Below, piece by piece: positions 1-64,000 of a stretch of DNA of 64,000 nt (positions are counted from its first letter, which is position 1; the number at the start of each line of letters is the position of its first letter). The stretch is taken from assembly GCA_051362555.1 (NCBI GenBank), contig CM120643.1, positions 13,676,644-13,740,643 on the forward strand, in the 5' to 3' direction. This DNA is from Lingula anatina. Taxonomy: Eukaryota; Animalia; Brachiopoda. The translations under genes and the position numbers were made by a program. Under the pieces are notes generated by a model. The model saw nothing but the letters and a program-made list of their open reading frames with translations. It was not told where the DNA came from and made no database searches.

Positions 1-1344
1 GAGTGCCTGAAATATGGAAGACAGCAACCATCATACCTGTGCCAAAAAGTAAAACTGTAGAGAATTTAAATGATCTCCGTCCTGTTGCTTTGACACCGGT
101 GCCTATGAAGATATTCGAAAAACTTGTTCTGTCTTTTATTAAAACCTTAGTGCCAAATAGCTTTGATCCACTCCAATTTGCCTACCGCAGTAACAGAAGT
201 GTAGACGATGCTCTTTCTATGTGTTTACACAAAGTTCTCGAACATCTTGATTGTAAAAATGCCTATGTTAGAATTTTATTTGTTGACTATAGCTCAGCAT
301 TTAATACTATTGTACCAAGCAAATTGTATTTTAAACTTTTGGATGATCTTAATTTTCCACCAGCACTCTGCGATTGGATTTTAGATTTTCTTTTAAACAG
401 AAAACAGTCAGTAAAAGTCGGTTTTAACTTCTCGGACACTATAGTTTTAAACACTGGCACACCCCAGGGCTGCGTCTTATCACCTTGTTTATATACGTTA
501 TTCACCCACGACTGTGTGGCGAGGGAGGAAAATACATTTTTAATGAAGTTTGCCGATGACACAACTTTAGTCGGCTTGATACACCATAATGATGAGATGT
601 CATACAGGCAGTCGGTTACAAGTTTAGTAAATTGGTGCACAGACAATGACTTGATATTAAATGTGAGCAAAACAAAAGAAATGATCATAGACTTCAGAAG
701 AAATCAGATAAGTAAAAATCCCTTGGAAGTTAACGGTAAAGCGGTCGAACAGGTTTCTAATTATAAATTACTAGGGGTTCAGCTGAATAATAGGTTAACC
801 TGGGGCGATAACATCACGAAGCTATTGAAAAAGGCACGTCAACGAATGTATTTCTTAAGGAAATTGAAAGCTTTTACCAGAAATGTGTTTATTTTAACGA
901 ACTTTTACAGGTGTGTTTTAGAGAGTATCTTAACTTATTCAGTAACTGTTTGGTATGGACGTGCAACTGTGGAGGAGAGGAACAAGTTGGAAAAGATCGT
1001 CGAAACTGCAGGGATTGTAATTGGAACAGATCTAACTCCCGTCCATACTATATATCTAGACAGGACTAAAAAGAAAACATTATCAATAATGACAGACAGT
1101 TCCCATCCAGCCCATACCCTTTTTAAATTTTTACCTAGCAATTCGAGACTCTTAGCTTTTAAGGGTAGTAAGCGATTTTTAAATAGCTTTTATCCTTCGG
1201 CAGTAACTATTTTTAACTCTAACATGTAATTTTAATTTTCATTTTTTTATATTTCAATGGCGCTACTACAGGGCAAAAGATTCCCGATTTTATACATTTG
1301 TATTTTATTGGCTTAATAAATTATTATTATTATTATTATTATTA
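1..1344 (+). mobile_element. 3' part of a non-LTR retrotransposon (Rex1/Babar-like, CR1/L2 group) with short 3' UTR and (TTA)n tail; cut by the window edge
   Basis: RT ORF to 1229, AATAAA at 1315-1320, (TTA)8 tail at 1321-1344 abutting a TRPV-like gene fragment. Confidence 0.9.
3..1229 (+). CDS. Reverse transcriptase domain and C-terminal region of LINE ORF2 (5'-partial)
   Basis: Motifs [44 protein letters not shown]-terminal DSSHPAH...LPS...RFLNSFYP; no stops in 408 codons. Confidence 0.95.
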
Positions 1345-1449
1345 TCCTGGCAATGGTAAAGAACGTTTATCAGCTGGTGAAACGTCCAGGTAAACAGGTT
1401 TATTTGATGGCGTATCATTACTTGGGTGGACTGAACGTCTGGTCCCCAT
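1345..1449 (-). pseudogene. 5' fragment (34 codons) of a TRPV-like paralog interrupted by the LINE
   Basis: Translates MGTRRSVHPSNDTPSNKPVYLDVSPADKRSLPLP, matching the N-terminus of 5914-7803 (METRCSVHPSNDTPSNKPVYLDVSPHNECLLPLP); same upstream splice acceptor near 1510. Confidence 0.88.
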
Positions 1450-4400
1450 CAGGATGTGATATTTTTCTTAGTTTCCTTTATAAGTGAAATACACGTATTA
1501 TGGAACGATCTGGAAACAAAGAGATAAAATAATTTCTCGATTTTTTGCAAAAAGTTATGTTTTATACAATTTGTACGCTTGTGTTAATCGAATTGTGCAA
1601 TCCGTTGAATTCAGAGAATATTGTAGCTTGAATGCATGCTATTGTAAGAAAAAAAGGGGAAGGTGGGACTAGTCCGCCCCGGGGCAAGTCCGCACACCCA
1701 CTTAGTTCGAAAGTGAAACAAGAAAATTCACCCTCCGTCATTTTGAGAGGATATTTGCAAGCGTAATGAAACAAAAATGACGGCTACAACGCAGATAAAA
1801 CGTGACTCGCAAACCAGAACTCATTTTTCACCTTGAAAACTAATTTTTAGAGTGTAAATTTGGCGTCTATTTTTGTGAGTTTAGATTTACAGTTATTCAT
1901 TTTTATAAATATGATGCAGAATGCAGAATGAAAATAAAGCTTGTAATATTTCGGTCAAAGCGAAGGTGCTTTTGTTGGTTCTGTTGTTATTATGTTCAGT
2001 TTTATTTCAAGTTGTCTGCATGCATTGCTGACTGCCTAAGGTAACAGTTCTTCTGTTACTCAGTTCTTTACAGTAAAATGCACAGAAATGGGTAAAACTA
2101 TATATCTTTTTCTTTTGGATTCTAGTATGCATGTGAACTTGCCCCACGGGGTGTGCAAACTTGCCCTTGGACTTGTACAAGACATGTTAAAACTGAATAT
2201 ACTTTGAGAAATTATCAGCGGACTTCTGATACTTAAAGCACAATTAAAGTGTATAAATGCGCTTTCTTCTGAAAAAATCTAGAAACCTGATGATAATAAT
2301 TTTGATAATAGATTTTCTTTATGAATACACAGAGAAATGCACATTAAACTACATGCATCTCTCATGCTTTTCCGCTTATGAGTCCACTTTCTCTGTCAGC
2401 CAAACATTTTGTTCTACATAAAGTTATTCTTCTGTGACATTTATATACCTGAACATATATTTTCGTGACTGTTTTCAGTAACCTACATACTGCGTTTCTT
2501 TCCTGGTACATGACACCCTTACCTGCGTCCAAGTTGTGCGGCGTGTCGCAAAATTGGTCTACAGCTTGCATTCCCACCGCAGATGTTTTCAAATACCAAA
2601 TACGGCACCGCTTTATGTAGCACATTAAGGTGGATCAATACCTTACAATGAGTAGCTTTAACTTGACAACATAAATATGTGTCATTACCTCTTGTATGCA
2701 AACCTAGAGATGTTATATGATATATTCTTTATTCGGTTAAAGGGTTTTTTTTTCTTTTTTTTTTTTTTGCTTGTGAAATGTGGGTACTTCCTCTCTGCAT
2801 GTATGTAAAGCAATATAGTTCCTCTCCATCGCGTTATACCCTGTATGCCTTGCACACCTTATGCAGCCGATCGAGGTGTCCTGGCATATATTGCTCGAGT
2901 GACAGCGCGTTATCACAAACATAGAGATAGTGACTTCTGTATCGGTGCCGGACAACGGTGATGTAATATACGCCTCAAACGTGTAACAATGAATAGTCAC
3001 ATGGGTGTGTTTCTAATGACATTAATCAACTTTAAAGATAAATGATCTCCATTAGTAAATAGATCTTTGTTGATTAAACAGTCACGTTTTGTGAAGTCTG
3101 CCAATTAAAGAGCGTCTGCTAATGGATATGAAAGCAAATAGGCCTACCGCTAATTGATCTACTTATCTGTTTAAGTCAGCTAGTGCCCCATTGTCTGAAA
3201 TTACTGTTACCGCACATTTGGGATCAATTGTTTCAACGAATGTTGACAATTGCAATACAAATCTCGAAACCTGTATCTTTAAACAGTAGTAAATTTTTTG
3301 GTAGCTTGATTGGAATTGATTTAACTCTTCATTGAAATTCCATAGACATTGAATCTTAAAAAACGCTGAAATTTTGAACGATAACGTAGTTTCAGTTGAA
3401 CTTAAGTACGTATTTCTCCAAAACCTGATAATTCCAGATAGCACGTTTTGTAATTGCACACAGCGCTTAATCGTACTTGTAACGCAGTTTTGAAGAGCTT
3501 AATAATAATAATAATAATAATAGTAATAATAATAATAATTACTAATATTATCTTTTATTTTTAAAGACGTTTCTTTTGTCAAGACTCTTTTTGGTCTGTT
3601 GGCATCAGAATAGTAAAACATCAAAATGCACAATCAATTACACTACACTAGTGCTTTCTCAAAACTAGAATATATCATACCTAAAGTTTGTCCCAGAGCA
3701 AAGAGATTCTTCCTTGCTGACGTCTGAGTTAATGGCCATATGTTCATTTTATATTCAGAATCAAATTCAAAATCCATTGTAACTGGAATTGGGACTTATG
3801 TTGCATATTTCTATGTCAGTTACTGGCACCATTATATTTACCAAAAAGTTATACAGGGATTGCGTTTATTCTTGCTCAAAAAAGATCAACTCAAGGTATG
3901 TTGAAGAAGATTTGTACAGAAATAAAAAGAAGTATAGGTTGTGGATGTGTCTGGATATACCGCTATATATCTGACATACATTTTACTGATTTGTTTCCTT
4001 CATCTGTCTCTATAACATGGGACCAAAAGATTCTGTTAAGATACACTGATATGAAAGCCTCCTTCTTTTCCCCAAATTGCAGTTACTTGATAAAGTAACG
4101 AAATTTAAGTGGTGGCATATCATTTCGATGATTCATTGTAAATGATTCGTGGACTGTATTAGCAGATATATGTTAATTCAATAGCAATTTCTGAATTGAT
4201 GAAAAAACACGTGTTCAGCTGCATGACACGATAGCGATGAATCTGAGAATTTAATACTTGAAATTGTTGTGCTATCATGTGCTATCCACACAATGAAAAA
4301 AATAAATGAAAGCAAAGAAAGGGAAATGTATTAGGGTTTTCATTTTATTTTTCAAAGTGTGAAAAGAACCAATTTTCGTGAAGTTCTAATAAAAAAGAAA

Positions 4401-5913
4401 ATGGAGAGCGTGTTTCTATGCCTTGCGCGTAAAATTCACATTTCATGCTCTCATCAAAATTGGTCTAATTTTCATAATAATATATTTATACTGTATATAC
4501 AGTCTATGTGTTTAATAAAAGTACACGTGAAACAAAATACACATGTAAGTTCTTTTTCAAAAGATTTAAGTTCTGTTTTGAATGTAATTAGTGTGCGCTA
4601 ATAAAATATTGGCAAACAGCGCACGTAAGTTTATTTCCAGAAACTTCTCCGTTTCTAATTCATATTTTTAATGTATTCTTATTCCACAAATAAAAATAAA
4701 ATGCCCCAAACGACTTGTTATTGCTTTTCTTAGTATATGCATTGCCGCTGTAATTTTCTAACCGAAAAGTAATGTTTCTTCTTGAATCTTTATTTCGAGT
4801 TCTTAAAAAAGAAATGTACGAAAAGCAAGATACATGTAGTACAATTTATTCTGGATATAAGAAATGCATGCAATTATTAATGCATGTTATCGTTTAAAAG
4901 CGCGTTATCTTGAAGAATGTTTGTCCTTCATCTGCAAGAAGCACTTGTTAGGGAAGTTGCATAAACACACAACGACAAAACTTTATATCTAATACACATA
5001 GCAGAGAGGACAATCTGTATAACGAGTGCTTGTTCGAGAAAATATAACGCTAACATTAAATTGAGAAAGAAGCAGGAAAGGACGTAGTATGAAAATACGT
5101 TTCAATATTACACAAAGAAGAACGTGATATACATGTTGAAAAAATATACATTCATGGATATTACATTTATGAACATTTTCTCGAAATAAAGTATCAGTGA
5201 CTATATCTAAATTATTATTTACTGAAAGTGTTCATAATTTCCATCATTCGGTAAAGTATAGTTTGCCAATTTCGTTTCTTGTAACTTGCTTCTGTCCTGT
5301 ACAGTATTTCCAGTATAATTAAATGCACAGAAAACAACATATTTTAAACAATTATGTCGCAACTTTAAATTGTGAAGCAAAATAGCGATTATAAGGTCCT
5401 GGCGTTACGAGGCTTCAAATGTGATCCTGACTTTCTTTATCGGTCCTCAGAGTACCAAATCTGGTCTTCTTGCTTATCAGGACTAAAGACACTTTCAAAA
5501 GCGATCCAGTTTTGCCTAACAGATTTACTTTCATGCAGGTACTGTCTGCACTGCACTTAAAATTAACATGTTAGAATGGAATGGAAGCGTTCCATCAGTC
5601 AGCATTGCAACACTTGCTCTTAAATTGTGAGATTGTCCTCATTAAAAAGTTCAAATTTTATAACTAAATTGGATTCAAGCCATAAATTGTTACATTCACA
5701 CATACATGCATACATTAATAGATATATGAATAGTTAAAAATAAAAACGGTTTATTATACATGTATCATGATGTTCGGAGCTTCAAAATTGGTCCCAAAAT
5801 TGTATTTCGCTTTCTCGTTTGTTCAGCCTCAAATACATTTTACACAAAACTGACCAGTCTTATCTCGCTGAGAGATCTTTTGCAAAAGTCCCGCAAAAAG
5901 CCTGCAGATATAG

Positions 5914-7803
5914 TTATTCGTCCTCGTCCTCATCTATCATATTATTCCTGTTCAGAGAGTCAGCGTTAATGGATAATCGTTCGAATTCGTCCAAACTATA
6001 CCAGACTCTGAGGTACCATCTATCGTCAGTGTTGACATAGCCTGACACGTTCAGACACCTTCGATAACAGAAACAATTGGCTTTGACTGCACTATTATGA
6101 TATATTGCAAGCTTCTGTAAAATATCAACAATTTCTTTGTGCGCGTGGAGCTCTGACACTGTGTTCGACATTGTACCAATCAAAAAATTCATTAAAAGGA
6201 CTGCAACGAATAAAATGTATATAATGTGCAAAACCACAAGTACGTGCATTTCTGGTGTGTCAGGGTCTGTTAGGGCTACAACGTCCACCATATTGAGCAT
6301 GATCTTGAACGTTGAATAAAACGACAGACCAAGGCTACTGAAGTTATCTTCACAAAAGGGAAGGAGCAAAGAGAAAAACATAAGACTGAATGTCCATATG
6401 AAAATGCCTAATAGTAACAAGAATTTTGTTAAGTCGCCCAACATGCGCTCAAAAACCAATACGTAATGCCCTATTTTTGGAAGGAGCTGCATGTAATAAA
6501 GAAAAATCCACAAGTTTAACAATATTAAAATACTCTGCAACATATATGCGACAAATAGCCATGGGCTGTCATCACCGAGGAAAACCAGCACAAAAAGGGC
6601 TATCATACATATGCTTTGCAAAAAAATGACAACGTCCTGGCTGTATATGGAAACAACATTTTTTCTGCCCAAAGAGAGTATTATTTTTCTGTAACCAAAG
6701 CCCTCTTTTCCTTTCGAACTAGCGTTAGAAATAAACAACTTAATTTTTTGGCCAGCGATAAAAATACTTACTCCCAAAAAGAAATAGAGATAAAGTGACA
6801 ACAAGGTCCGGAGGAAGGAGAAAAAAGGATCTGAACCCAAATTCTTACAGTCAACAGTGATGAAAGACTCATTCCCTGTGCCCGACCCATTTGTCGCTGA
6901 AATGTTGTACCAATACTTTTGAAAAGATTGCTCGTGCACGTTATTCAAACGCAATCCAATCACAAGCATCCAGAACATTATACCAAACAGGATCTCACCA
7001 AAAACCTCATGAATCAGAAAAAGTCTCACCATTTTAGCATAAACCTGTGTCCAAGCCTTGATGAGGGGAGACTCCAAAAAAGCTTTGGTTTCATTATTCT
7101 TTAAATGGAATTCTTCGAGATATATCAAATGAATGAAAGGGCACTTTGAAGACCGGCAACCGGAAGTGACGTGGTAATCTGTGATATCATACCACACTTG
7201 CTGTTGCAGTGCTGGAGATGGCTTAGGGTACATGTAAACACCTTCCGTGTTGAGAATAGTCGTCATAAGCGGCAGTGTTCCAAGGACTGATGTCAACTCA
7301 AGTGGGCGCAACCCAAGGTCGTTCTCCTGGAATAGCAGTTTTCTTAGTGTAATGAACGGTACATGTGATTCCAGAATCTTGTAAATCTGCTGATATTGTT
7401 CCATGCGTCCTTCCCACAGTTTACCGGCCCATACCAAAGTGTGGATGATGTTATTTCTAGATTCTGATGATTCTAGGTCAATTCCAGCTGATATCAGCAA
7501 GCGGAAACATCGGATGGAACCTCGCATTACGGCGATCATCAGAGGAAGGCAAAATGTCGGACATTCTTTGCTCAAACTAGGTGCTGGATCGTGTTGAATG
7601 TCAAATGGACAATTGATAACGCCTCTGTCGATGGTCAGTAAAAATCCGCTTAGTTTTTCGTGGTCATCTTGCAGTAAAGCCTGCAAAAAGGTCTCGTTTT
7701 CTGGCAATGGCAAAAGACATTCATTATGTGGTGAAACGTCCAGGTAAACGGGTTTATTTGATGGCGTGTCATTACTTGGGTGAACTGAACATCTCGTCTC
7801 CAT
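5914..7803 (-). CDS. TRPV-like cation channel (short ankyrin-like N-terminus, 6 TM), single coding exon, 629 aa
   Basis: NNIIHTLV and ENDLGLRPLEL ankyrin-like motifs; S4-S5 YYMQLLPKIGHYVLVFERMLGDLTKF; pore helix SFYSTFKIMLNMVD; S6 LLMNFLIGTMSNTV; splice acceptor at 7856-7858. Confidence 0.88.
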   Translation of the reverse strand: METRCSVHPSNDTPSNKPVYLDVSPHNECLLPLPENETFLQALLQDDHEKLSGFLLTIDRGVINCPFDIQHDPAPSLSKECPTFCLPLMIAVMRGSIRCFRLLISAGIDLESSESRNNIIHTLVWAGKLWEGRMEQYQQIYKILESHVPFITLRKLLFQENDLGLRPLELTSVLGTLPLMTTILNTEGVYMYPKPSPALQQQVWYDITDYHVTSGCRSSKCPFIHLIYLEEFHLKNNETKAFLESPLIKAWTQVYAKMVRLFLIHEVFGEILFGIMFWMLVIGLRLNNVHEQSFQKYWYNISATNGSGTGNESFITVDCKNLGSDPFFSFLRTLLSLYLYFFLGVSIFIAGQKIKLFISNASSKGKEGFGYRKIILSLGRKNVVSIYSQDVVIFLQSICMIALFVLVFLGDDSPWLFVAYMLQSILILLNLWIFLYYMQLLPKIGHYVLVFERMLGDLTKFLLLLGIFIWTFSLMFFSLLLPFCEDNFSSLGLSFYSTFKIMLNMVDVVALTDPDTPEMHVLVVLHIIYILFVAVLLMNFLIGTMSNTVSELHAHKEIVDILQKLAIYHNSAVKANCFCYRRCLNVSGYVNTDDRWYLRVWYSLDEFERLSINADSLNRNNMIDEDEDE

Positions 7804-7940
7804 CAGGATGTGATATTTTTGTTAGTTTTTTAAAAGTGAAGTTTTATGGAACGATCTGGAAGCAAAGAGATACAATAATTTCTTGGCTTTTTGCAAAAAG
7901 TTAAAACATTTGCGTTTATTAGAGTGTGCAAACCGTTGCC

Positions 7941-8273
7941 TTAAAGGGATAATAACTCTTCACTCTGCCCCAAAAATGAATATTCCTGCAGTAAACAACA
8001 ATTTCCCATACTGAGGCTATCAATGGTTAATGAATCTATTTTTACATTCAAAGTTAGTCCCTATTTTTTGTTCTAAAAAGTTTATTTTTTTGTTATAATC
8101 TCTTAAGAGATTATAACAGAGTATAGCCATCAATGGAGGTCACGTGGTCTAAAGGCAAGCTCAGATATTAGAATCATAGCTATAACTGCCTTTTTTGTGG
8201 TAAAACAGAATATATTATATTTCTATGAGTTGTTCTCAAATAGATCTCATACGAAGAGTTATTATCCCTTTAA
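7941..8273. mobile_element. MITE with TTAA ends (Kolobok-like termini TTAA|AGGG...CCCT|TTAA)
   Basis: Perfect 21-bp inverted repeat ttaaagggataataactcttc (7941-7961) / gaagagttattatccctttaa (8253-8273); absent from the paralogous site near 1610. Confidence 0.85.
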
Positions 8274-11200
8274 CAGAACATTGTAACTCGAAAACAAATT
8301 ATTGTAAGAAAAGAAGGGGAGGTCGGCACACCCACTTATCTCCAAAGTAAAACAATGAAATTAACCCTCCGTCAGTTTGAATGGTTACAAGATATGTGCA
8401 AGCGTAATAAAACAAAAAATAGGGGCAATGCAGATAAAGCGTGACTCGCCAGCCAGAACTAATTTTTACATTGGAAAGTAGTCTCTTTTTGTTGTTTATT
8501 TTTTTGTGAGTTTAGTATAGTCATTTTTATGTACAATATGTATCTTGTGTAGGATTTATGCCCTTTACTGTGACAAATTCTTACTTTGGATAAGCCTTGC
8601 AAGTATTATGCAATCACATGGTTAACAAAAAAGTCCCTTTTGAGGAAAGCCGCCCCTAGTTCGCCCCTTGGCATTTTTTATATGGCATAACGGTGACTAT
8701 AATGGAGAATAGAGAAATCGACACTTTCGTTCTAATGTAATTACTTAATCTTTATCAGCTTTTGAGGTAGTTGATTTGTTGTTAATTGACACATTAGAGA
8801 TAGAAATTGCTTTGAAAATAAATCTTGTAATATTTCGGTCAAAGCGACTGTGCTTTTGTTGGTTCTGTTGTTATTAAGCTCAGATTTATTTCAAGAAGGT
8901 GTAGCCTAAGGTACAGGTAACAGTGCTATTGTTACTCAGTTATATCGAGTTAAATGCATAGGAATGGGTAAAACTGTTTTTTTTCTTTTGGATTCTAGTA
9001 TGCGTGCGAACTTGCCCCACGGGGTGTGAAAACTTGCCCTTGGGCTTGGACAAGACATTTTAAATTGAATTTACTTTGAAAAAAAAAAAATGATTACAGT
9101 GAACTTCTGATACTTATACCACAATAAAAGTATATGAATGCGCTTTCATCTGAAAAAATCTACAAGCCTGATAGTAATAGTATTCTTTCCATCCCAATTT
9201 TTATAGCCCCGCATTCCCCTACTCATCTTTGCGGATAGACCGTTTTATTTTAAATGCTGGAAATGTAATTAATATTTTAGATTTTCTCTATGAATACACA
9301 GAAAAATTTACATTAACTACCTATGCATCTCTCATGCTTTTCCATAAGCCCACTTTTTCTGTCAGCCAGATATTTTGTTCCACATAAAGTTATTTTTCTG
9401 TGGCATGTATACCTGAACATTTTCGTGACTGTTTAGTAACCTATAAATTGCGTTTCTTTCCTGGTACAAGATACCCTTACCTGCGTCTAAGTTGCACAGC
9501 CTGTAGCGAAATTGGTTTGCAGCTTGCATTCCCACCGCAGGTGTTTTCAAATATCGAATACGACACCCCTTTATGTAGCGCATTAAGGTGGATCAATACG
9601 TAACTATGGGTAGCTTTAACTTGGCAACATAAATATGTATCATAACCTCTTGTATGCAAATCTAGAGATGTTATGTGACATATGCTTTATTAAAGAGACA
9701 TTTATTGCTTGTGAAATGTGAGTACTTCTTCTCGGTATGTATGTAAAATAATACACTGCCTCCTTATCGCGATATATGCCTTGCACACCTCTTGCGGACA
9801 CTCGAGGTGTCCTGGCATATATCGCTCAGGTGACAGTGTATTATCACAAACATACAGATAGTGACTTCAGTATCGGTGCCGGACAACGGTGAAGTAATGC
9901 GCTTCAAACGTGTAACACTCTTGTCACAATGAATAGGGACACGGGCGTGTTTCTAATGACATTTAACAGCTTTAAAGATAAATGATTTCCATTACTAGAT
10001 ACATCTTTGTTGATTAAATAGTCACGTTTTGTGAAGTCTGCCAATTAAAGAGCGTCGGCTAATGGATATGAAAGCAAATACACTAATTGATCTATTTATC
10101 TGTTAAGTGAGCTGGTGCCCCATTGTCTGATATTACTGATACCGCACATTTGGAATCAATTGGTTGACAATTGTAATACAAATCTCAAAACCTGTATCTT
10201 TAAACAGTAGTCAATTTTTCGGTATCTTGATTGGAATTGATTTTACTCTTCATTGAAGTTTCATAGACATTGAATCTTGAAAAATGCTGAAATTTTGAAT
10301 GATAGCGTAGTTTCAGTCGAACTTAAGTACGTATTTCTCCAGTAACTGCTAATTCAAGATAGCATGTTTTGTAATTGCATGCACACAGCGCTAAATCGTA
10401 CTTGTAACGCAGTTTTGAAAACTTTATAATAATAAAAAAAATAATAATAATTACTAATATTATTATTTTTATTTTTAAAGACGTTTCTTTTGTCAAGACT
10501 CTTTTGGCCTGTTGGCATCAGAATAGAAAAACATCAAAATGCACAATCAATTACACTACACTAGTGCTTTCTCAAAACTAGAATATATCATACCTAAAGT
10601 TTGTCCCAGAGCAAAGAGATTCTTCCTTGCTGACGTCTGAGTTAATGGCCATATGTTCATTTTATATTCAGAATCAAATTCAAAATCCAATTATATTTGC
10701 CAGAAAGTTATACAGGAATTGCGTTTATTCTTGCTCAAAAAAGATGAACTCAAGGTATGTTGAAGAAGTTTGGACAGAAATGAAATAAAACTAGAGATTG
10801 TAGATGTGTCTGGATATACCCCTATATATCAATGATATCTGACATTCTTTTTACTGATTTGTTTCCTTTCTCTGTCTCTATAACAGCTCAGTTTAAATGG
10901 GGCCAAAAGATTCTGTTAAAATACACTGGCATGAAAGCCTCCTTCTTTTCCCCAAATTGCAGTTACTTGATAAAGTAACGAATTAAGTGGTGGCGTATCA
11001 TTTCGATGATTCATTGTTATTGATTCGTGAACTGTATTAGCAGATATATGTAAATTCAATAGCAATTTCTGAATTGATGAAAAAAGCACGTGTTCAGCAG
11101 CATGACACGATAGCGGTGAATCTGAGAATTTAATACTTGAAATTGTTGTGCTATCATGTGCTATTCACACAATGCAAAAGATAATTGAAGGCAAAGATAC

Positions 11201-12596
11201 GGAAATGTATTAGGTTTTTCATTTTATTTTTCAAAGTGTGAAAAGAACCGAAAACTTAATGTTATTGAAGTTCCAATAAAAAAGAAAACGGAGAGTGTGT
11301 TTCTATCTCTTGCGCGTAAAATTCGCATTTCATGCTCTAGTCAAAATTGGTCTAATTTTTACAGTAATATATTTATAATGTATATACAGTGTATGTGGTT
11401 AATAAAAGTATACATGAAACTGTTGACCTTAAGCTCAATAGATTCTATTTCAAAATAAATTCTTTGTTCAAAGACTTAATATCTGTTTTGAATGTAATTA
11501 CTGCGCGCTAATAAAATATTGGCAAACAGCGCGCGTAAGTTTATTTCCAGAAACGTCTTTGTTTCTGATTCATATTTTTAATGTATTCTTATTCCACAAA
11601 TAAAAAGCAAATGCCCCAAACGACTTGTTATTGCTTATCTAAGTTTATGCATTGCCGCTGTAGTTTTCTTACCGAAAAGAAAAGTTTCTTCTTTAAACTT
11701 TATTTCGGGTTCTTAAAAAAAGAAATGTACTAAAAACAAGATACATGTAGTACAATTTATTCTGGATATAAGAAATGCATACAATTTTTAATGCATGTTA
11801 TCGTTTAAAAGCGCGTTATCTTGAAGAATGTTTGTCCTTCATCTGCAAGAAGCACTTGTTAGGGAAGTTGCATAAACACAAAACGACAAAACTTTATATC
11901 TAATACACATAGCAGAAAGGACAATCTGTATAACGAGTGCTTGTTCGAGAAAATATAATGCTAACATTAAATTGAGATAGAAGCGGAAAAGGACGTAGTA
12001 TGAAAATACGTTTCAATATTAGACAAAGAAGTACGTGATATACATGTTGAAAAAAATATACATTCATGGATATTACATTTATGAACATTTTCTCAAAATA
12101 AAGTATCAGTGACTATATCTAAATTATTATCTATTAAAAGTGTTCCTAATTTCCATCATTCGGGTAAAGTATATATTTTGCCAATTTCATTTCTTGTAAC
12201 CCGCTTCATGTCCTGCACAGTATTTTCAGTATAATAAAATGCACAGAAAACAACATATTTTAAACAATGATGGAAGTGTAGACATTTCCCCTTTAATTTA
12301 ACAAGTACTCATATCAAAAGTTCAACTGTCGCAACTTTAAATTGTGAAGCAAAAAAGCGATTATAAGGTCCTGGTGTTACGAGGCTTCAAATTTGATCCT
12401 GATTTTCTTTATCGGTCCTCAGAGTACCAAATCTGGTCTTCTTGCTTATCAGGCCTAAAGACATTTTTCAAAAATGATCCAGTGTTGCCTAACAGATTTA
12501 CTTTCATTCTGGTAAAGAAATATTTGACTGCAGAGCGTTAATTATCGAACGCATCCATTCCATACTAACATGTTAATTCAAGTGAAGTGCAGACAG

Positions 12597-14429
12597 TCAG
12601 CATTGATGGGATAATCGTTCGAATTCGTCCAAACGGTACCAGACTCTGAGGTACCATCTATCGTCAGTGTTGACATACCCTGACATTGTAAGACAAAGTC
12701 GACAAAAACAACAGCAATTAGCACTTGCAGCGCTGTTGTAATATATGGCAAGCTTCTGTAAATTATCAACAATCTCTCTTTGGACGTGGAGCTCTGACAC
12801 GGTGTTCGACATTGTACCAATCATAAAATTCATTATAAGGACTGCAACGAATAAAATGTATATAATGTGCAAAACCAAAAGTACGTGCATTTCTGGTGTG
12901 CCAGGGTCTGCTAACGCGGAAACAACAACCATATTTAGCATGATCTTGAAAGTTGAATAAAACGACACACCAAGGCTACCGAAGTAATCTTCACAGAAGG
13001 GAAGCAGCAGAGTGAAAAACATAAGACTGAATGTCCACATGAAAATACCTAATAGTAACAAGAATTTCGTTAAGTCGCCCAACATGCGCTCGAAAACTAA
13101 TACGTAATACCCTATCTTTGGCAGGAGCTGCATGTAGTAGAGAAAAGTCCATGTGTTCAATAACATTATTGTACTCTGCAACATATATTCGACGTACATG
13201 TGTAACCGCGATGGACTGTGATAATTAATGGCATAATGCACAAATAGGACTATCATTAGAAGGCTCTTCATAAAAGATACTGCGTGCTGCATATTCAAGA
13301 AAGCGATACTTTTTCTGTGCGTACAAAATATAATTTTTCTGAAGCCGAACCCCTTCTTTCTTGTCAAAATTAGGCTTGAAATAAACATTTTAAGTTTTTT
13401 GCCAAAATCTACTACACTTGCCAAAAGAATAAAATTACAAAAAAGAACGAGCACGATCTCGAGAAAGTTGAAAAGAGGATCTGCAGTCAGCTTCTTGCAG
13501 TGAAAAGTGTTATCGGTGCCATTGCCCGAGTCCGATTCATTTTGCGATGAAGCGTTGTACTTGCTTGAACGGAGGCCCATCACGAACATCCAGAATATTG
13601 TGCCATACAGGATCTCACCAAAAACCTCGTAAATCAGATATCGTCTCACCATTTTCCCATAGGTCTGTGTCCAAGCCTTGATAAAAGGGGATCTAAAGAG
13701 GTATTTAGTTTCACTATTCTCTAACTGGGATTCTTCAAGATATATCAAATGATAAAACGGACTTTTTGAAGACCGGCAACCGGAGGTTTCGTGGTAATCT
13801 GAGATGTCATACCACACTTGTTGTTGCAGTGCTGGAGAGGGCTTAGGGTACATGTAAACCCCTTTCGTGTTGAGAATAGTCATCATAAGAGGCAGTGTTC
13901 CAAGGACTGATGTCAACTCAAGTGGGCGCAACCCAATGTCGTTCTCCTGCAACAGCAGTTTTCGTAGTGTAATGAGTGGTACACGTGACTCCAGAATCTT
14001 GTAAATCTTCTGATATTGTTCCATGCGTTCTGGCCACAGTTTACCGGCCCATATCAAAGCGTGAATAGTGTTATTACTAGATTCTGATGATTCTATATCA
14101 ATTCCGGCTGATAGCAGTAAGTGGAAACATCTGATAGATCCTCGCATTACGGCGATCATCAGAGGAAGGCAAAATGTTGGACACTCAATGCTCAAACTAG
14201 GTGCTGGGTCGTGTTGAATGTCAAATGGAGAATTGATGATGAATCTGTCGTTGGTCTGTAAAAGACCGTCTAGTGTTTCGTGGTCATCTTGCAGTAGAGC
14301 CTGCAAATACGCCTCGTATTCTGGCAATGGCAATGAGCGGTTGTTAGAAATTAAAATATCCAGGCAATCCGTTTTGTTTGATTGCGTATCCTTACTTGAA
14401 TGAGCTGAACAGCTCGTCGCCATGGCCAT
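12597..14429 (-). CDS. TRPV-like cation channel paralog, single coding exon (~610 aa from the first ATG at 14429; the ORF-track start at 14444 is TTG)
   Basis: Close paralog of 5914-7803 with the same ankyrin-like, S4-S5, pore and S6 motifs; polypyrimidine-CAG acceptor at 14512-14530. Confidence 0.88.
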   Translation of the reverse strand: MAMATSCSAHSSKDTQSNKTDCLDILISNNRSLPLPEYEAYLQALLQDDHETLDGLLQTNDRFIINSPFDIQHDPAPSLSIECPTFCLPLMIAVMRGSIRCFHLLLSAGIDIESSESSNNTIHALIWAGKLWPERMEQYQKIYKILESRVPLITLRKLLLQENDIGLRPLELTSVLGTLPLMMTILNTKGVYMYPKPSPALQQQVWYDISDYHETSGCRSSKSPFYHLIYLEESQLENSETKYLFRSPFIKAWTQTYGKMVRRYLIYEVFGEILYGTIFWMFVMGLRSSKYNASSQNESDSGNGTDNTFHCKKLTADPLFNFLEIVLVLFCNFILLASVVDFGKKLKMFISSLILTRKKGFGFRKIIFCTHRKSIAFLNMQHAVSFMKSLLMIVLFVHYAINYHSPSRLHMYVEYMLQSTIMLLNTWTFLYYMQLLPKIGYYVLVFERMLGDLTKFLLLLGIFMWTFSLMFFTLLLPFCEDYFGSLGVSFYSTFKIMLNMVVVSALADPGTPEMHVLLVLHIIYILFVAVLIMNFMIGTMSNTVSELHVQREIVDNLQKLAIYYNSAASANCCCFCRLCLTMSGYVNTDDRWYLRVWYRLDEFERLSHQC

Positions 14430-14610
14430 GGTTTCGTTCGTCAAATCAGAGTTAAATCTGTTGTATATTTACATTGGGTTGTCACACTTTAAAAAAACTC
14501 AATGTGACAACCTGGAAACAAAAAAAAATGTAATATAATTAGTGTTTTGTATTGTGGAAGGTATTTTAAAAAGAAAGACACATTATATGGAGAATCATAC
14601 ATATACATGG

Positions 14611-14614
<4 letters not shown>

Positions 14615-14684
<70 letters not shown>
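14615..14684. repeat. Compound (CT)n(AT)n microsatellite
   Basis: Directly visible. Confidence 0.95.
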
Positions 14685-14688
<4 letters not shown>

Positions 14689-17600
14689 ACACCATACTGT
14701 GTGTATAATTTATGTACAGATAATTCGCAGGGACCAGCTGCCGCATGGGAATGAGCTGATTTAAAAGGATTTAGCAGTTTTGTTTCTCTCTTACACATAA
14801 AACAGAAATGTTTAAAACATGAAGGAGAACTTTAAACATACATATATTTCACTTTCTCTTATCCATGATAGAGCCATGATAGACCATAAAATATCTGAGT
14901 GTTCTAATACCATCTGAACTTACTATATACAGTCATAAGATTATGTATGTGTGCATTTATTCCATCTAACGTAAGAAGATTAGATACAATTATAACGTCA
15001 GAAAATACAATAGAGGGAGTGTGATAATGATAGGGTCGCTAAACGAATTTGACGGAATATAGTGACTAGCCTAATCCTCTTGTCGCCTGGTTAGGCACGC
15101 CCCCTTAGAGTACTTATGTAAACAAAATGTCTTCCATAGAGAACTATCCTTTTGTTCAACAGCTTCGCGCGTGCAGCGGATTATGTATATAGTGACGCTA
15201 TACAGCTAACTGCAGTTAAATCTGTGAAAGCTGTTATTTAATTTATTCTGCTGTGTCGGACGTTGTGGGCCAGCCCAATGGTTCATTCACTCATTCTTTT
15301 CTGAAGATTGGTGATGCATATTTTGAATGCTTAATTATTTGCCCTCCTTCTTACAAGAGAAAGGAAAAGGGGAGAGAAACAGAGACAGTGTCAAATAAAA
15401 AGGGTAAAGAGTAATATAATACATTAATTAAAGGGACTCGCGGTAGGAGAAACGATAGACTGTTTTGCATCAAGGTATGCAATTATAATCCCACATGGCC
15501 ATCGCATATACGGCCGTAGTTTAAATACATTACTCATAGTTGTATTAAATTACATTATTTTGCTGAATAGACATACATTTTAAAGTTGGTCTTTCAGGAA
15601 ATCGTTTTGTTTGAAATAACACAAACGACAGAGGTGAAATCACATATAAATTTATTCTGAAATAAAATGTTTCGCTAGATCGTGTTTACACTCAGCGAAA
15701 TGCACATAGTGATTATATTCAATGTGCCACCATTTAATTGCTTTCTCGGTTTAATTAATTGACGATAATACTTGCAGTAAGCAGGAAGGAGGAAATGCTG
15801 AAGACAAAACAACGCCGTGGGTATGTGTGACTTTCTCCCTTAACATTTTCTATGATGCTGTCAAAGGAAAAATAACCGAGATAGCGATCATTTAAACCGC
15901 TGCTGTTTACAGGTGGACTTCTTCGTTTATCATTTAAATGCCCCCTCCCCCAGCAGACCCAACTTGAGGAATGCCATTGTAGCTACAGTACACTGTATAT
16001 CAAACTCCGGTCCAAGTTATGAACTTTTTTAAATATCGATTACAACATGCTGTACAATGACTGAGTCGTGAAAGGGGTATTGGACTTCTTTACGTTAAAA
16101 ACAAATTCATTTCGAAATCAAAAGAGGATTTTTTTTTTTTTTTTTGGGGGGGGGGGGGAGGGGGGGCGTGGGGGGAGGTAAATAGTAACTCATTCCGTAA
16201 TCCTTATTGGACATTTATTTAATCGTATCAAAACGTTTGATATACAATGTTCACTAGTGTCATGATTTTGGCGATTTATTAAAACCATATTTGTACAAAA
16301 TAGGTTAGCATAAGTTAGGCAAAAACCAGTGTGAAGAACAACTCCCTTTTTAAGTGAGGCAAGACAACCTATTCAAACTGATTATAACCTTGATAAAGAC
16401 ACAAGGCAAAGGAGTTATGTAAACTAGCGTGTGAAAACACATTCTTTGTCACTGTTACAAGACAATGGAGGCGACCAAGTGGAGTAATTACAATATACCC
16501 TTGTACAGTCAAAGAGAAATTAGTTATGCCAGCTTACTTCGGGTCAGCCCTTAATTTGCTTGTTCGAAAGAAAGAGATAGATGTCGCAACGCGAATCCTT
16601 TTATTAACCCTTCATGGGTTTGTGTAAAAGTGTGAAAGACAGCTAGGCAACGATCTCGAGTCGCTGTTGATATTGTTCGCAATTAATATTGGAGTATACC
16701 GCCTACATGTAAACATCAGACAAGGCGTTGAGATCGATAAAAGTGGAGGTTTATCTGAAAAATTAGATGCCATTTTTGTGAAATGACTTATTAAATGATG
16801 TGCATGTACCTAACATGTTTAAATTCTTGATTCTTATTATTTGAAACATCTTCATACACGGCCTCATATTTATATTTCTCTCAGGCCATACTCATTTGCT
16901 TGTATAACATGGGACTCTAAAGCACAGGGCATTGTGAAAGTTAATTGGCTACAGAGACTTGTTATCCTTCATGTATTTATATAGCGTGGATGAACTAGAA
17001 ACATGCTTTACTTAGCTTTACTTAAATTGACTTGATGTTAACCTAACACTGGTTTTAAAAGAAGAAATATTAATATGTTCGATGGATTAAATCACCGACA
17101 CCGTTCTATTTTAACTTGGTCAAATACACAGTAACACAGATAATATTTATAAGTTGTCTGTCGTTCAGCACGCATTATAGGCGAGTAGCCAAACAGTGAC
17201 GATGATCAATCCAAGTAAAATTTAGGCATGTGTTGTTTACAAAATGGATCATGATGAATAAACCTACGCTTTAATAAACAATCACCACACGGTTCTGTTT
17301 TTGTCACTTAAAAGCTTTCGTTTAAAGACGCTCAATGATATCAAAAATCATTCGACCCTGTAAAAATGGACCGGTTCAAGGGGCATTTTTTGTTTCAGCT
17401 AGGGGGATTTCAGGAAGAGGATTCAGTGTAGGTGTTTCCTCTGATGATAGCAGCATCACACCCTAGGTCTAAGCCAGTTGACTAGAAGCTTTTTGTCCAA
17501 CCATCCTATTCCTACTACTAAACTTATAACTCTAAACCACAAAGGTTTATGCGGTAAAAATATTTAAACTAAATGAGGTGTATTGACAGAGGCACAAGTA

Positions 17601-18730
17601 CAATCCAACGCCAACGTGCAACAGGGGAAAGTCTGTCAGTGTATTACATAATATATGAAAGTGCGGTCAATATTAACAGTGTAAGACATCAGTTAAAGAG
17701 GAGGGGGTCTTACTATCTTTTGTTAAACGCGACTGTTATTATCTCTCGAACAAGCTTAAACCATGCCTTATACAATAGCGAGAAGCAAGTCGATTATTAT
17801 TAGAATTTATGTGTTGGGGGTGGTGGGCTCATGACCTAGTTAGATTCCACTTTACCAGAATAACACGATTCAGAGCTGGGCCTCTGAGGACGTGTATTTT
17901 TACAGCGCCCCTTGCAGAGTAGACAGCGGCTCTTAGAGTGTGTTAGGCTTTTCGCCTTTATTATGAGAACCACTTGTCTTTGATAGGAAGGTAGGTGTCT
18001 CGCCTGCCTGGTATGAGATACATAGTCATTTATATATGTAGGGTGCCCTGAAAAGGACATTCCGTGCTGAGTAGAGAGCGACTCTTAGAGTGTGTTAGGC
18101 TTCTCGCCTTTATTATAGGGAAAGAACGTCTTTATAAGAGAGTAGGTGTCTCGCCTACTTCGTATGAGATTTATAGATACCGATCTACACTGGGGGCCCT
18201 GAAAAGGGCATTTCGTGATTGGCACAATAGAGGCGTCTCGCCTGTCGAGGGAAGGGGGAGGGTGGACTGGTTGCAGAGTGTTGGGGGTGGTGGGCTCATG
18301 ACCTAGTTAGATTCCACTTTACCAGAATAACACGATTCAGAGCTGGGCCTCTGAGGACGTGTATTTTTACAGCGCCCCTTGCAGAGTAGACAGCGGCTCT
18401 TAGAGTGTGTTAGGCTTTTCGCCTTTATTATGAGAACCACTTGTCTTTGATAGGAAGGTAGGTGTCTCGCCTGCCTGGTATGAGATACATAGTCATTTAT
18501 ATATGTAGGGTGCCCTGAAAAGGACATTCCGTGCTGAGTAGAGAGCGACTCTTAGAGTGTGTTAGGCTTCTCGCCTTTATTATAGGGAAAGAACGTCTTT
18601 ATAAGAGAGTAGGTGTCTCGCCTACTTCGTATGAGATTTATAGATACCGATCTACACTGGGGGCCCTGAAAAGGGCATTTCGTGATTGGCACAATAGAGG
18701 CGTCTCGCCTGTCGAGGGAAGGGGGAGGGT

Positions 18731-18789
18731 GGACTGGTTGCAGAAAGCGCTTTTCGGTCAACAAGTGACCTTCATCAGCTGCAGAGTCC
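18731..18789 (-). ncRNA. Minimal type I hammerhead ribozyme (further minus-strand copies at 21304-21362, 23877-23935, 26450-26508, 32328-32386, 34901-34959; core-mutant copy at 29023-29081)
   Basis: Reverse complement reads GGACU-C-UGCAG CUGAUGA A GGUCA cuugu UGACC GAA AAGCGCUU U^ CUGCA-ACC-AGUCC. Confidence 0.88.
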
Positions 18790-19611
18790 GATTAATAAAA
18801 AAAAGGAAAAATTTAGGGACGTAGGGGCTGGTAAGCAAAGGTGTCTCGCCTTTGTTTAGTAAGTTTTCATCAATGGTGTCTCGCCATTGTGAATGATACG
18901 GGCCATCTCGGCTTTTAAGTATCATGCTTTGTTTAGTGATTTTCATCAATGGTGTCTCGCCATTGTGAATGATACGAGCCATCTCGGCTTTATAGTATCA
19001 TGCTTGATCACAAGTGTCTCGCTTGTGTCAAAGTGGACGGTATGAATCGAGCGTGTGAATGGCTCAAGAGTCGGAGGTCGACTGAGGATTTGTTGAAATT
19101 GTGTCAAATCGAGATCGAGGCCGCGATCTGATTGGTTGTTTCAGTTATGAGTTTTGATTGGCTGTTCTCGTGGTGTATCTTGATCCTATCTGTTTAGATG
19201 TAGTTTATTTGGTTTCATTTTTGGCAAGGTATTTTAACCTCGGATCAAATTTATTAGTATTCTTATGCTGTGCATTTGCGTGTTAACACTGAATTTTCAT
19301 TTGCTAGGATGGTCTGTATAGGTTTCGGGCACCTCTTTTAATTTTGGAAGGCTTTCTCCTTGTTGCTTATAAATAAACTGAGATATCATCTCGCCTTTTA
19401 TTTGCGATGTTTGTGTCTTATAAGTCGATTGTGCCCTGTAAGTGTTTAAAATTTGGTCTAAATGAGATTATGGCATTTTGCTTTATCTCCAGAATGACTT
19501 TTCTTTTCTTTATTGATTATTAATAAGTGTGGGGAAGGCATCTCGCCTTTTATTTGCATTATTGCGCTCTATTTGAACATTCAGGTTTAGCTTTTCCTGG
19601 TAGAAATGGGT

Positions 19612-19627
19612 GGCCCTGAAAAGGGCC
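19612..19627 (-). terminator. Histone-type mRNA 3' stem-loop downstream of the 209-aa ORF (present after all nine ORF copies)
   Basis: Reverse complement AAAAAC-GGCCCTTTTCAGGGCC-ACCCA. Confidence 0.8.
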
Positions 19628-19664
19628 GTTTTTTTCCGAGGACGTAGAAGCAGTGGCTTCTATT

Positions 19665-20294
19665 TTACAGTGTAGTTTTCTTGGCTGAGGTTAGTCTTCG
19701 TTTCACTTTGCTGGCTAGCACGCGGCTCTTCTTCTTGTCCTTCATGGCGAGAATGAGGAGTCTCATTTGCTCCATGATCTGGTTGTTTGTGGTCGTTGAA
19801 GTAGAGGGTTGGTTTCCTGGCGTGTACACGCCGTGGATGTTGAAGTGCTCTTCCGCCCTGGATTCCCTCTCTTCTGCCTTTGCTAAGCTTTCCTTAGCTT
19901 TGTCTACGAAAGCTTGCGTGTGGGCCTCGATCGCGGATTTAAGCTCTGTTGCGGCCTTGTCTTGTATGTTGATCATTGCTGCCAGAAGGATGTCGTCATC
20001 AGGGCACCCCCTGAAGTCTACACGGCATCTGACATGGTGGGCGTTGTTGCTGAGTTGTGTGAGCATGTGGTCTGCCCAGTCAGAGCAGCCTTTCAGGTAA
20101 GCTTTTGCTCTGACGACTTCGTCGTGGTAGGGGTTGCCGTTGACTCCTGGGGGGCCGGCTGTAATTGGCGCCGGTCTCTTGGGGATTCTCCCCCTGGGTG
20201 GTGCAGTGCTATGCCAGTTTTTTGATTCCATATTTCTAGGTTTTTTCCATTCCCTAGGAGATCGTTTTCCTCTGATACTTGTTTGATGATACAT
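19665..20294 (-). CDS. 209-aa element-encoded protein, copy 1 (basic N- and C-termini, helical core)
   Basis: Longest ORF of the unit, ATG start, same strand as the ribozyme, upstream CCAAT/TATA-like motifs, downstream histone stem-loop. Confidence 0.7.
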   Translation of the reverse strand: MYHQTSIRGKRSPREWKKPRNMESKNWHSTAPPRGRIPKRPAPITAGPPGVNGNPYHDEVVRAKAYLKGCSDWADHMLTQLSNNAHHVRCRVDFRGCPDDDILLAAMINIQDKAATELKSAIEAHTQAFVDKAKESLAKAEERESRAEEHFNIHGVYTPGNQPSTSTTTNNQIMEQMRLLILAMKDKKKSRVLASKVKRRLTSAKKTTL

Positions 20295-22237
20295 AGTGAG
20301 CGCGTTGTGAAAGAAATTGCTGTATTGCCAGACTTATGCCTTCCATTGAGAGTGTGCTGCTTTAAGTGTACACCCTGCTGAGGGGAGCACCGACGTTAAG
20401 GAGCTATGTGGTGTTGTGTGCTTCCCGTTGATTCTAAAAGTGTGTCATTAAGGAGCTTTGTGATTGGCTGATTGTCAAGCCATTGTCCGGTGTCTTATGT
20501 CTTGACTATTCAAGAATGTATGCACAGAATCCCCCGACAAGTGTAAATTTTGGTTTTAGTGGTTGTTTGTCAGGTTTTCTTGGTTATTACTATTGTTCCC
20601 TAGTGAGTAATAGGAACGTAGTTGTCTCGCCTACGTGGTATGTGATTATCATTATCATATGTCCGTGTATTATGGTACATAGATCATTTTGTTCCTTGTG
20701 ATCCGTAGGTTAAGGCGTGTTCCGATAAAGCAGAAAAAACCCCGTCACGCCAGTACCCAAAACACTAGCTACAAAGTAACCAGTGTTAAGGGACGGTTCC
20801 CGGTTCGGACAGTCCCACATTGCGGCCGGCCCCAGGGCCAAATAGCTTAAGTGTTGGGGGTGGTGGGCTCATGACCTAGTTAGATTCCACTTTACCAGAA
20901 TAACACGATTCAGAGCTGGGCCTCTGAGGACGTGTATTTTTACAGCGCCCCTTGCAGAGTAGACAGCGGCTCTTAGAGTGTGTTAGGCTTTTCGCCTTTA
21001 TTATGAGAACCACTTGTCTTTGATAGGAAGGTAGGTGTCTCGCCTGCCTGGTATGAGATACATAGTCATTTATATATGTAGGGTGCCCTGAAAAGGACAT
21101 TCCGTGCTGAGTAGAGAGCGACTCTTAGAGTGTGTTAGGCTTCTCGCCTTTATTATAGGGAAAGAACGTCTTTATAAGAGAGTAGGTGTCTCGCCTACTT
21201 CGTATGAGATTTATAGATACCGATCTACACTGGGGGCCCTGAAAAGGGCATTTCGTGATTGGCACAATAGAGGCGTCTCGCCTGTCGAGGGAAGGGGGAG
21301 GGTGGACTGGTTGCAGAAAGCGCTTTTCGGTCAACAAGTGACCTTCATCAGCTGCAGAGTCCGATTAATAAAAAAAAGGAAAAATTTAGGGACGTAGGGG
21401 CTGGTAAGCAAAGGTGTCTCGCCTTTGTTTAGTAAGTTTTCATCAATGGTGTCTCGCCATTGTGAATGATACGGGCCATCTCGGCTTTTAAGTATCATGC
21501 TTTGTTTAGTGATTTTCATCAATGGTGTCTCGCCATTGTGAATGATACGAGCCATCTCGGCTTTATAGTATCATGCTTGATCACAAGTGTCTCGCTTGTG
21601 TCAAAGTGGACGGTATGAATCGAGCGTGTGAATGGCTCAAGAGTCGGAGGTCGACTGAGGATTTGTTGAAATTGTGTCAAATCGAGATCGAGGCCGCGAT
21701 CTGATTGGTTGTTTCAGTTATGAGTTTTGATTGGCTGTTCTCGTGGTGTATCTTGATCCTATCTGTTTAGATGTAGTTTATTTGGTTTCATTTTTGGCAA
21801 GGTATTTTAACCTCGGATCAAATTTATTAGTATTCTTATGCTGTGCATTTGCGTGTTAACACTGAATTTTCATTTGCTAGGATGGTCTGTATAGGTTTCG
21901 GGCACCTCTTTTAATTTTGGAAGGCTTTCTCCTTGTTGCTTATAAATAAACTGAGATATCATCTCGCCTTTTATTTGCGATGTTTGTGTCTTATAAGTCG
22001 ATTGTGCCCTGTAAGTGTTTAAAATTTGGTCTAAATGAGATTATGGCATTTTGCTTTATCTCCAGAATGACTTTTCTTTTCTTTATTGATTATTAATAAG
22101 TGTGGGGAAGGCATCTCGCCTTTTATTTGCATTATTGCGCTCTATTTGAACATTCAGGTTTAGCTTTTCCTGGTAGAAATGGGTGGCCCTGAAAAGGGCC
22201 GTTTTTTTCCGAGGACGTAGAAGCAGTGGCTTCTATT

Positions 22238-22867
22238 TTACAGTGTAGTTTTCTTGGCTGAGGTTAGTCTTCGTTTCACTTTGCTGGCTAGCACGCGGCT
22301 CTTCTTCTTGTCCTTCATGGCGAGAATGAGGAGTCTCATTTGCTCCATGATCTGGTTGTTTGTGGTCGTTGAAGTAGAGGGTTGGTTTCCTGGCGTGTAC
22401 ACGCCGTGGATGTTGAAGTGCTCTTCCGCCCTGGATTCCCTCTCTTCTGCCTTTGCTAAGCTTTCCTTAGCTTTGTCTACGAAAGCTTGCGTGTGGGCCT
22501 CGATCGCGGATTTAAGCTCTGTTGCGGCCTTGTCTTGTATGTTGATCATTGCTGCCAGAAGGATGTCGTCATCAGGGCACCCCCTGAAGTCTACACGGCA
22601 TCTGACATGGTGGGCGTTGTTGCTGAGTTGTGTGAGCATGTGGTCTGCCCAGTCAGAGCAGCCTTTCAGGTAAGCTTTTGCTCTGACGACTTCGTCGTGG
22701 TAGGGGTTGCCGTTGACTCCTGGGGGGCCGGCTGTAATTGGCGCCGGTCTCTTGGGGATTCTCCCCCTGGGTGGTGCAGTGCTATGCCAGTTTTTTGATT
22801 CCATATTTCTAGGTTTTTTCCATTCCCTAGGAGATCGTTTTCCTCTGATACTTGTTTGATGATACAT
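22238..22867 (-). CDS. 209-aa element-encoded protein, copy 2
   Basis: Translation identical to copy 1. Confidence 0.7.
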   Translation of the reverse strand: MYHQTSIRGKRSPREWKKPRNMESKNWHSTAPPRGRIPKRPAPITAGPPGVNGNPYHDEVVRAKAYLKGCSDWADHMLTQLSNNAHHVRCRVDFRGCPDDDILLAAMINIQDKAATELKSAIEAHTQAFVDKAKESLAKAEERESRAEEHFNIHGVYTPGNQPSTSTTTNNQIMEQMRLLILAMKDKKKSRVLASKVKRRLTSAKKTTL

Positions 22868-24810
22868 AGTGAGCGCGTTGTGAAAGAAATTGCTGTATTG
22901 CCAGACTTATGCCTTCCATTGAGAGTGTGCTGCTTTAAGTATACACCCTGCTGAGGGGAGCACCGACGTTAAGGAGCTATGTGGTGTTGTGTGCTTCCCG
23001 TTGATTCTAAAAGTGTGTCATTAAGGAGCTTTGTGATTGGCTGATTGTCAAGCCATTGTCCGGTGTCTTATGTCTTGACTATTCAAGAATGTATGCACAG
23101 AATCCCCCGACAAGTGTAAATTTTGGTTTTAGTGGTTGTTTGTCAGGTTTTCTTGGTTATTACTATTGTTCCCTAGTGAGTAATAGGAACGTAGTTGTCT
23201 CGCCTACGTGGTATGTGATTATCATTATCATATGTCCGTGTATTATGGTACATAGATCATTTTGTTCCTTGTGATCCGTAGGTTAAGGCGTGTTCCGATA
23301 AAGCAGAAAAAACCCCGTCACGCCAGTACCCAAAACACTAGCTACAAAGTAACCAGTGTTAAGGGACGGTTCCCGGTTCGGACAGTCCCACATTGCGGCC
23401 GGCCCCAGGGCCAAATAGCTTAAGTGTTGGGGGTGGTGGGCTCATGACCTAGTTAGATTCCACTTTACCAGAATAACACGATTCAGAGCTGGGCCTCTGA
23501 GGACGTGTATTTTTACAGCGCCCCTTGCAGAGTAGACAGCGGCTCTTAGAGTGTGTTAGGCTTTTCGCCTTTATTATGAGAACCACTTGTCTTTGATAGG
23601 AAGGTAGGTGTCTCGCCTGCCTGGTATGAGATACATAGTCATTTATATATGTAGGGTGCCCTGAAAAGGACATTCCGTGCTGAGTAGAGAGCGACTCTTA
23701 GAGTGTGTTAGGCTTCTCGCCTTTATTATAGGGAAAGAACGTCTTTATAAGAGAGTAGGTGTCTCGCCTACTTCGTATGAGATTTATAGATACCGATCTA
23801 CACTGGGGGCCCTGAAAAGGGCATTTCGTGATTGGCACAATAGAGGCGTCTCGCCTGTCGAGGGAAGGGGGAGGGTGGACTGGTTGCAGAAAGCGCTTTT
23901 CGGTCAACAAGTGACCTTCATCAGCTGCAGAGTCCGATTAATAAAAAAAAGGAAAAATTTAGGGACGTAGGGGCTGGTAAGCAAAGGTGTCTCGCCTTTG
24001 TTTAGTAAGTTTTCATCAATGGTGTCTCGCCATTGTGAATGATACGGGCCATCTCGGCTTTTAAGTATCATGCTTTGTTTAGTGATTTTCATCAATGGTG
24101 TCTCGCCATTGTGAATGATACGAGCCATCTCGGCTTTATAGTATCATGCTTGATCACAAGTGTCTCGCTTGTGTCAAAGTGGACGGTATGAATCGAGCGT
24201 GTGAATGGCTCAAGAGTCGGAGGTCGACTGAGGATTTGTTGAAATTGTGTCAAATCGAGATCGAGGCCGCGATCTGATTGGTTGTTTCAGTTATGAGTTT
24301 TGATTGGCTGTTCTCGTGGTGTATCTTGATCCTATCTGTTTAGATGTAGTTTATTTGGTTTCATTTTTGGCAAGGTATTTTAACCTCGGATCAAATTTAT
24401 TAGTATTCTTATGCTGTGCATTTGCGTGTTAACACTGAATTTTCATTTGCTAGGATGGTCTGTATAGGTTTCGGGCACCTCTTTTAATTTTGGAAGGCTT
24501 TCTCCTTGTTGCTTATAAATAAACTGAGATATCATCTCGCCTTTTATTTGCGATGTTTGTGTCTTATAAGTCGATTGTGCCCTGTAAGTGTTTAAAATTT
24601 GGTCTAAATGAGATTATGGCATTTTGCTTTATCTCCAGAATGACTTTTCTTTTCTTTATTGATTATTAATAAGTGTGGGGAAGGCATCTCGCCTTTTATT
24701 TGCATTATTGCGCTCTATTTGAACATTCAGGTTTAGCTTTTCCTGGTAGAAATGGGTGGCCCTGAAAAGGGCCGTTTTTTTCCGAGGACGTAGAAGCAGT
24801 GGCTTCTATT

Positions 24811-25440
24811 TTACAGTGTAGTTTTCTTGGCTGAGGTTAGTCTTCGTTTCACTTTGCTGGCTAGCACGCGGCTCTTCTTCTTGTCCTTCATGGCGAGAAT
24901 GAGGAGTCTCATTTGCTCCATGATCTGGTTGTTTGTGGTCGTTGAAGTAGAGGGTTGGTTTCCTGGCGTGTACACGCCGTGGATGTTGAAGTGCTCTTCC
25001 GCCCTGGATTCCCTCTCTTCTGCCTTTGCTAAGCTTTCCTTAGCTTTGTCTACGAAAGCTTGCGTGTGGGCCTCGATCGCGGATTTAAGCTCTGTTGCGG
25101 CCTTGTCTTGTATGTTGATCATTGCTGCCAGAAGGATGTCGTCATCAGGGCACCCCCTGAAGTCTACACGGCATCTGACATGGTGGGCGTTGTTGCTGAG
25201 TTGTGTGAGCATGTGGTCTGCCCAGTCAGAGCAGCCTTTCAGGTAAGCTTTTGCTCTGACGACTTCGTCGTGGTAGGGGTTGCCGTTGACTCCTGGGGGG
25301 CCGGCTGTAATTGGCGCCGGTCTCTTGGGGATTCTCCCCCTGGGTGGTGCAGTGCTATGCCAGTTTTTTGATTCCATATTTCTAGGTTTTTTCCATTCCC
25401 TAGGAGATCGTTTTCCTCTGATACTTGTTTGATGATACAT
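24811..25440 (-). CDS. 209-aa element-encoded protein, copy 3
   Basis: Translation identical to copy 1. Confidence 0.7.
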   Translation of the reverse strand: MYHQTSIRGKRSPREWKKPRNMESKNWHSTAPPRGRIPKRPAPITAGPPGVNGNPYHDEVVRAKAYLKGCSDWADHMLTQLSNNAHHVRCRVDFRGCPDDDILLAAMINIQDKAATELKSAIEAHTQAFVDKAKESLAKAEERESRAEEHFNIHGVYTPGNQPSTSTTTNNQIMEQMRLLILAMKDKKKSRVLASKVKRRLTSAKKTTL

Positions 25441-27383
25441 AGTGAGCGCGTTGTGAAAGAAATTGCTGTATTGCCAGACTTATGCCTTCCATTGAGAGTG
25501 TGCTGCTTTAAGTATACACCCTGCTGAGGGGAGCACCGACGTTAAGGAGCTATGTGGTGTTGTGTGCTTCCCGTTGATTCTAAAAGTGTGTCATTAAGGA
25601 GCTTTGTGATTGGCTGATTGTCAAGCCATTGTCCGGTGTCTTATGTCTTGACTATTCAAGAATGTATGCACAGAATCCCCCGACAAGTGTAAATTTTGGT
25701 TTTAGTGGTTGTTTGTCAGGTTTTCTTGGTTATTACTATTGTTCCCTAGTGAGTAATAGGAACGTAGTTGTCTCGCCTACGTGGTATGTGATTATCATTA
25801 TCATATGTCCGTGTATTATGGTACATAGATCATTTTGTTCCTTGTGATCCGTAGGTTAAGGCGTGTTCCGATAAAGCAGAAAAAACCCCGTCACGCCAGT
25901 ACCCAAAACACTAGCTACAAAGTAACCAGTGTTAAGGGACGGTTCCCGGTTCGGACAGTCCCACATTGCGGCCGGCCCCAGGGCCAAATAGCTTAAGTGT
26001 TGGGGGTGGTGGGCTCATGACCTAGTTAGATTCCACTTTACCAGAATAACACGATTCAGAGCTGGGCCTCTGAGGACGTGTATTTTTACAGCGCCCCTTG
26101 CAGAGTAGACAGCGGCTCTTAGAGTGTGTTAGGCTTTTCGCCTTTATTATGAGAACCACTTGTCTTTGATAGGAAGGTAGGTGTCTCGCCTGCCTGGTAT
26201 GAGATACATAGTCATTTATATATGTAGGGTGCCCTGAAAAGGACATTCCGTGCTGAGTAGAGAGCGACTCTTAGAGTGTGTTAGGCTTCTCGCCTTTATT
26301 ATAGGGAAAGAACGTCTTTATAAGAGAGTAGGTGTCTCGCCTACTTCGTATGAGATTTATAGATACCGATCTACACTGGGGGCCCTGAAAAGGGCATTTC
26401 GTGATTGGCACAATAGAGGCGTCTCGCCTGTCGAGGGAAGGGGGAGGGTGGACTGGTTGCAGAAAGCGCTTTTCGGTCAACAAGTGACCTTCATCAGCTG
26501 CAGAGTCCGATTAATAAGAAAAAGGAAAAATTTAGGGACGTAGGGGCTGGTAAGCAAAGGTGTCTCGCCTTTGTTTAGTAAGTTTTCATCAATGGTGTCT
26601 CGCCATTGTGAATGATACGGGCCATCTCGGCTTTTAAGTATCATGCTTTGTTTAGTGATTTTCATCAATGGTGTCTCGCCATTGTGAATGATACGAGCCA
26701 TCTCGGCTTTATAGTATCATGCTTGATCACAAGTGTCTCGCTTGTGTCAAAGTGGACGGTATGAATCGAGCGTGTGAATGGCTCAAGAGTCGGAGGTCGA
26801 CTGAGGATTTGTTGAAATTGTGTCAAATCGAGATCGAGGCCGCGATCTGATTGGTTGTTTCAGTTATGAGTTTTGATTGGCTGTTCTCGTGGTGTATCTT
26901 GATCCTATCTGTTTAGATGTAGTTTATTTGGTTTCATTTTTGGCAAGGTATTTTAACCTCGGATCAAATTTATTAGTATTCTTATGCTGTGCATTTGCGT
27001 GTTAACACTGAATTTTCATTTGCTAGGATGGTCTGTATAGGTTTCGGGCACCTCTTTTAATTTTGGAAGGCTTTCTCCTTGTTGCTTATAAATAAACTGA
27101 GATATCATCTCGCCTTTTATTTGCGATGTTTGTGTCTTATAAGTCGATTGTGCCCTGTAAGTGTTTAAAATTTGGTCTAAATGAGATTATGGCATTTTGC
27201 TTTATCTCCAGAATGACTTTTCTTTTCTTTATTGATTATTAATAAGTGTGGGGAAGGCATCTCGCCTTTTATTTGCATTATTGCGCTCTATTTGAACATT
27301 CAGGTTTAGCTTTTCCTGGTAGAAATGGGTGGCCCTGAAAAGGGCCGTTTTTTTCCGAGGACGTAGAAGCAGTGGCTTCTATT

Positions 27384-28013
27384 TTACAGTGTAGTTTTCT
27401 TGGCTGAGGTTAGTCTTCGTTTCACTTTGCTGGCTAGCACGCGGCTCTTCTTCTTGTCCTTCATGGCGAGAATGAGGAGTCTCATTTGCTCCATGATCTG
27501 GTTGTTTGTGGTCGTTGAAGTAGAGGGTTGGTTTCCTGGCGTGTACACGCCGTGGATGTTGAAGTGCTCTTCCGCCCTGGATTCCCTCTCTTCTGCCTTT
27601 GCTAAGCTTTCCTTAGCTTTGTCTACGAAAGCTTGCGTGTGGGCCTCGATCGCGGATTTAAGCTCTGTTGCGGCCTTGTCTTGTATGTTGATCATTGCTG
27701 CCAGAAGGATGTCGTCATCAGGGCACCCCCTGAAGTCTACACGGCATCTGACATGGTGGGCGTTGTTGCTGAGTTGTGTGAGCATGTGGTCTGCCCAGTC
27801 AGAGCAGCCTTTCAGGTAAGCTTTTGCTCTGACGACTTCGTCGTGGTAGGGGTTGCCGTTGACTCCTGGGGGGCCGGCTGTAATTGGCGCCGGTCTCTTG
27901 GGGATTCTCCCCCTGGGTGGTGCAGTGCTATGCCAGTTTTTTGATTCCATATTTCTAGGTTTTTTCCATTCCCTAGGAGATCGTTTTCCTCTGATACTTG
28001 TTTGATGATACAT
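27384..28013 (-). CDS. 209-aa element-encoded protein, copy 4
   Basis: Translation identical to copy 1. Confidence 0.7.
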   Translation of the reverse strand: MYHQTSIRGKRSPREWKKPRNMESKNWHSTAPPRGRIPKRPAPITAGPPGVNGNPYHDEVVRAKAYLKGCSDWADHMLTQLSNNAHHVRCRVDFRGCPDDDILLAAMINIQDKAATELKSAIEAHTQAFVDKAKESLAKAEERESRAEEHFNIHGVYTPGNQPSTSTTTNNQIMEQMRLLILAMKDKKKSRVLASKVKRRLTSAKKTTL

Positions 28014-30289
28014 AGTGAGCGCGTTGTGAAAGAAATTGCTGTATTGCCAGACTTATGCCTTCCATTGAGAGTGTGCTGCTTTAAGTATACACCCTGCTGA
28101 GGGGAGCACCGACGTTAAGGAGCTATGTGGTGTTGTGTGCTTCCCGTTGATTCTAAAAGTGTGTCATTAAGGAGCTTTGTGATTGGCTGATTGTCAAGCC
28201 ATTGTCCGGTGTCTTATGTCTTGACTATTCAAGAATGTATGCACAGAATCCCCCGACAAGTGTAAATTTTGGTTTTAGTGGTTGTTTGTCAGGTTTTCTT
28301 GGTTATTACTATTGTTCCCTAGTGAGTAATAGGAACGTAGTTGTCTCGCCTACGTGGTATGTGATTATCATTATCATATGTCCGTGTATTATGGTACATA
28401 GATCATTTTGTTCCTTGTGATCCGTAGGTTAAGGCGTGTTCCGATAAAGCAGAAAAAACCCCGTCACGCCAGTACCCAAAACACTAGCTACAAAGTAACC
28501 AGTGTTAAGGGACGGTTCCCGGTTCGGACAGTCCCACATTGCGGCCGGCCCCAGGGCCAAATAGCTTAAGTGTTGGGGGTGGTGGGCTCATGACCTAGTT
28601 AGATTCCACTTTACCAGAATAACACGATTCAGAGCTGGGCCTCTGAGGACGTGTATTTTTACAGCGCCCCTTGCAGAGTAGACAGCGGCTCTTAGAGTGT
28701 GTTAGGCTTTTCGCCTTTATTATGAGAACCACTTGTCTTTGATAGGAAGGTAGGTGTCTCGCCTGCCTGGTATGAGATACATAGTCATTTATATATGTAG
28801 GGTGCCCTGAAAAGGACATTCCGTGCTGAGTAGAGAGCGACTCTTAGAGTGTGTTAGGCTTCTCGCCTTTATTATAGGGAAAGAACGTCTTTATAAGAGA
28901 GTAGGTGTCTCGCCTACTTCGTATGAGATTTATAGATACCGATCTACACTGGGGGCCCTGAAAAGGGCATTTCGTGATTGGCACAATAGAGGCGTCTCGC
29001 CTGTCGAGGGAAGGGGGAGGGTGGACTGGTTGCAGAAAGCGCTATTCGGTCAACAAGTGACCTTCATCAGCTGCAGAGTCCGATTAATAAAAAAAAGGAA
29101 AAATTTAGGGACGTAGGGGCTGGTAAGCAAAGGTGTCTCGCCTTTGTTTAGTAAGTTTTCATCAATGGTGTCTCGCCATTGTGAATGATACGGGCCATCT
29201 CGGCTTTTAAGTATCATGCTTTGTTTAGTGATTTTCATCAATGGTGTCTCGCCATTGTGAATGATACGAGCCATCTCGGCTTTATAGTATCATGCTTGAT
29301 CACAAGTGTCTCGCTTGTGTCAAAGTGGACGGTATGAATCGAGCGTGTGAATGGCTCAAGAGTCGGAGGTCGACTGAGGATTTGTTGAAATTGTGTCAAA
29401 TCGAGATCGAGGCCGCGATCTGATTGGTTGTTTCAGTTATGAGTTTTGATTGGCTGTTCTCGTGGTGTATCTTGATCCTATCTGTTTAGATGTAGTTTAT
29501 TTGGTTTCATTTTTGGCAAGGTATTTTAACCTCGGATCAAATTTATTAGTATTCTTATGCTGTGCATTTGCGTGTTAACACTGAATTTTCATTTGCTAGG
29601 ATGGTCTGTATAGGTTTCGGGCACCTCTTTTAATTTTGGAAGGCTTTCTCCTTGTTGCTTATAAATAAACTGAGATATCATCTCGCCTTTTATTTGCGAT
29701 GTTTGTGTCCCTCAAGTGTTGGGGGTGGTGGGCTCATGACCTAGTTAGATTCCACTTTACCAGAATAACACGATTCAGAGCTGGGCCTCTGAGGACGTGT
29801 ATTTTTACAGCGCCCCTTGCAGAGTAGACAGCGGCTCTTAGAGTGTGTTAGGCTTTTCGCCTTTATTATGAGAACCACTTGTCTTTGATAGGAAGGTAGG
29901 TGTCTCGCCTGCCTGGTATGAGATACATAGTCATTTATATATGTAGGGTGCCCTGAAAAGGACATTCCGTGCTGAGTAGAGAGCGACTCTTATAGTGTGT
30001 TAGGCTTCTCGCCTTTATTATAGGGAAAGAACGTCTTTATAAGAGAGTAGGTGTCTCGCCTACTTCGTATGAGATTTATAGATACCGATCTACACTGGGG
30101 GCCCTGAAAAGGGCATTTCGTGATTGGCACAATAGAGGCGTCTCGCCTGTCGAGGGAAGGGGGAGGGTGGACTGGTTGCAGAAAGCGCTTTTCGGTCAAC
30201 CCTCAGCAGGGTGTATACTTAAAGCAGCACACTCTCAATGGAAGGCATAAGTCTGGCAATACAGCAATTTCTTTCACAACGCGCTCACT

Positions 30290-30919
30290 ATGTATCATCA
30301 AACAAGTATCAGAGGAAAACGATCTCCTAGGGAATGGAAAAAACCTAGAAATATGGAATCAAAAAACTGGCATAGCACTGCACCACCCAGGGGGAGAATC
30401 CCCAAGAGACCGGCGCCAATTACAGCCGGCCCCCCAGGAGTCAACGGCAACCCCTACCACGACGAAGTCGTCAGAGCAAAAGCTTACCTGAAAGGCTGCT
30501 CTGACTGGGCAGACCACATGCTCACACAACTCAGCAACAACGCCCACCATGTCAGATGCCGTGTAGACTTCAGGGGGTGCCCTGATGACGACATCCTTCT
30601 GGCAGCAATGATCAACATACAAGACAAGGCCGCAACAGAGCTTAAATCCGCGATCGAGGCCCACACGCAAGCTTTCGTAGACAAAGCTAAGGAAAGCTTA
30701 GCAAAGGCAGAAGAGAGGGAATCCAGGGCGGAAGAGCACTTCAACATCCACGGCGTGTACACGCCAGGAAACCAACCCTCTACTTCAACGACCACAAACA
30801 ACCAGATCATGGAGCAAATGAGACTCCTCATTCTCGCCATGAAGGACAAGAAGAAGAGCCGCGTGCTAGCCAGCAAAGTGAAACGAAGACTAACCTCAGC
30901 CAAGAAAACTACACTGTAA
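30290..30919 (+). CDS. 209-aa element-encoded protein, copy 5 (in an inverted partial unit lacking the upstream CCAAT box)
   Basis: Translation identical to copy 1. Confidence 0.65.
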   Translation: MYHQTSIRGKRSPREWKKPRNMESKNWHSTAPPRGRIPKRPAPITAGPPGVNGNPYHDEVVRAKAYLKGCSDWADHMLTQLSNNAHHVRCRVDFRGCPDDDILLAAMINIQDKAATELKSAIEAHTQAFVDKAKESLAKAEERESRAEEHFNIHGVYTPGNQPSTSTTTNNQIMEQMRLLILAMKDKKKSRVLASKVKRRLTSAKKTTL

Positions 30920-30956
30920 AATAGAAGCCACTGCTTCTACGTCCTCGGAAAAAAAC

Positions 30957-30995
30957 GGCCCTTTTCAGGGCCACCCATTTCTACCAGGAAAAGCT
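30957..30995 (+). terminator. Histone-type 3' stem-loop plus candidate purine-rich histone downstream element (also at 38846 and 41419)
   Basis: GGCCCTTTTCAGGGCC at 30957-30972, ACCCA at 30973-30977, CAGGAAAAGCT at 30985-30995. Confidence 0.8.
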
Positions 30996-31794
30996 AAACC
31001 TGAATGTTCAAATAGAGCGCAATAATGCAAATAAAAGGCGAGATGCCTTCCCCACACTTATTAATAATCAATAAAGAAAAGAAAAGTCATTCTGGAGATA
31101 AAGCAAAATGCCATAATCTCATTTAGACCAAATTTTAAACACTTACAGGGCACAATCGACTTATAAGACACAAACATCGCAAATAAAAGGCGAGATGATA
31201 TCTCAGTTTATTTATAAGCAACAAGGAGAAAGCCTTCCAAAATTAAAAGAGGTGCCCGAAACCTATACAGACCATCCTAGCAAATGAAAATTCAGTGTTA
31301 ACACGCAAATGCACAGCATAAGAATACTAATAAATTTGATCCGAGGTTAAAATACCTTGCCAAAAATGAAACCAAATAAACTACATCTAAACAGATAGGA
31401 TCAAGATACACCACGAGAACAGCCAATCAAAACTCATAACTGAAACAACCAATCAGATCGCGGCCTCGATCTCGATTTGACACAATTTCAACAAATCCTC
31501 AGTCGACCTCCGACTCTTGAGCCATTCACACGCTCGATTCATACCGTCCACTTTGACACAAGCGAGACACTTGTGATCAAGCATGATACTATAAAGCCGA
31601 GATGGCTCGTATCATTCACAATGGCGAGACACCATTGATGAAAATCACTAAACAAAGCATGATACTTAAAAGCCGAGATGGCCCGTATCATTCACAATGG
31701 CGAGACACCATTGATGAAAACTTACTAAACAAAGGCGAGACACCTTTGCTTACCAGCCCCTACGTCCCTAAATTTTTCCTTTTTTTTATTAATC

Positions 31795-31853
31795 GGACTC
31801 TGCAGCTGATGAAGGTCACTTGTTGACCGAAAAGCGCTTTCTGCAACCAGTCC
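31795..31853 (+). ncRNA. Minimal type I hammerhead ribozyme (further plus-strand copies at 39684-39742, 42257-42315, 43041-43099)
   Basis: Stem I TGCAG(31801-05)/CTGCA(31841-45) extended by GGACT/AGTCC; core CTGATGA 31806-12; stem II GGTCA/TGACC; GAAA; palindromic stem III AAGCGCTT; predicted cut after 31840. Confidence 0.88.
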
Positions 31854-33261
31854 ACCCTCCCCCTTCCCTTATAAGTGTTGGGGGTGGTGGGCTCATGACC
31901 TAGTTAGATTCCACTTTACCAGAATAACACGATTCAGAGCTGGGCCTCTGAGGACGTGTATTTTTACAGCGCCCCTTGCAGAGTAGACAGCGGCTCTTAG
32001 AGTGTGTTAGGCTTTTCGCCTTTATTATGAGAACCACTTGTCTTTGATAGGAAGGTAGGTGTCTCGCCTGCCTGGTATGAGATACATAGTCATTTATATA
32101 TGTAGGGTGCCCTGAAAAGGACATTCCGTGCTGAGTAGAGAGCGACTCTTAGAGTGTGTTAGGCTTCTCGCCTTTATTATAGGGAAAGAACGTCTTTATA
32201 AGAGAGTAGGTGTCTCGCCTACTTCGTATGAGATTTATAGATACCGATCTACACTGGGGGCCCTGAAAAGGGCATTTCGTGATTGGCACAATAGAGGCGT
32301 CTCGCCTGTCGAGGGAAGGGGGAGGGTGGACTGGTTGCAGAAAGCGCTTTTCGGTCAACAAGTGACCTTCATCAGCTGCAGAGTCCGATTAATAAAAAAA
32401 AGGAAAAATTTAGGGACGTAGGGGCTGGTAAGCAAAGGTGTCTCGCCTTTGTTTAGTAAGTTTTCATCAATGGTGTCTCGCCATTGTGAATGATACGGGC
32501 CATCTCGGCTTTTAAGTATCATGCTTTGTTTAGTGATTTTCATCAATGGTGTCTCGCCATTGTGAATGATACGAGCCATCTCGGCTTTATAGTATCATGC
32601 TTGATCACAAGTGTCTCGCTTGTGTCAAAGTGGACGGTATGAATCGAGCGTGTGAATGGCTCAAGAGTCGGAGGTCGACTGAGGATTTGTTGAAATTGTG
32701 TCAAATCGAGATCGAGGCCGCGATCTGATTGGTTGTTTCAGTTATGAGTTTTGATTGGCTGTTCTCGTGGTGTATCTTGATCCTATCTGTTTAGATGTAG
32801 TTTATTTGGTTTCATTTTTGGCAAGGTATTTTAACCTCGGATCAAATTTATTAGTATTCTTATGCTGTGCATTTGCGTGTTAACACTGAATTTTCATTTG
32901 CTAGGATGGTCTGTATAGGTTTCGGGCACCTCTTTTAATTTTGGAAGGCTTTCTCCTTGTTGCTTATAAATAAACTGAGATATCATCTCGCCTTTTATTT
33001 GCGATGTTTGTGTCTTATAAGTCGATTGTGCCCTGTAAGTGTTTAAAATTTGGTCTAAATGAGATTATGGCATTTTGCTTTATCTCCAGAATGACTTTTC
33101 TTTTCTTTATTGATTATTAATAAGTGTGGGGAAGGCATCTCGCCTTTTATTTGCATTATTGCGCTCTATTTGAACATTCAGGTTTAGCTTTTCCTGGTAG
33201 AAATGGGTGGCCCTGAAAAGGGCCGTTTTTTTCCGAGGACGTAGAAGCAGTGGCTTCTATT

Positions 33262-33891
33262 TTACAGTGTAGTTTTCTTGGCTGAGGTTAGTCTTCGTTT
33301 CACTTTGCTGGCTAGCACGCGGCTCTTCTTCTTGTCCTTCATGGCGAGAATGAGGAGTCTCATTTGCTCCATGATCTGGTTGTTTGTGGTCGTTGAAGTA
33401 GAGGGTTGGTTTCCTGGCGTGTACACGCCGTGGATGTTGAAGTGCTCTTCCGCCCTGGATTCCCTCTCTTCTGCCTTTGCTAAGCTTTCCTTAGCTTTGT
33501 CTACGAAAGCTTGCGTGTGGGCCTCGATCGCGGATTTAAGCTCTGTTGCGGCCTTGTCTTGTATGTTGATCATTGCTGCCAGAAGGATGTCGTCATCAGG
33601 GCACCCCCTGAAGTCTACACGGCATCTGACATGGTGGGCGTTGTTGCTGAGTTGTGTGAGCATGTGGTCTGCCCAGTCAGAGCAGCCTTTCAGGTAAGCT
33701 TTTGCTCTGACGACTTCGTCGTGGTAGGGGTTGCCGTTGACTCCTGGGGGGCCGGCTGTAATTGGCGCCGGTCTCTTGGGGATTCTCCCCCTGGGTGGTG
33801 CAGTGCTATGCCAGTTTTTTGATTCCATATTTCTAGGTTTTTTCCATTCCCTAGGAGATCGTTTTCCTCTGATACTTGTTTGATGATACAT
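33262..33891 (-). CDS. 209-aa element-encoded protein, copy 6
   Basis: Translation identical to copy 1. Confidence 0.7.
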   Translation of the reverse strand: MYHQTSIRGKRSPREWKKPRNMESKNWHSTAPPRGRIPKRPAPITAGPPGVNGNPYHDEVVRAKAYLKGCSDWADHMLTQLSNNAHHVRCRVDFRGCPDDDILLAAMINIQDKAATELKSAIEAHTQAFVDKAKESLAKAEERESRAEEHFNIHGVYTPGNQPSTSTTTNNQIMEQMRLLILAMKDKKKSRVLASKVKRRLTSAKKTTL

Positions 33892-35834
33892 AGTGAGCGC
33901 GTTGTGAAAGAAATTGCTGTATTGCCAGACTTATGCCTTCCATTGAGAGTGTGCTGCTTTAAGTATACACCCTGCTGAGGGGAGCACCGACGTTAAGGAG
34001 CTATGTGGTGTTGTGTGCTTCCCGTTGATTCTAAAAGTGTGTCATTAAGGAGCTTTGTGATTGGCTGATTGTCAAGCCATTGTCCGGTGTCTTATGTCTT
34101 GACTATTCAAGAATGTATGCACAGAATCCCCCGACAAGTGTAAATTTTGGTTTTAGTGGTTGTTTGTCAGGTTTTCTTGGTTATTACTATTGTTCCCTAG
34201 TGAGTAATAGGAACGTAGTTGTCTCGCCTACGTGGTATGTGATTATCATTATCATATGTCCGTGTATTATGGTACATAGATCATTTTGTTCCTTGTGATC
34301 CGTAGGTTAAGGCGTGTTCCGATAAAGCAGAAAAAACCCCGTCACGCCAGTACCCAAAACACTAGCTACAAAGTAACCAGTGTTAAGGGACGGTTCCCGG
34401 TTCGGACAGTCCCACATTGCGGCCGGCCCCAGGGCCAAATAGCTTAAGTGTTGGGGGTGGTGGGCTCATGACCTAGTTAGATTCCACTTTACCAGAATAA
34501 CACGATTCAGAGCTGGGCCTCTGAGGACGTGTATTTTTACAGCGCCCCTTGCAGAGTAGACAGCGGCTCTTAGAGTGTGTTAGGCTTTTCGCCTTTATTA
34601 TGAGAACCACTTGTCTTTGATAGGAAGGTAGGTGTCTCGCCTGCCTGGTATGAGATACATAGTCATTTATATATGTAGGGTGCCCTGAAAAGGACATTCC
34701 GTGCTGAGTAGAGAGCGACTCTTAGAGTGTGTTAGGCTTCTCGCCTTTATTATAGGGAAAGAACGTCTTTATAAGAGAGTAGGTGTCTCGCCTACTTCGT
34801 ATGAGATTTATAGATACCGATCTACACTGGGGGCCCTGAAAAGGGCATTTCGTGATTGGCACAATAGAGGCGTCTCGCCTGTCGAGGGAAGGGGGAGGGT
34901 GGACTGGTTGCAGAAAGCGCTTTTCGGTCAACAAGTGACCTTCATCAGCTGCAGAGTCCGATTAATAAAAAAAAGGAAAAATTTAGGGACGTAGGGGCTG
35001 GTAAGCAAAGGTGTCTCGCCTTTGTTTAGTAAGTTTTCATCAATGGTGTCTCGCCATTGTGAATGATACGGGCCATCTCGGCTTTTAAGTATCATGCTTT
35101 GTTTAGTGATTTTCATCAATGGTGTCTCGCCATTGTGAATGATACGAGCCATCTCGGCTTTATAGTATCATGCTTGATCACAAGTGTCTCGCTTGTGTCA
35201 AAGTGGACGGTATGAATCGAGCGTGTGAATGGCTCAAGAGTCGGAGGTCGACTGAGGATTTGTTGAAATTGTGTCAAATCGAGATCGAGGCCGCGATCTG
35301 ATTGGTTGTTTCAGTTATGAGTTTTGATTGGCTGTTCTCGTGGTGTATCTTGATCCTATCTGTTTAGATGTAGTTTATTTGGTTTCATTTTTGGCAAGGT
35401 ATTTTAACCTCGGATCAAATTTATTAGTATTCTTATGCTGTGCATTTGCGTGTTAACACTGAATTTTCATTTGCTAGGATGGTCTGTATAGGTTTCGGGC
35501 ACCTCTTTTAATTTTGGAAGGCTTTCTCCTTGTTGCTTATAAATAAACTGAGATATCATCTCGCCTTTTATTTGCGATGTTTGTGTCTTATAAGTCGATT
35601 GTGCCCTGTAAGTGTTTAAAATTTGGTCTAAATGAGATTATGGCATTTTGCTTTATCTCCAGAATGACTTTTCTTTTCTTTATTGATTATTAATAAGTGT
35701 GGGGAAGGCATCTCGCCTTTTATTTGCATTATTGCGCTCTATTTGAACATTCAGGTTTAGCTTTTCCTGGTAGAAATGGGTGGCCCTGAAAAGGGCCGTT
35801 TTTTTCCGAGGACGTAGAAGCAGTGGCTTCTATT

Positions 35835-36464
35835 TTACAGTGTAGTTTTCTTGGCTGAGGTTAGTCTTCGTTTCACTTTGCTGGCTAGCACGCGGCTCTT
35901 CTTCTTGTCCTTCATGGCGAGAATGAGGAGTCTCATTTGCTCCATGATCTGGTTGTTTGTGGTCGTTGAAGTAGAGGGTTGGTTTCCTGGCGTGTACACG
36001 CCGTGGATGTTGAAGTGCTCTTCCGCCCTGGATTCCCTCTCTTCTGCCTTTGCTAAGCTTTCCTTAGCTTTGTCTACGAAAGCTTGCGTGTGGGCCTCGA
36101 TCGCGGATTTAAGCTCTGTTGCGGCCTTGTCTTGTATGTTGATCATTGCTGCCAGAAGGATGTCGTCATCAGGGCACCCCCTGAAGTCTACACGGCATCT
36201 GACATGGTGGGCGTTGTTGCTGAGTTGTGTGAGCATGTGGTCTGCCCAGTCAGAGCAGCCTTTCAGGTAAGCTTTTGCTCTGACGACTTCGTCGTGGTAG
36301 GGGTTGCCGTTGACTCCTGGGGGGCCGGCTGTAATTGGCGCCGGTCTCTTGGGGATTCTCCCCCTGGGTGGTGCAGTGCTATGCCAGTTTTTTGATTCCA
36401 TATTTCTAGGTTTTTTCCATTCCCTAGGAGATCGTTTTCCTCTGATACTTGTTTGATGATACAT
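35835..36464 (-). CDS. 209-aa element-encoded protein, copy 7
   Basis: Translation identical to copy 1. Confidence 0.7.
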   Translation of the reverse strand: MYHQTSIRGKRSPREWKKPRNMESKNWHSTAPPRGRIPKRPAPITAGPPGVNGNPYHDEVVRAKAYLKGCSDWADHMLTQLSNNAHHVRCRVDFRGCPDDDILLAAMINIQDKAATELKSAIEAHTQAFVDKAKESLAKAEERESRAEEHFNIHGVYTPGNQPSTSTTTNNQIMEQMRLLILAMKDKKKSRVLASKVKRRLTSAKKTTL

Positions 36465-38003
36465 AGTGAGCGCGTTGTGAAAGAAATTGCTGTATTGCCA
36501 GACTTATGCCTTCCATTGAGAGTGTGCTGCTTTAAGTATACACCCTGCTGAGGGGAGCACCGACGTTAAGGAGCTATGTGGTGTTGTGTGCTTCCCGTTG
36601 ATTCTAAAAGTGTGTCATTAAGGAGCTTTGTGATTGGCTGATTGTCAAGCCATTGTCCGGTGTCTTATGTCTTGACTATTCAAGAATGTATGCACAGAAT
36701 CCCCCGACAAGTGTAAATTTTGGTTTTAGTGGTTGTTTGTCAGGTTTTCTTGGTTATTACTATTGTTCCCTAGTGAGTAATAGGAACGTAGTTGTCTCGC
36801 CTACGTGGTATGTGATTATCATTATCATATGTCCGTGTATTATGGTACATAGATCATTTTGTTCCTTGTGATCCGTAGGTTAAGGCGTGTTCCGATAAAG
36901 CAGAAAAAACCCCGTCACGCCAGTACCCAAAACACTAGCTACAAAGTAACCAGTGTTAAGGGACGGTTCCCGGTTCGGACAGTCCCACATTGCGGCCGGC
37001 CCCAGGGCCAAATAGCTTAAGTGTTGGGGGTGGTGGGCTCATGACCTAGTTAGATTCCACTTTACCAGAATAACACGATTCAGAGCTGGGCCTCTGAGGA
37101 CGTGTATTTTTACAGCGCCCCTTGCAGAGTAGACAGCGGCTCTTAGAGTGTGTTAGGCTTTTCGCCTTTATTATGAGAACCACTTGTCTTTGATAGGAAG
37201 GTAGGTGTCTCGCCTGCCTGGTATGAGATACATAGTCATTTATATATGTAGGGTGCCCTGAAAAGGACATTCCGTGCTGAGTAGAGAGCGACTCTTAGAG
37301 TGTGTTAGGCTTCTCGCCTTTATTATAGGGAAAGAACGTCTTTATAAGAGAGTAGGTGTCTCGCAGCACGGAATGTCCTTTTCAGGGCACCCTACATATA
37401 TAAATGACTATGTATCTCATACCAGGCAGGCGAGACACCTACCTTCCTATCAAAGACAAGTGGTTCTCATAATAAAGGCGAAAAGCCTAACACACTCTAA
37501 GAGCCGCTGTCTACTCTGCAAGGGGCGCTGTAAAAATACACGTCCTCAGAGGCCCAGCTCTGAATCGTGTTATTCTGGTAAAGTGGAATCTAACTAGGTC
37601 ATGAGCCCACCACCCCCAACACTTAAGCTATTTGGCCCTGGGGCCGGCCGCAATGTGGGACTGTCCGAACCGGGAACCGTCCCTTAACACTGGTTACTTT
37701 GTAGCTAGTGTTTTGGGTACTGGCGTGACGGGGTTTTTTCTGCTTTATCGGAACACGCCTTAACCTACGGATCACAAGGAACAAAATGATCTATGTACCA
37801 TAATACACGGACATATGATAATGATAATCACATACCACGTAGGCGAGACAACTACGTTCCTATTACTCACTAGGGAACAATAGTAATAACCAAGAAAACC
37901 TGACAAACAACCACTAAAACCAAAATTTACACTTGTCGGGGGATTCTGTGCATACATTCTTGAATAGTCAAGACATAAGACACCGGACAATGGCTTGACA
38001 ATC

Positions 38004-38112
38004 AGCCAATCACAAAGCTCCTTAATGACACACTTTTAGAATCAACGGGAAGCACACAACACCACATAGCTCCTTAACGTCGGTGCTCCCCTCAGCAGGG
38101 TGTATACTTAAA
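38004..38112 (+). promoter_or_regulatory. Candidate Pol II promoter of the element ORF (CCAAT box plus TATA-like motif)
   Basis: AGCCAATCA at 38004-38012, AGCTCCTTAA twice, TATACTTAAA at 38103-38112, about 70 nt before the ATG at 38179; motif match only. Confidence 0.4.
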
Positions 38113-38178
38113 GCAGCACACTCTCAATGGAAGGCATAAGTCTGGCAATACAGCAATTTCTTTCACAACGCGCTCACT

Positions 38179-38808
38179 ATGTATCATCAAACAAGTATCA
38201 GAGGAAAACGATCTCCTAGGGAATGGAAAAAACCTAGAAATATGGAATCAAAAAACTGGCATAGCACTGCACCACCCAGGGGGAGAATCCCCAAGAGACC
38301 GGCGCCAATTACAGCCGGCCCCCCAGGAGTCAACGGCAACCCCTACCACGACGAAGTCGTCAGAGCAAAAGCTTACCTGAAAGGCTGCTCTGACTGGGCA
38401 GACCACATGCTCACACAACTCAGCAACAACGCCCACCATGTCAGATGCCGTGTAGACTTCAGGGGGTGCCCTGATGACGACATCCTTCTGGCAGCAATGA
38501 TCAACATACAAGACAAGGCCGCAACAGAGCTTAAATCCGCGATCGAGGCCCACACGCAAGCTTTCGTAGACAAAGCTAAGGAAAGCTTAGCAAAGGCAGA
38601 AGAGAGGGAATCCAGGGCGGAAGAGCACTTCAACATCCACGGCGTGTACACGCCAGGAAACCAACCCTCTACTTCAACGACCACAAACAACCAGATCATG
38701 GAGCAAATGAGACTCCTCATTCTCGCCATGAAGGACAAGAAGAAGAGCCGCGTGCTAGCCAGCAAAGTGAAACGAAGACTAACCTCAGCCAAGAAAACTA
38801 CACTGTAA
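38179..38808 (+). CDS. 209-aa element-encoded protein, copy 8
   Basis: Translation identical to copy 1. Confidence 0.7.
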   Translation: MYHQTSIRGKRSPREWKKPRNMESKNWHSTAPPRGRIPKRPAPITAGPPGVNGNPYHDEVVRAKAYLKGCSDWADHMLTQLSNNAHHVRCRVDFRGCPDDDILLAAMINIQDKAATELKSAIEAHTQAFVDKAKESLAKAEERESRAEEHFNIHGVYTPGNQPSTSTTTNNQIMEQMRLLILAMKDKKKSRVLASKVKRRLTSAKKTTL

Positions 38809-40751
38809 AATAGAAGCCACTGCTTCTACGTCCTCGGAAAAAAACGGCCCTTTTCAGGGCCACCCATTTCTACCAGGAAAAGCTAAACCTGAATGTTCAA
38901 ATAGAGCGCAATAATGCAAATAAAAGGCGAGATGCCTTCCCCACACTTATTAATAATCAATAAAGAAAAGAAAAGTCATTCTGGAGATAAAGCAAAATGC
39001 CATAATCTCATTTAGACCAAATTTTAAACACTTACAGGGCACAATCGACTTATAAGACACAAACATCGCAAATAAAAGGCGAGATGATATCTCAGTTTAT
39101 TTATAAGCAACAAGGAGAAAGCCTTCCAAAATTAAAAGAGGTGCCCGAAACCTATACAGACCATCCTAGCAAATGAAAATTCAGTGTTAACACGCAAATG
39201 CACAGCATAAGAATACTAATAAATTTGATCCGAGGTTAAAATACCTTGCCAAAAATGAAACCAAATAAACTACATCTAAACAGATAGGATCAAGATACAC
39301 CACGAGAACAGCCAATCAAAACTCATAACTGAAACAACCAATCAGATCGCGGCCTCGATCTCGATTTGACACAATTTCAACAAATCCTCAGTCGACCTCC
39401 GACTCTTGAGCCATTCACACGCTCGATTCATACCGTCCACTTTGACACAAGCGAGACACTTGTGATCAAGCATGATACTATAAAGCCGAGATGGCTCGTA
39501 TCATTCACAATGGCGAGACACCATTGATGAAAATCACTAAACAAAGCATGATACTTAAAAGCCGAGATGGCCCGTATCATTCACAATGGCGAGACACCAT
39601 TGATGAAAACTTACTAAACAAAGGCGAGACACCTTTGCTTACCAGCCCCTACGTCCCTAAATTTTTCCTTTTTTTTATTAATCGGACTCTGCAGCTGATG
39701 AAGGTCACTTGTTGACCGAAAAGCGCTTTCTGCAACCAGTCCACCCTCCCCCTTCCCTCGACAGGCGAGACGCCTCTATTGTGCCAATCACGAAATGCCC
39801 TTTTCAGGGCCCCCAGTGTAGATCGGTATCTATAAATCTCATACGAAGTAGGCGAGACACCTACTCTCTTATAAAGACGTTCTTTCCCTATAATAAAGGC
39901 GAGAAGCCTAACACACTCTAAGAGTCGCTCTCTACTCAGCACGGAATGTCCTTTTCAGGGCACCCTACATATATAAATGACTATGTATCTCATACCAGGC
40001 AGGCGAGACACCTACCTTCCTATCAAAGACAAGTGGTTCTCATAATAAAGGCGAAAAGCCTAACACACTCTAAGAGCCGCTGTCTACTCTGCAAGGGGCG
40101 CTGTAAAAATACACGTCCTCAGAGGCCCAGCTCTGAATCGTGTTATTCTGGTAAAGTGGAATCTAACTAGGTCATGAGCCCACCACCCCCAACACTTAAG
40201 CTATTTGGCCCTGGGGCCGGCCGCAATGTGGGACTGTCCGAACCGGGAACCGTCCCTTAACACTGGTTACTTTGTAGCTAGTGTTTTGGGTACTGGCGTG
40301 ACGGGGTTTTTTCTGCTTTATCGGAACACGCCTTAACCTACGGATCACAAGGAACAAAATGATCTATGTACCATAATACACGGACATATGATAATGATAA
40401 TCACATACCACGTAGGCGAGACAACTACGTTCCTATTACTCACTAGGGAACAATAGTAATAACCAAGAAAACCTGACAAACAACCACTAAAACCAAAATT
40501 TACACTTGTCGGGGGATTCTGTGCATACATTCTTGAATAGTCAAGACATAAGACACCGGACAATGGCTTGACAATCAGCCAATCACAAAGCTCCTTAATG
40601 ACACACTTTTAGAATCAACGGGAAGCACACAACACCACATAGCTCCTTAACGTCGGTGCTCCCCTCAGCAGGGTGTATACTTAAAGCAGCACACTCTCAA
40701 TGGAAGGCATAAGTCTGGCAATACAGCAATTTCTTTCACAACGCGCTCACT

Positions 40752-41381
40752 ATGTATCATCAAACAAGTATCAGAGGAAAACGATCTCCTAGGGAATGGA
40801 AAAAACCTAGAAATATGGAATCAAAAAACTGGCATAGCACTGCACCACCCAGGGGGAGAATCCCCAAGAGACCGGCGCCAATTACAGCCGGCCCCCCAGG
40901 AGTCAACGGCAACCCCTACCACGACGAAGTCGTCAGAGCAAAAGCTTACCTGAAAGGCTGCTCTGACTGGGCAGACCACATGCTCACACAACTCAGCAAC
41001 AACGCCCACCATGTCAGATGCCGTGTAGACTTCAGGGGGTGCCCTGATGACGACATCCTTCTGGCAGCAATGATCAACATACAAGACAAGGCCGCAACAG
41101 AGCTTAAATCCGCGATCGAGGCCCACACGCAAGCTTTCGTAGACAAAGCTAAGGAAAGCTTAGCAAAGGCAGAAGAGAGGGAATCCAGGGCGGAAGAGCA
41201 CTTCAACATCCACGGCGTGTACACGCCAGGAAACCAACCCTCTACTTCAACGACCACAAACAACCAGATCATGGAGCAAATGAGACTCCTCATTCTCGCC
41301 ATGAAGGACAAGAAGAAGAGCCGCGTGCTAGCCAGCAAAGTGAAACGAAGACTAACCTCAGCCAAGAAAACTACACTGTAA
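40752..41381 (+). CDS. 209-aa element-encoded protein, copy 9
   Basis: Translation identical to copy 1. Confidence 0.7.
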   Translation: MYHQTSIRGKRSPREWKKPRNMESKNWHSTAPPRGRIPKRPAPITAGPPGVNGNPYHDEVVRAKAYLKGCSDWADHMLTQLSNNAHHVRCRVDFRGCPDDDILLAAMINIQDKAATELKSAIEAHTQAFVDKAKESLAKAEERESRAEEHFNIHGVYTPGNQPSTSTTTNNQIMEQMRLLILAMKDKKKSRVLASKVKRRLTSAKKTTL

Positions 41382-44300
41382 AATAGAAGCCACTGCTTCT
41401 ACGTCCTCGGAAAAAAACGGCCCTTTTCAGGGCCACCCATTTCTACCAGGAAAAGCTAAACCTGAATGTTCAAATAGAGCGCAATAATGCAAATAAAAGG
41501 CGAGATGCCTTCCCCACACTTATTAATAATCAATAAAGAAAAGAAAAGTCATTCTGGAGATAAAGCAAAATGCCATAATCTCATTTAGACCAAATTTTAA
41601 ACACTTACAGGGCACAATCGACTTATAAGACACAAACATCGCAAATAAAAGGCGAGATGATATCTCAGTTTATTTATAAGCAACAAGGAGAAAGCCTTCC
41701 AAAATTAAAAGAGGTGCCCGAAACCTATACAGACCATCCTAGCAAATGAAAATTCAGTGTTAACACGCAAATGCACAGCATAAGAATACTAATAAATTTG
41801 ATCCGAGGTTAAAATACCTTGCCAAAAATGAAACCAAATAAACTACATCTAAACAGATAGGATCAAGATACACCACGAGAACAGCCAATCAAAACTCATA
41901 ACTGAAACAACCAATCAGATCGCGGCCTCGATCTCGATTTGACACAATTTCAACAAATCCTCAGTCGACCTCCGACTCTTGAGCCATTCACACGCTCGAT
42001 TCATACCGTCCACTTTGACACAAGCGAGACACTTGTGATCAAGCATGATACTATAAAGCCGAGATGGCTCGTATCATTCACAATGGCGAGACACCATTGA
42101 TGAAAATCACTAAACAAAGCATGATACTTAAAAGCCGAGATGGCCCGTATCATTCACAATGGCGAGACACCATTGATGAAAACTTACTAAACAAAGGCGA
42201 GACACCTTTGCTTACCAGCCCCTACGTCCCTAAATTTTTCCTTTTTTTTATTAATCGGACTCTGCAGCTGATGAAGGTCACTTGTTGACCGAAAAGCGCT
42301 TTCTGCAACCAGTCCACCCTCCCCCTTCCCTCGACAGGCGAGACGCCTCTATTGTGCCAATCACGAAATGCCCTTTTCAGGGCCCCCAGTGTAGATCGGT
42401 ATCTATAAATCTCATACGAAGTAGGCGAGACACCTACTCTCTTATAAAGACGTTCTTTCCCTATAATAAAGGCGAGAAGCCTAACACACTCTAAGAGTCG
42501 CTCTCTACTCAGCACGGAATGTCCTTTTCAGGGCACCCTACATATATAAATGACTATGTATCTCATACCAGGCAGGCGAGACACCTACCTTCCTATCAAA
42601 GACAAGTGGTTCTCATAATAAAGGCGAAAAGCCTAACACACTCTAAGAGCCGCTGTCTACTCTGCAAGGGGCGCTGTAAAAATACACGTCCTCAGAGGCC
42701 CAGCTCTGAATCGTGTTATTCTGGTAAAGTGGAATCTAACTAGGTCATGAGCCCACCACCCCCAACACATTTCACACGCTCGATTCATACCGTCCACTTT
42801 GACACAAGCGAGACACTTGTGATCAAGCATGATACTATAAAGCCGAGATGGCTCGTATCATTCACAATGGCGAGACACCATTGATGAAAATCACTAAACA
42901 AAGCATGATACTTAAAAGCCGAGATGGCCCGTATCATTCACAATGGCGAGACACCATTGATGAAAACTTACTAAACAAAGGCGAGACACCTTTGCTTACC
43001 AGCCCCTACGTCCCTAAATTTTTCCTTTTTTTTATTAATCGGACTCTGCAGCTGATGAAGGTCACTTGTTGACCGAAAAGCGCTTTCTGCAACCAGTCCA
43101 CCCTCCCCCTTCCCTCGACAGGCGAGACGCCTCTATTGTGCCAATCACGAAATGCCCTTTTCAGGGCCCCCAGTGTAGATCGGTATCTATAAATCTCATA
43201 CGAAGTAGGCGAGACACCTACTCTCTTATAAAGACGTTCTTTCCCTATAATAAAGGCGAGAAGCCTAACACACTCTAAGAGTCGCTCTCTACTCAGCACG
43301 GAATGTCCTTTTCAGGGCACCCTACATATATAAATGACTATGTATCTCATACCAGGCAGGCGAGACACCTACCTTCCTATCAAAGACAAGTGGTTCTCAT
43401 AATAAAGGCGAAAAGCCTAACACACTCTAAGAGCCGCTGTCTACTCTGCAAGGGGCGCTGTAAAAATACACGTCCTCAGAGGCCCAGCTCTGAATCGTGT
43501 TATTCTGGTAAAGTGGAATCTAACTAGGTCATGAGCCCACCACCCCCAACACAATGTTCAGCTGCTGTTTCATAGGAAAATTTTGCTCCCGGGACATCAT
43601 CCTCGGTCAATCTTACGAAGGAAACCGTTGGTGTCCCTTCCTTCGCCATTGAAATTCACCGTGCAGACTGCTGTTCTTGTCCGACTTCCGCGTTCAGCAG
43701 TGAACTCATTAATATGCATGAGATAGTAGTGACGCAATAGGTTGCTTCTCGCTATTACTGTGTCTCTGGCTGTGCAGAAACGGCATGTCGAACATATTTT
43801 GCTACAGTTACAAACAGGGCAAACTAGCGACTTGTTCTAGATCGCTCTAGTAAGAAAGCATAAGTGCGGCGCCCGGGCAAAACAATCAACTACCCGGTAT
43901 AACATTCATATCTTAGCGTTTACATATGACGCGCAAAGAGCTAAGTACATATGACGCGCAATGAGCTAAGCAATTAGCCTTAACAAAGTGGTCCGTTTTA
44001 AAACAACAACGAGAAAAAAGAACGCCTTGTCATAGTTATGAGACAAATCGCTTGCAACGTGCAACAAGGGGGATGGCTGACACTGTGGTCACACTACATG
44101 TTTATGTACGTTGAATTAACAGTCTTAGACATCGCCCAAAGAGGCAGGACTTACTATAGCCCTCAATCTATTGTTAAACGCGATCATTATCTGTTCTCAT
44201 GCAACCTTAAACAAAACCTAAGCAATAAGATTGTTAAATCAGATAAGTGATGTAAAATCATATAGGAAATTTACGTTAACGACGGAGACTTTCATTCGCA

Positions 44301-45108
44301 AAGTTAATGAAACAAGACTGGTCCAAGTTAACTGCCCATATTGAATAAATCTTAGGCTGATAAACCTATAGCCCTGCTTTACTTTGGTAATAGTTAATTA
44401 GTAAGCTAGGTTTATTCACATCACTTATGCTGCAAACAACCCATTTTGAACGCAATCGTCATCGCTCCAGAACAACCTGAAATCATGCCTATACAATATT
44501 AGGAGATGCACGTCGAGTAAAAGATTCAACACCTGGGTGCCCAGCACTATTATGAAAAGGAAAAATGACTTGATGTTTCATGCACAATCATCATCGAAAG
44601 CCTAATATCATTATGCTTCGTGCGCAGTCGATTTTTATCAGAATAAAAAGTGTGTTTTATACAAGCAAAATCTAACTTTCCTTTATAACTGTTACTGAAC
44701 AGCGAAGAGTTACATACACCCGGTTATAATTTACAAATGTAATTATGAGGCTAATTTCTCTAATGTGGAATGAAATATTTTGTTGGCTTTCAAATGATAG
44801 GACACTCACTTTAATCTTAAAAGAAATTAGTTTATATGCTCGTTCCCCTAACGCGCGTGCAAAAAAGTCCCATCAAATAAACAGATACATATCTGTCTAT
44901 ACTGGCAACTAGTGAAAATCTATCTGTGGCCCTGATAATGGGTAGACTTCACAGCGATTATTAAATCAAAATTTATTTATGAAATTATTTAAAATAATTT
45001 ATCTTTTATTTAATGATTTATACCATCTAATTTCTATCTATCTTTTTTATTTGATTCTTAATGTCATCTTATTATTTACTTTATTCTTTAAATAATTTAT
45101 TTATTTAT

Positions 45109-45276
45109 CAAGCCCGTAGCCAGCAATTTCAAAGGGGGGGGGATCCTTTTCTGACAAAGTGGACCTTTTACCGGAAAATCTCCATGTAATTATGTCAAAT
45201 TTTACCCAGAGTGGACTTTTTTTCAGCAAAAGGGGGGTCTTTCGAACCTCCCGAACTCCCCCTGGCTGCGGGCCTG
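45109..45276. mobile_element. Short GC-rich MITE inserted in a (TTTA)n tract
   Basis: Imperfect TIRs caagcccgtagccag / ctggctgcgggcctg, internal G and C runs, TTTA repeats on both sides. Confidence 0.7.
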
Positions 45277-45277
45277 T

Positions 45278-45308
<31 letters not shown>

Positions 45309-47729
45309 TTAAGACTTTCTATTATTATCCTTTGACGGATTCGCTCTCTTATTTTATATAAAATGTAACTTAATGTAGTAATTGAGGCAACACGTCAGCT
45401 TGTAATGTGAAAAAATTGTTTTAATAATGTTTCTTTCTTTGTTATTTCTAAACAGTTATCTATTTTTACACAGGAAGCGATGATGGAAATTTGTGTACGG
45501 AGCATCTTTAAACTTTTTGAGACGGGGTGATTTGTTGATCATGCTGATGTACGTTGCTGATACATGTATATCAAATTCAATTTTTGACCACAGAACACTT
45601 CATATTGAATAAAATAACTGATACTAAATTAAACTAGCAGTTTTCTTGCAACAATTAATTAATACATGATCTGCTGCGCGTGCCAAGCTAGTGAACAAAA
45701 GGATAGGTGGCCACGGGAGTGGCACGCGTTAGCATGGGTTCTAGCATCTTAAAGCTATAATCTTATCGCCGCAACAAACAATAGGCACCTTCTGGCTGAT
45801 GTATCCTGCTGTTAATTACACCTGGTCACAGCGGATTGTCCCGCTCGCGCTGGACCACAGAAACAGGCGTCATGGGGTTCACTCGCCTAAGGTATTGTGT
45901 GTTATTACGTCTAAACTATTGTGTTTTGGCGTTCGAATTTTGAAGGGATTAGACGGCTCTTCATTGTTTGTCCGCCCCCTTCTATTCATAGGATAGGGAT
46001 TAAAACGTTTCTGACGTTTTTAAAACGTCGTACAACGGAAACTTAATTTTTATTACTACTGTATCTCCACTTTCTTAACGGTCTATTTATCAACGTGTGT
46101 AATACTTTCACTCCCAGGTATTAAATACTAGTACCCTTACTTACCCATTTGTTGAGCAGCGTGCCGCAAAACTGGTTTGAAGCTGAAATCCCTCGATCTC
46201 TATTTAAACGGGTGGCACCGCCCTTGTTTCGCCATAGACAGAGAAATAAAAAATTAAACGTCGGTCATTATTTTCATTTTTCTAATGTATTATAAATTAA
46301 ATAGCCTCCAATGTGCACTCACTCTTAATGAAACCCACGGGATATATAGACATGACTTGTGAAGCATGCAATAGAGCTGCTGCTAATGGAAATGTAAAAA
46401 ATTACATTTAATATTCTGTGAAAGCTAAAGGCGCAAATCAATGCATTAATGGCTAAAGTTTTTTTCCACTTTAACCTTCTGCATACTGGTTACAGTAATC
46501 GAAAAGAAAATGCCAACCCTCTCTTTTCCCATGTTTGGTCTTTTCAAAGCAGAATGATAGCACAGAATGCTATATAAATCAATAAGCACATTTTAGACCC
46601 TGCCTCAAGGACTGGCACGTGGCTAATTGATTTCTCTTAAAATTACAAGTTGCTATGTCAAATTCAGAATCTTCAGTATTGGGGCTTTGCAGGATTATTA
46701 TTTTTATCAAAACATCTCGATCACAGCTGGATAAATAATATAGAGAACAGATGTAAAAAGCTGAATAGTAGTTAGCAATATAAATTTTACTACTTTGTTT
46801 CTTTTCTGTTACAAGTTAAAAATTTGTATTGAAAGGTATTGATATGGACTTAACAAACCCCTCTTCCTAGAGCAGTTTCTCGAAACAGTAATGAACAAAG
46901 CAGCGATATATCATTCTGATGGCTAATGTTAAAACTGGAGTACGGATGGGGTCTCAGTTGATAGATTAATTATAGAGAAGCATTAGCACTGTGACAAATT
47001 GGTGGCATTTTCCCCCCTCTATTCATCATTTAAAAAATTTTTCACATATCTTTTGTGCATTTGCAACATCTGGCCCAGCACGCCAGGCATTATTCATTCA
47101 CATTAGGTCTGTGGTAGCAAGGCATTTTTTTTATTCCGAACATTATGTGTTTGGTAGCAAGGCATTACGCATTCCGAACATTATGTGTTTGGAAGCACGG
47201 CTTTCGAATGACCCCCTGTACATGTGTACACGGTACTAATGTCTTTGACTTTACCAAACAAACCTTTCAATTGTGTGGGATTAGAATTAAGTTGATTAGG
47301 AATTACTAGCACATATCTATAGGAAAACATCCTTTGAGGTAATCACGTAAAGGTTGAAAATGAAAATAGTCATGTGGCAAACACTTAAATTCTTAAATTG
47401 CGAACACTAATATCTGATAACATATCACATATCATGAGCCTACGAAGAATCAATACAATACGCAGTTGAGTGAATTTGATCTGTTCTCAAAAACACTTAA
47501 AAATTGCCTGAAATTGACACAAACTTAGTTTTAGGAAAACCGCGCCTCTGATATTCCAAACATATGGTTGAGTTACGATTTTATTCATAAATCCAGCCCC
47601 ATGCCAGTTTCCCTCTGAGAAATACTTTACACATTGTATCCTGAACATGACATGTAAACATGCCGGCATCTATACAAATCATACATACAGTATAGTTAGA
47701 ATAAAGCACACTGCACATCTACCGTAAGC

Positions 47730-49535
47730 CTAGAGATCTTCATACTCGTCCAAATTATACCACACAGGTAGAAACAATTTCCCATTCTCTCGAATCACAC
47801 CTTTCCCTAGCCTTCTGCGAAGACATGGAAACGGAAGAACGAATAATTCAGAATTGTTTATAATGGTCAACTGTGTTAAGGCATAATACACGTCCCTGTG
47901 TTTGTCCATGCTGGCCACTGTGCTGGACATTACAGCGATCAAGAAGTTGATGACCAGAATGGCCACCATTAATACAAAAAGCACGTGCAGTATAATGTAT
48001 ACGTGCATCTTGGGTGAATCGTGATCAATATATTCAGTGCCGTCTATCATGTTAAGTATTATCGTAAATGACGTGTAGTAGGACAACCAGATGTTTGCAA
48101 AAGGCGAGTCATAATTGTGTCTGAATAGTCCATAGAATGCCAGGGCGAATGTCCAAACCAGAATATTCAACAGTAGGCTGAATTTTAGCATATCCGTCAA
48201 CATCCTTTGGAAGGCGATCACGAAAAACCCAATATTGGAAAACAGCTGCAAATAGTATAAGATATTCCACACGTTCATCAATGAAGCTAACGCAGTAAAG
48301 AGACTAACAATGAAGAAAGTGTACGGGTCTTCTTCGGCATTTGACGAAGTCGTAAAAATCAGAGGCGTAATACTTAAGAACAGTACAGATTGGGTTAACG
48401 AAATGATGTGGTTTGAAAGGACAGAACTTATTGTTTCCCTTCCAGTCTTGATTATGCGCTTGCAAAATCCATAGCCTTTCTTTCTCCGTAAGTAGAACGC
48501 TATGACACAGACAGCAAACGTTTGAATAAGAAACAGCACACATTCAAAGTCCACCAAAACCAAGCACCAAATGCCAATACGTCCCAAGAAAACATTCAGT
48601 GGATCATTTATGAACTGTTTACGACAGCTGTTATGCGAAGTACCATTGCTGTTTTCGTTCGCAAATAGGGTGGTTTCGTTTTCAGCAACATAACTTCCTA
48701 CATCCCAGCTGGGATGTCCAACAAACAGAATCCGGATGCTTAGAGTAGACAACCAGAAGAGAATGCTATAAATAACGCGTCCCAGAGCATGAGCTGCAAG
48801 GAGTCCTAGGTTGCTTTTCTTGCTAGTTCTCATCCACGCCTTCATCAATGGTGACACAAAAAAGGTTTCGGTTTCCGGATCACGAAGTTTCTTTTTATGT
48901 AGATACATAAGGTTATGAAATGGACTTTTGAAAAAACGGTCACCTGATATCACGTGGTACTCAGTGACGTCAACCCACACGTATCTTTGTAGTAGGGGCG
49001 CATCCTGTGTAAACATGTAAACACCTTCGGTGCTGATGATGGTCGTCAGTAATGTGAGAGTTCCCAAAACTGATGCCATTTCTACCGGGCGCAATCCAAC
49101 ATTATTTTCCTGCATGAGTAACTTCCGCAATGCATCCTTTTTTGCGTGTTGCGTCACCATTTTGTACATCTCTTTATAAGTTTGCGTTTTCGACGACCAT
49201 ATCGATGCAGCCCAGACAAGTGCATGAACTACATTGTTGTCCTCTTCAGTTGCCTCCAAATCAAAGCATCTTGAGGACAAAAACAATTCAAAGCAACGTT
49301 TAGAACCACGCATGGCCGCAACCATAAACGGTGATGAGAAATGTGGACATCCATCTGACAATGGCTGTAGTTTGTTTGGTGCCGGGAAACGTTCATATTC
49401 TCCAAGAAAGGACAGCGAATGCTCTTCCAACATAACTGAAGCAGCTGCAGCGTCATCTCTCAAAATTGCGTCCCGAAAACGCAGGTAGGTTGTAGACCAT
49501 GCAGTGCTTTCGGAGAGTTTCTGCCTATAACCCAT
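47730..49535 (-). CDS. TRPV-like cation channel paralog, single coding exon, 601 aa
   Basis: NNVVHALVW, ENNVGLRPVEMA, YYLQLFSNIGFFVIAFQRMLTDMLKF, pore SYYTSFTIILNMIDG, S6 INFLIAVMSSTV; acceptor tttattattgcag near 49588-49600. Confidence 0.88.
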   Translation of the reverse strand: MGYRQKLSESTAWSTTYLRFRDAILRDDAAAASVMLEEHSLSFLGEYERFPAPNKLQPLSDGCPHFSSPFMVAAMRGSKRCFELFLSSRCFDLEATEEDNNVVHALVWAASIWSSKTQTYKEMYKMVTQHAKKDALRKLLMQENNVGLRPVEMASVLGTLTLLTTIISTEGVYMFTQDAPLLQRYVWVDVTEYHVISGDRFFKSPFHNLMYLHKKKLRDPETETFFVSPLMKAWMRTSKKSNLGLLAAHALGRVIYSILFWLSTLSIRILFVGHPSWDVGSYVAENETTLFANENSNGTSHNSCRKQFINDPLNVFLGRIGIWCLVLVDFECVLFLIQTFAVCVIAFYLRRKKGYGFCKRIIKTGRETISSVLSNHIISLTQSVLFLSITPLIFTTSSNAEEDPYTFFIVSLFTALASLMNVWNILYYLQLFSNIGFFVIAFQRMLTDMLKFSLLLNILVWTFALAFYGLFRHNYDSPFANIWLSYYTSFTIILNMIDGTEYIDHDSPKMHVYIILHVLFVLMVAILVINFLIAVMSSTVASMDKHRDVYYALTQLTIINNSELFVLPFPCLRRRLGKGVIRENGKLFLPVWYNLDEYEDL

Positions 49536-52500
49536 TGTTGGATCTTTTGCTTTGCAAAAACGGCGATATTAATTTGACTGACGGCACCTGCAATAATAAA
49601 CTAAAATGAACAGGTGGCAGGCATGTGATATTCTGGAACAGTTTATTTACGGAAACAGCATTTGATCCAGCAGAAGAGCTCTGCCTAATTTCACTTGTAA
49701 AATAATGTCAGCTTCTGATTCTTGCGTGTATTAGGGAGTCTTGGTCGGTTTTCGTTTTGCTCGTATTTTGATAATCTGACATAATTCTCAAGACATTTCT
49801 GTGTAGACAACTTTCCAATAACATCCTTTACCTGGGAGTTTAAAATGACAATCACTTTGATGATAAACCGAACTGACTCTTATCAACCCTACAGTGTTTT
49901 GTTACCTACCGCTGATTGATCGTACTTTGTTGAATCTCTTAAGTGTTTTTCTTTAATGGATAAAACAAACTTCTAGCCATATGTTACCTTATTTTGTTAA
50001 CGCCAGTTTTTATAAACATTTTCTATCTAAACATTCAAACATTCAATAGTGTATCAGCGGTCTTACCAAGTATCACGGAAACGAATTCAACTTTAACATG
50101 GTACGTGTATAATCACCCGCAGCAATATTTCCAAATGGAGGTGAGGTATTGATTTCTCAATCTGTTTCTGTTACCTCGTCCCACGTAAAGCAAAGGTCAT
50201 TTAAGGTTGCAGGGTGACGTTAGCACGTCCGCATGAAATGATGTAGCAACTACTACTAATGAAACCAATTATGTCAAAACTATATTGTTAAGTCAATGGC
50301 TTACAGCTTCACTAATTGCAGGTAATGATTGAAGAGGAATAAATGAGTGAAAGGATAGGGAGTCATTTAGTGTAAGTTAAAATTTTTTAAGAGTCACCAG
50401 TGTAGAATTTTTTTTCGTGGTAGGAAAAGATGGAAAATGTCGAAGTCGCAAATAGATCGATTTTCCATTGGTTAATTTCACAATTGATTTGTAAGTTTTT
50501 GTAACACGTTAAACACATGCAAACAAAGGATGGATGTGGTCCAATTATGAGTGATTCAAATAATCTTTTAAATATTTTTAATTGAAAGCAAGGCTCTTAG
50601 ATATTACCTGGTAAGTAATATTGAATATGGATGGGATGCAACACGAGAATGGAAAATTTCTTGTAATCACGCAGAAGACAGTGGAACGCAAACAAATAAA
50701 TGCGTGTTCAGCTCGGAGAAATAGAGTTTAAATATTTGTGAATTTGTAACAAAAATCAGTGGGTGAATAAACAGTTGGAAGCTCCAGAGATCGTCGTTAT
50801 TGTCACTATAACAACTATAACCAAAAGGATGAAGTTTAATAATAAATGTGTAAATGCAATAAGATTTTGAAAAACGTATGAAACATATCGTTTGGAATTT
50901 ATCTCATTCCCTCTACGTTTGTGCTGACTTTCCCCTAAAAGCTGAGCAAGGGATTTGTTGAACAACATACTAAGGCAAATGTCAAAGCTTTTCAACTAAT
51001 AATTAAAATCATAGTGATACCGTATAGAACGGAAAATGTGTGGGGTTCCTCAAACCACGAATTCGCCATCAATACCTTAAAACTGTCATTTCAACATTAG
51101 TCATCATTTGAAAAGTAACATATTTTACTGCATTGTTTCACAACAGGAACAGAATACTTCCGCTCATTAGGCAGATCAAAGTAAACGTGAAACATTGCTG
51201 TGATTGTTCAATTATCAAAGGCATAAATGCATATCAAAACTGGAAAATAAATCAAAAGATGAAAAGCCGATTGCTTTTTTCGCGGAAGGTAGATATTTCG
51301 TAATCCATTGACATCTAATGTTTTGTTTATTTAGAAATGCTGTCAAAATCTGGGTGATGAGCACAAATATTCTCCCGTTAACAACTATTAAGCACTTAGA
51401 TTAACAGACGCATATTAACATTTGAAAGAAATTTCATCAGTACATCAATAACGATTTCTCTGGCCCTTTATTTCTGCTAATATTTTGTTGTTCATTGAAG
51501 GTACATATGAACCGGGCATTGGTGAAGCGTGGATTCCCATTAACACATATAAACCACTTCTACTAGTTTCTTATACAACTCAAATAAAGTCGATATGCCA
51601 AGGGATAAACTAAATAAATCACTAAAACGTATGAGTGCTAAATTCCATTTACTCAGCATAAAGTAGAATCGTGTTGAGATAATTTATAGGTCATATTTCT
51701 AATTTTCGAGGAAAAATGATGCTGCACATATTATTTCAGGGCAAGAAGTGAACAACATTGAAAAGATAGAGTATTTACATTATTTCTTAACGAAAATATA
51801 GATTATTTCTTGTTGGCAGGCAGAAATTCAGTACTGTAAAGGTATATAATGTACTGTTGACACAATTTTGAGATTCTGTTACTGCATTAAATATCGATGC
51901 CATAAATGTGGATGATGAAAGTAGTGCCGGGATATTGTCACTGGTCGTGAATTTTACCGGTTCGACGCCAAACAAACAGTTCACTATGCATTCCACCACT
52001 TTTTAAAAAGAAAAGTACTGTCAATTCTTAACTGTTATTATCGTTGCTTCAGGAAATGAACATCTGTAGGTATTAATACTCCGTCAACCTACCTGCCTAC
52101 AAAGTTTACCGAAGCTGGAATAAGCACTGAGGGCAGGAAAATAATCGGTCTTAGAGGTAAAGTGACATGTTGTACGCGGCTTAATAATGCACCTTTTGAT
52201 GAACCAACCATTAAAAACGAATTGATCATCTATCGGATGCCATCTGCCTTTTACAAATGCCGATTAATATACCTGGAAAAACGTGTCAGCGATGTACTTC
52301 AGCCACCCCGTCCTAAATCAGCAAGGCCAGCTACCGTGACATCTTCTTAGGGGGAGTCCTTTCTTTCCTCTGAACCAGTACAGGTAAACCCCAAAGCAGA
52401 GATAAGCCAGGACAGTGGGATGACATCACTTTGGCCAATATCGCTCAAGTGTGACTGATGAGCATGAACCAACCTCTGTATATTAAACATGTATGCGAAA

Positions 52501-52911
52501 TACAAGTGCAATTATCCTCGTGTTTGAAACGCCAGACGTGGTATACAGTGTAAGGTCCGAAATATTAACGCAATTCGAATTGATGATTGATTCACACGCG
52601 TCTTGTGTTATCAACGTCCTGATCAGATTGCAGTTAGAGCTCAGGTGGGGAATGGTTTAAGAAGAGTAGGTGATGACAGAGTTCTACTTGATTGCACTTG
52701 TATCTTATTACGAATATCTTGTTCGACACCAATAGTCCTCAACAAGCAAGGGAAATTGTGCGAATACGGATATATTCGTTTAAAGCGACGTTAAGAACAG
52801 TTTTTTCTACTTTATATAAAAGAAAATTCTTTTAGAGCTAGTTCGTCTAATCTAGCTAGAGATTTGACAACAAATGTTCCAATGTGACAAGCTCTGTTTT
52901 AAAAAAAATCT

Positions 52912-54783
52912 ATGAAGGATATTGGCACGGTTGAAGACGGCAAAATGGAGAATGTAAAGCCATTGCGACATGCATGGGCAGAGCACGACGCTGTCATCGA
53001 ATCAAGGTTTTTACACCAAGAACAACTTTTAGAGGGAATATTGAAAGATTCTGTCGACACGGTGTCAACAACACTACGCCATAATTCAGAGATTCTAACT
53101 CAAATAACGCTTATGAAACATCGATACCCTATGTCAAAGTGCGAGTCGAAGCCTCTTGCCAAGGGATGCCCATCATTTGGACTTCCCCATATGATTGCTG
53201 CCATGAGGGGATCTCTCAAATGTGTGAGGCTCTTTCTTGCCATGGGTGTTCATGTGGATGGGACAGAATATGGAAACAATATTATCCATGCCTTAGTATG
53301 GGCTGCTTCAATATGGCCAGTAAAAGTCGGAACGTATAAAGATATATACAGATACATAGAGTCTAACGTGGGCAAAGATAAGTTTAGGCAGATGCTGATG
53401 CAAGAAAACGAATTTTGTCTTCGTCCATTGGAATTGGCAGCCATGTTGGGGACATTGGCAATGCTAGATACCATCTTCAACACTGAAGACATCTATCGCT
53501 TTAGGCAGCCGTCACCAGTGCTACAGAACTACGACTATTATGATGTCACTGACTATCACGTGTCAACTGGTACACGTCACATGCAAAGTCCTTTCTTTCA
53601 ACTAATGATGCTTACAGACTGTCACATCAAAAAGAAAGAAACTACAGAATTTCTGACATCGCCTTTGGTTAAAGCTTGGGACAAAACAAGCATGCAAGGC
53701 CTTAGATCGTTTTACATTGCCTCAGGATTGATGACTTTTTTGTATTCTATCTTGGTCTTGATTGTAATTTTGGGTATAGAAGCGAAGAGTCTGCAGGGGG
53801 CTTTATTTACTGGGACACAAACCACTGGGAACGATTCCACGCGGAGCAGCACGTTCCTTCGCCAAAGTTGTGACAACAATGACGTGAAAAGACATATGCA
53901 AAATGAATCGACCGTGGACATTTTTCTCAGATCATCTGCCCCCTGGTGCGGCCTTGTAGCGGCTTGTGACTCCTTGTTACACATTATTGTAACATTCATA
54001 ACTTTTGTAAGATTCCTTAGACTGAGAAGAGATCCAAAATTTAGTTTTATGAAGCTGTCGGACGCTAAAGCTGGTCAGAGAAGGATAGCGAGTGTGTATT
54101 CGATCCACGTGACCCCTGTCATGGAATCACTCATCCTGGTCGTTCTGGTTCCAGTGGTAATCCAAGCCCCTGTTTGTGAATCAGAAAACCCCGAGTTGTA
54201 TTTCTGGGTCTATTTAATATCTTCAGTGACTTTATGGTTAAACGTTTGGAACATACTGTATTTTTGTCAGTTTCTACCCATTTTTGGTTACTTCATTGTC
54301 GTTTTTCAGCGTATGCTTCACGATCTTCTTAGATTTATGGTTGTACTAAGCCTCCTGTTGGGCACCTACGCATTGATATTTTATTCAATTTTACGAGATC
54401 AGTGCGACAATGCACGTTTTAGTAACTTCTATTTCTCATTTTACACGACTTTTAAGATAATGCTAAATATGGAGAACGTTTCACAGTTTGCGAGAAAAGA
54501 GTCGCCCCAAGCGTACGTCCTGATGATCCTTCACGCCTTACTTTTTCTAACAATCACCATTTTGGTCATCAACTTCATGATTGCAGTTTTGTCTAAGACG
54601 GTCTCTGACATGTATCAGTACAAGGCAGTCTTTAAAACACTGAATACTATCTCTAGATTGAATTACATCCAGAATTTTCTGGCTTTTATACCATGTGTAC
54701 GACCGGTTTTGACCAAGGGGTTTGTTCAAGAGAATAGGAAATTGTACCTCCCTGTTTGGTCCAAATTAGAAAGACATGAGTAA
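52912..54783 (+). CDS. TRPV-like cation channel paralog, single coding exon, 623 aa, divergently oriented
   Basis: NNIIHALVW, ENEFCLRPLELAA, YFCQFLPIFGYFIVVFQRMLHDLLRF, SFYTTFKIMLNME, INFMIAVLSKTV; AATAAA at 54803. Confidence 0.88.
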   Translation: MKDIGTVEDGKMENVKPLRHAWAEHDAVIESRFLHQEQLLEGILKDSVDTVSTTLRHNSEILTQITLMKHRYPMSKCESKPLAKGCPSFGLPHMIAAMRGSLKCVRLFLAMGVHVDGTEYGNNIIHALVWAASIWPVKVGTYKDIYRYIESNVGKDKFRQMLMQENEFCLRPLELAAMLGTLAMLDTIFNTEDIYRFRQPSPVLQNYDYYDVTDYHVSTGTRHMQSPFFQLMMLTDCHIKKKETTEFLTSPLVKAWDKTSMQGLRSFYIASGLMTFLYSILVLIVILGIEAKSLQGALFTGTQTTGNDSTRSSTFLRQSCDNNDVKRHMQNESTVDIFLRSSAPWCGLVAACDSLLHIIVTFITFVRFLRLRRDPKFSFMKLSDAKAGQRRIASVYSIHVTPVMESLILVVLVPVVIQAPVCESENPELYFWVYLISSVTLWLNVWNILYFCQFLPIFGYFIVVFQRMLHDLLRFMVVLSLLLGTYALIFYSILRDQCDNARFSNFYFSFYTTFKIMLNMENVSQFARKESPQAYVLMILHALLFLTITILVINFMIAVLSKTVSDMYQYKAVFKTLNTISRLNYIQNFLAFIPCVRPVLTKGFVQENRKLYLPVWSKLERHE

Positions 54784-57499
54784 CATCAATCACTGTTAGA
54801 ACAATAAAAAAGGGCCTATTAGAACCTGAATTGATTACGGTTTGCAAGATGTTAGGAGATTTTAATCTTTAAAGAAGAAGATAACGATCTATAGAATCGG
54901 TTGGCAAAAACTAAGCTAAGCTCTTAAAGTTTAATATCTCTTACATTGTAAGTTGAAATTTGTTTATTTTTATTTGCCTTAAAATATGCTGAATATGCTG
55001 TACAGTATTACAGATATCATATTATGTGACGACGTTCAAAGGTTCTACAATCAACAGTATATCTCTTTTTTTTTGCGTGAGGTCGATGTCAAATTTGAAT
55101 AAAACAGTGGTTTAGATGTGAAGTTCTCATACCTTGCTATTTTCCCTGGGTTCTCGCATTAGCCAGTGACAATATTGTCGATTAATTCTTATCATTAATT
55201 AAACAAATGGCGGGAGTTAAATTTGTTCTTAGAAATTTTCTAAAAACTACCTTCTACACTAGTGCATTTGTGACTACAAAAATAAAATGAAGTAGAATGA
55301 CGCGGGAATCACCAAAGTCGCTGGTCTGAAGAATATGTACCTGATGTACTTCTCTTACTTGACACTGTTTTGACAAGAACACCAATGTGGACCAGTAATT
55401 TTGAGGTTAGCGCAATAACAGAGATTTTACATTTACTTAAAAAAAACATGCACTGATATCATGAAATACAATATCCACGCTAAACAAGATCATCATGCTT
55501 TATAGAATATAAATACCAACAGATAAATGGGTTATCTTTACGTGTTAACGAGCTAGGTTAAGTAAGAAAACGATGACAGTTATCTAAGTACGGTGAAGCA
55601 GTTACCAAATATTTCATCTGGCATTTTTAAAAAGCTTTACGGCTGCTTTTAATTAAGTGACTTTACGTTACGTCTGCACGATTTAACAGATTCCTGGGCT
55701 TAGCCAATCAGACCATCTGGCCACACCTCAAATCACACCCACTCTTAGCAGGTGAAGTACGCCTTATCACCAGGAATTAATCTAGATGATGCTTAAAGGT
55801 ATATTGTTATTGGCGTGACATGTGAATAGTTTTAAACTACTGTTTGAATAACGTGCCACATCCTTAGGTTTATTTACAATTAAATCTATCAGTGTTAAGC
55901 ACAGTGACATTCTTCTGGATTGATGTTATTGCCAAGCTGAGTTAGCGTGTGGGAGGACAATGCTGGGATCAAGCCGGCTTACATATTTATATACATATAA
56001 CCGTGTTCCATGCAGCGCGCACACGATGTCATTTTGACTTCGACAAGACGCGATGGCGTTAAATGACGTAAAAGTGACTCCCACATTACTTGCTTGGCAT
56101 ATGTCTGGATTAACTTACTACCTTGACCTATCTTATTGGCTGTGAGCGTCTTCTATTGAACGCAACTGAAATTTAATAGCAGTTGAATCACTGTTAAACC
56201 TCGGAATCATATTTTTAACTTATTAGTTTGTACAATACTATCTGGGGACGTCAAGTAGACCGAAATTGGTTATGGTTTTAACTCTGTGTCCAAGCACATT
56301 CTTATCTTGAATCCCGGCAACGTGTTGTCCTATCAATGTACAGGACAAGGGTTATTTTATCAAAACCATCTGGTCGTATTTGAATAAATCTCACCGATTT
56401 GCTTTACAGGTCAGTCTTTAAGTGCAATTAAAAGGCTGGGAATTGCAATAATTATTATGTCAACACGGAAACGTATAGGCGCGTCTCTAACGACGAGGTG
56501 AACAAAATTCTGGGAATCCTGGTGCTTTATTTACTTCAAAAGTCGGAAACGAGAAGAGTTCTCAGAGTTCATTGGTTGTGAACGGCAATATCTTTAGATA
56601 TCTCTTTTATCAATAGCTATTTCAATTGATATAACTTCTTTTCCGTGCGCGGTTATCAATAAATAATTGATAGAACAAAAGTTTCAATAAAGTGACAAGA
56701 TACGGAAGGCGTTTTCTTTCGTAATGGTAATCCAACATGCATTTTCCATCTTCAGTTTTCCCTCTCATTTTATAAATCATTATCATAAGTTACCAAGTAT
56801 CTCCATGGTACAAAAGTTTAATATTAAACGATGCTATCAATATGGAAATCCCCAATAATTCTTTATATACGTCATACCCCAATAAAAACTTTAAAATTCA
56901 AATTCATCTACTCGACCTATTCAGGTGAACATGATCTACCAAGGAAACTCTATTTAAATATAGTTCATCTTTGACGGCACAGAAATATTGAAATCTCCAA
57001 GAAATATTTTAGATAATCCCCCATGGCATTACAGTAGTGTAACTTGACAATGTACTGTGCCAATATTGATGCACTGCGCCCACTCTTTATTCAGCAAATT
57101 CCCTGTGGTGCAGTCCGTCAGCTATTTAGCAATGACAGCTGGTTTCTACACGCAAGTCAAATAACCGATATCGGAAGGCATACAGGTATCTGGCAATTAA
57201 TGGAGAAAAAGATTTAACAGATATCAGTAGTGTCTTCTTAATCACAAATTACACTACTTCGGACACGTGTTTGTGTTTTTGTGGCAACAACAGCACATAA
57301 CAAATATCCCAGCGTTATTCTAAATGAATAAGATAGAATTAAAGTCAAATGTTTTGAATAGGGCATAAATCCGTCAGGTAAAGGTATCCAATAACAAAAC
57401 TCGCTTTCTTTGAAAACCTACCCAATGTCTTAAATGAGATTAAGAATGAGATATGCTAAACAAGGCAGCAAAGCTGTCAAATGTACAGACAAAAAACAG

Positions 57500-59450
57500 A
57501 AAAAAAAGATGCAAAATAGGTCATTATGTCAATTTTGATGCAATAATAAATGCTTATAATAGCACAGTCAGTCAACACTGATTTTTAATCATGCACAACA
57601 GGTAACATGGTCAATAACAGGAGCAGATTCAGAGATATTTTCTGACAGTATTCCAAAGTATCTTTGTTGATCCATCCTCCATTTTGATAGTCTTCCAACA
57701 GAAACCCGTTTATATAAACTGTAAAATCTGACTGTCTTCCAGGAGACCCAGAAGATGGTCTTAATCCACCCTTTCAATAAGATTACAATGTCAGGACCAT
57801 GAGAGTTAAAATTCACATGATGAAAGTCCCTATATATGAAAAATGATGACAGTGCATAAAATAATATTACATCGTGTTTAAAGACATAAATACCAATACA
57901 GCTGCTTATGTGGAAATACTGAAAATGTGCACAGCCTCAGGTGGATGGGAGTTAAAAATCACATCTTAAAAATGCCAGTGTTGGAGAAAAAATTAAATAG
58001 AAACAACAAAAATATAATTCTAATGAAGCTGTTATTCACTGCTTCCTTATTATGGACACTATGTTATCTAGCAGAGAGCTTAACAGGGAAATATCAACAA
58101 GTGTGCTTTATGAAATTTCAATTAATGGCTACTTAATTAGGTAAATGAGTTTATAGCACTGAAATTAGCCTTGTGAATACCCAAGGGGAATTAACAGACT
58201 GACCACACAAATTTGTCTATCAAAGGTCTTCAGGCCCATAAGTCACACCTTAAGAAAAGCAGAAAACAATAATGCACAAAAACAGGAGACTGCCCAATTC
58301 TGATGCAATAATACATTATGTTTAACTGCACAGTCAACATAAAATTTTAATTATGCACAACAGGTAACGCTGATGAAAGTAAAAGCATAAGGCTCCAGGC
58401 CCATCAGAGTTCAAGTTTTCAATTAGAAAGTGCCAGAATGAGAAAAATGAAAATTTCAAAAAAAATGCATAAATTTAATAAAAATGATGACCCAATTGAC
58501 CTGGCTTTCTAATTTGAACTGCATGCCAATCCTAAAAATCGTACTTATAAGTTAAATATAATAATAAGTAACACAGTTTTCTTTTCATAATGTTTGCAGT
58601 AGCAGTGCAAAAAGATTATTGTCAATTTTGATGTAACATTACATAATAAATTATAGAATAATTATCACCAATTTTTGATTATTGACTATAAATAGCATGG
58701 ACATGTAGAAAATTTGATTACCATTAGGCTTCATGTCCATGGGAGCTCTGAGTCCCACAATGAATATGCCAAAAAGATAATGAATATTTCACTAAGTGTA
58801 TAACTTCCAGAAAAAGAAGCCAATTAGACTGCTTTTCCAACTCAGGCTGCATTTTAGTCCTGTGTTTCTTTTTTGAAAGTTTGACAGTAATAAGTAACAC
58901 CGTTTTCCCATAATGGTCATCATGGCAGCAGCACCAAATATTGTGTTTTCTTCTATTTTGATGCAACATTACATAATGCTTAACAGCATAATGACCATCA
59001 ATTTTAAATGATAAAATATACGTGTCATGGATTTTCAGAAAATGTGACTAGCAAGGGTCTTCAAGCCCGTGGAGGTTCTAAGTCGCACCTTGAAAATGTC
59101 AATAAGTGAAAAATTAAATTTTCACAAAAAACTGTTAAATTGCCAGAAAAATTTACCAAACAGACTGCATTGCCTACTGAGGCTGTATGTTAGACCCATG
59201 TTTCTTTCTTGTAAGTTTGAGAACAGCAAGTGACATGTTTTCCCTTAAATGGTCATCATAGGAGCAGTGCCCTAAATAGGGGTTTCTTCAAATTTTGATG
59301 CAACGTTACATAATGTTTAACAGCATAATAACCATCAAATGTTATTAATAAAATATTAGTAACATGGACATTCAGAAAACATGACAAGCAAAGGTCTTCA
59401 GGCCCATGGAACTTCAAAGTCACATATTGAAAATGCCAAAATGTAAACAA
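57500..59450. repeat. Degenerate ~330-bp-scale repeat family
   Basis: Recurrent caattttgatgcaacattacataa-like blocks near 57530, 58295, 58623, 58955 and 59290, each followed at a distance by ggtcttcaggcccatgg-like motifs. Confidence 0.55.
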
Positions 59451-59839
59451 GACAGCACTGTCCTGAAATGGGTTTATTTCCATTTTTAACACTTTTTTAA
59501 CATAAAACAAAATAAACATTTTACTGCCATTTTTATATGACCAACTAAGAAAATTGATGAGATGGGAAAAGTATCAATAGAACAGTGTTAAATGTCCAAT
59601 TTCCTCCATTCTGAGATTCTGAACATATTGGATGATTGAATCTGACAAACTGCAATGATATGAGTTTATTTCCATTTTTGACACTTTATTACACAATACA
59701 TGATAACAAGTTTACCATGTTTTTTTACATAATCAACTAACAATGTTGTAAAGATGCAGGAAATATCAAACAAACACTTTTACGCAACTAATTAGTTCAA
59801 TAATGAGACTGTTAACATGCCTAATAATTGAATCTGAGG

Positions 59840-60550
59840 AAATGTGAAAAAACAGTATAACTTCTAAAATAATGGCCCGATTATGCTGATTTTTGAACTC
59901 AACCTGCATTTTAGTAAGATTGACCACTCCTGTGAATATAATGCCAATTGGCCAATCCGTTTTTCTTATATTGTGTTATCAGTGTTGCATTTATATTGAA
60001 AAGTGAAAAAACAGGATAAATTCCCTAAAAATGGCCCAATCATGCTGATTTTCGAACTTGACCTGCGTATTAAGAATTTTCATCAGTTCTGTAAGTTTCA
60101 AGCCAAAAGGTAAAATGGTTTTCCACTTACTGTGTTATCGGTGCTGCATATATGCTGAAAAAGTGAAAAAACAGCATAAATTCCCTAAAAATGGCCCAAT
60201 CATGCCGATTTTCGAACTTGACCTGCATATTATGAATATTCATCAGTTCTGTAAGTTTCAAGTCAAAAGGTACAATGGTTTTCCACTTATCGTGTTATCG
60301 GTGCTGCATATATGTTGAAAAAAGTGAAAAAACAGCATAAATTCCCTAAGAGTGACCCGATCATGCTGATTTTCGAACTTGACCTGCGTATTATGAATAT
60401 TCATCAGTTCTGCAAGTTTCAAATCAAAAGGCAAAATGGTTTTCCACTTATCGTGTTATCGGTAAAAGTGCACGGCGACGGCGACGACGGCGACGACAGA
60501 CGCAGATGATGGCTATATGTACAGACACATCTGTGTCTGTACATAAAAAT
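59840..60550. mobile_element. Non-autonomous Helentron-associated-like element: four ~160-bp core repeats, (GAC/GGC) microsatellite, terminal hairpin
   Basis: gtgaaaaaacag... repeats at ~59844, 60003, 60163, 60324; cggcgacgacgg tract at 60472-60497; perfect 14-bp inverted repeat at 60516-60545. Confidence 0.65.
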
Positions 60551-62435
60551 AAAGTACGGACGCTGTTGTCCCTCTCTCAGCGCAGGGCAAGGAAAGACCG
60601 TACCCGCGTTTATAACCCAGCCGGACTTAAAGGCTGACGACTACTTGGTTACGGCATGGTACTTACTCTACTTCTATGGTTACTGTAAATGCTAATCGCC
60701 GATCGCCTCTATTTTCATTCACTCCCGTTTCTACCCAAAAAATAAATTGTCAGCGTTAGAATCGTTTACCTACAGTTTCTGGTTGCCAGAATCATTTTTG
60801 AAAAACAAAACTGGTTTCTAGTTGCCAGGCACGTTAAAAAAAAAAAAATCGACACTAGTTTCTAGTTGCCAGAATCGTGATTTTACAAATAAAATAGATT
60901 CAAACTTAGGACGCCCTACGGTAAAGCGAGACACCAAGGGGCCGAAAATCTTTCCTCCGACCTGGTTTATTTTATCGAAGACAACGATCAGCGGTCATCA
61001 GGGCCTTGCGACGAACAGACAACTTCCGGTCCAAAATTTCGAAACAGTACAAAATTTCATAAAATTCGAACGTCTGGAATTTCTGAGCACCTCCCATTGC
61101 ATGAATTTCGACCAAAAATAATTATTAATTTCATCTGTACGAAATTGATGACACATTACCGTATTGATGACACATTACCGTATTATTCACCTAGTACACG
61201 GTCCCTTCCATTTTTATCAATAACAATTATTGCTGTATTCTTCAGAGATATACATCTAAGTAACTTAAAGGTATAGTAAAGCAATATAAACAATAACAAA
61301 AGTATCCTTACCCTTAAAACCTTCATAATCCAGTCTAAATGTTTGCATTCACAAGGAGAACACATTCAAAAAACATCATTTTCAAATATTGGCTCATGTC
61401 TGTACAATCATATACATCAAATATCCATGTATCCTAAATCAATAATTTACAATATCATTAACCATTAAAAAACAATAATCTGGCAAGAAAATAAACAATC
61501 TTTATAACATATTAACATTACGCTTATTCACTGATATTATGTTACATTGCACAATGTGAATGAGCACCATAATTGAGCACAGTAGCCATTTCTTTAACCT
61601 TCATCTACTCATACTAGAAAAATGAAATTAGGGTGTCAAATTGAATGAGAATAGGTATAGACAATATCATGCAATTAGTTATCTCCCCCCCCCCCCAACA
61701 TAAAAACATTTTAGTGATATATTTATAACAATTAAGTTTCTTTTCTCTTTTTGGCATCACTATTTGAGTGATACATATGAGAGAAGCTGCCTAATACTAT
61801 CTTTTCCCATGCAGTGGCCATCCCATTCTTTTACAGTGATAAGTTCAGCAGTTACTAATACAGCCCAGGGGCCTGTGTCACAAAATGACTTATGTCAATG
61901 CCAGGCAAAGACAAAATTCATAGTTGCCTTTCACAAAGAATCTCAAAAGTCCCCTTTTCTTTTGTCTTTTTTAACTAATATGCTAAAGCTATTGATAACA
62001 AGTGTCACTCTCAGCAATGCCAATAGCCTTCATGTATGTACAGTGTAGGTATGTCAAACCACATTAATTTCAGGACAATCATCTGTAAAATACTCTCTGA
62101 AAGATATTGCAAAGTTGACCTAACACAGTGGTCCACACAATTTTTACCGGTGTAACACTATCCCATAACAATTGTTTTTTTTATGAAACAGAGTCCTGTT
62201 CTGTCTTCTTTTGTTCTTCACTCATGAAATAACTTATTTCTAAAAATCTAATGACAACTTGAGAGAATATCTATCAAAGCCTATTTTCATTCCTTCCAAA
62301 CGATATGCCATGCCTGCTACTGCATCTCAAGTTGGGAAACTTCGCTCAAACTCTCTTCTCATCTTCATCATCTTCTTTGCGAAATTATCCCGCCCATAAA
62401 AAAACTCTTCTCAACAGCTTTTATATACTCCATTA

Positions 62436-62524
62436 TTATTTAGGTCTCCAAACTAGCACTTTCCTGTCCTCTCCCCCAGAAACAACTTGACCGTCTTCAC
62501 TGATGTCCACACATGTCACTGCAC
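62436..62524 (-). CDS. NSMAF: Last coding exon of a FAN/NSMAF-like WD40 protein
   Basis: (G)AVTCVDISEDGQVVSGGEDRKVLVWRPK*; acceptor ttttctgttttttag; resembles the FAN C-terminus (HTGAVTC...GGEDRQIIFW) as I recall it. Confidence 0.8.
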
Positions 62525-62664
62525 CTAAAAAACAGAAAATGGTGTGATGACTTTGATTACATTTTAGGGATGGATGGATGGAAAGATAAAAAATGAACAG
62601 AAATGAAGATAATTGCATAAAATTACTTCCCATATTGTTATTCCTAGTTTATATGTTTACATGC

Positions 62665-62930
62665 GTGAACCTGGTCCCACTTATTTTTTATATACACTTC
62701 GTTAGTCTATATATTTACCTTCATGAACCTTGTCCCACTTATTTATCAAATACACTTAATTAGTCTATATATTTACCTTCATGAACCTTGTCCCACTTAT
62801 TTATCAAATACACTTAATTAGTCTATATATTTACCTTCATGAACCTTGTCCCACTTATTTATCAAATACACTTAATTAGTCTATATATTTACCTTCATGA
62901 ACCTTGTCCCACTTATTTATCAAATACACT
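62665..62930. repeat. 58-bp tandem repeat (~4.5 copies) spanning an exon end and splice donor
   Basis: ttagtctatatatttaccttcatgaaccttgtcccacttatttatcaaatacacttaa at 62702, 62760, 62818 and (partial) 62876. Confidence 0.95.
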
Positions 62931-63005
62931 TTGTTCATGTCCCATAAACTCAGTGTCCCCATTTCATCTCCCATTAAAAGAATACTGCCATTCCAACACA
63001 AGCAC
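62893..63005 (-). CDS. NSMAF: Internal exon of the FAN/NSMAF-like gene
   Basis: cag|...CLCWNGSILLMGDEMGTLSLWDMNKVYLINKWDKVHE|gtaaat; phases match both neighbouring exons. Confidence 0.8.
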
Positions 63006-63370
63006 CTGTAAAACAGGTCAATGAATTTCTTTTAAAAAACTGTCAGAATGCCTGACATTATTTTTATATCATAATGTTGCCATATCTTCAAAATAGTGTT
63101 GCCATATCTTCAAAATAAAATGACAATGTTTTGAAAATAATTTTCACTCATTTTCAAAAGTGATGTTGACATATAAACATTTTGCTCAAACATCTGCATT
63201 AGTACATAAGCTGCTATTTAGTAAGTATTTTACCAGGTAGCCTTCATTATCTGAAAAAATGACATAATACAAAATAGATATTCTCCAGTCTCTTAAACAC
63301 TGTAACCAATTCAGGTTGGAAAAAAAATGATGACAAATAGCTAAGAAATACTCCCAGGTGGACTTAATAC

Positions 63371-63473
63371 CTTATTTTGCTGTCCATGTGCATAGAGAAT
63401 ATACTGGTCCCTGTCTGAACATCCAGAATATTGAGAAAGTTGTCATCTCCGCAGGATATCACTCTTAAACCAT
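63371..63473 (-). CDS. NSMAF: Internal exon of the FAN/NSMAF-like gene
   Basis: cag|DGLRVISCGDDNFLNILDVQTGTSIFSMHMDSKIR|gtatta; the DVQTG motif matches my recollection of FAN. Confidence 0.8.
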
Positions 63474-63955
63474 CTGGAACACATAAAATATTAATTATGA
63501 CAACTTCTTTGCATTACTGGGAAACAATGCACAAGTACAGTGCCAACATTTCTTGAATCATCAATAGTCACTGACAAGTGGTTGTATTAACAAGTAAAAG
63601 CTGTTCAGTGACCTTCAATGTAGAAAATTAAGCATGAAACATTCACTGGGAAAAGAAAAAAGTGACTCTTGTGGAAGAACATAAAATTTTGAAAACATGG
63701 TATAATAAGTTTCAGTAAGTTAAATTAACAAAATTGCCAAACCATAAGACACAAAAGTATTACACAAAATGGTTAAATTTAAATGTAAAGGTGAATGGGT
63801 GAGAATGACAAAATTAAAAACCATAGGTGTTTTATAACATTCTTATATGAAATGGCTATTTAATTATTAAATTCACAACATCAAGTCACATAATCCTTAG
63901 AAACTTCTTACATGCGACCATGGTAACAATGTGAAATTAGAAATGGCCATCCTAC

Positions 63956-64000
63956 CAGAGCTGAACTGTGCTGTCCCTACTGCCCCCGTGTGGACTTGGT
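63956..64000 (-). CDS. NSMAF: Partial exon of the FAN/NSMAF-like gene (cut by the window edge)
   Basis: QVHTGAVGTAQFSS|gtagga, in phase with the next exon. Confidence 0.72.

Follow-up and report, generated by a model that had tools for sequence, protein, structure and literature searches.

Structure of the array and its target site

The window, that is, the whole stretch of 64,000 nt of Lingula anatina DNA that was analysed, contains a long array of a 2,573-nt unit between positions 17811 and 43552. BLASTN of the reference unit (37623-40195) against the window bore out the 8 full and 7 partial copies counted in the preliminary description. The array is 25.7 kb long, corresponding to 10.0 unit equivalents, and in these 25.7 kb all copies together show 4 single-base differences. 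It was parsed into the following segments, given here with the two parts of the target.

17767..17810, no strand: MITE-like target, left part, with a 15-nt inverted repeat at 17767-17781
17811..43552, no strand: whole insertion, 7 segments in two outward-facing arms
17811..18277, minus strand: segment 1, unit 2107/2108-2573, its 5' end falling, to within 1 nt, where the hammerhead is predicted to cut
18278..29709, minus strand: segment 2, 11,432 nt, 4.44 units without interruption, 3 single-copy base changes
29716..30200, minus strand: segment 3, unit 2089-2573
30201..31869, plus strand: segment 4, inverted, unit 468-2136
31875..37364, minus strand: segment 5, two units plus unit 2230-2573, the end of the left arm
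37365..42768, plus strand: segment 6, unit 2316-2573 plus two units, head-to-head with the left arm with 1-nt microhomology
37623..40195, plus strand: reference unit, 2,573 nt, base 2573 being the fixed end (putative start of reverse transcription)
42771..43552, plus strand: segment 7, unit 1792-2573, the outer end of the right arm
43553..43756, no strand: MITE-like target, right part, with the inverted repeat at 43742-43756; repeated in four of four runs

The two flanks of the array are the halves of a MITE-like inverted-repeat element of about 240 bp, and since the array splits this one element we conclude that it represents one insertion. The outer flanks are joined without the inverted-repeat element in contigs of runs X8, X9 and X10. 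The site is internal, the MITE-like repeat lying among TRP-like genes.

Analysis of the segment ends indicates that six of the seven, including those at both outer ends of the array, fall at unit base 2573. The sole exception is segment 4, which conflicts with the rule of a fixed start. The base that follows unit 2573 is A or T at all six of these ends, with microhomology of 1-3 nt at three of them. Of the seven free 5' ends, the one of segment 1 lies at the predicted hammerhead cut, with p=0.008 if ends are assumed to be uniform, a generous value, as truncations cluster near the fixed end, and about 0.02 over 800 nt by our own arithmetic. No direct repeat of 1-29 nt that would represent a target-site duplication, which is optional in Penelope-like elements (PLEs), was found at the array ends. 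In run X1, possibly the source, a 2,520-nt contig wraps from base 2573 to base 1 at a depth of 30.6, compared with 2.4-3.3 for most pieces of the flanks. The internal junctions of the array were absent among the 15 of 25 joints listed.

Sequence features of the unit

The features of the reference unit, all on the plus strand, are the following.

38004..38114, plus strand: putative promoter preceding the ORF, with a CCAAT box and a TATA-like box
38179..38808, plus strand: ORF of 209 aa, or of 188 aa if read from Met22 (38242), with a predicted helical hairpin at residues 57-154 and a basic C-terminus
38846..38861, plus strand: histone-type stem-loop 1, with ACCCA and a purine-rich stretch after it
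39439..39644, plus strand: four of the seven hairpins with a CGAGACA loop (other loops at 37844, 39853 and 40004), with a 76-nt duplication inside
39684..39742, plus strand: type I hammerhead motif, with cleavage predicted between 39729 and 39730
39796..39811, plus strand: histone-type stem-loop 2, within a 151-nt duplication
39947..39962, plus strand: histone-type stem-loop 3, with the same core as stem-loop 1
40177..40195, plus strand: AC-rich terminus, A or C in each of the last 17 bases

The boxes at 38004..38114 are what we take to be CCAAT and TATA-like elements from their general consensus. The unit also carries 7 AATAAA signals. The array of conserved-loop hairpins described earlier was recovered; GGCGAGA occurs 10 times in sense and once in antisense, against 0.1 expected, and 0 times in 38,258 nt of flank. 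Neither a [YF]xDD nor a GIY-YIG motif is present in the six frames of the unit, in agreement with the earlier reading, and the only RT sequence found in the window is an RVT_1 LINE fragment.

The core of the hammerhead motif is CUGAUGA/GAAA. Stem II has 5 bp, stem I has 5 bp and continues beyond an internal loop, and helix III is palindromic. The preliminary description had referred to the minimal type I hammerheads that characterise PLEs; the present motif is not strictly minimal. Its cut triplet, UUU, is unusual and deviates from the consensus RUH (PMC7936874). A custom descriptor matched the unit once in sense and not in antisense, the flanks or any of 3000 resampled units, whereas the Rfam hammerhead models gave no match to the unit at E<=5. 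Among the traits reported for PLE hammerheads are a palindromic helix III, said to favour cleavage in multimers, and a base that bulges out between positions 9 and 10.1 (PMC4209133); the motif shows both. In Xenopus retrozymes, cleavage in vitro was absent in 8 of 9. Taken alone, the folds of the hammerhead and the hairpins are unexceptional (z of -0.9 to -1.8), window z-scores reveal little global RNA structure, and the circular fold of the unit RNA is predicted to be branched with 53% of bases paired.

One histone-type 3' stem-loop had been claimed; such an element is present, and we found three. Rfam Histone3 (RF00032) scores 38 bits (gathering threshold 34) in all nine ORF-bearing copies. 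Stem-loop 1 begins 37 nt past the stop codon, the arrangement of a histone-type mRNA, while stem-loops 2 and 3 sit 3' of the ribozyme and outside any ORF. The likeness to the 3' end of replication-dependent histone mRNA (RF00032) extends to the six-pair stem, the UUUC loop, the A-rich 5' flank, the ACCCA with its purine-rich run and the position just after the stop; the differences are that the ORF is not a histone and that two extra hairpins lie beyond any ORF. Judging from the sequence, use of the histone 3'-end pathway by the element appears somewhat more probable than its absence.

The ORF and its predicted protein

The 209-aa ORF, as already described, is present in nine copies of the array. 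None of 1000 Markov-resampled units held an ORF that long and 8 of 1000 reached 188 aa, the length obtained if, as may be the case, the true start is Met22. One distant homologue of the protein was found, P0001, encoded on a 1,420-nt contig, with 32% identity (E 6.2e-7). Of the changes listed between subfamilies, seven lie after Met22 and five of these are silent, against 0.22 expected (p=0.007); all three before Met22 alter the protein, and none of the 12 indels listed falls within the ORF (p=0.034). These statistics refer to 10 listed substitutions, with 336 further rows, and to 12 of 44 indel rows, selected by the tool. Because of the distant homologue and of the mostly silent changes with no listed indel, the ORF looks selected, and we consider selection on it probable from these comparisons.

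Searches with the protein returned 0 Pfam families, a single weak PHROGs match (E 0.05) and 0 matches in the PDB sequences. No relatives appeared among 92 candidates of near length and 593 longer ones, a two-sequence profile of the ORF and P0001 recovered P0001 alone among 2,210 candidates, and in the ESM Atlas neither protein had a usable match, recognition values being low. The predicted fold has a pLDDT of 57 alone and 65 with P0001. Foldseek found nothing at E<=0.001 in the PDB or viral libraries, and the best VIA structure comparison (Z 9.0, rmsd 3.6, 102 aligned) corresponds to a generic helical hairpin. The segment AYLKGC loosely resembles HxxFLxxC, which we take to be a motif of the PLE N-terminus. 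As a weak inference, the most probable role of the protein would be that of an RNA chaperone or adaptor of coiled-coil type working for the element.

Related copies and RNA reads

The unit was also found in other samples. In run X6, from another sample and another study, 30 of 30 bins are covered by an identical form together with a form of about 90% identity, and both are continuous across 2573->1, that is, head-to-tail. The unit is therefore a family and not a one-off. In four of four non-source DNA runs, the depth over the ribozyme and the terminal bins exceeds that of the unit body several-fold, showing that these sequences are shared with relatives. Three specific unit patterns matched 0 loci, the 121 loci retrieved with the hammerhead pattern had no BLAST match to the unit, and pattern matches confirmed as related loci were 0 of 101 in metagenomes and 0 of 78 in viruses.

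RNA matches to the unit are sparse (110, 78 and 39 reads in 9.5-12.4 million), from libraries of which two of three were poly(A)-selected and with low depth at the histone-type hairpin. At this low depth the starts and ends of RNA reads show no pile-up along the unit, and most of the ORF is covered solely by first-mate-on-plus reads, which are antisense under the usual stranded protocol. Three reads of run X11 cross 2573->1; a circle closed at the ribozyme cut would leave no distinguishing read junction.

Comparison with known elements

The unit resembles the metazoan non-LTR retrozymes, as reported in PMC7229834, bioRxiv 10.64898/2026.07.22.740005 and PMC7761336, in its tandem units with one type I hammerhead each (recognised by the custom descriptor and not by Rfam), in a GC content below 50%, in the absence of an RT, in the proposed PLE partner and in the proposed synthesis of cDNA of more than unit length from circles. 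In those accounts the units are of 51-972 bp, in a survey with a period limit of 1,000, non-coding, highly self-paired and said to be without promoters or conserved motifs. In contrast, our unit is of 2,573 nt and has, besides a 209-aa ORF with signs of selection, boxes resembling a promoter and hairpins of two kinds, conserved-loop and histone-type, so it falls outside the non-coding elements under about 1 kb.

With EN+ PLEs such as Poseidon PAc the unit shares, according to the published accounts (PMC11167929, PMC4209133, PMC8557442), partial tandems, inversions, 5' truncation, an internal AC-rich RT start, an AT-rich target and a bulged, palindromic hammerhead. Unlike them it has no RT or GIY-YIG, and its ORF is reached only about 1 kb beyond the ribozyme and 556 nt beyond the fixed end, whereas the PAc ORF is described as overlapping both (PMC11167929). 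Identity as an autonomous EN+ PLE was rejected, the unit lacking an ORF with RT and GIY-YIG. Chlamys elements such as MRC1 are likewise non-autonomous PLE derivatives with multicopy head-to-tail insertions; they are described without canonical hammerheads, and the available account of MRC1 mentions neither an ORF nor a histone hairpin (PMC8557442). The Terminons of bdelloid rotifers have hammerhead repeats, a 3' end rich in C and A, and accessory ORFs for coiled-coil proteins, but are reported as telomeric, up to 40 kb long and equipped with their own RT (PMC6431247), whereas the unit has one ORF and an internal site; lacking telomeric position and its own RT, it was not assigned to them. A host gene of Adineta vaga, also a coding sequence unrelated to RT moved in trans between PLE termini, is described as a one-off with target duplication (PMC3846280), in contrast to a multimerising family with subfamilies.

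The literature searched contained no instance of the unit's parts combined with a histone-type 3' end. To speak of a new system, as was done at first, is nevertheless an overstatement: published reports already describe the transport in trans of unrelated genes between PLE termini (PMC3846280), non-autonomous PLEs in multicopy head-to-tail insertions (PMC8557442) and, in Terminons, accessory coiled-coil ORFs linked to ribozymes (PMC6431247).

Origin of the array and alternative explanations

The reading of the unit as a non-autonomous element with the insertion anatomy of a PLE was retained, on the fixed end in six of seven segments, the 5' truncation, the inverted arms and the end at the ribozyme cut. 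The partial tandem and inverted structure, the 5' truncation and the fixed internal RT start agree with the accounts of PMC11167929 and PMC8557442, and we hold it highly probable that the unit is a PLE-mobilised non-autonomous element. It is likely a PLE-dependent retrozyme, and likely a coding one. As a whole, we favour with reasonable confidence a single, very young insertion of an RT-less 2,573-nt element by a PLE RT-endonuclease acting in trans on ribozyme-cut, probably circularised RNA, the ORF being likely translated from a short message with a predicted histone-type end.

The CCAAT/TATA-like promoter would drive transcription of tandem copies. SLBP/U7-type cutting after hairpin 1 would give a non-polyadenylated mRNA, and read-through RNA would reach the hammerhead. 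Paired hammerheads would then cleave multimers into monomers starting at unit 2108, a step with one genomic footprint, and part of these monomers would be ligated into circles. In PAc, an active PLE, both strands are reported to be cut at AT-rich DNA and reverse transcription to start internally in an AC-rich stem-loop (PMC11167929). As the junctions suggest, the PLE enzyme would here cleave both strands of the AT-rich target and use each of the two DNA ends to begin cDNA at base 2573, the fixed AC-rich position. On a linear monomer it would run off after 466 nt, on a circle it would go round up to 4.4 times, and it would then restart at base 2573 on another template. In the DNA, the arms meet head-to-head with 1-nt microhomology and without target duplication.

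The ORF could be a passenger without a role in mobility, carried by a PLE-derived retrozyme and originating either as a mini-gene captured from the host or as what is left of a PLE N-terminal region. An unrelated host gene has been reported to move in trans by PLE termini (PMC3846280), the N-terminus of PAc is predicted as a long helix (PMC11167929), and no sense ORF reads stand out. We regard a passenger as rather unlikely: the frame and silent-site bias are kept in a subfamily about 10% diverged, two of the three histone-type hairpins per unit are away from the ORF, and searches, weak ones, found no relative of longer or similar length.

A circular template for reverse transcription is, in our judgement, modestly favoured. 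The same PLE-dependent element might alternatively have been copied from a long transcript that read through an older tandem array and stayed uncut, with no circle and only occasional ribozyme cuts. The PAc model includes a multi-copy mRNA with uncut RNA as the main substrate, and PAc insertion is reported not to require ribozyme cleavage (PMC11167929); identical copies and reads across 2573->1 are compatible with either template. Such a transcript is unlikely, as it would exceed 11.4 kb, run past 4-5 uncut ribozymes whose palindromic helix III is of the kind reported to favour multimers (PMC4209133), and pass the AATAAA signals, and segment 1 suggests that cutting happens.

A circular RNA replicon of viroid-like or deltavirus-like kind that became endogenised would share the circular permutation, the ribozyme and the single basic coiled-coil ORF of about 200 aa. 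It is strongly disfavoured by a ribozyme in one polarity, the branched fold, the lack of any Pfam or viral-structure match and the abundance of the unit in genomic DNA of several studies while its RNA is scarce; deltaviruses are rods of 1.5-1.7 kb with ribozymes in both polarities, and a deltavirus-like identity was rejected on fold and polarity. Amplification at the DNA level, by satellite expansion, re-integration of circular DNA or break-induced replication, can yield long perfect tandems and microhomology joins, but seems very improbable here, leaving unaccounted for both the six segments that end at one base and the ribozyme-cut end. An assembly or amplification artefact enlarging a short array would fit the near-identical copies and the inverted junctions missing among the listed joints, and is the most improbable explanation in view of the deep wrapping contig of run X1, the inverted repeats that match across the array and the non-random junctions.

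Significance

The unit would be a protein-coding form of a mobile RNA that has been described in animals as small and non-coding. Mobilisation of retrozymes by PLEs is, in the published accounts, proposed rather than shown, and the insertion preserves a record of the steps in its sequence, with a start of the RT at a fixed base, a multimer of 11.4 kb and one end at the ribozyme cut. The array supplies a defined template to probe rolling-circle reverse transcription by a PLE enzyme. More tentatively, and at less than even chances, such elements may be protein-coding circular-RNA satellites of PLEs, with a conserved protein of their own and a non-polyadenylated SLBP/U7 mRNA, in which U7 or ribozyme cutting would decide between message and genome and expression would be tied to S phase or oocytes. 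Published abstracts restrict the SLBP/U7 pathway to replication-dependent histone mRNAs; should the message of the ORF end at the hairpin, the element would be a non-histone, mobile-element client of the histone 3'-end pathway, and retrozymes would also be linked to coding circular RNA replicons.

Structure of the array and its surroundings

A search of the window with the 2,573-nt unit (reference copy 37623-40195, + strand) recovered the 8 full and 7 partial copies claimed in the preliminary description, all within 17811-43552 and amounting to 10.0 unit equivalents. The ORF, Rfam histone stem-loop, hairpins and hammerhead core do share one strand, as it had stated, and were each found above chance in controls; the array and its unit are real. 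The copies differ at 4 bases, every one limited to a single copy, indicating that the insertion is very young or that all copies came from one template. One of these changes, at 29044, falls in the conserved GAAA of the ribozyme within a partial copy.

The neighbourhood resembles animal DNA; it contains a fragment of a LINE RT, which we take to be Rex1/L2-like, and four intronless ORFs for ankyrin/TRP-like channels. Two of the ORFs (5914-7803 and 12597-14429) sit within a duplication of ~7 kb with 79-86% identity. A short repeat at 45111-45265, flanked by TTTA runs, showed very high depth in all four runs compared, and the region 57492-63117 is CpG-poor, with tandem repeats of 160-, 58- and shorter periods.

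Features of the window (channel ORFs are 601-629 aa long)
3-1229, LINE fragment with RVT_1 and ALKBH8_N, open to the window edge; then an ATT repeat at 1320-1345
5914-7803, intronless ankyrin/Ion_trans (TRP-like) ORF
12597-14429, intronless ankyrin/Ion_trans (TRP-like) ORF
17767-17781 paired with 43742-43756, 15-nt inverted repeat
Left arm by exact parse, antisense segments of 467, 11,432, 485 and 5,490 nt and one 1,669-nt sense piece
Right arm by exact parse, segments of 782 and 5,404 nt
38179-38808, + strand, 209-aa ORF
38846-38861, histone-type stem-loop 1
39684-39742, + strand, hammerhead, predicted cut 39729/39730
47730-49535, intronless ankyrin/Ion_trans (TRP-like) ORF
52912-54783, intronless ankyrin/Ion_trans (TRP-like) ORF

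Anatomy and proposed mechanism of the insertion

The array parses exactly into seven segments, six of which, including both outer ends, terminate at unit base 2573, a fixed end preceded by 17 A/C bases; the exception is the sense piece (30201-31869). Both arms point outward at their outer ends and are joined at 37364/37365 through 1 nt of microhomology. In all six cases the fixed end is followed by A or T, and in three of them 1-3 nt agree with the unit's own continuation. The outermost left segment begins at unit 2107/2108, where the hammerhead is predicted to cut; an end would fall there with a probability of 0.008 if ends were uniform, and of ~0.02 if the calculation is restricted to the last 800 nt. 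A palindromic TTATAA at 31869-31874, between two diverging segments, is a possible self-priming point.

Removal of the array leaves a 243-bp inverted-repeat element, and no target duplication was found at the array ends. Matches of right-half contigs from three sequencing runs (X1, X8 and X10) end at 43553, before which a 241-nt X10 contig carries 35 letters that depart from the unit's end. The outer left flank is joined to the outer right flank in sequence from X8, X9 and X10; these contigs come from further copies of the repeats and do not represent the empty orthologous locus, but they establish that both flanks are parts of one whole. The inverted repeat of the target includes GCGAGAAGC, found too in two hairpins of the unit.

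PMC11167929 reports that Poseidon PAc, an active Penelope-like element (PLE), makes cuts in both strands of AT-rich DNA, and that its RT begins internally in its RNA at an AC-rich site; a fixed end and a pair of outward-facing arms would be expected from this. In PMC4209133, Cervera and de la Pena put forward a route in which ribozyme-cut RNA is ligated and copied into more-than-unit cDNA. Here the DNA anatomy is observed, and we infer every RNA and protein step: a linear monomer template would yield a cDNA of 466 nt, as in segment 1, and a circular template would yield multimers, as in segments 2, 5 and 6. The main rival explanation is that the template was a long uncut transcript.

RNA signals and transcription

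Stem-loop 1 starts 37 nt 3' of the stop codon and scores above the Rfam gathering cut-off; two further histone-type stem-loops lie 3' of the ribozyme. The hammerhead shows PLE traits, has UUU as its cut triplet and was not recognised in the Rfam search. Seven hairpins with differing stems, five of them with six contiguous pairs, share the loop CGAGACA, and for five independent ones the true pairing was equalled by 1-2 of 120 permutations. AATAAA stands immediately 5' of four GGCGA hairpins (unit 1297, 1449, 2270 and 2422), which could mask poly(A) signals.

RNA-seq mapping, suggested in the preliminary description, revealed low transcription with no pile-up of read ends: in the 6-25% of each run covered, X11 gave 110 unit reads (34 at >=99% identity, 28 of 30 bins, 3 across the 2573->1 junction), X17 gave 78 and X14 gave 39, none at 99%. 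Reads over the ORF lie mainly in the usually antisense orientation. Since two of the three libraries were poly(A)-selected, which would remove circles and histone-type messages, these data weigh neither for nor against such RNAs.

The ORF and its predicted protein

A single homologue, P0001 (170 aa, 32% identity, E 6.2e-7), encoded on one 1,420-nt contig, was found among 1.84 billion representatives, and its alignment starts at about Met22, a possible alternative start. In X6, from another sample and study, the 10 ORF substitutions listed include 3 before Met22, all protein-changing, and 7 after it, 5 of them silent; none of the 12 indels listed falls in the ORF. Gaps number 0 and 2 in the two ORF contigs listed versus 3-11 in five mostly non-coding contigs. 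As 336 substitution rows and 32 indel rows lie beyond those listed, the silent changes and the lack of ORF indels are no more than suggestive of selection. The AlphaFold model is a helical hairpin (pLDDT 65), with generic fold matches only in structure searches; its coiled coil and basic ends would suit a putative RNA chaperone or adaptor.

Comparison with known systems

The unit works like non-LTR retrozymes but departs from their size and non-coding nature; its insertion anatomy matches PLEs, although it lacks an RT, as first described. No element combining all these parts came up in searches of the full texts available, which cover few subscription papers; supplements may list longer retrozymes. 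The claimed novelty is tempered by partial precedents in passages of three papers: host genes carried by a PLE (PMC3846280), non-autonomous Chlamys tandems (PMC8557442) and accessory ORFs of Terminons (PMC6431247). The comparison also took in parts of PMC8490949, PMC7936874 and PMC7761336, and the accessible portion of bioRxiv 10.64898/2026.10.14.759114 makes no mention of transposons.

Distribution of the family

The unit or its parts were present in ten DNA runs from four studies, four of these runs being possibly the source; the run comparison covered 8 of the 20 runs listed. X1, possibly the source, holds a 2,520-nt contig whose matched ends both imply a route through 2573->1, at a depth of 30.6 versus 2.4-3.3 for most flank pieces. 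No dispersed insertion sites were found among the loose ends listed, beyond which lie 347 further rows. All 30 bins are represented in X6. It holds a 328-nt piece that matches the unit exactly and, at greater depth, a form of ~90% identity, both running on across 2573->1. Summed contig depth, which is not copy number, is highest at the ribozyme and terminus in X6, X8, X9 and X10, and indicates that numerous relatives share these modules. Joints at which hairpin array and ribozyme are differently spaced, together with a form that has a single copy of the 151-nt repeat, point in the same direction. The unit is a family and not a one-off.

Follow-up and report, generated by a model that had tools for sequence, protein, structure and literature searches.

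Within the window, the whole 64,000-nucleotide stretch of Lingula anatina DNA analysed here, positions 17811-43552 hold one young 26-kb Penelope-type insertion, built from a single 2573-bp unit whose copies across the array are almost identical. Around the insertion lie four related intron-free ORFs, each 612-635 codons long (5917-7821, 12600-14468, 47733-49568 and 52903-54780). Three of the four match Pfam Ion_trans, one of them below the cut-off, and all four presumably resemble TRP-type channels. At the left edge of the window (3-1226, plus strand) lies an open LINE-like reverse transcriptase fragment with the domains RVT_1 and ALKBH8_N, which by this domain set we take not to be a Penelope-type enzyme. 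Towards the right edge, 59840-60479 holds a tandem repeat with no relation to the array, made of four diverged copies that each measure about 160 bp.

We number the unit u1-2573 in element sense, and the left side of the array is on the minus strand. Each unit carries a 209-codon ORF (19665-20294, minus strand), and the longest unit ORF measured from stop to stop has 222 codons. A Pfam search of the unit ORF returned no family, and reverse transcriptase and GIY-YIG endonuclease were both absent from it; the unit was accordingly rejected as an autonomous Penelope element, since it holds no reverse transcriptase. For the 209-codon ORF, no homologue of similar or greater length and no Atlas match was found. 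One distant homologue of 170 aa (P0001, about 30% identity) makes it likely that the ORF is real, and its single-sequence structure model is poor (pLDDT 57, pTM 0.25). Directly after the ORF, at 19588-19632 on the minus strand, lies a histone-type 3' stem-loop (Rfam RF00032), which at 38 bits exceeds the gathering score of 34 and therefore suggests that the ORF of this mobile element may be carried on a non-polyadenylated mRNA. Two weaker copies of the histone-type stem-loop occur at u2177 and u2328, within the outermost left piece of the array. Together with the channel-like ORFs and the LINE-like fragment, this stem-loop would fit an animal host. A short motif starting GGCGAGA occurs ten times per unit (counted in 18278-20850), several times within hairpins, and is a candidate protein-binding or promoter element.

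The array has a two-ended inverted layout, in which partial tandems form pseudo-LTRs and are joined to inverted copies, as is the case for Penelope-type insertions. From the left, piece A (17811-18277, minus strand) is a 467-bp, 3' pseudo-LTR-like copy, exact from u2573 to u2107 (its inner edge being u2107/2108), bounded on the left by host DNA (up to 17810) and on the right by the first full unit (from 18278). Tract B (18278-29709, minus strand) contains four full 2573-bp units and u1434-2573, and passes the predicted ribozyme cut site five times. Tract C (29714-30200, minus strand) restarts 2 nt past the terminus and stops at u2089, in loop II, 19 nt past the cut. Tract D (30201-31869, plus strand) is an inverted copy of u468-2136 without an anchor at the terminus. 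It stops at u2136 (3' end), within a C-rich stretch similar to the terminus and 28 nt after the cut, and may have arisen as a fold-back cDNA copy or from a second start site. Tract E (31872-37364, minus strand) restarts 3 nt past the terminus, holds two full units and stops at u2230. Head-to-head with it stands tract F (37365-42768, plus strand), with two full units and its 5' end at u2316, and tract G (42771-43552, plus strand), the outermost right piece, covers u1792-2573, has the same 3' end as piece A and abuts host DNA. Both outer ends of the array are thus u2573 joined to AT-rich host DNA. A target-site duplication was sought at both array ends and none was found, and the optional 30-40 bp tail of Penelope-type insertions is absent, both outer ends being u2573.

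The unit boundary u2573/u1 (20850-20851 in the first full unit, minus strand) is read through eight times in the array and used six times as an end, and these six ends fall between u2573 and u3. The restart junctions carry a T (piece A), TT and four other bases (tract C), TTA and two other bases (tract E) and a 2-base linker (tract F). Restarts with T, TT and TTA imply that the template RNA extends beyond u2573 and that a T from u1 is ordinary. In public sequencing runs, four further flanks adjoin this 3' end (-1 to +3), in two contigs of run X8 and in four reads each of X14, X16 and X17, which come from three studies. A fixed internal start for reverse transcription and an AT-rich target are both features of Penelope-type insertions. 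Internal initiation is supported here by the eight read-throughs and by the restarts 1-3 nt beyond the terminus. The original prediction had drawn this support from the join between piece A and tract B, which does not itself show an internal start, because piece A would look identical if u2573 were the end of the RNA. For the Anolis element PAc, an internal start at an AC-rich site has already been published, together with an AT-rich target (PMC11167929).

Each unit also contains a motif of the type I hammerhead ribozyme, which in the first full unit lies at 18731-18789 (u2062-2120, minus strand), with core boxes CUGANGA, GAAA and UH arranged around three helices of which helix I is open. The core starts at u2073 (window position 18778) with the box CUGAUGA, followed by one extra A. 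Stem I has five Watson-Crick pairs with a five-pair extension and an internal loop, stem II has five pairs, the GAAA box is present, and stem III has two pairs only, closed by a palindromic tetraloop. The predicted scissile bond lies between U2107 (18744) and C2108 (18743). With a relaxed hammerhead descriptor, one site per unit was found in a search of both strands of the unit, no match was found elsewhere in the window, and none of 300 shuffles gave any site. Among the Rfam hammerhead models, no family matched at E values up to 10. The marks of the Penelope variant are present, namely an extra base between positions 9 and 10.1, the pair G10.1-C11.1 and a palindromic 15.2-16.2. Stems I and II have pairing probabilities of 0.64-0.97 across three sequence contexts; stem III has a pairing probability of 0.0 in the monomer, and its palindrome could form an 8-pair duplex between two copies (-10.1 kcal/mol). 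The cut triplet is UUU. The fastest hammerhead triplets are GUC and GUA, and U17 is the slowest hammerhead cleavage residue. Given the missing Rfam match, the UUU triplet and a stem III that is unformed in the monomer, we treat self-cleavage as a predicted activity of this motif. Another register, in which cleavage would follow u2108, was rejected, as it costs one pair of stem I, gives a less favourable fold (-11.0 vs -13.3) and leaves the join between tract B and piece A unexplained. At u2099 (window position 29044), one copy carries a private substitution in the ribozyme core, at position 15.1.

Read on the minus strand, the join from tract B to piece A consists of the terminus, one T (18277), and then the predicted 3' cleavage product from C2108 on. 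Piece A had been predicted to start at the 5' end of the hammerhead 3' product, with one ambiguous T, and both points hold: the order of the join and the exact copy of u2107-2573 agree with the first, and the T matches u2107 and u1 alike. This T may be u2107 (the end of the 5' cleavage product), u1 (beyond the terminus) or an untemplated base, and because it is assignable to u2107 or u1, two positions count as a match at the cut. The two sides of the join have 0 letters in common to the left and 1 to the right, and since nothing beyond one T is common, slippage on homology does not explain it. A DNA-level origin, through slippage or unequal exchange after insertion, or a mis-assembly of the 467-bp piece, is improbable. 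Near-identical units do make assembly hard, and the join is absent among the listed joints of X1 and X3, which are possible source data; yet piece A is shaped like the partial tandems usual in Penelope-like insertions, other joins in the array bear untemplated linkers typical of reverse transcription, and an assembly error has no reason to fall on the cut site. We consider it slightly less probable still that the template's 5' end came from a transcription start or from another nuclease. The slow cut triplet would fit such an end, but the end coincides with the cut and is 46 nt away from the ribozyme's front edge, and the exact match to the scissile bond would then be a second coincidence.

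The alternative that weighs most is ordinary 5' truncation, in which the reverse transcriptase fell off an uncut or circular RNA in the structured ribozyme region, by luck at the cut, and then restarted; we regard it as a serious possibility, though one that falls well short of even odds. One of the six copies begun at the terminus (piece A) ends at the cut, and the other five stop at u1434, u2089, u2230, u2316 and u1792. Five of the six stop within 525 nt (u1792-2316), and three of eight breakpoints are no more than 30 nt away from the cut (at 0, -19 and +28). In addition, 12 copies in the array run seamlessly through the cut site, one of them carrying the core substitution. The chance of at least one match is 0.0047 for six events placed uniformly on the unit, 0.019 for five events confined to u1792-2316, and 0.095 when conditioned on three breakpoints within 30 nt of the cut. 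Truncation therefore requires a coincidence of 0.5-10%. In our inference, moreover, an enzyme stalled by structure should stop where stem I begins for it, at the 3' foot (about u2121), and not once the stem is unwound. On the other side, the two further breakpoints within 28 nt of the cut and the five copies that stop elsewhere are what truncation would give, and the join is a single event, selected post hoc for its fit, in a setting where the scanning of many windows favours picking such coincidences. On most of these nulls the join at the cut is unlikely by chance, yet it is not beyond chance, and we take it as a hint on an open question that falls short of proof.

Public sequencing runs were searched for further ends at the cut. 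An index of public runs lists ten carriers of the unit in four studies, four of them possible sources and none listed as an RNA run, and the search covered eight runs, as contigs of four DNA-type runs and raw reads of four RNA runs. None of 23 listed 5'-side loose ends lay within 5 nt of the cut (10 among 24 listed of 192 in contigs and 13 among 20 listed of 33 in reads), a search of low power, since contigs break at repeat edges and even the terminus appears in only two contigs of one run. Likewise, the join between tract B and piece A was absent among 15 listed joints of 24. The four RNA runs gave no joints and no pile-up of read starts or ends at the cut, at 39-110 reads each from 6-25% of the run and a depth below about 15, and these reads came mostly from diverged relatives. 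The lack of a second example in these low-power data is compatible with truncation.

Our preferred reading, to which we give a probability of roughly 55%, is that piece A is a run-off product from a self-cleaved RNA, after which copying jumped to a template that was uncut or circular. In such a process, a Penelope-like reverse transcriptase/endonuclease supplied in trans would cut AT-rich host DNA and prime from both ends. On the left side, reverse transcription would begin at u2573 on a hammerhead-cleaved RNA of the non-autonomous element, run off the cleaved 5' end after 466 nt, and begin again from that start site on an RNA that was either uncut or circular, with the single T as an added base or as a 1-nt pairing used for the jump. 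Later drop-offs and restarts would build tracts B to E, while G and F would grow from the right. The ribozyme would cut in the animal, probably as a dimer via the palindromic stem III, or with the help of protein. Most templates would be uncut multimers or re-ligated, closed circles, given the 12 copies without a scar at the cut, and cut linear RNA would be minor. In contigs the unit closes on itself, a result that a DNA tandem gives too, and the closed loop in runs X1-X4, whose records do not give a DNA or RNA type, was left out of the argument. One letter, at u483 (window position 20368), sets tract B's first unit apart from the nine remaining copies; the main contig of X1 carries the letter of that first unit and the main contig of X3 the other. 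The difference is possibly a standing variant instead of a private copying error. Given the opposite letters in the two runs, tract B may derive from more than one template unit, and a reading in which it was copied from a single circle is slightly weakened.

The original prediction had gone further and called the join a genomic record of in vivo self-cleavage, left when reverse transcription ran off the cleaved RNA and resumed on another template from the same initiation site. The first part is upheld insofar as the join falls at the sole predicted cut without homology, and is tempered by the single match among six events, the 12 uncut copies, the breakpoints 19 and 28 nt away and the UUU triplet. 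For the second part, the geometry is exactly as expected; the join is a single one, and it requires a second template that was uncut or circular, a condition absent from the prediction. A more tentative extension, which we consider possible rather than probable, is that the element is a Penelope satellite that lacks reverse transcriptase but codes for a protein. Cutting would take place in the germ line, where cut RNA would give rise to 466-bp pseudo-LTR pieces and re-ligated 2.6-kb circles to multi-unit tracts, all from one internal start.

The element behaves as retrozymes or non-autonomous Penelope-type elements do. Poseidon PAc of Anolis and other endonuclease-bearing Penelope-like elements share with it the partial tandems, the head-to-head inversion and the extension of both DNA ends; they differ in that the Lingula unit lacks reverse transcriptase and endonuclease, and that the outer ends of the Lingula array lie at the same base and carry no 30-40 bp tail (PMC11167929, PMC8557442, PMC3846280). 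PAc also has a hammerhead upstream of its fixed internal AC-rich start, with an AT-rich target, though the distance from cut to start is about 85-92 nt in PAc and 466 nt in the Lingula unit (PMC11167929). In the PAc study, uncut RNA is the dominant template and no RNA reads end at the cut, whereas the Lingula locus has a DNA end there (PMC11167929). Animal non-LTR retrozymes likewise consist of tandem units that each hold a type I hammerhead and no reverse transcriptase, and their spread by a Penelope enzyme acting on circular RNA has been proposed (PMC7229834; bioRxiv 10.64898/2026.07.22.740005). Retrozymes are non-coding and 51-972 bp long, in contrast to the 2573-bp Lingula unit with its 209-codon ORF and histone-type stem-loop (PMC7229834; bioRxiv 10.64898/2026.07.22.740005). 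The array therefore has the tandem hammerhead units of retrozymes without being short (<1 kb) and non-coding.

With the hammerheads described from Penelope elements, the Lingula motif shares the extra base after position 9, the pair G10.1-C11.1 and the short palindromic helix III (PMC4209133). These ribozymes are predicted to work as dimers and are poor cutters in vitro, and a course of cleavage, ligation and copying beyond unit length has been proposed for them (PMC4209133), as also for retrozymes. The paper on Penelope hammerheads states that there is no in vivo evidence, while the Lingula genomic join sits at the predicted cut (PMC4209133). A precedent for the join is R2 with its HDV-like ribozyme, where the ribozyme cut sets the genomic 5' join and bases are added at run-off; there, the ribozyme and the enzyme are different, reverse transcription starts at the RNA's 3' end, and the match holds over many copies (PMC3774820). 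A literature search, with most subscription papers outside its scope, returned no paper that describes genomic copies whose 5' ends fall at the cut of a Penelope hammerhead. The activity of Penelope hammerheads in vitro is low or protein-dependent (PMC11167929, PMC4209133). A family with an excess of genomic 5' ends at the cut would demonstrate the use of cleaved RNA and account for the origin of some pseudo-LTRs. If the element is indeed a satellite that codes for a protein without reverse transcriptase and is cut in the germ line, its 5' ends across the genome would peak at the cut, as direct genomic evidence of Penelope hammerhead function.

The public runs also point to diverged relatives. 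A metagenome pattern scan returned one locus (L001:1015-1043) with the same core, stem II and extra A, which was set aside as unrelated, having no matching stem I or terminus. In both large DNA runs, contigs are deepest at the terminus and across the ribozyme (2,800-8,600, vs roughly 20-1,100 on the ORF side), where summed contig depth is not equal to copy number. Diverged relatives match as far as the ribozyme's edges and depart from the reference at that point, with loose ends at u2054-2063 and u2124-2144. Together, the depth peaks and these loose ends fit a conserved cassette common to many families. The runs also point to a larger family of short elements in the host genome. On window positions 21280-21391, runs X8, X9, X16 and X17 show diverged families that have only the ribozyme cassette and the terminus in common. 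The spacers of these families differ, as in a form that is 353 bp shorter, and runs X8 and X9 contain a contig joint from u2135 to u2489.

Follow-up and report, generated by a model that had tools for sequence, protein, structure and literature searches.

Probable Penelope-type insertion of a hammerhead-bearing tandem repeat with a predicted histone-ended gene in Lingula anatina

How could a 2,573-nt repeat come to lie in the genome of the brachiopod Lingula anatina as an unbroken head-to-tail run of 4.44 units, next to runs of quite different lengths, most of which have one end in common? The initial annotation of the window (the whole 64,000 nt analysed, positions 13,676,644 to 13,740,643 of contig CM120643.1, assembly GCA_051362555.1) had proposed rolling-circle reverse transcription with repeated re-priming at one internal site. 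In this study I find that the insertion was very probably made by a mechanism of the Penelope-like element (PLE) type, while the nature of the template has to be weighed separately. The insertion holds ten units' worth of the repeat in seven pieces over 25,742 nt, mapped here with one real unit (20851-23423, 2,573 nt) as reference:

17811..43552: whole insertion, two arms head-to-head, junction at 37364
17811-18277, minus strand: run 1, 467 nt, from the fixed start of reverse transcription (RT) to the predicted hammerhead cut
18278..29709, minus strand: run 2, 11,432 nt, 4.44 units without a break
29710..29715: filler, its first five letters being the beginning of the inverted piece
29716..30200, minus strand: run 3, 485 nt, far end within hammerhead stem II
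30200-31869, plus strand: inverted piece, unit positions 2107 to 438, an RNA-sense copy containing the open reading frame (ORF) and the hammerhead
31875..37364, minus strand: run 5, 5,490 nt, 2.13 units
37364..42768, plus strand: run 6, right arm, 5,405 nt, 2.10 units
42771..43552, plus strand: run 7, first piece of the right arm, 782 nt

Six of the seven pieces start at one fixed AC-rich site, and the seam between units is identical all eight times (six on one strand, two on the other). The fixed terminus, the seams and the fillers between pieces (29710-15, 31870-74, 42769-70) had been described in the initial annotation and are borne out by mapping to one unit, as are most of its run lengths; the last run measures 782 and not 784 bp, the latter figure counting the 2-nt filler. 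The ragged 5' end that it described does not extend to run 1, whose far end coincides with the predicted hammerhead cut (18276; base 18277 is ambiguous).

The copies differ by only four substitutions in 25,742 nt (20368, 26518, 29044, 29993), which amounts to a uniformity of 99.98%; each of the four is private to one copy, and variant blocks common to several copies are absent. A direct repeat longer than one unit can gain whole units while keeping both its ends, and because crossing-over can add units in this way, 4.44 units alone are not proof of rolling-circle synthesis. Unequal crossing-over was initially dismissed as unable to explain the common terminus, and this part of the argument stands, but any run of more than one unit could have been extended by complete units in this way. 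Still, I consider it improbable that partial tandems of slightly more than one unit were inserted by a PLE-type mechanism and then lengthened through unequal crossing-over or slippage, or inflated during assembly, as more than two units are present in each of three runs, all with different ends, and the insertion is almost uniform, absent from other sequencing runs and without variants common to several copies. Such lengthening has been discussed as a route for retrozyme arrays (bioRxiv 10.64898/2026.07.22.740005), and the unit counts are those of the assembly.

The start site and the target comprise these parts:

18278..18294, minus strand: AC-only 17-mer at the fixed terminus, the putative internal RT start; also at 20851-20867 and in other copies
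20728..20850, minus strand: 123-nt region directly 3' of the RT start, with predicted pairing to the AC-rich site
17804..17810, plus strand: left target end, AAT plus four additional letters
43553..43555, plus strand: right target end AAT, candidate 3-nt target duplication, taken from the letters before 43553 in a contig of sequencing run X10

At the fixed terminus 17 of 17 letters are A or C, and the RNA runs on past the start. All six starts fall within 0-3 nt of one site, without the tail of 30-40 nt that is optional in PLEs. The last one, two and three letters before the start site (18277, 29714-15 and 31872-74) are those of the RNA continuing beyond it, so that the filler between pieces may in part be templated. 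The terminus has mixed flanks in all four DNA sequencing runs (2, 4, 5 and 4 contigs; agreement 0.53-0.63), and in RNA run X15 four reads at the terminus have a flank ending in ATT. The 123-nt region has a fold z of -2.0, and a variant in run X9 retains it while lacking the next 424 nt (skip 20303-20728).

Both insertion targets end in AAT/ATT. Flank contigs from DNA runs X1, X5 and X10 begin at 43553, preceded by 7, 7 and 35 other letters, and none of the seven records of X1 bridges the junction there; the flank and terminus results from X5, X9 and X10 hold among the records listed. In X10 the letters before 43553 agree with the left flank for 9 nt as far as AAT, which gives the 3-nt duplication. 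With 9 differences in 204 letters, this contig may represent a paralogous target site. A channel ORF is present in the flank of the array.

A fixed end, tandem copies and an AT-rich target are also what would be expected of Helitron-like elements, and all three are seen here. An origin as a non-autonomous rolling-circle DNA transposon of this type, with one fixed and one variable end, is nonetheless very unlikely: the stop at a ribozyme cut, the arms primed from opposite strands and the restarts with filler are features of an RNA template, and the Helitron ends (5' TC, 3' hairpin-CTRR) are missing from the terminus when the junctions are inspected. The seam is taken to be the RT start; as a ligation point it was rejected, the predicted ribozyme cut being 466 nt away. 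HDV-like and twister readings of the seam, made by eye, were dropped, having neither Rfam support nor a full motif.

PLE-type insertion, on the other hand, accounts for a partial tandem with a head-to-head inverted arrangement, fixed 3' and truncated 5' ends, an internal RT start in AC-rich RNA and an AT-rich target, all of which are found. Re-priming at one internal site with template jumps, as initially proposed, is well supported and matches the mechanism of the PLE reverse transcriptase PAc in vitro, which initiates within the RNA at an AC-rich stem-loop, has a preference for ATT, carries out extension on both strands and requires RNA 3' of the start (PMC11167929). Partial-tandem and inverted insertions are likewise the described pattern of PLEs (PMC8557442, PMC3846280).

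The unit also carries a predicted hammerhead, a minimal type I motif with a palindromic helix III near the 3' end, as in PLE-mobilised elements:

18739..18783, minus strand: minimal type I hammerhead with 5-bp stems I and II and palindromic helix III, predicted cut between 18744 and 18743

The Rfam scan of the array returned no ribozyme; the motif was found by reading the sequence and with a descriptor of my own, which matched in 0 of 1000 shuffles. There is one motif per unit, on one strand only, with ten copies intact and one mutated (29044). Its cleavage triplet is UUU, a slow one. In a dimer co-fold the palindromic helix III pairs across two copies, as has been described for the hammerheads of PLEs (PMC4209133).

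Run 1 stops at the predicted cut, 466 nt from the RT start, suggesting that one template at least was a cut linear RNA, and two contigs of run X9, among those listed, end at the equivalent base, 21316, with mixed loose letters. Together these ends could be a genomic footprint of the predicted ribozyme cleavage, and would be new as such. At this locus alone, one end at the cut by chance is not very unlikely, roughly 6 in 100 by my estimate, because five of the seven piece ends lie within unit positions 259-485. The cut site is crossed flawlessly 11 times in the array, five of these in run 2, and every observed jump goes back to the RT start site, with filler.

Eleven passes against one stop also fit weakly cleaving multimers, and the circular RNA of the initial annotation is plausible, with an uncut multimeric transcript, which it had allowed for, fitting the same runs. 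Uncut RNA is the dominant substrate of PAc in vitro, with no reads that terminate at the cut (PMC11167929), minimal hammerheads cleave weakly in vitro (PMC4209133), and their role in vivo in PLEs and retrozymes has been called unknown (PMC7761336). Source arrays may also exist, because in sequencing run X1 the terminal 153 nt are matched exactly by sequence whose contig depth is about sevenfold that of the flank (79 vs 12), contig depth being a poor measure of copy number. However, PLE-type copying of the long runs from uncut multimeric transcripts of an existing array, without a circle, requires a transcript of at least 11.4 kb past five dimerisable hammerheads and four histone-type 3' signals, leaves the first growth of seamless arrays without explanation, and has to accommodate a run 1 that ends at the cut; I regard it as possible, though rather unlikely. 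Without circles or DNA recombination, seamless runs would presumably not have outgrown their parent run. Circles are my preferred, moderately probable, template for the long runs, and any circle would be joined at the ribozyme cut, not at the seam. The initial annotation, which had no hammerhead, contained neither this joining point nor the stop of run 1 at the cut.

I therefore favour, with some reservation, a recent single-event insertion by a PLE reverse transcriptase and endonuclease acting in trans, likely copying both cut linear and circular unit RNAs. Tandem copies would be transcribed and cut to monomers by dimer-forming hammerheads, and some monomers would be ligated to circles, which the monomeric motif could not cut again. 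Judging from the junctions and from the PAc system (PMC11167929), the enzyme would nick both target strands 3' of AAT/ATT, and both target 3' ends would prime cDNA at the internal AC-rich site, where, as read from the sequence, synthesis restarted six times. The cut linear monomer would give the 466-nt run and circles the seamless runs of 2.1-4.4 units, the inverted piece would result from one switch to a cDNA template, and the two arms would finally be joined at 37364 with a 1-nt overlap. An enzyme acting in trans is likely because the unit encodes no reverse transcriptase of its own: its longest ORF has 209 aa and no Pfam match, and scans of 13 and 39 ORFs in the array and its flanks gave no RT or GIY-YIG domain. 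A PLE partner was also sought in metagenome and viral contigs, by pattern and by protein, with no match.

In contrast to small non-coding repeats of the same kind, the unit appears to encode a protein:

19665..20231, minus strand: orphan ORF, 188 aa, or 209 aa from an in-frame ATG at 20294
19588..19632, minus strand: histone 3' stem-loop (Rfam RF00032, 38 bits, gathering 34), nine copies
18663..18678, minus strand: second, degenerate histone-like hairpin, below the Rfam threshold, 65 nt behind the hammerhead cut
18512..18527, minus strand: third, degenerate histone-like hairpin, within a 151-nt internal repeat

The ORF of 209 aa is longer than that in any of 500 shuffles (maximum 191). Its product is a predicted helical hairpin with a coiled coil and a basic tail, and has one distant relative (P0002, 29%). 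It had no match in Pfam, PDB sequences or the ESM Atlas, and a word-indexed protein search gave no match at near length, nor at longer length with a two-sequence alignment. The best Foldseek hit in the PDB had an E of 0.31, to generic helical hairpins such as Vipp1, and is not evidence. Among the 40 listed of 154 differences in run X9, the 12 variants within the ORF are five silent, six replacement and one nonsense. The histone stem-loop lies 36 nt 3' of the stop codon, with a purine-rich stretch a further 12 nt behind it, judged by eye against the consensus. Three RNA runs contain 22, 96 and 48 matching reads of 9.5, 12.4 and 11.1 million, with no pile of starts or ends, at a depth too low to judge expression or mRNA ends and with two of the three runs poly(A) or oligo-dT selected. 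In run X12 the depth over the ORF is 5 or less and nearly all first mates map to the minus strand; in the majority of stranded libraries this would be antisense to the ORF.

The size of the ORF, the coiled coil and the basic tail are reminiscent of delta antigens, and the circular fold of the unit (-658 vs -565 to -596 kcal/mol) beats 12 of 12 shuffles, a margin that global shuffles inflate. That the array is an integrated delta-like or viroid-like coding RNA circle is nevertheless hardly credible, as the paired fraction of 0.53 equals that of the shuffles and indicates no rod, the hammerhead has one polarity only, the ORF is without a Pfam or PDB match, and the scattered genomic copies have PLE-like ends in common. 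Under the PLE-type mechanism that I prefer, the ORF is predicted to have a short mRNA of its own that ends in the manner of histone mRNAs, and the coiled-coil protein would most likely be an RNA-binding or dimerising helper. Taken to its full extent, this leads to the doubtful, though conceivable, picture of a coding retrozyme. This would be an RNA circle of 2.57 kb, processed by its ribozyme and copied by rolling-circle RT with an enzyme taken from a Penelope element, and its helper protein would come from a non-polyadenylated mRNA of the histone type. If true, the activity of the element would be coupled to the histone pathway of S phase or the oocyte.

In its mechanism the locus belongs to a known kind. 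Circular templates were proposed in 2014 for PLEs (PMC4209133) and in 2020 for animal retrozymes (PMC7229834), and were not demonstrated in the available parts of those reports. Here, six priming events, one stop at a ribozyme cut and 11 read-throughs are preserved at a single young locus, which also gives an RNA size, a cut site and an RT start for testing. What seems to be new is the predicted coding, histone-ended cargo inside a retrozyme-like unit, and it suggests that a conserved orphan gene whose 3' end is of the histone type can be part of such units. Among the papers listed in a literature search none describes a retrozyme-like unit with a histone-ended gene; families in the supplement of bioRxiv 10.64898/2026.07.22.740005 might include long or coding units.

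Among known systems, the Penelope/Poseidon PLEs (PAc; Frangieh et al. 2024, PMC11167929; Cervera and de la Pena 2014, PMC4209133) resemble the locus in their AC-rich internal start, ATT-type target, priming on both strands, partial tandems, unit of about 3 kb and minimal palindromic hammerhead upstream of the start. They differ in that the unit here has neither RT nor GIY-YIG and no separate 30-40 nt tail, reaches 4.4 seamless units, and has 466 nt between cut and start, compared with about 85-92 nt in PAc. Metazoan non-LTR retrozymes (Cervera and de la Pena 2020, PMC7229834; PMC7761336; Li et al. bioRxiv 10.64898/2026.07.22.740005) are likewise non-autonomous tandems with one type I hammerhead per unit, as found here in ten intact copies, and their movement is presumed to involve RNA circles and the enzymes of PLEs. 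However, they are 150 to about 1000 nt long, described as non-coding and mostly provided with canonical hammerheads, whereas the present unit is neither small nor, apparently, non-coding, with its 2,573 nt, its minimal hammerhead and its ORF followed by a histone stem-loop. This 3' end resembles that of histone mRNAs (RF00032) in its canonical 16-nt stem-loop soon after the stop and the purine-rich stretch behind it, but the ORF, without a Pfam match, is not a histone, and use of SLBP or U7 is putative.

Chlamys PLEs such as MRC1 (Craig et al. 2021, PMC8557442) are also non-autonomous and multicopy head-to-tail, with 3' ends in common with autonomous PLEs, but they belong to green algae and mostly have no hammerheads, and the available part of the report describes no coding cargo. 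In the Penelopes of Adineta vaga (Arkhipova et al. 2013, PMC3846280), unrelated coding DNA between pLTRs is moved in trans, with a head-to-head inverted structure as observed here and a short target duplication like the candidate one in Lingula. Their cargo, however, consists of single copies of known host genes, while in Lingula a fixed orphan ORF is amplified as part of the repeat unit.

The insertion at 17811-43552 consists of seven pieces (runs 1-7) of a 2,573-nt unit, as resolved by self-alignment and by an exact map against a single real copy of the unit (20851-23423). In order, they measure 467, 11,432, 485, 1,670 (inverted) and 5,490 nt, followed on the other strand by 5,405 and 782 nt, and six of the seven share a common AC-rich start site. 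The seam, where unit joins unit within runs, occurs eight times, always unchanged, and four substitutions, each confined to one copy, are found in 25,742 nt. The initial annotation's description of these runs, with the inverted piece and eight identical seams, is borne out by both mappings. As both outer ends are start sites, the block is made up of two arms, which overlap by 1 nt where they meet head-to-head, at 37364. Minus fillers, its length differs from exactly ten units by no more than 1-2 nt, although its partial pieces fail to tile a unit; this total, spotted post hoc, is probably due to chance.

Every jump returns to the start site, with filler, and these jumps and the six common starts uphold the earlier proposal of re-priming at one internal site with template jumps. 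The terminal 17 letters at the start are A or C only, and at three internal joins the last 1-3 letters match the RNA beyond it. A fold prediction pairs the start with the 120 nt behind it (z -2.0), and these 120 nt are retained in a deletion variant from X9, one of four DNA sequencing runs of other individuals. Both target ends finish AAT/ATT. In the available part of PMC11167929, the protein of PAc, a Penelope-like element (PLE) studied in vitro, cuts both strands with a preference for ATT and extends both, and reverse transcription (RT) begins inside a stem-loop rich in A and C and requires RNA 3' of the start. The locus agrees with this mechanism on each point. The insertion is real, young and of PLE type, and likely polymorphic.

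The unit carries a putative ribozyme, given here for the left arm:

18739-18783, minus strand: minimal type I hammerhead; stems I and II of 5 bp, core intact, helix III palindromic

My own descriptor scan of the window and 1000 shuffles gave one match per unit (10 intact copies), none elsewhere in the window and none in the shuffles; Rfam gave no match for the hammerhead. Two copies are predicted to co-fold via the palindrome, and a dimer form is described for PLE hammerheads in the part of PMC4209133 consulted. A private substitution at 29044 (run 2, fifth copy) changes core base A15.1, and two degenerate copies of a histone-type hairpin lie downstream of the hammerhead. The cut is predicted at 18744|18743, upstream of the start site by 466 nt. 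From a monomer cleaved at its two hammerheads, a cDNA of exactly 466 nt would result, which corresponds to run 1. Two X9 contigs end at 21316, where run 1 also ends; this base directly follows the predicted cut on its 3' side.

In the longer runs the cut site is crossed 11 times without flaw, whereas every jump to the start carries filler, so their templates were continuous, either circles or uncut multimers. Of the circular or uncleaved multimeric RNA proposed initially, I lean towards circles as the template of the long runs, because a hammerhead that depends on dimerisation should cleave multimers but leave monomeric circles intact, and because seamless runs would presumably be unable to outgrow their parent otherwise. 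Copying from uncut multimeric transcripts is rather improbable, but has in its favour that uncut RNA is the main substrate of PAc (PMC11167929, in part) and that minimal hammerheads of this type are weak (PMC4209133, in part). Later expansion at the DNA level, or inflation during assembly, seems very unlikely. With circles preferred, the longer runs would be copies of continuous, circular RNA. The hexamer opening the inverted piece (30200-30205) occurs once per unit (20384) and also opens the filler at 29710 (29709-29714), so one template point was used twice; lying 83 nt behind a CCAAT box, it could be a transcription start. This point is 466 nt 3' of the RT start and the hammerhead cut 466 nt 5' of it, a symmetry noticed after the fact and probably chance.

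The coding part of the unit, again in the left arm, is as follows:

19665-20231, minus strand: ORF of 188 aa (209 aa from an upstream ATG), from an ORF scan with shuffles

The longer form exceeds all 500 shuffles, the shorter one 499 of 500. A canonical histone stem-loop follows 36 nt after the ORF (38 bits vs. an Rfam gathering score of 34), with a purine-rich stretch downstream, and GCGAGA occurs 11 times on the unit's sense strand vs. 0.44 expected, an excess due partly to internal repeats. Among 1.84 billion representatives, a single relative was found (P0002, 170 aa, Logan contig, E 5e-7; 29% identity over 154 residues). Modelled from two sequences (mean pLDDT 63), the protein forms a helical hairpin at residues 34-133; the structure search gave no fold match for it, and the remaining sequence, domain and structure-atlas searches were blank. 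The 12 in-ORF changes listed for X9 (5 silent, 6 replacement, 1 nonsense) count against a conserved role of the protein; the nonsense change sits in a copy also missing 424 nt upstream. In an X9 variant, 424 nt at 20303-20728 are replaced by 15 letters. Since an N-terminal helical dimer region is present in PAc's protein (PMC11167929, in part), my best guess by analogy is a comparable helper. The unit and the scanned flank ORFs yielded no RT or endonuclease. Three RNA runs, of which 6, 6 and 25 in 100 were read, gave 22, 96 and 48 reads on the element, with no pile-up of read starts or ends in these samples; two of the three libraries were made with poly(A) or oligo-dT selection, a step in which circles and histone-type mRNAs would be lost. 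RNA run X12 has few ORF reads, which would be antisense under the usual protocol.

At the right junction, contigs stop at the terminus and continue into mixed flanks in all four DNA runs (2, 4, 5 and 4 contigs; X5, X9 and X10 among the records listed), which makes the fixed end a trait of the family. None of the seven X1 records, all of them covered, bridges this junction. Flank contigs of X1, X5 and X10 begin at 43553, preceded by 7, 7 and 35 non-element letters. Those of X10 agree with the left flank for 9 nt, the last three being AAT, which implies a 3-nt target duplication with 4 extra letters on the left; this contig has mismatches at 9 of 204 letters and is possibly a paralogous target. 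An X10 seam variant has different letters directly after the terminus and the same sequence behind. In X9, summed contig depth, a poor copy measure, is 8,000-12,000 in terminus and hammerhead bins vs. 78-280 in the ORF, which suggests that the ends are common and the coding middle rare. A perfect 15-nt inverted repeat (17774-17788 / 43742-43756) lies on either side of the insertion; the target of the array was a small MITE-like element of ~250 nt. This element in turn interrupts a repeat of high copy number, which all four DNA runs show uninterrupted (loose ends at 43772).

The flanking DNA is animal-like and has these features:

5914-7821; 12597-14468; 47730-49568 (minus strand); 52903-54783 (plus strand): four uninterrupted ankyrin/ion-channel ORFs of 612-635 codons
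62439-62648, minus strand: WD40 repeat match (E 9e-6)

Three of the four ORFs match Pfam Ion_trans (E 9e-10, 0.002 and 1e-8) and three have weak ankyrin matches, and from sequence they are classed as clustered, intronless genes for TRP-like channels. Of the four, the first two lie within a diverged duplication of ~6.6 kb; a homologue search with a flank channel ORF at E 1e-20 gave no match. The WD40 match probably represents an exon of a host gene nearby.

The unit behaves like PLE-mobilised elements and non-LTR retrozymes (non-autonomous hammerhead-bearing tandem repeats). It differs from autonomous PLEs in having no RT or endonuclease, and from retrozymes, described as small and non-coding in the available parts of PMC7229834 and PMC7761336, in its length of 2,573 nt and its ORF. 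As far as the sources were available, non-autonomous multicopy head-to-tail PLEs (PMC8557442), gene cargo between pLTRs (PMC3846280) and circular templates (PMC4209133) have already been reported or proposed. Among titles and abstract openings, no description of histone stem-loops in such elements was found. The mechanism class is known already, and what is added is a cargo that is coding and histone-ended, together with a clean footprint of both ribozyme cut and read-through; these make a long-proposed step directly testable.

Follow-up and report, generated by a model that had tools for sequence, protein, structure and literature searches.

A histone-type 3' stem-loop ends a non-histone gene in a retrozyme-like, probably Penelope-dependent repeat of Lingula anatina

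The window analysed here, a 64,000-nt stretch of the genome of the brachiopod Lingula anatina (assembly GCA_051362555.1, contig CM120643.1), contains a 25.7-kb array of a 2573-bp repeat unit that is flanked by intronless TRPV-like genes of the animal host. Four of these ankyrin/ion-transport genes, encoding proteins of 610-635 aa, lie at 5914-7821, 12597-14468 and 47730-49568 (all on the minus strand) and at 52903-54783 (plus strand). Their nearest solved structures are TRPV5/6 and TRPV3, from which they are very divergent; no relative of the TRPV-like protein was found at E 1e-30 among 7994 candidates scored, and the cluster looks like a lineage-specific expansion. A segmental duplication (2309-7803 versus 9278-14423, 79-85% identity) carries two of the genes, and the right flank holds short tandem repeats of 337, 160 and 58 bp at 58826-60463 and 62645-62985. 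At the left end, the window edge cuts an ORF for a LINE-type reverse transcriptase (RVT_1 plus PF09004), of which the 3' part lies at 3-1226 (+); an enzyme of this kind is not expected to mobilise the 2573-bp element. Within the array, one truncated copy of the unit carries the feature on which we concentrate: a short ORF followed by a stem-loop of the type that ends histone mRNAs (Table 1).

Table 1. Positions of the array, of the unit's gene and of its predicted RNA elements in the 64,000-nt window
Feature	Position	Strand	Basis or remark
Array of the 2573-bp unit, seven segments (tandem, 5'-truncated, inverted), both outer ends being the fixed 3' end	17811..43552	.	segment alignment
Segment carrying the finding, inverted and truncated at its 5' end, from unit 933 to 29 of the following lap	30200..31869	+	joined head-to-head to 29714-30200
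TATA-like box 76 nt 5' of the ATG, inferred promoter element	30214..30223	+	sequence
Single-frame ORF, 209 aa from first ATG	30290..30919	+	both ends basic (pI 11.9 and 11.6), middle acidic, one distant homolog (P0001)
Histone-type 26-nt element (A-rich flank, 6-bp stem, 4-nt loop, ACCCA)	30952..30977	+	predicted cut after 30977
Purine-rich candidate histone downstream element, 13-23 nt past the stem	30985..30995	+	sequence
Five AATAAA hexamers 3' of the stem-loop (31030, 31070, 31182, 31329, 31375), possible alternative polyadenylation signals	31030..31380	+	converted from unit positions
Type I hammerhead motif, predicted cut after 31840	31795..31853	+	pairing by sequence; same motif at 39684-39742
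Pseudo-LTR, unit 1-466, predicted hammerhead cut to fixed AC-rich 3' end	39730..40195	+	segment alignment
Second stem-loop-like hairpin, in pseudo-LTR, without ACCCA or purine run	39796..39811	+	first pair mismatched here
Example of the repeated hairpin, constant 7-nt loop on a variable 6-bp stem	39846..39865	+	five per unit, four different stems
Third stem-loop-like hairpin, in pseudo-LTR, one of its 6 pairs being G-U, no ACCCA, no purine run	39947..39962	+	sequence

The seven segments of the array each show 0-3 mismatches to the unit, which we number from the base that follows the predicted hammerhead cut. All but one of them stop at unit 466-469, an AC-rich site that thereby marks a fixed 3' end, and the segment at 17811-18277 is exactly unit 1-466, the stretch between this cut and that end. 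Another segment spans 4.44 laps of the unit, a length that fits a circle or a multimer. Head-to-head junctions occur twice, at 30200 and 37364; at the first, 30200-31869 abuts 29714-30200 in an arrangement that we take to resemble twin priming. The initial annotation of this DNA had assigned the ORF to a mobile element, and the fixed 3' end, the inverted 5'-truncated copies and the pseudo-LTR all bear this out. Because none of the 18 frames of at least 50 aa in one unit, scanned against Pfam, encodes a reverse transcriptase (nor does any encode an endonuclease), the element is non-autonomous. No Penelope-type partner reverse transcriptase lies within the window, and the array ends show no target-site duplication. 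Nor does this single locus show a 30-40 bp tail, a feature described as optional in Penelope-like elements (PMC8557442). A fixed 3' end, a type I hammerhead and a terminal repeat beginning where the hammerhead is predicted to cleave together make up a footprint of Penelope-type copying, and on these sequence features a borrowed Penelope-type reverse transcriptase probably copies the unit. We rejected the idea that the unit was invented by the assembly: of its words, the fraction present in DNA runs of other studies is 0.23 to 0.63, and both contigs and RNA reads align to it. The copy number at this locus could depend on the assembly, and the family appears to be young and high-copy.

The predicted ribozyme has an extended stem I with an internal loop and a 2-bp stem III with a palindromic tetraloop, and all four helices pair; its oddities are a poor UUU triplet and an additional A ahead of stem II. 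A short stem III and a palindromic loop are described as typical of animal type I motifs (PMC4209133, PMC7229834). The motif was not detected by Rfam, and DNA-pattern searches returned 0 matches for the hammerhead and 0 for the hairpin plus loop motif. RNA reads of run X17 that derive from diverged copies match 39682-39745 only, so that the hammerhead stands out as a conserved island. The ribozyme that had been ascribed to the element on first inspection can thus be placed, as a predicted hammerhead, in the very unit that bears the ORF. Just past the fixed 3' end, three stable hairpins occupy 40200-40290 (z about -2 on both strands, no Rfam match), and these may possibly be a structure that is recognised when copying starts internally. 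We also considered a second ribozyme close to this fixed end and rejected it, since the fold there is stable (z about -2) but matches nothing in Rfam.

The gene itself is compact. In full copies of the unit an extra CCAAT lies about 95 nt further upstream of the TATA-like box (for example at 38006), and this is absent from the truncated copy with the finding. Among the ORF variants listed for the last 56 codons, 13 of 21 are synonymous, where 26% would be expected (P about 6e-4, with rows treated as independent), and because of this synonymous excess among diverged copies we consider the ORF very likely to be a real gene. Its 209-aa product belongs to no Pfam family and has no sequence match in the PDB up to E 10. 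The acidic middle is predicted to form two long antiparallel helices (mean pLDDT 64.8, from a 2-sequence alignment), and a single-sequence model of the protein was poor (pLDDT 57). Foldseek with the predicted fold found nothing at E 0.001 or better in the PDB or BFVD, and the best VIA Z, 9.0, was to unrelated coiled coils, a common arrangement. A derived histone or H1-like protein was rejected on the grounds that there is neither a Pfam family nor a PDB sequence match and that the predicted antiparallel helical hairpin is not the histone fold; the view in the initial annotation that the upstream protein is not a histone therefore holds.

The sole homolog of this protein, P0001, was found among 1.84 billion representatives (E 6.2e-07, 29% over 154 aa) and is a singleton on an unrelated 1420-nt contig. 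Further searches gave 0 of 92 candidates for homologs of near length, 0 of 7992 candidates for longer proteins (which is weak evidence), and no usable match in the Atlas; related loci were found in 0 of 78 stretches in viral contigs and 0 of 101 in metagenome contigs. By analogy with the coiled-coil proteins of retrotransposons and with the long helix predicted at the N-terminus of Penelope/Poseidon PAc, the protein is most likely a nucleic-acid-binding oligomer that packages element RNA, and this assignment is the weakest step of the mechanism we propose.

Behind this ORF stands a hairpin of histone type, with a 6-bp stem and a 4-nt loop at 30957-30972. Directly 3' of the stem is ACCCA (30973-30977), followed by 7 nt and then by the purine run; from the TAA stop (30917-30919) there are 37 nt to the first stem base, with the A-rich flank counted. 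All of these elements, first noted from the sequence alone, are at the positions originally given for them. The spacing is histone-like: the 26-nt element begins 32 nt past the stop, and the published range in histone mRNAs is 25-60 nt, with cleavage 5 nt past the stem (10.64898/2026.10.14.759114). The same source lists a G-C second pair and a U at loop position 3 as hallmarks of the histone 3' end (10.64898/2026.10.14.759114); both are present here, behind an ORF that is uninterrupted. The Rfam Histone3 model (RF00032), with which a scan had been suggested, scores the hairpin at 38 bits, above the gathering score of 34 (E 1.5e-07). There are nine Histone3 matches in the window, all of them in copies of one 2573-bp unit; because one unit has been copied nine times, we treat them as a single observation and reject nine independent occurrences. 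A chance hairpin was likewise rejected from shuffle counts: when the unit was dinucleotide-shuffled 3000 times, the strict hairpin pattern arose 0 times, and a looser pattern that the unit contains three times was reached once. Outside the array, the strict pattern has 0 matches in the flanks. The purine run, a candidate downstream element, agrees with the conserved U7 box (PMC5054213) in 4 of 5 positions at best. The motif is a canonical histone-type 3' stem-loop that ends a non-histone gene in a repeat. We favour with moderate confidence the reading that the repeat is a retrozyme-like Penelope parasite that codes for a protein, and that the mRNA of its gene is likely processed by way of SLBP and U7.

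The two further stem-loop-like hairpins of the unit sit in a 151-bp internal duplication of the pseudo-LTR. At position 39811, five of six RNA reads from diverged copies carry the letter that completes the first pair (U-A). Both hairpins are possible SLBP sites without a cleavage signal, and they lend some weight to an alternative that we nevertheless regard as rather unlikely: that SLBP binds the hairpins of the unit, including these two, with no cutting by U7, and is thereby brought to an element RNA, longer or polyadenylated, that is to be exported, stored or translated. That two such hairpins lack ACCCA and a purine run, one of them being a perfect 6-bp stem in diverged copies, speaks for this alternative, and the imperfect match to the U7 box points the same way. 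There is also a precedent in Drosophila oocytes, where SLBP-dependent, U7-independent polyadenylated maternal histone mRNAs are described (PMC11997800). Against it, the 5-nt flank and the purine run are found only at the ORF hairpin, and the run is free of variants among the rows listed in the comparison of diverged copies below.

Hairpins of another kind, with a constant loop, recur through the unit. Besides the tabulated example they are found at 42019-42037, 42081-42099, 42157-42175 and 42192-42210, and in copies of these, and their stems are fully paired. The 7-nt loop motif occurs 11 times per unit in the sense direction versus once in antisense, and at 0.08 per kb in the flanks. Because the loop is constant on four different stems, these hairpins point to a repeated protein-binding site, a candidate target for the element's own protein or for the partner reverse transcriptase.

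Since its young copies are nearly identical, the array alone shows no selection. We compared 38640-39060, which holds another copy of the ORF end and stem-loop, at 80% likeness with contigs from the DNA of two other studies. From run X6, 28 contigs aligned (10 of them under 90% alike), and from run X9, 16 (5 under 90%). Neither the stem-loop (38846-38861) nor 38869-38898 is affected by any of the 40 variant rows listed of 74, and the UTR ahead of the stem-loop has five substitution sites and several indels; within ACCCA, the second base is altered in the commonest family state. In two diverged contigs for which every substitution was placed (14 of 14 and 6 of 6), none lies in the motif (P 0.15 and 0.40). 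In each run there is one contig that agrees with the ORF as far as 38767, then departs from it and agrees once more at the stem-loop, and X9 contig depth is 461 over the hairpin versus 259-289 just upstream. For the listed rows only, and with windows chosen after seeing the data, P is 0.27 for the stem-loop alone and 0.04 for the stem-loop plus purine run with indels counted. No compensatory changes in the hairpin were seen among the diverged contigs. The initial annotation had reasoned that loss of the hairpin in diverged family members would speak against its function; no loss is seen in those 40 rows, and the conservation statistics are modest, and weak taken alone.

Weak statistics and an array without visible selection would also fit an element that had at some time acquired the 3' end of a histone gene and now carried the motif as a functionless passenger, and Penelope-like elements are described as able to carry host sequence in trans (PMC8557442). 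We consider such passive capture improbable. No histone coding remnant is present within the unit, the motif stands at the correct spacing from the stop of an ORF that is under purifying selection, the hairpin forms an island at which diverged contigs match again, and each unit has three such hairpins.

A different origin for the gene would follow if its ORF, promoter and histone-type end had come together from a host non-histone family that already used the pathway, and had then been spread by a retrozyme-like carrier, with the protein playing no role in copying. This explanation shares the SLBP/U7 claim with the one we favour and differs from it on origin and purpose. It would account for the way in which promoter, ORF and stem-loop form a compact module between blocks of element repeats, and for the location of P0001 on an unrelated 1420-nt contig. 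We give it little credence, as stem-loop-like hairpins occur in the pseudo-LTR too, outside the gene module, and as some diverged contigs join the ORF end, the stem-loop and the downstream element sequence.

RNA reads bear on whether transcripts end at the predicted cut. In a first survey of four RNA runs, with 6 to 25 in 100 of each sampled, the ORF had depth in one of the four, the poly(A) run X11, at about 1-5 reads that fell to zero after the bin holding the stem-loop. A second survey, which sampled about 6 in 100 of each run, yielded 2 and 13 reads. The sole X11 fragment spans 38746-38866, unclipped and without poly(A), and ends on the last base of ACCCA, which is the predicted cut; it belongs to a diverged subfamily that is also present in the X9 DNA. 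A pair from run X12 begins at 38865-38871, most simply at 38868, a start that may reflect a reverse-transcriptase stop at the hairpin, which is a known artefact. That one of about eight fragments should end exactly at the cut has a chance of about 2 in 100, and that two ends should fall within 2 nt of it a chance of 1.5 in 100, both calculated post hoc. One X12 read crosses the cut site (to 38882), and reads extend downstream among the five AATAAA hexamers in a poly(A) library. At the sampled depth, neither survey shows a pile-up of RNA ends. All 15 reads have their first mate on the plus strand, which in most stranded libraries corresponds to RNA antisense to the ORF; the strand of the RNA is ambiguous.

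Taken together, the RNA evidence for an end at the U7 cut is suggestive only, and the interpretation offered in the initial annotation is supported in part. The transcript end at ACCCA (30977) that the initial annotation had expected is matched in this second copy by one fragment that ends exactly there, and is opposed by the read that crosses the site and by the downstream reads in a poly(A) library. The presence of such read-through reads in a poly(A) library is compatible with SLBP binding alone, whereas a fragment that ends exactly 5 nt past the stem, with no poly(A) and no clipped letters, argues for cutting.

On the reading that we favour, in which the gene uses SLBP/U7 processing, the hairpin would allow SLBP to bind the gene's mRNA and the U7 snRNP to cut it five bases past the stem, and one unit would give rise to two RNA products. 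The protein would be made from a short mRNA that starts at the internal CCAAT/TATA-like promoter and ends at the stem-loop. A long read-through RNA would be cut by the hammerhead, possibly circularised, and would serve as the template, on which a Penelope-type enzyme acting in trans would begin to reverse-transcribe from the fixed AC-rich site, 466 nt past the hammerhead cut. Cutting at the stem-loop would in this way separate mRNA from template, and it would tie protein output to SLBP-rich cells, such as those in S phase, in the germ line or in the early embryo. The protein, with its basic ends and coiled-coil middle, would package the element RNA, perhaps by way of the constant-loop hairpins. 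More tentatively, and as a possibility that we would not yet call probable, we suggest that a class of coding ribozyme retroelements has captured the SLBP/U7 pathway, that the U7 cut switches between packaging protein and full-length template, and that the extra SLBP-type hairpins route template RNA to replicating or germ-line cells. If this broader proposal were true, one element would be both a coding retrozyme and the source of a non-histone mRNA that is a client of the pathway.

The SLBP/U7 reading, if true, would mean that a selfish element breaks the exclusivity of the stem-loop end to histones and that mobile DNA could time its protein to S phase or oocytes. It would bear on whether this processing works outside histone gene clusters, and retrozymes, described as short non-coding repeats, would come to include coding elements. 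Among the protein-coding mRNAs of metazoans, those of histones are described in PMC5054213 as the only ones with this stem-loop at their end. By title and abstract, the literature yielded no mobile-element or non-histone mRNA with a histone end, a scope outside which most subscription journals and supplements fall. The element's resemblance to the metazoan histone mRNA 3' end (RF00032) extends to the 6-bp stem, the 4-nt loop, the G-C second pair, the U at loop position 3, ACCCA, the purine run, the spacing and the uninterrupted ORF; it differs in that the ORF is non-histone and lies inside a mobile repeat. A link between U7 and mobile DNA has been described in the repression of HERV1/LTR12 by U7 snRNA through HDE-like motifs (10.1101/2023.08.25.554787). 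In that case the effect is transcriptional repression, and the abstract mentions neither a stem-loop nor 3' end formation on element mRNA.

As a retroelement, the unit has its closest counterparts in two known groups. The non-LTR retrozymes of metazoans are described as non-coding repeats of 150-450 bp for which dependence on Penelope has been proposed (PMC7229834; 10.64898/2026.07.22.740005). Like them, it forms tandem units that each carry a type I hammerhead with a short stem III and a palindromic loop, and it has no reverse transcriptase; unlike them, it is 2573 bp long, codes for a 209-aa protein with a synonymous excess, and carries histone-type hairpins. With Penelope-like elements, as described for Penelope/Poseidon PAc (PMC11167929) and in PMC8557442, it shares a pseudo-LTR with a hammerhead, partial tandems, inverted 5'-truncated copies and AT-rich flanks, and it differs in that it lacks both RT and GIY-YIG domains; no 30-40 bp tail is seen at this locus, and the search among longer proteins, which is weak evidence, revealed no homology of its ORF to the N-terminal region of Penelope-like elements. 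Two traits recall PAc in particular, in which reverse transcription is described as initiating internally at an AC-rich site and the N-terminal region is predicted to form a long helix (PMC11167929). The Naiad Penelope-like elements offer a parallel for the use of a specialised host 3'-UTR signal by an element's own ORF, in their case SECIS (PMC8557442); SECIS recodes UGA and forms no 3' ends, and Naiads are autonomous and without canonical hammerheads. The present case brings together, in one unit, a gene, a predicted hammerhead, a Penelope footprint and a histone-type end.

Follow-up and report, generated by a model that had tools for sequence, protein, structure and literature searches.

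A 64,000 nt stretch of contig CM120643.1 of the Lingula anatina assembly GCA_051362555.1, referred to below as the window, carries an array of repeats in which a hammerhead ribozyme motif recurs. The locus raises the questions of what kind of element carries this motif, and of whether the motif cuts RNA in the life of that element. We favour, at a probability of roughly 55 %, a protein-coding, non-autonomous element, mobilized by a Penelope-like element (PLE), whose RNA would be cut by hammerhead dimers, circularized and copied by rolling reverse transcription, in effect a giant retrozyme. The coordinates of the features discussed are collected in Table 1.

Table 1. Features of the insertion and its flanks (unit positions are counted from the predicted cut)
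Feature	Position	Strand	Remarks
Whole insertion	17811..43552	.	Seven arms of the 2,573 bp unit, ~10.0 units; unit parse of array
Arm 1	17811..18277	-	467 nt; unit 466 to 1/2573
Arm 2	18278..29709	-	11,432 nt, 4.44 units; unit 466 to 1900; continuous across five hammerhead cut sites
Arm 3	ends at 30200	-	Unit 468 to 2555
Arm 4		+	Unit 934 to 29
Arm 5		-	Unit 469 to 123; 2.13 units
Arm 6		+	Unit 209 to 466; 2.10 units
Arm 7	42771..43552	+	782 nt; unit 2258 to 466
Fixed AC-rich end site	40195..40198	+	Unit 466-469; used at 17811, 18278, 29714, 31872, 42768, 43552
Hammerhead, intact	31795..31853	+	BLAST and descriptor
Hammerhead, intact	18731..18789	-	BLAST
Hammerheads, intact	21304-21362, 23877-23935, 26450-26508, 32328-32386, 34901-34959	-	BLAST
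Hammerheads, intact	39684-39742, 42257-42315, 43041-43099	+	BLAST
Hammerhead, full-length	29023..29081	-	A15.1 to U at 29044; core and palindrome broken; predicted inactive
Hammerhead, partial	30169..30200	-	3' 32 nt, where arm 3 ends
209 aa intronless ATG ORF	30290..30919	+	Hammerhead strand; nine identical copies in array
Histone 3' UTR stem-loop (Rfam RF00032)	30952..30996	+	Hairpin 30957-30972; 38 bits, gathering score 34
Pair of additional hairpins resembling the histone stem-loop	39796-39811, 39947-39962 (39796..39962)	+	67 and 218 nt past the predicted cut
Cluster of CGAGA-type sites	31553..31752	+	6 of 14 sites; just upstream of the hammerhead
Remaining CGAGA-type sites	unit 36, 123, 170, 274, 322, 687, 1771, 1923		
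CCAAT box pair	31423..31453	+	Putative start (31524) lies ~70-100 nt downstream; sequence only
Ion-channel-like intronless frames, one family	5914-7821 (-), 12597-14468 (-), 47730-49568 (-), 52903-54783 (+)		612-635 codons

The hammerhead motif and its copies

The 59-mer at 31795-31853 is a type I hammerhead of the PLE type. Its C3-A9 segment lies at 31806-31812 and is followed by one extra unpaired A, then by G12-A15.1 and U17. Helix II consists of 5 bp with a 5 nt loop, helix I of 5 bp, and a distal 5 bp stem (GGACU/AGUCC) lies beyond a C/ACC internal loop. Helix III is the palindrome AAGCGCUU, which spans 15.1 to 16.1. These features bear out the complete core, 5 bp stem II, extended 5 bp stem I and palindromic stem III that had been described from the letters of this segment. 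The self-complementary stem III proved longer than described: the palindrome reaches 10 nt, and mispairing could involve A14 and U17, both of which lie within it. The predicted cut falls between 31840 and 31841, so that the 3' product begins at 31841; cleavage shifted by one base, to follow UUC, was rejected, as it would break helix I and the symmetry of the palindrome. The UUU triplet is a slow hammerhead cleavage triplet, and our literature search found no cleavage rate for it.

BLAST placed 11 full-length copies and one partial copy of the hammerhead in the window. Ten of the 11 full-length copies are identical and intact, with the complete core (C3-A9, G12-A15.1, U16.1-H17) and helices I and II. 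The original prediction had counted 11 complete copies; 11 are full-length, but only ten are intact, the other one carrying A15.1U. It had also placed one hammerhead per unit in tandem. The copies are indeed borne by the unit, but the array consists of seven arms with inversions rather than a plain tandem, and behind the copy at 31795-31853 only 29 nt of unit follow before an inversion. That description left out the unpaired A, the copy with A15.1U, the putative fixed start of reverse transcription and the two-ended inverted structure, as well as the ORF, the histone stem-loops and the CGAGA hairpins, which set this unit apart.

A scan with Rfam gave ten matches at E<=1 with no hammerhead family amongst them, and the motif was therefore tested with a descriptor made of the hammerhead core plus stems, against a null set of 5,000 dinucleotide-shuffled units. 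The descriptor matched ten times in the window, each time at an intact copy and in a single polarity of the element, and not once in 38 kb of flank. It matched one of the 5,000 shuffled units, and none of the 5,000 with 5+5 bp stems and the palindrome. The hammerhead motif exceeds chance expectation. Other CUGAUGA...GAAA strings in the flanks were rejected as hammerheads, having failed the stem tests. Unrelated tandem repeats with periods of 337, 160 and 58 occupy 58826-63118, and the 160 bp repeat contains such strings, which likewise failed the hammerhead stem test.

PLE hammerheads are characterized by a nucleotide between 9 and 10.1, a G10.1-C11.1 pair and palindromic positions 15.2-16.2 (PMC4209133). 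Both the unpaired nucleotide between 9 and 10.1 (insertion = 1) and the G10.1-C11.1 pair are present here. The motif resembles the hammerheads in the pLTRs of metazoan PLEs (Cervera and de la Pena 2014, PMC4209133) in its core, its 9/10.1 base, its G10.1-C11.1 pair, its 5 bp helix I, its palindrome, its predicted dimer action and its position in a terminal repeat. It differs from them in a helix II of 5 bp, where theirs have 6-8, and in the presence of one arm end at the cut site. We are very nearly certain that this is a real PLE-type hammerhead motif. The ribozyme taken alone is ordinary, with traits as in the published PLE hammerheads.

The fold energy of the monomer is unremarkable (z -1.24). 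Two copies together fold at -44.9 kcal/mol, compared with 2 x -16.6 for single copies; the active double-hammerhead fold lies at -43.1 kcal/mol and the active monomer at -11.8, 4.8 kcal/mol above the monomer minimum. The hammerhead is predicted to work as a dimer, and the earlier suggestion of a minimal PLE-type hammerhead acting in pairs gains support from the PLE traits and from this predicted two-copy fold. An A14-U17 pair is formed in the two-copy minimum fold, and may possibly act as a brake on the dimer.

Anatomy of the array

Unit numbering starts at the predicted cut, with window position 39730 as unit position 1 of the 2,573 bp unit. The 25.7 kb array contains four private substitutions, none of them common to different arms, and represents one young insertion. 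The AC-rich site at unit 466-469 accounts for 6 of the 14 arm ends, both host junctions included. These ends point outward at both junctions, in inverted orientation and in AT-rich DNA, and we interpret unit 466-469 as a putative fixed reverse-transcription start. Restarts at this site bear 0-4 extra bases. The extra bases behind arm 2 (29710-29714; 4 extra bases) are the first bases of arm 4 (30201-30205), a match that hints that both ends may have been in play in a single event. The same match looks as though the polymerase attempted one template jump twice. Arm 5 ends at 37364, precisely where the loop of a GCGAGA hairpin (unit 123) begins.

The array combines a fixed 3' end with arms that are partly tandem and partly inverted, as PLE insertions do (PMC8557442, PMC3846280). 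Directly at the host junctions no target-site duplication of 2-24 bp was found, and with all starts within 4 nt there is no 30-40 bp tail; both features are optional in PLEs. No reverse transcriptase frame was found in the unit; measured between stops, its longest frame has 222 codons, with no reverse transcriptase motif and no Pfam match. Anolis Poseidon (Frangieh et al. 2024, PMC11167929) shares with this element a fixed AC-rich internal start downstream of the hammerhead, the absence of primer homology, AT-rich targets and priming of both strands, and its fixed internal start has been demonstrated in vitro (PMC11167929). The element studied here differs in having one start (466-469) some 466 nt behind the cut, in showing no 30-40 bp tail, in being non-autonomous and in having a seam at the cut site. 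We consider it highly probable that the element was mobilized by a PLE.

The insertion lies amongst ion-channel-like frames (Table 1). Pfam Ion_trans matches two of the four above the cut-off and one below it, and is absent from the fourth; the frames may be TRPV-like. A duplication of ~5 kb (2309-7803 / 9278-14423, 85-90 % identity) covers two of the channel genes. A 150 bp look-alike (17612-17761 / 44055-44212; 67 %, E 5e-6), at distances of 50 bp and 500 bp from the two junctions, is probably an older host repeat. A weak resemblance to bacterial RNase P class B, reported by Rfam at 9357-9561 on the minus strand, was dismissed as chance (21 bits, cut-off 97, E 0.12).

A seam at the predicted cut site

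The predicted scissile bond is where arm 1 terminates, at unit 1 or, with one shared A included, at 2573. This bond had been predicted from structure, and the 5' end expected there, CUGCAACC (31841), coincides with the end of arm 1, a fit at the DNA level. Microhomology between the seam and the restart site amounts to 0-1 nt, and was rejected as the cause of the seam, as the better homology of 3-4 nt available nearby at 2565-2566 was left unused. A polymerase stalled at the folded motif would be expected to stop at its 3' edge (unit 13) and not at the scissile bond.

The arms have eight free ends, six of them within 525 nt around the ribozyme. One of the eight lies in the 2 nt cut window, which has a probability of 0.006 if ends are uniform and 0.023 given their clustering, with n=1. 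Copying stopped at the predicted cut site once in 13 encounters; the site was crossed the other 12 times, over up to 4.4 units in one arm. Arm 1 is likely a run-off copy of cleaved RNA. Arm 7 is likely the full pLTR copied from uncleaved RNA, beginning at the putative transcription start at unit 2257. The end of arm 7 (2258) is read as a transcription start because a CCAAT pair lies 70-100 nt above it and because RNA run X7 shows another copy whose likeness sets in at the same bases.

Published PLE hammerheads cleave poorly in vitro (PMC4209133). The Anolis Poseidon hammerhead is dispensable for insertion in vitro, its cleavage is protein-assisted, and no RNA-seq ends were found at its site (PMC11167929); amongst Xenopus retrozyme dimers, eight of nine were without cleavage (bioRxiv 10.64898/2026.07.22.740005). 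The distance of 2.57 kb between the partner hammerheads studied here, and the ability of U17 to pair with A14, were both counted against a dimer cleavage model. Reading from the DNA, we nevertheless think it rather probable that the hammerhead cuts in vivo at some rate.

RNA reads from the family

Four RNA runs of the same species (of nine, none of them indexed as carrying the element) yielded 22, 4, 94 and 46 reads from 9.5, 8.4, 12.4 and 11.1 million records. The libraries are mostly poly(A), with a depth of ~15 or less, and circles, abundant in retrozymes, would escape such libraries. The main table of joints was empty, and no pile-up of RNA ends at the cut site was seen amongst the 166 reads, which, coming from four mostly poly(A) runs, are a weak test. 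A total of 43 of the 166 reads match at 99 % or more (34 of 94 in run X1), and most reads come from diverged copies.

Run X7 contains reads of diverged family copies. Their likeness to the array begins at 39682/39684 (three and five reads) and ends at 39745 (four reads), limits that are the edges of the 59 nt hammerhead motif. None of the 40 variant positions listed, out of 66 in all, falls inside 39684-39742, and 39649-39668, 39680 and 39748 do vary. This conserved island points to selection on the hammerhead motif, as far as these few reads can indicate. The loose ends of the X7 reads were considered as tandem hammerheads and rejected, as diverged upstream sequence fits equally. Six X7 reads come from another copy whose likeness starts at the same bases as arm 7 (unit 2257/2258). 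In two X7 reads, 39643 is followed, after 15 intervening letters, by a return to 39443; a related copy whose hairpin cluster holds a short tandem unit of ~215 nt is suggested by this jump.

Run X4 contributed six reads in which an AT-rich sequence is followed by the same nine start letters and an inverted piece, assuming that the letters adjoin the junction. These reads suggest that the same reverse-transcription start may have been used at another locus. Reads of the pLTR occur in all four runs, and reads of the ORF in X1 only. ORF coverage in X1 has a depth of 0.3-4.8, runs in one direction and is zero past the stem-loop bin.

An orphan ORF followed by a histone-type stem-loop

The unit carries a 209 aa ORF on the hammerhead strand. 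An ORF of this length arose in 2 of 1,000 shuffles. The protein has a basic, proline-rich N-terminus and a helical hairpin; in a two-sequence model (pLDDT 64.8) the basic N-terminus is disordered and the helical hairpin is long. Its only homologue is P0001 (E 6.2e-7, 32 %), an unnamed protein on a single 1,420 nt contig, found amongst 1.84 billion representatives; P0001 as a query found only itself amongst 302. The ORF protein has no Pfam match, one weak match amongst PHROGs (E 0.051), none amongst PDB sequences and no usable match in the Atlas, and its model has no Foldseek match in the PDB at E<=0.001 (best 1.1). Protein searches returned none amongst 92 candidates and none amongst 7,992 longer candidates, the latter being weak evidence. 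Metagenome and viral contigs held neither relatives of the ORF nor the exact hammerhead motif. A looser pattern of the motif found 25 viral loci, of which none folds as a hammerhead or resembles the unit. A 118 aa antisense ORF without Pfam matches was taken as a shadow.

The histone 3' UTR stem-loop RF00032 occurs in nine copies in the array, 37 nt past the stop codon of the ORF. The purine-rich CAGGAAAAGCT (30985-30995) follows 13 nt behind the stem and matches 4/5 bases of the complement of the U7 UCUUU box, the U7 compared being the conserved box and not that of the host. The two extra hairpins sit in a duplicated 151 nt module, and Rfam reports neither at E<=1. Histone mRNA 3' ends (RF00032; PMC4604434, PMC5054213) share the 6 bp stem, the UUUC loop, the A-rich 5' flank, the ACCCA 3' flank and the position near the stop of an intronless gene. 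The comparison also shows differences, as the ORF here is no histone and the downstream element reaches only 4/5 to the U7 box complement. The signals suggest that the ORF mRNA may be handled by the histone pathway, for which we would put the chance at slightly under even.

CGAGA-type sites form a further class of signal. Thirteen of the 14 lie in hairpin loops whose stems differ, and none of 1,000 arm permutations folds as well, although several sites are internal duplicates and hence not all are independent. GGCGAGA was observed ten times against 0.1 expected, and not at all in the flanks. On the sense strand there is no CGAGA-type site within the ORF.

Upstream of the ORF, unit 850 has a CCAAT and unit 945 a TATA-like stretch, and we interpret the CCAAT and TATA-like boxes of the unit as putative promoters. 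The part of the pLTR behind the hammerhead (39784-39972, unit 55-243) contains one CCAAT and three TATA-like boxes. Each unit has seven AATAAA signals. At unit 163, 315, 1763 and 1915, AATAAA stands directly before GGCGA(G/A)A.

A model for mobilization and its rivals

In the scheme that we favour, transcription would start at the putative start at unit 2257 and run through two hammerheads. Pairing by way of the palindrome, these two successive hammerheads would cut the transcript slowly, perhaps with the assistance of a protein. The released 2,573 nt piece would then be ligated to a circle by a host ligase of the RtcB type, as has been proposed for retrozymes (PMC7229834, PMC7761336). Since helix III is impossible for a hammerhead alone, a circle with a single hammerhead would be stable. 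A PLE enzyme borrowed in trans would prime from both ends of a DNA break, start at unit 466-469, travel round the circle up to 4.4 times and, whenever it stopped, begin anew at 466-469. The CGAGA hairpins could be binding sites for the PLE enzyme or for the ORF protein, and the cargo protein would be made from a separate, histone-style, non-polyadenylated mRNA. If processed, the stem-loop inside the unit would break a transcript that runs from hammerhead to hammerhead. A bolder version envisages a protein-coding circular-RNA retroparasite, with dimer cutting in vivo, a circle, rolling copying by a borrowed Penelope enzyme, and its own RNA-binding protein expressed through the histone (SLBP/U7) pathway at S phase or during oogenesis and bound to the CGAGA hairpins; we regard this full combination as doubtful.

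We hold the odds of a circular template to be even. Circles and reverse transcription of more than one unit have already been proposed for PLEs (PMC4209133), and the homogeneity of the units is equally compatible with a young linear donor array. In the main rival account, the PLE enzyme would instead have copied a long, mostly uncleaved linear transcript of an existing tandem array, the hammerhead cutting rarely or acting as a structural signal of the pLTR. The 12 of 13 passes across the cut site speak for such a template, as do the resemblance of arm 7 to a run-off from uncleaved pLTR RNA and the absence of RNA ends at the cut site amongst the 166 reads. Against it, the transcript would need to extend over 11.4 kb, past ~30 AATAAA signals and four histone stem-loops, and the exact end of arm 1 is left to chance or to rare cleavage. 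Because every unit holds seven AATAAA signals and a histone stem-loop, linear read-through over 11 kb would be harder than one pass plus circularization, and we judge a linear template unlikely. With either template, the pLTR could have captured a histone-style host gene that was moved in trans, leaving the ORF and its stem-loop as passengers. In Adineta, pLTRs alone moved a host NRPS gene (PMC3846280); the ORF here is intronless, with CCAAT and TATA-like boxes and a 3' signal of its own, and the detection of ORF reads in one of four runs, compared with pLTR reads in all four, implies that most family copies may be without the ORF. Two near-identical stem-loops within the pLTR, however, and CGAGA hairpins on both sides of the ORF (unit 687, 1771) suggest long co-evolution, and the protein belongs to no host-like family (no Pfam match, one unnamed homologue). 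Gene capture is a possibility that we take seriously, whilst leaning against it.

Explanations that do without a PLE fare far worse. Near-identical repeats are prone to assembly error, and the array could in principle be assembly inflation, or the product of satellite expansion or break repair at the DNA level, with the ribozyme a dead passenger. Such processes would not be expected to place six ends at one 4 nt site, with 0-4 extra bases and in both orientations; moreover, 34 of 94 X1 reads match at >=99 % and another locus has the same start letters, which makes this account very improbable. An endogenized delta-like or viroid-like circular RNA replicon, consisting of a ribozyme and one protein, would explain the unit-length multimers, the single ribozyme and the basic 209 aa protein. 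Delta-like agents, however, have ribozymes in both polarities, a rod-like fold and delta antigen; the hammerhead descriptor finds the ribozyme here in one polarity only, 53 % of bases are paired in a circular fold, and Pfam gives no match. The lack of PHROG, PDB or Foldseek matches and of relatives in viral and metagenome contigs also tells against such a replicon, as do the Pol II promoter-like boxes, the histone stem-loop and the PLE-type ends, and we give it the slightest chance of all.

Relation to known elements and significance

Amongst PLEs, the closest published hammerhead-bearing elements (PMC4209133) have an ORF for RT-GIY-YIG between their repeats, where the repeat here flanks a 209 aa orphan ORF; autonomous EN+ PLEs likewise carry an RT and GIY-YIG ORF, and this element has neither. 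Terminon/Athena elements (EN-) are telomeric (PMC8557442), with telomeric repeats beside the hammerhead, whereas this insertion is internal, amongst ion-channel genes; no telomeric array was found in the window. The captured genes of Adineta vaga Penelope elements (PMC3846280) and the non-autonomous MRC1-type elements of Chlamys (PMC8557442) offer a parallel in cargo that lies between pLTRs and is moved in trans, and in multicopy insertions that are head-to-tail and inverted. The present element differs in an orphan cargo with a histone-type 3' end, in ~9 repeats per insertion and in lacking a target-site duplication.

Animal non-LTR retrozymes (PMC7229834, PMC7761336; Li, Clavereau and Pollet 2026, bioRxiv 10.64898/2026.07.22.740005) resemble the element in their tandem units, each bearing a single type I hammerhead, in having no reverse transcriptase and in being likely PLE-mobilized. 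The unit here is 2,573 bp, compared with 51-972 bp for retrozymes in a survey with a period limit of 1,000 bp (bioRxiv 10.64898/2026.07.22.740005). Retrozymes are described as non-coding and promoter-less, with a canonical hammerhead, whereas this element is protein-coding, with promoter-like boxes, histone stem-loops and a PLE-type hammerhead. The element would work like a retrozyme, yet falls outside their definition by size (<1 kb) and by non-coding nature. Our searches of the open-access literature found no description of a PLE derivative that joins a hammerhead to an orphan ORF and a histone-type end.

One arm stops at the scissile bond with no microhomology to account for it, next to arms of up to 4.4 units, and is a possible genomic record of ribozyme cleavage. 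Cleavage and rolling-circle copying are thereby directly testable on a very young element. Histone mRNAs have been described as the sole cellular mRNAs with such a stem-loop end, and retrozymes as small and non-coding; an element that unites a hammerhead with an orphan ORF and histone-type ends would stretch both descriptions.

Follow-up and report, generated by a model that had tools for sequence, protein, structure and literature searches.

What a set of hairpins with one conserved loop does in the genome of the brachiopod Lingula anatina, on which strand the hairpins act and what, if anything, reads them are the questions raised by the 64,000-nt stretch of DNA analysed here (the window). 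The best explanation, which is put forward tentatively, is that the hairpins are plus-strand GNRA-type loops that a non-autonomous retroelement may use to recruit, in trans, the RT/endonuclease protein of a Penelope-like element. The features are listed in Table 1.

Hairpin array, loop class and strand

The hairpins belong to a 2573-bp unit that is repeated approximately 10 times within 17807-43552, in segments of 0.18, 4.44, 0.19, 0.65, 2.13, 2.10 and 0.30 units. The copies differ by four internal single-base differences and two differences at junctions across the whole insertion, and the element is a young 2.6-kb repeated element. An assembly artefact was rejected for the unit itself, since the unit is found at approximately 98.6% identity in another study. 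The insertion is flanked by four long intronless TRP-like ion-channel ORFs (5914-7821, 12597-14468 and 47730-49568 on the minus strand, 52903-54783 on the plus strand); both of the two ORFs that were searched against Pfam contain Ion_trans, and one has a weak ankyrin match. Additionally, 3.1 copies of a 160-bp tandem unit at 59969-60463, which we take to resemble a Helitron-derived non-autonomous repeat, adjoin short microsatellite-like stretches, and other tandem repeats lie at 58826-59439 (337 bp, 1.8 copies) and 62645-62985 (58 bp, 4.9 copies).

Table 1. Coordinates of the insertion, the reference unit and the features within the unit
Feature	Position	Strand	Description or basis
Whole insertion, 25.7 kb	17807..43552		seven segments of the 2573-bp unit, tandem and inverted; element 3' ends point outward at both borders
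Reference unit, 2573 bp	37624..40196	+	repeat comparison
C-GAGAC-A hairpin with G.A mismatch	37837..37857	+	lies 5' of the ORF; paralogous to 39847 and 40001
209-aa orphan ORF	38179..38808	+	N-terminus basic and disordered, C-terminus basic; a long helical hairpin is predicted at 57-154
Histone 3' stem-loop (stem 38846-38861), ACCCA and purine-rich HDE-like AGGAAAAG (38875-38882)	38841..38885	+	Rfam RF00032
C-GAGAT-G hairpin	38924..38938	+	immediately after AATAAA
Duplicate loop motif, stem lost	39080..39086	+	copy 152 bp downstream
Six-hairpin cluster (39446, 39484, 39508, 39561, 39584, 39619)	39446..39637	+	5' of the hammerhead; includes the 76-bp duplication
Minimal type I hammerhead motif	39690..39734	+	sequence and regex; predicted cut after 39729
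C-GAGAC-G hairpin	39763..39775	+	sequence
Two 151-bp modules, 78% alike	39789..40096	+	internal duplication
AC-rich fixed 3' end (...CCCCCAACAC)	40179..40195	+	six of seven segments end within unit positions 259-264

The reference unit contains 14 loops of the form C-GARAN-(G/A), all in a single orientation (plus) and 13 of them on stems. The loop letters are GAGAC in eight cases, GAGAT in four, and GAGAA and GAAAA in one each; seven loops are closed by C-G and seven by C.A, and AATAAA directly precedes four of the C-G-closed loops. The first-pass annotation had placed approximately 14 hairpins in 38920-40065. Every hairpin that it quoted is present at its position, and the figure of 14 holds for the loops of a unit, whereas that range contains 13 loops, 12 of them with stems; the fourteenth loop (37844) lies outside it, with a G.A mismatch followed by six Watson-Crick pairs, and the hairpin at 40001-40013 was missing from the earlier list. 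Each unit of the insertion carries the array, which is therefore not confined to the coordinates given.

A looser loop pattern matches 16 sites on the plus strand and none on the minus strand, and at least three Watson-Crick pairs outside the heptamer are found at 11 of the 16, compared with a mean of 0.058 (maximum 2) in 1000 dinucleotide shuffles and with none of the 57 sites that the same pattern matches in the flanks. The sites at 39717 (inside the hammerhead) and 39791 are not of the hairpin family and were excluded from the alignment of 14 rows, in which six of the seven stem pairs show a double-sided change; the covariation score was reached by none of 500 shuffles on either strand, and every slid control scored lower. 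The 14 hairpins did not all arise independently, in that duplications of 76, 151 and 152 bp within the unit collapse them to approximately seven groups, which were assigned by eye from these duplications. When one hairpin per group is taken, 32-35 of 42 cells are paired, compared with 22.5 after swapping of the arms (p <= 0.0012 over 48 choices). Additionally, the region 39424-39623 has a fold z of -3.5 on the plus strand and -5.6 on the minus strand.

The earlier observation that unlike stems keep their pairing around a conserved loop is borne out by these results, and selection on structure is supported by the excess of stems over shuffles and by the covariation, which is covariation among paralogous hairpins of one element and not across family members. 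The hairpin array is real and structured, and it is probably functional. Rfam contains no family for the hairpins, the matches to narK and DUF805b being far under their cut-offs, and likenesses to REP/BIME, sarcin-ricin, Smaug and DNA GNA mini-hairpins were dropped because the loop consensus differs.

It is distinctly improbable that the hairpins have no protein reader and are either local folding or stabilising units, which would serve in GNRA-receptor docking, hammerhead insulation or the protection of uncapped RNA, or largely by-products of duplication. Half of the 14 were indeed copied by duplications of 76-152 bp and one hairpin has decayed, but approximately seven groups with unlike arms retain both the loop and the pairing. 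The surroundings of the hammerhead fold into short local stems that leave its stems I and II free, in line with such a role, whereas stability alone needs no five-base loop with a fixed G-A-R-A that is often closed by C.A.

The earlier analogy to GNRA-like pentaloops stands in one form and not in another. Pentaloops of the boxB type are GNRNA (PMC9830547), and the fifth loop base is A in only two of the 14 loops, whereas GNRA with a variable fifth base, a variant observed protein-bound in RNase MRP (PMC12550061), is matched by all 14. The Lingula loops share G-A-R-A plus an extra base on a short stem with the boxB loop and with the n5-n6 insertion of RNase MRP (PMC12550061, PMC9830547); they differ in that the extra base is the last one and not the fourth, in that half of them are C.A-closed and in that they are arrayed 14 times. 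Judged by its letters, the loop appears to fit GNRA plus an extruded fifth base and not the boxB form. A read variant at 39593 (nine reads, run X11) changes GAGA to GAAA and retains GNRA, and loops that break the consensus occur in two loose-end consensus reads, which are perhaps decayed copies.

The first-pass annotation had also cautioned that the C-A mismatch becomes a G-U pair on the antisense strand. The caveat is correct, and it rests mostly on the closing pair, which is C-G or U.G in all 14 cases on the minus strand; outside the closing column, A.C mismatches account for seven of 22 non-Watson-Crick cells, compared with approximately five expected from composition. In the 14-row alignment 84.7% of the cells are paired on the minus strand and 71.4% on the plus strand, the fold z is -3.8 versus -2.6 (20 shuffles), and the energies are lower on the minus strand for most hairpins.

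These pairing data bear on the possibility, of low probability in our judgement, that the minus strand is the functional one and that the hairpins form Y-NUYUC-G loops there, in cDNA or antisense RNA, by which pausing, self-priming or the synthesis of the second strand would be guided. The regular alternation of the closing pair between C-G and U.G and the lower energies would agree with such a role, but the plus strand is A/C-rich, the A.C excess beyond the closing column is small and the seven C.A closures partly share ancestry. Antisense-type reads are present and antisense templates have been proposed for PLEs (PMC3846280), whereas a read variant at 39484 creates a G.U pair on the plus strand; the read variants point both ways. 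One segment of the insertion ends at the 39853 loop and another 5 nt before the 39763 hairpin, but the hairpins fill much of the region, so that two nearby junctions are unremarkable. The plus strand is favoured as the one on which the hairpins act, in view of the invariant letters of GNRA, the small A.C excess, and the hammerhead, ORF and histone stem-loop that this strand carries in addition to serving as the RT template.

Hammerhead motif, 3' end and relatives

The hammerhead motif is found in each tandem unit and comprises stem I (TGCAG/CTGCA), the core CTGATGA, an extra A, stem II (GGTCA/TGACC), GAAA and the palindromic AAGCGCTT. The hammerheads described for metazoan PLEs are likewise minimal type I, with helix III palindromic and one additional base preceding stem II (PMC4209133). 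Rfam gives no match to the motif at 39690-39734. The predicted pairing energy is -33.3 kcal/mol for two copies together and -10.8 for one. A single change at core position A15.1 in one unit (29044) is the only ribozyme-core difference in the insertion. On the minus strand of the unit, a regex search found no hammerhead core and Rfam no ribozyme, a result that other ribozyme types could escape. The hammerhead pattern had no matches in metagenome contigs, nor had a two-hairpin pattern in viral contigs, these collections being mostly prokaryotic or viral. CTGATGA matches near 60086-60407 are part of the 160-bp repeat and were set aside.

Six segments have in common the 3' end ...CCCCCAACAC (40195), which is followed by AT-rich letters; both outer borders of the insertion are such ends, and relatives in other runs likewise break off at 40195. 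This AC-rich end would be the start of reverse transcription. The 5' ends of the segments vary. One 5'-truncated segment starts at 18277, within 1 nt of the predicted hammerhead cut, which suggests that cleaved RNA had served as template, and as many as five cut sites lie within the long segments, which is compatible with a template that is circular or that is an uncleaved multimer. No target site duplication is seen, the longest word common to the 30-nt flanks being 4 nt, and the optional 30-40-bp tail is absent in that both outer ends stop at the same base. The unit has no RT or GIY-YIG ORF: its stop-to-stop frames of at least 150 aa are the 209-aa ORF and the antisense frame of that ORF, with no Pfam hit.

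In these features the element resembles endonuclease-positive (EN+) Penelope-like elements, whose minimal hammerhead has a palindromic helix III and, ahead of stem II, one unpaired base, and which form tandem and inverted 5'-truncated copies with a fixed AC-rich 3' end at AT-rich insertion sites (PMC11167929, PMC8557442, PMC4209133, PMC3846280). It differs from them in that it lacks the RT/GIY-YIG ORF, has a single 3' end instead of the 30-40-bp optional tail and shows no target site duplication. Identity as an autonomous PLE was rejected, given the missing RT/GIY-YIG ORF (compare PMC8557442, PMC6431247).

The unit is present whole or in part in 10 runs from four studies, and diverged copies are numerous in three genomic-size runs. 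In these three runs several contig joints place the hammerhead immediately after the first hairpins (near 39524-39534 to 39690-39695) or skip one 151-bp module, from which it appears that relatives keep hairpins beside the ribozyme while the number of modules varies; most of the joints are short-sided (19-30 letters; one 63) and are flagged as weak. A single 2605-nt contig in run X5 wraps round the unit with a 30-nt overlap and 36 differences (approximately 98.6% identical), and a tandem array gives the same picture. The assembly of run X5 is small (35 Mb) and contains almost none of the diverged copies, and this run may not be a whole-genome library. Contig depth is highest over three parts (the first cluster of hairpins, the hammerhead and the element's 3' end), but such depth cannot rank the parts and was left out of account.

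RNA reads are few (110, 39, 19 and 78 of 8-12 million in four runs, 6-25% of each run having been read) and come from both strands. Three reads from the RNA runs cross the unit joint, which a tandem array would also produce, and read ends do not pile up at the hammerhead site or the stem-loop in the four runs, at least two of whose libraries are poly(A)-selected. Between 38226 and 38913 all reads, from three runs, have their first mate on the plus strand; provided that the libraries follow the usual stranded protocol, these reads run antisense to the ORF. An abundant sense mRNA finds no support in the RNA reads, though circular RNAs and transcripts with histone-type ends would be lost in poly(A) selection. 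The run index lists no RNA run containing the unit.

The 209-aa ORF and its histone-type end

The histone-type stem-loop behind the 209-aa ORF scores 38 bits against Rfam RF00032 (cut-off 34), and a stem-loop above this cut-off lies behind all nine ORF copies. The 26-nt histone element follows the stop codon at a distance of 32 nt, within the spacing of 25-60 nt described for such ends (10.64898/2026.10.14.759114; see also PMC6210712 for the features of histone ends), and a purine-rich element lies downstream, so that score, spacing and purine-rich element are all present. The resemblance to replication-dependent histone mRNA 3' ends (RF00032 and HDE) thus extends over the canonical stem-loop, the stop-codon spacing, ACCCA and the purine-rich element; the differences are that the Lingula stem-loop stands behind a non-histone mobile-element ORF and that two degenerate copies lie 3' of the ribozyme.

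Each 151-bp module contains one of these degenerate histone-type stem-loops (39796-39811 and 39947-39962), a TATA-like box, a C-GAGAC-A hairpin (39847 and 40001) and AATAAA with a C-GARAA-G hairpin (39897 and 40049). The degenerate stem-loops keep the second G-C pair and the loop, stand without a purine-rich element, and in one case carry a plus-strand U.G change.

The single relative of the 209-aa protein that was found is P0001, on a 1420-nt contig (32% identity, E 6e-7). The description of the protein as Arg-rich was overstated: it has 17 Arg in 209 residues, seven of them within residues 1-45, and most of this basic arm is absent from P0001, with which a short RIPKxP stretch alone is held in common. 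Since P0001 begins near this conserved stretch, the second ATG of the window protein (codon 22) may be the true start. Upstream of the ATG, CCAAT (38006) and a TATA-like box (38103) are present. Eight of 16 substitutions in the ORF are synonymous, compared with 22-27% expected (P 0.012-0.044), the 16 being a partial, selected sample drawn from the 40 best-supported of 635 rows; on this comparison the ORF looks constrained.

The protein has no Pfam hit and no PDB sequence hit, no hit in a search of 5.8 billion sequences and none in the Atlas, and a profile search returned P0001 only. A search among longer proteins found none that matches, which is weak evidence, and in metagenome contigs (mostly prokaryotic or viral collections) 101 pattern matches to the protein profile gave none that was confirmed. 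The single-sequence fold is poor (pLDDT 57), and a fold from two sequences reaches pLDDT 64.8, with a predicted long helical hairpin at 57-154 that has a pLDDT of 75-87 over most of its length. Fold searches matched only generic helical hairpins (best Z 9.0) and no RNA-binding fold, a result that excludes no family.

The main rival of the helper reading draws on this protein: the hairpins would be plus-strand sites for the element's own 209-aa product, whose basic arms would read the loops while the coiled coil oligomerises, so that the RNA is coated or compacted in the manner of a nucleocapsid. We regard this as rather doubtful. The apparent constraint on the ORF and the existence of P0001 count in its favour, and the basic N- and C-termini with the helical hairpin between them would suit it, as would 14 sites for a multivalent coat, but the basic arm shares only the RIPKxP stretch with P0001. 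Basic peptides read GNRA-like pentaloops (PMC12550061), whereas the Lingula loops are not of the boxB type and the predicted fold resembles no RNA-binding fold in the searches above.

A proposed Penelope-like helper and related systems

The reading that we prefer, with due reserve, remains the one in which the hairpins load a Penelope-like protein supplied in trans. What is observed is the covarying hairpin array, together with a hammerhead motif, a fixed 3' end, the tandem and inverted layout and an ORF with a histone-type end signal; every binding step is one that we infer. The array would be transcribed, and unit-length RNA, which may circularise, would be cut from the transcript by the hammerhead, which would probably act as a dimer or be assisted by a protein. 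The helper protein would bind the hairpins lying to either side of the ribozyme, at 130-750 nt on the 5' side of the AC-rich site, nick AT-rich DNA, start cDNA at ...CCCCCAACAC and extend it over up to 4.4 units, and reverse transcription would restart at the same site after every truncation or strand switch. Local duplications would have multiplied the hairpins, which may be an advantage for a parasite competing over scarce helper protein. Apart from this cycle, a non-polyadenylated mRNA would be produced through SLBP/U7 processing at the stem-loop, and it would encode the 209-aa protein, which is probably an accessory RNP component.

The stems with their covariation, the one-way orientation of the loops on the template strand and the GNRA letters with a free fifth base point to this reading, as do the PLE-type footprint (the common 3' end in six of seven segments, the AT-rich letters after it and the one 5' end at the predicted cut) and the hairpins kept beside the ribozyme in relatives. 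This footprint matches what is reported in vitro for an Anolis PLE, which nicks AT-rich DNA and then initiates at an AC-rich site, with hammerhead cleavage assisted by the protein (PMC11167929). Against the helper reading count the better pairing of the minus strand, the consensus-breaking loops, the sparse reads from two strands, and the RNA required by that one PLE studied in vitro, which is approximately 170 nt, with no such hairpin array described in the text consulted (PMC11167929). The first-pass annotation had named a helper RT among the possible binders; the element context, with a Penelope-type footprint and no RT of its own, fits this, while the role as binder is conjectural.

Among known systems, animal non-LTR retrozymes share with the Lingula element the tandem units, one type I hammerhead in each and the lack of an RT, and PLE mobilisation and circular RNA have been proposed for them; they are described as non-coding, at 170-400 nt with a consensus of up to 972 bp (PMC7229834; bioRxiv 10.64898/2026.07.22.740005). 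The Lingula unit differs in its 2573 nt, 209-aa ORF, histone-type end signal and hairpin array. It is more than twice the largest size given for any retrozyme (1116 nt) in Table 1 of PMC8781251, and because it exceeds approximately 1 kb and carries an ORF, it is not filed as a plain animal non-LTR retrozyme. To judge from sequence comparison, the element behaves like a Penelope-mobilised retrozyme and would be an unusual coding variant of PLE-dependent ribozyme elements.

Cargo capture between pLTRs (the Adineta NRPS, PMC3846280) and the non-autonomous PLE derivative MRC1 (PMC8557442) offer a further likeness, in that unrelated sequence rides on cis-acting PLE ends in head-to-tail multicopy insertions; the Lingula cargo differs in that it belongs permanently to a family of many copies and consists of an orphan gene that brings its own processing signal, not of a one-off copy of a host gene. 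In the open-licence part of PMC and in bioRxiv, no paper was found that combines Penelope-like, hammerhead and histone stem-loop, and none on the layout of the element, as judged by title or the start of the abstract.

In HDV, the mRNA end signal lies upstream of the ribozyme, and the Lingula end signal has the same placement. Ribozyviruses (HDV-like) are also similar in combining a ribozyme-bearing unit with one ORF of approximately 200 aa that is basic and helical (PMC8781251). The Lingula element differs in being genome-integrated and branched (its circular MFE fold is 53% paired with 57 hairpin loops and is not rod-like), in having the hammerhead motif on one strand and in an ORF without Pfam or PDB sequence match. 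As regards a delta-antigen homologue, the ORF has no Pfam or PDB sequence hit, and the fold searches match generic helical hairpins only, which excludes no family. A bolder version of the own-protein idea, which we consider unlikely, is a protein-coding retrozyme: a 2.57-kb hammerhead circle with its own nucleocapsid-like protein, whose mRNA would be made through the host histone pathway in S phase, which would coat itself through the 14 GNRA-like sites and which would be copied as a rolling circle by a Penelope RT.

The element is of interest for the choice of RNA by PLE proteins and for the copying of retrozymes, to which it contributes a candidate signal that recurs and covaries, a single fixed start site and runs of several units. 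In the papers cited here retrozymes are described as non-coding and shorter than approximately 1.1 kb, and the class would be broadened by a 2.6-kb member whose ORF is under constraint. A parasite would turn out to use the SLBP/U7 pathway if a mobile gene that is not a histone gene ended in the histone manner. A coding 2.6-kb retrozyme is also relevant to the proposal that HDV-like agents arose from retrozymes (PMC8781251): if the self-coating coding retrozyme were true, it would be a living example of an evolutionarily proposed step from non-coding retrozymes to ribozyvirus-like agents.
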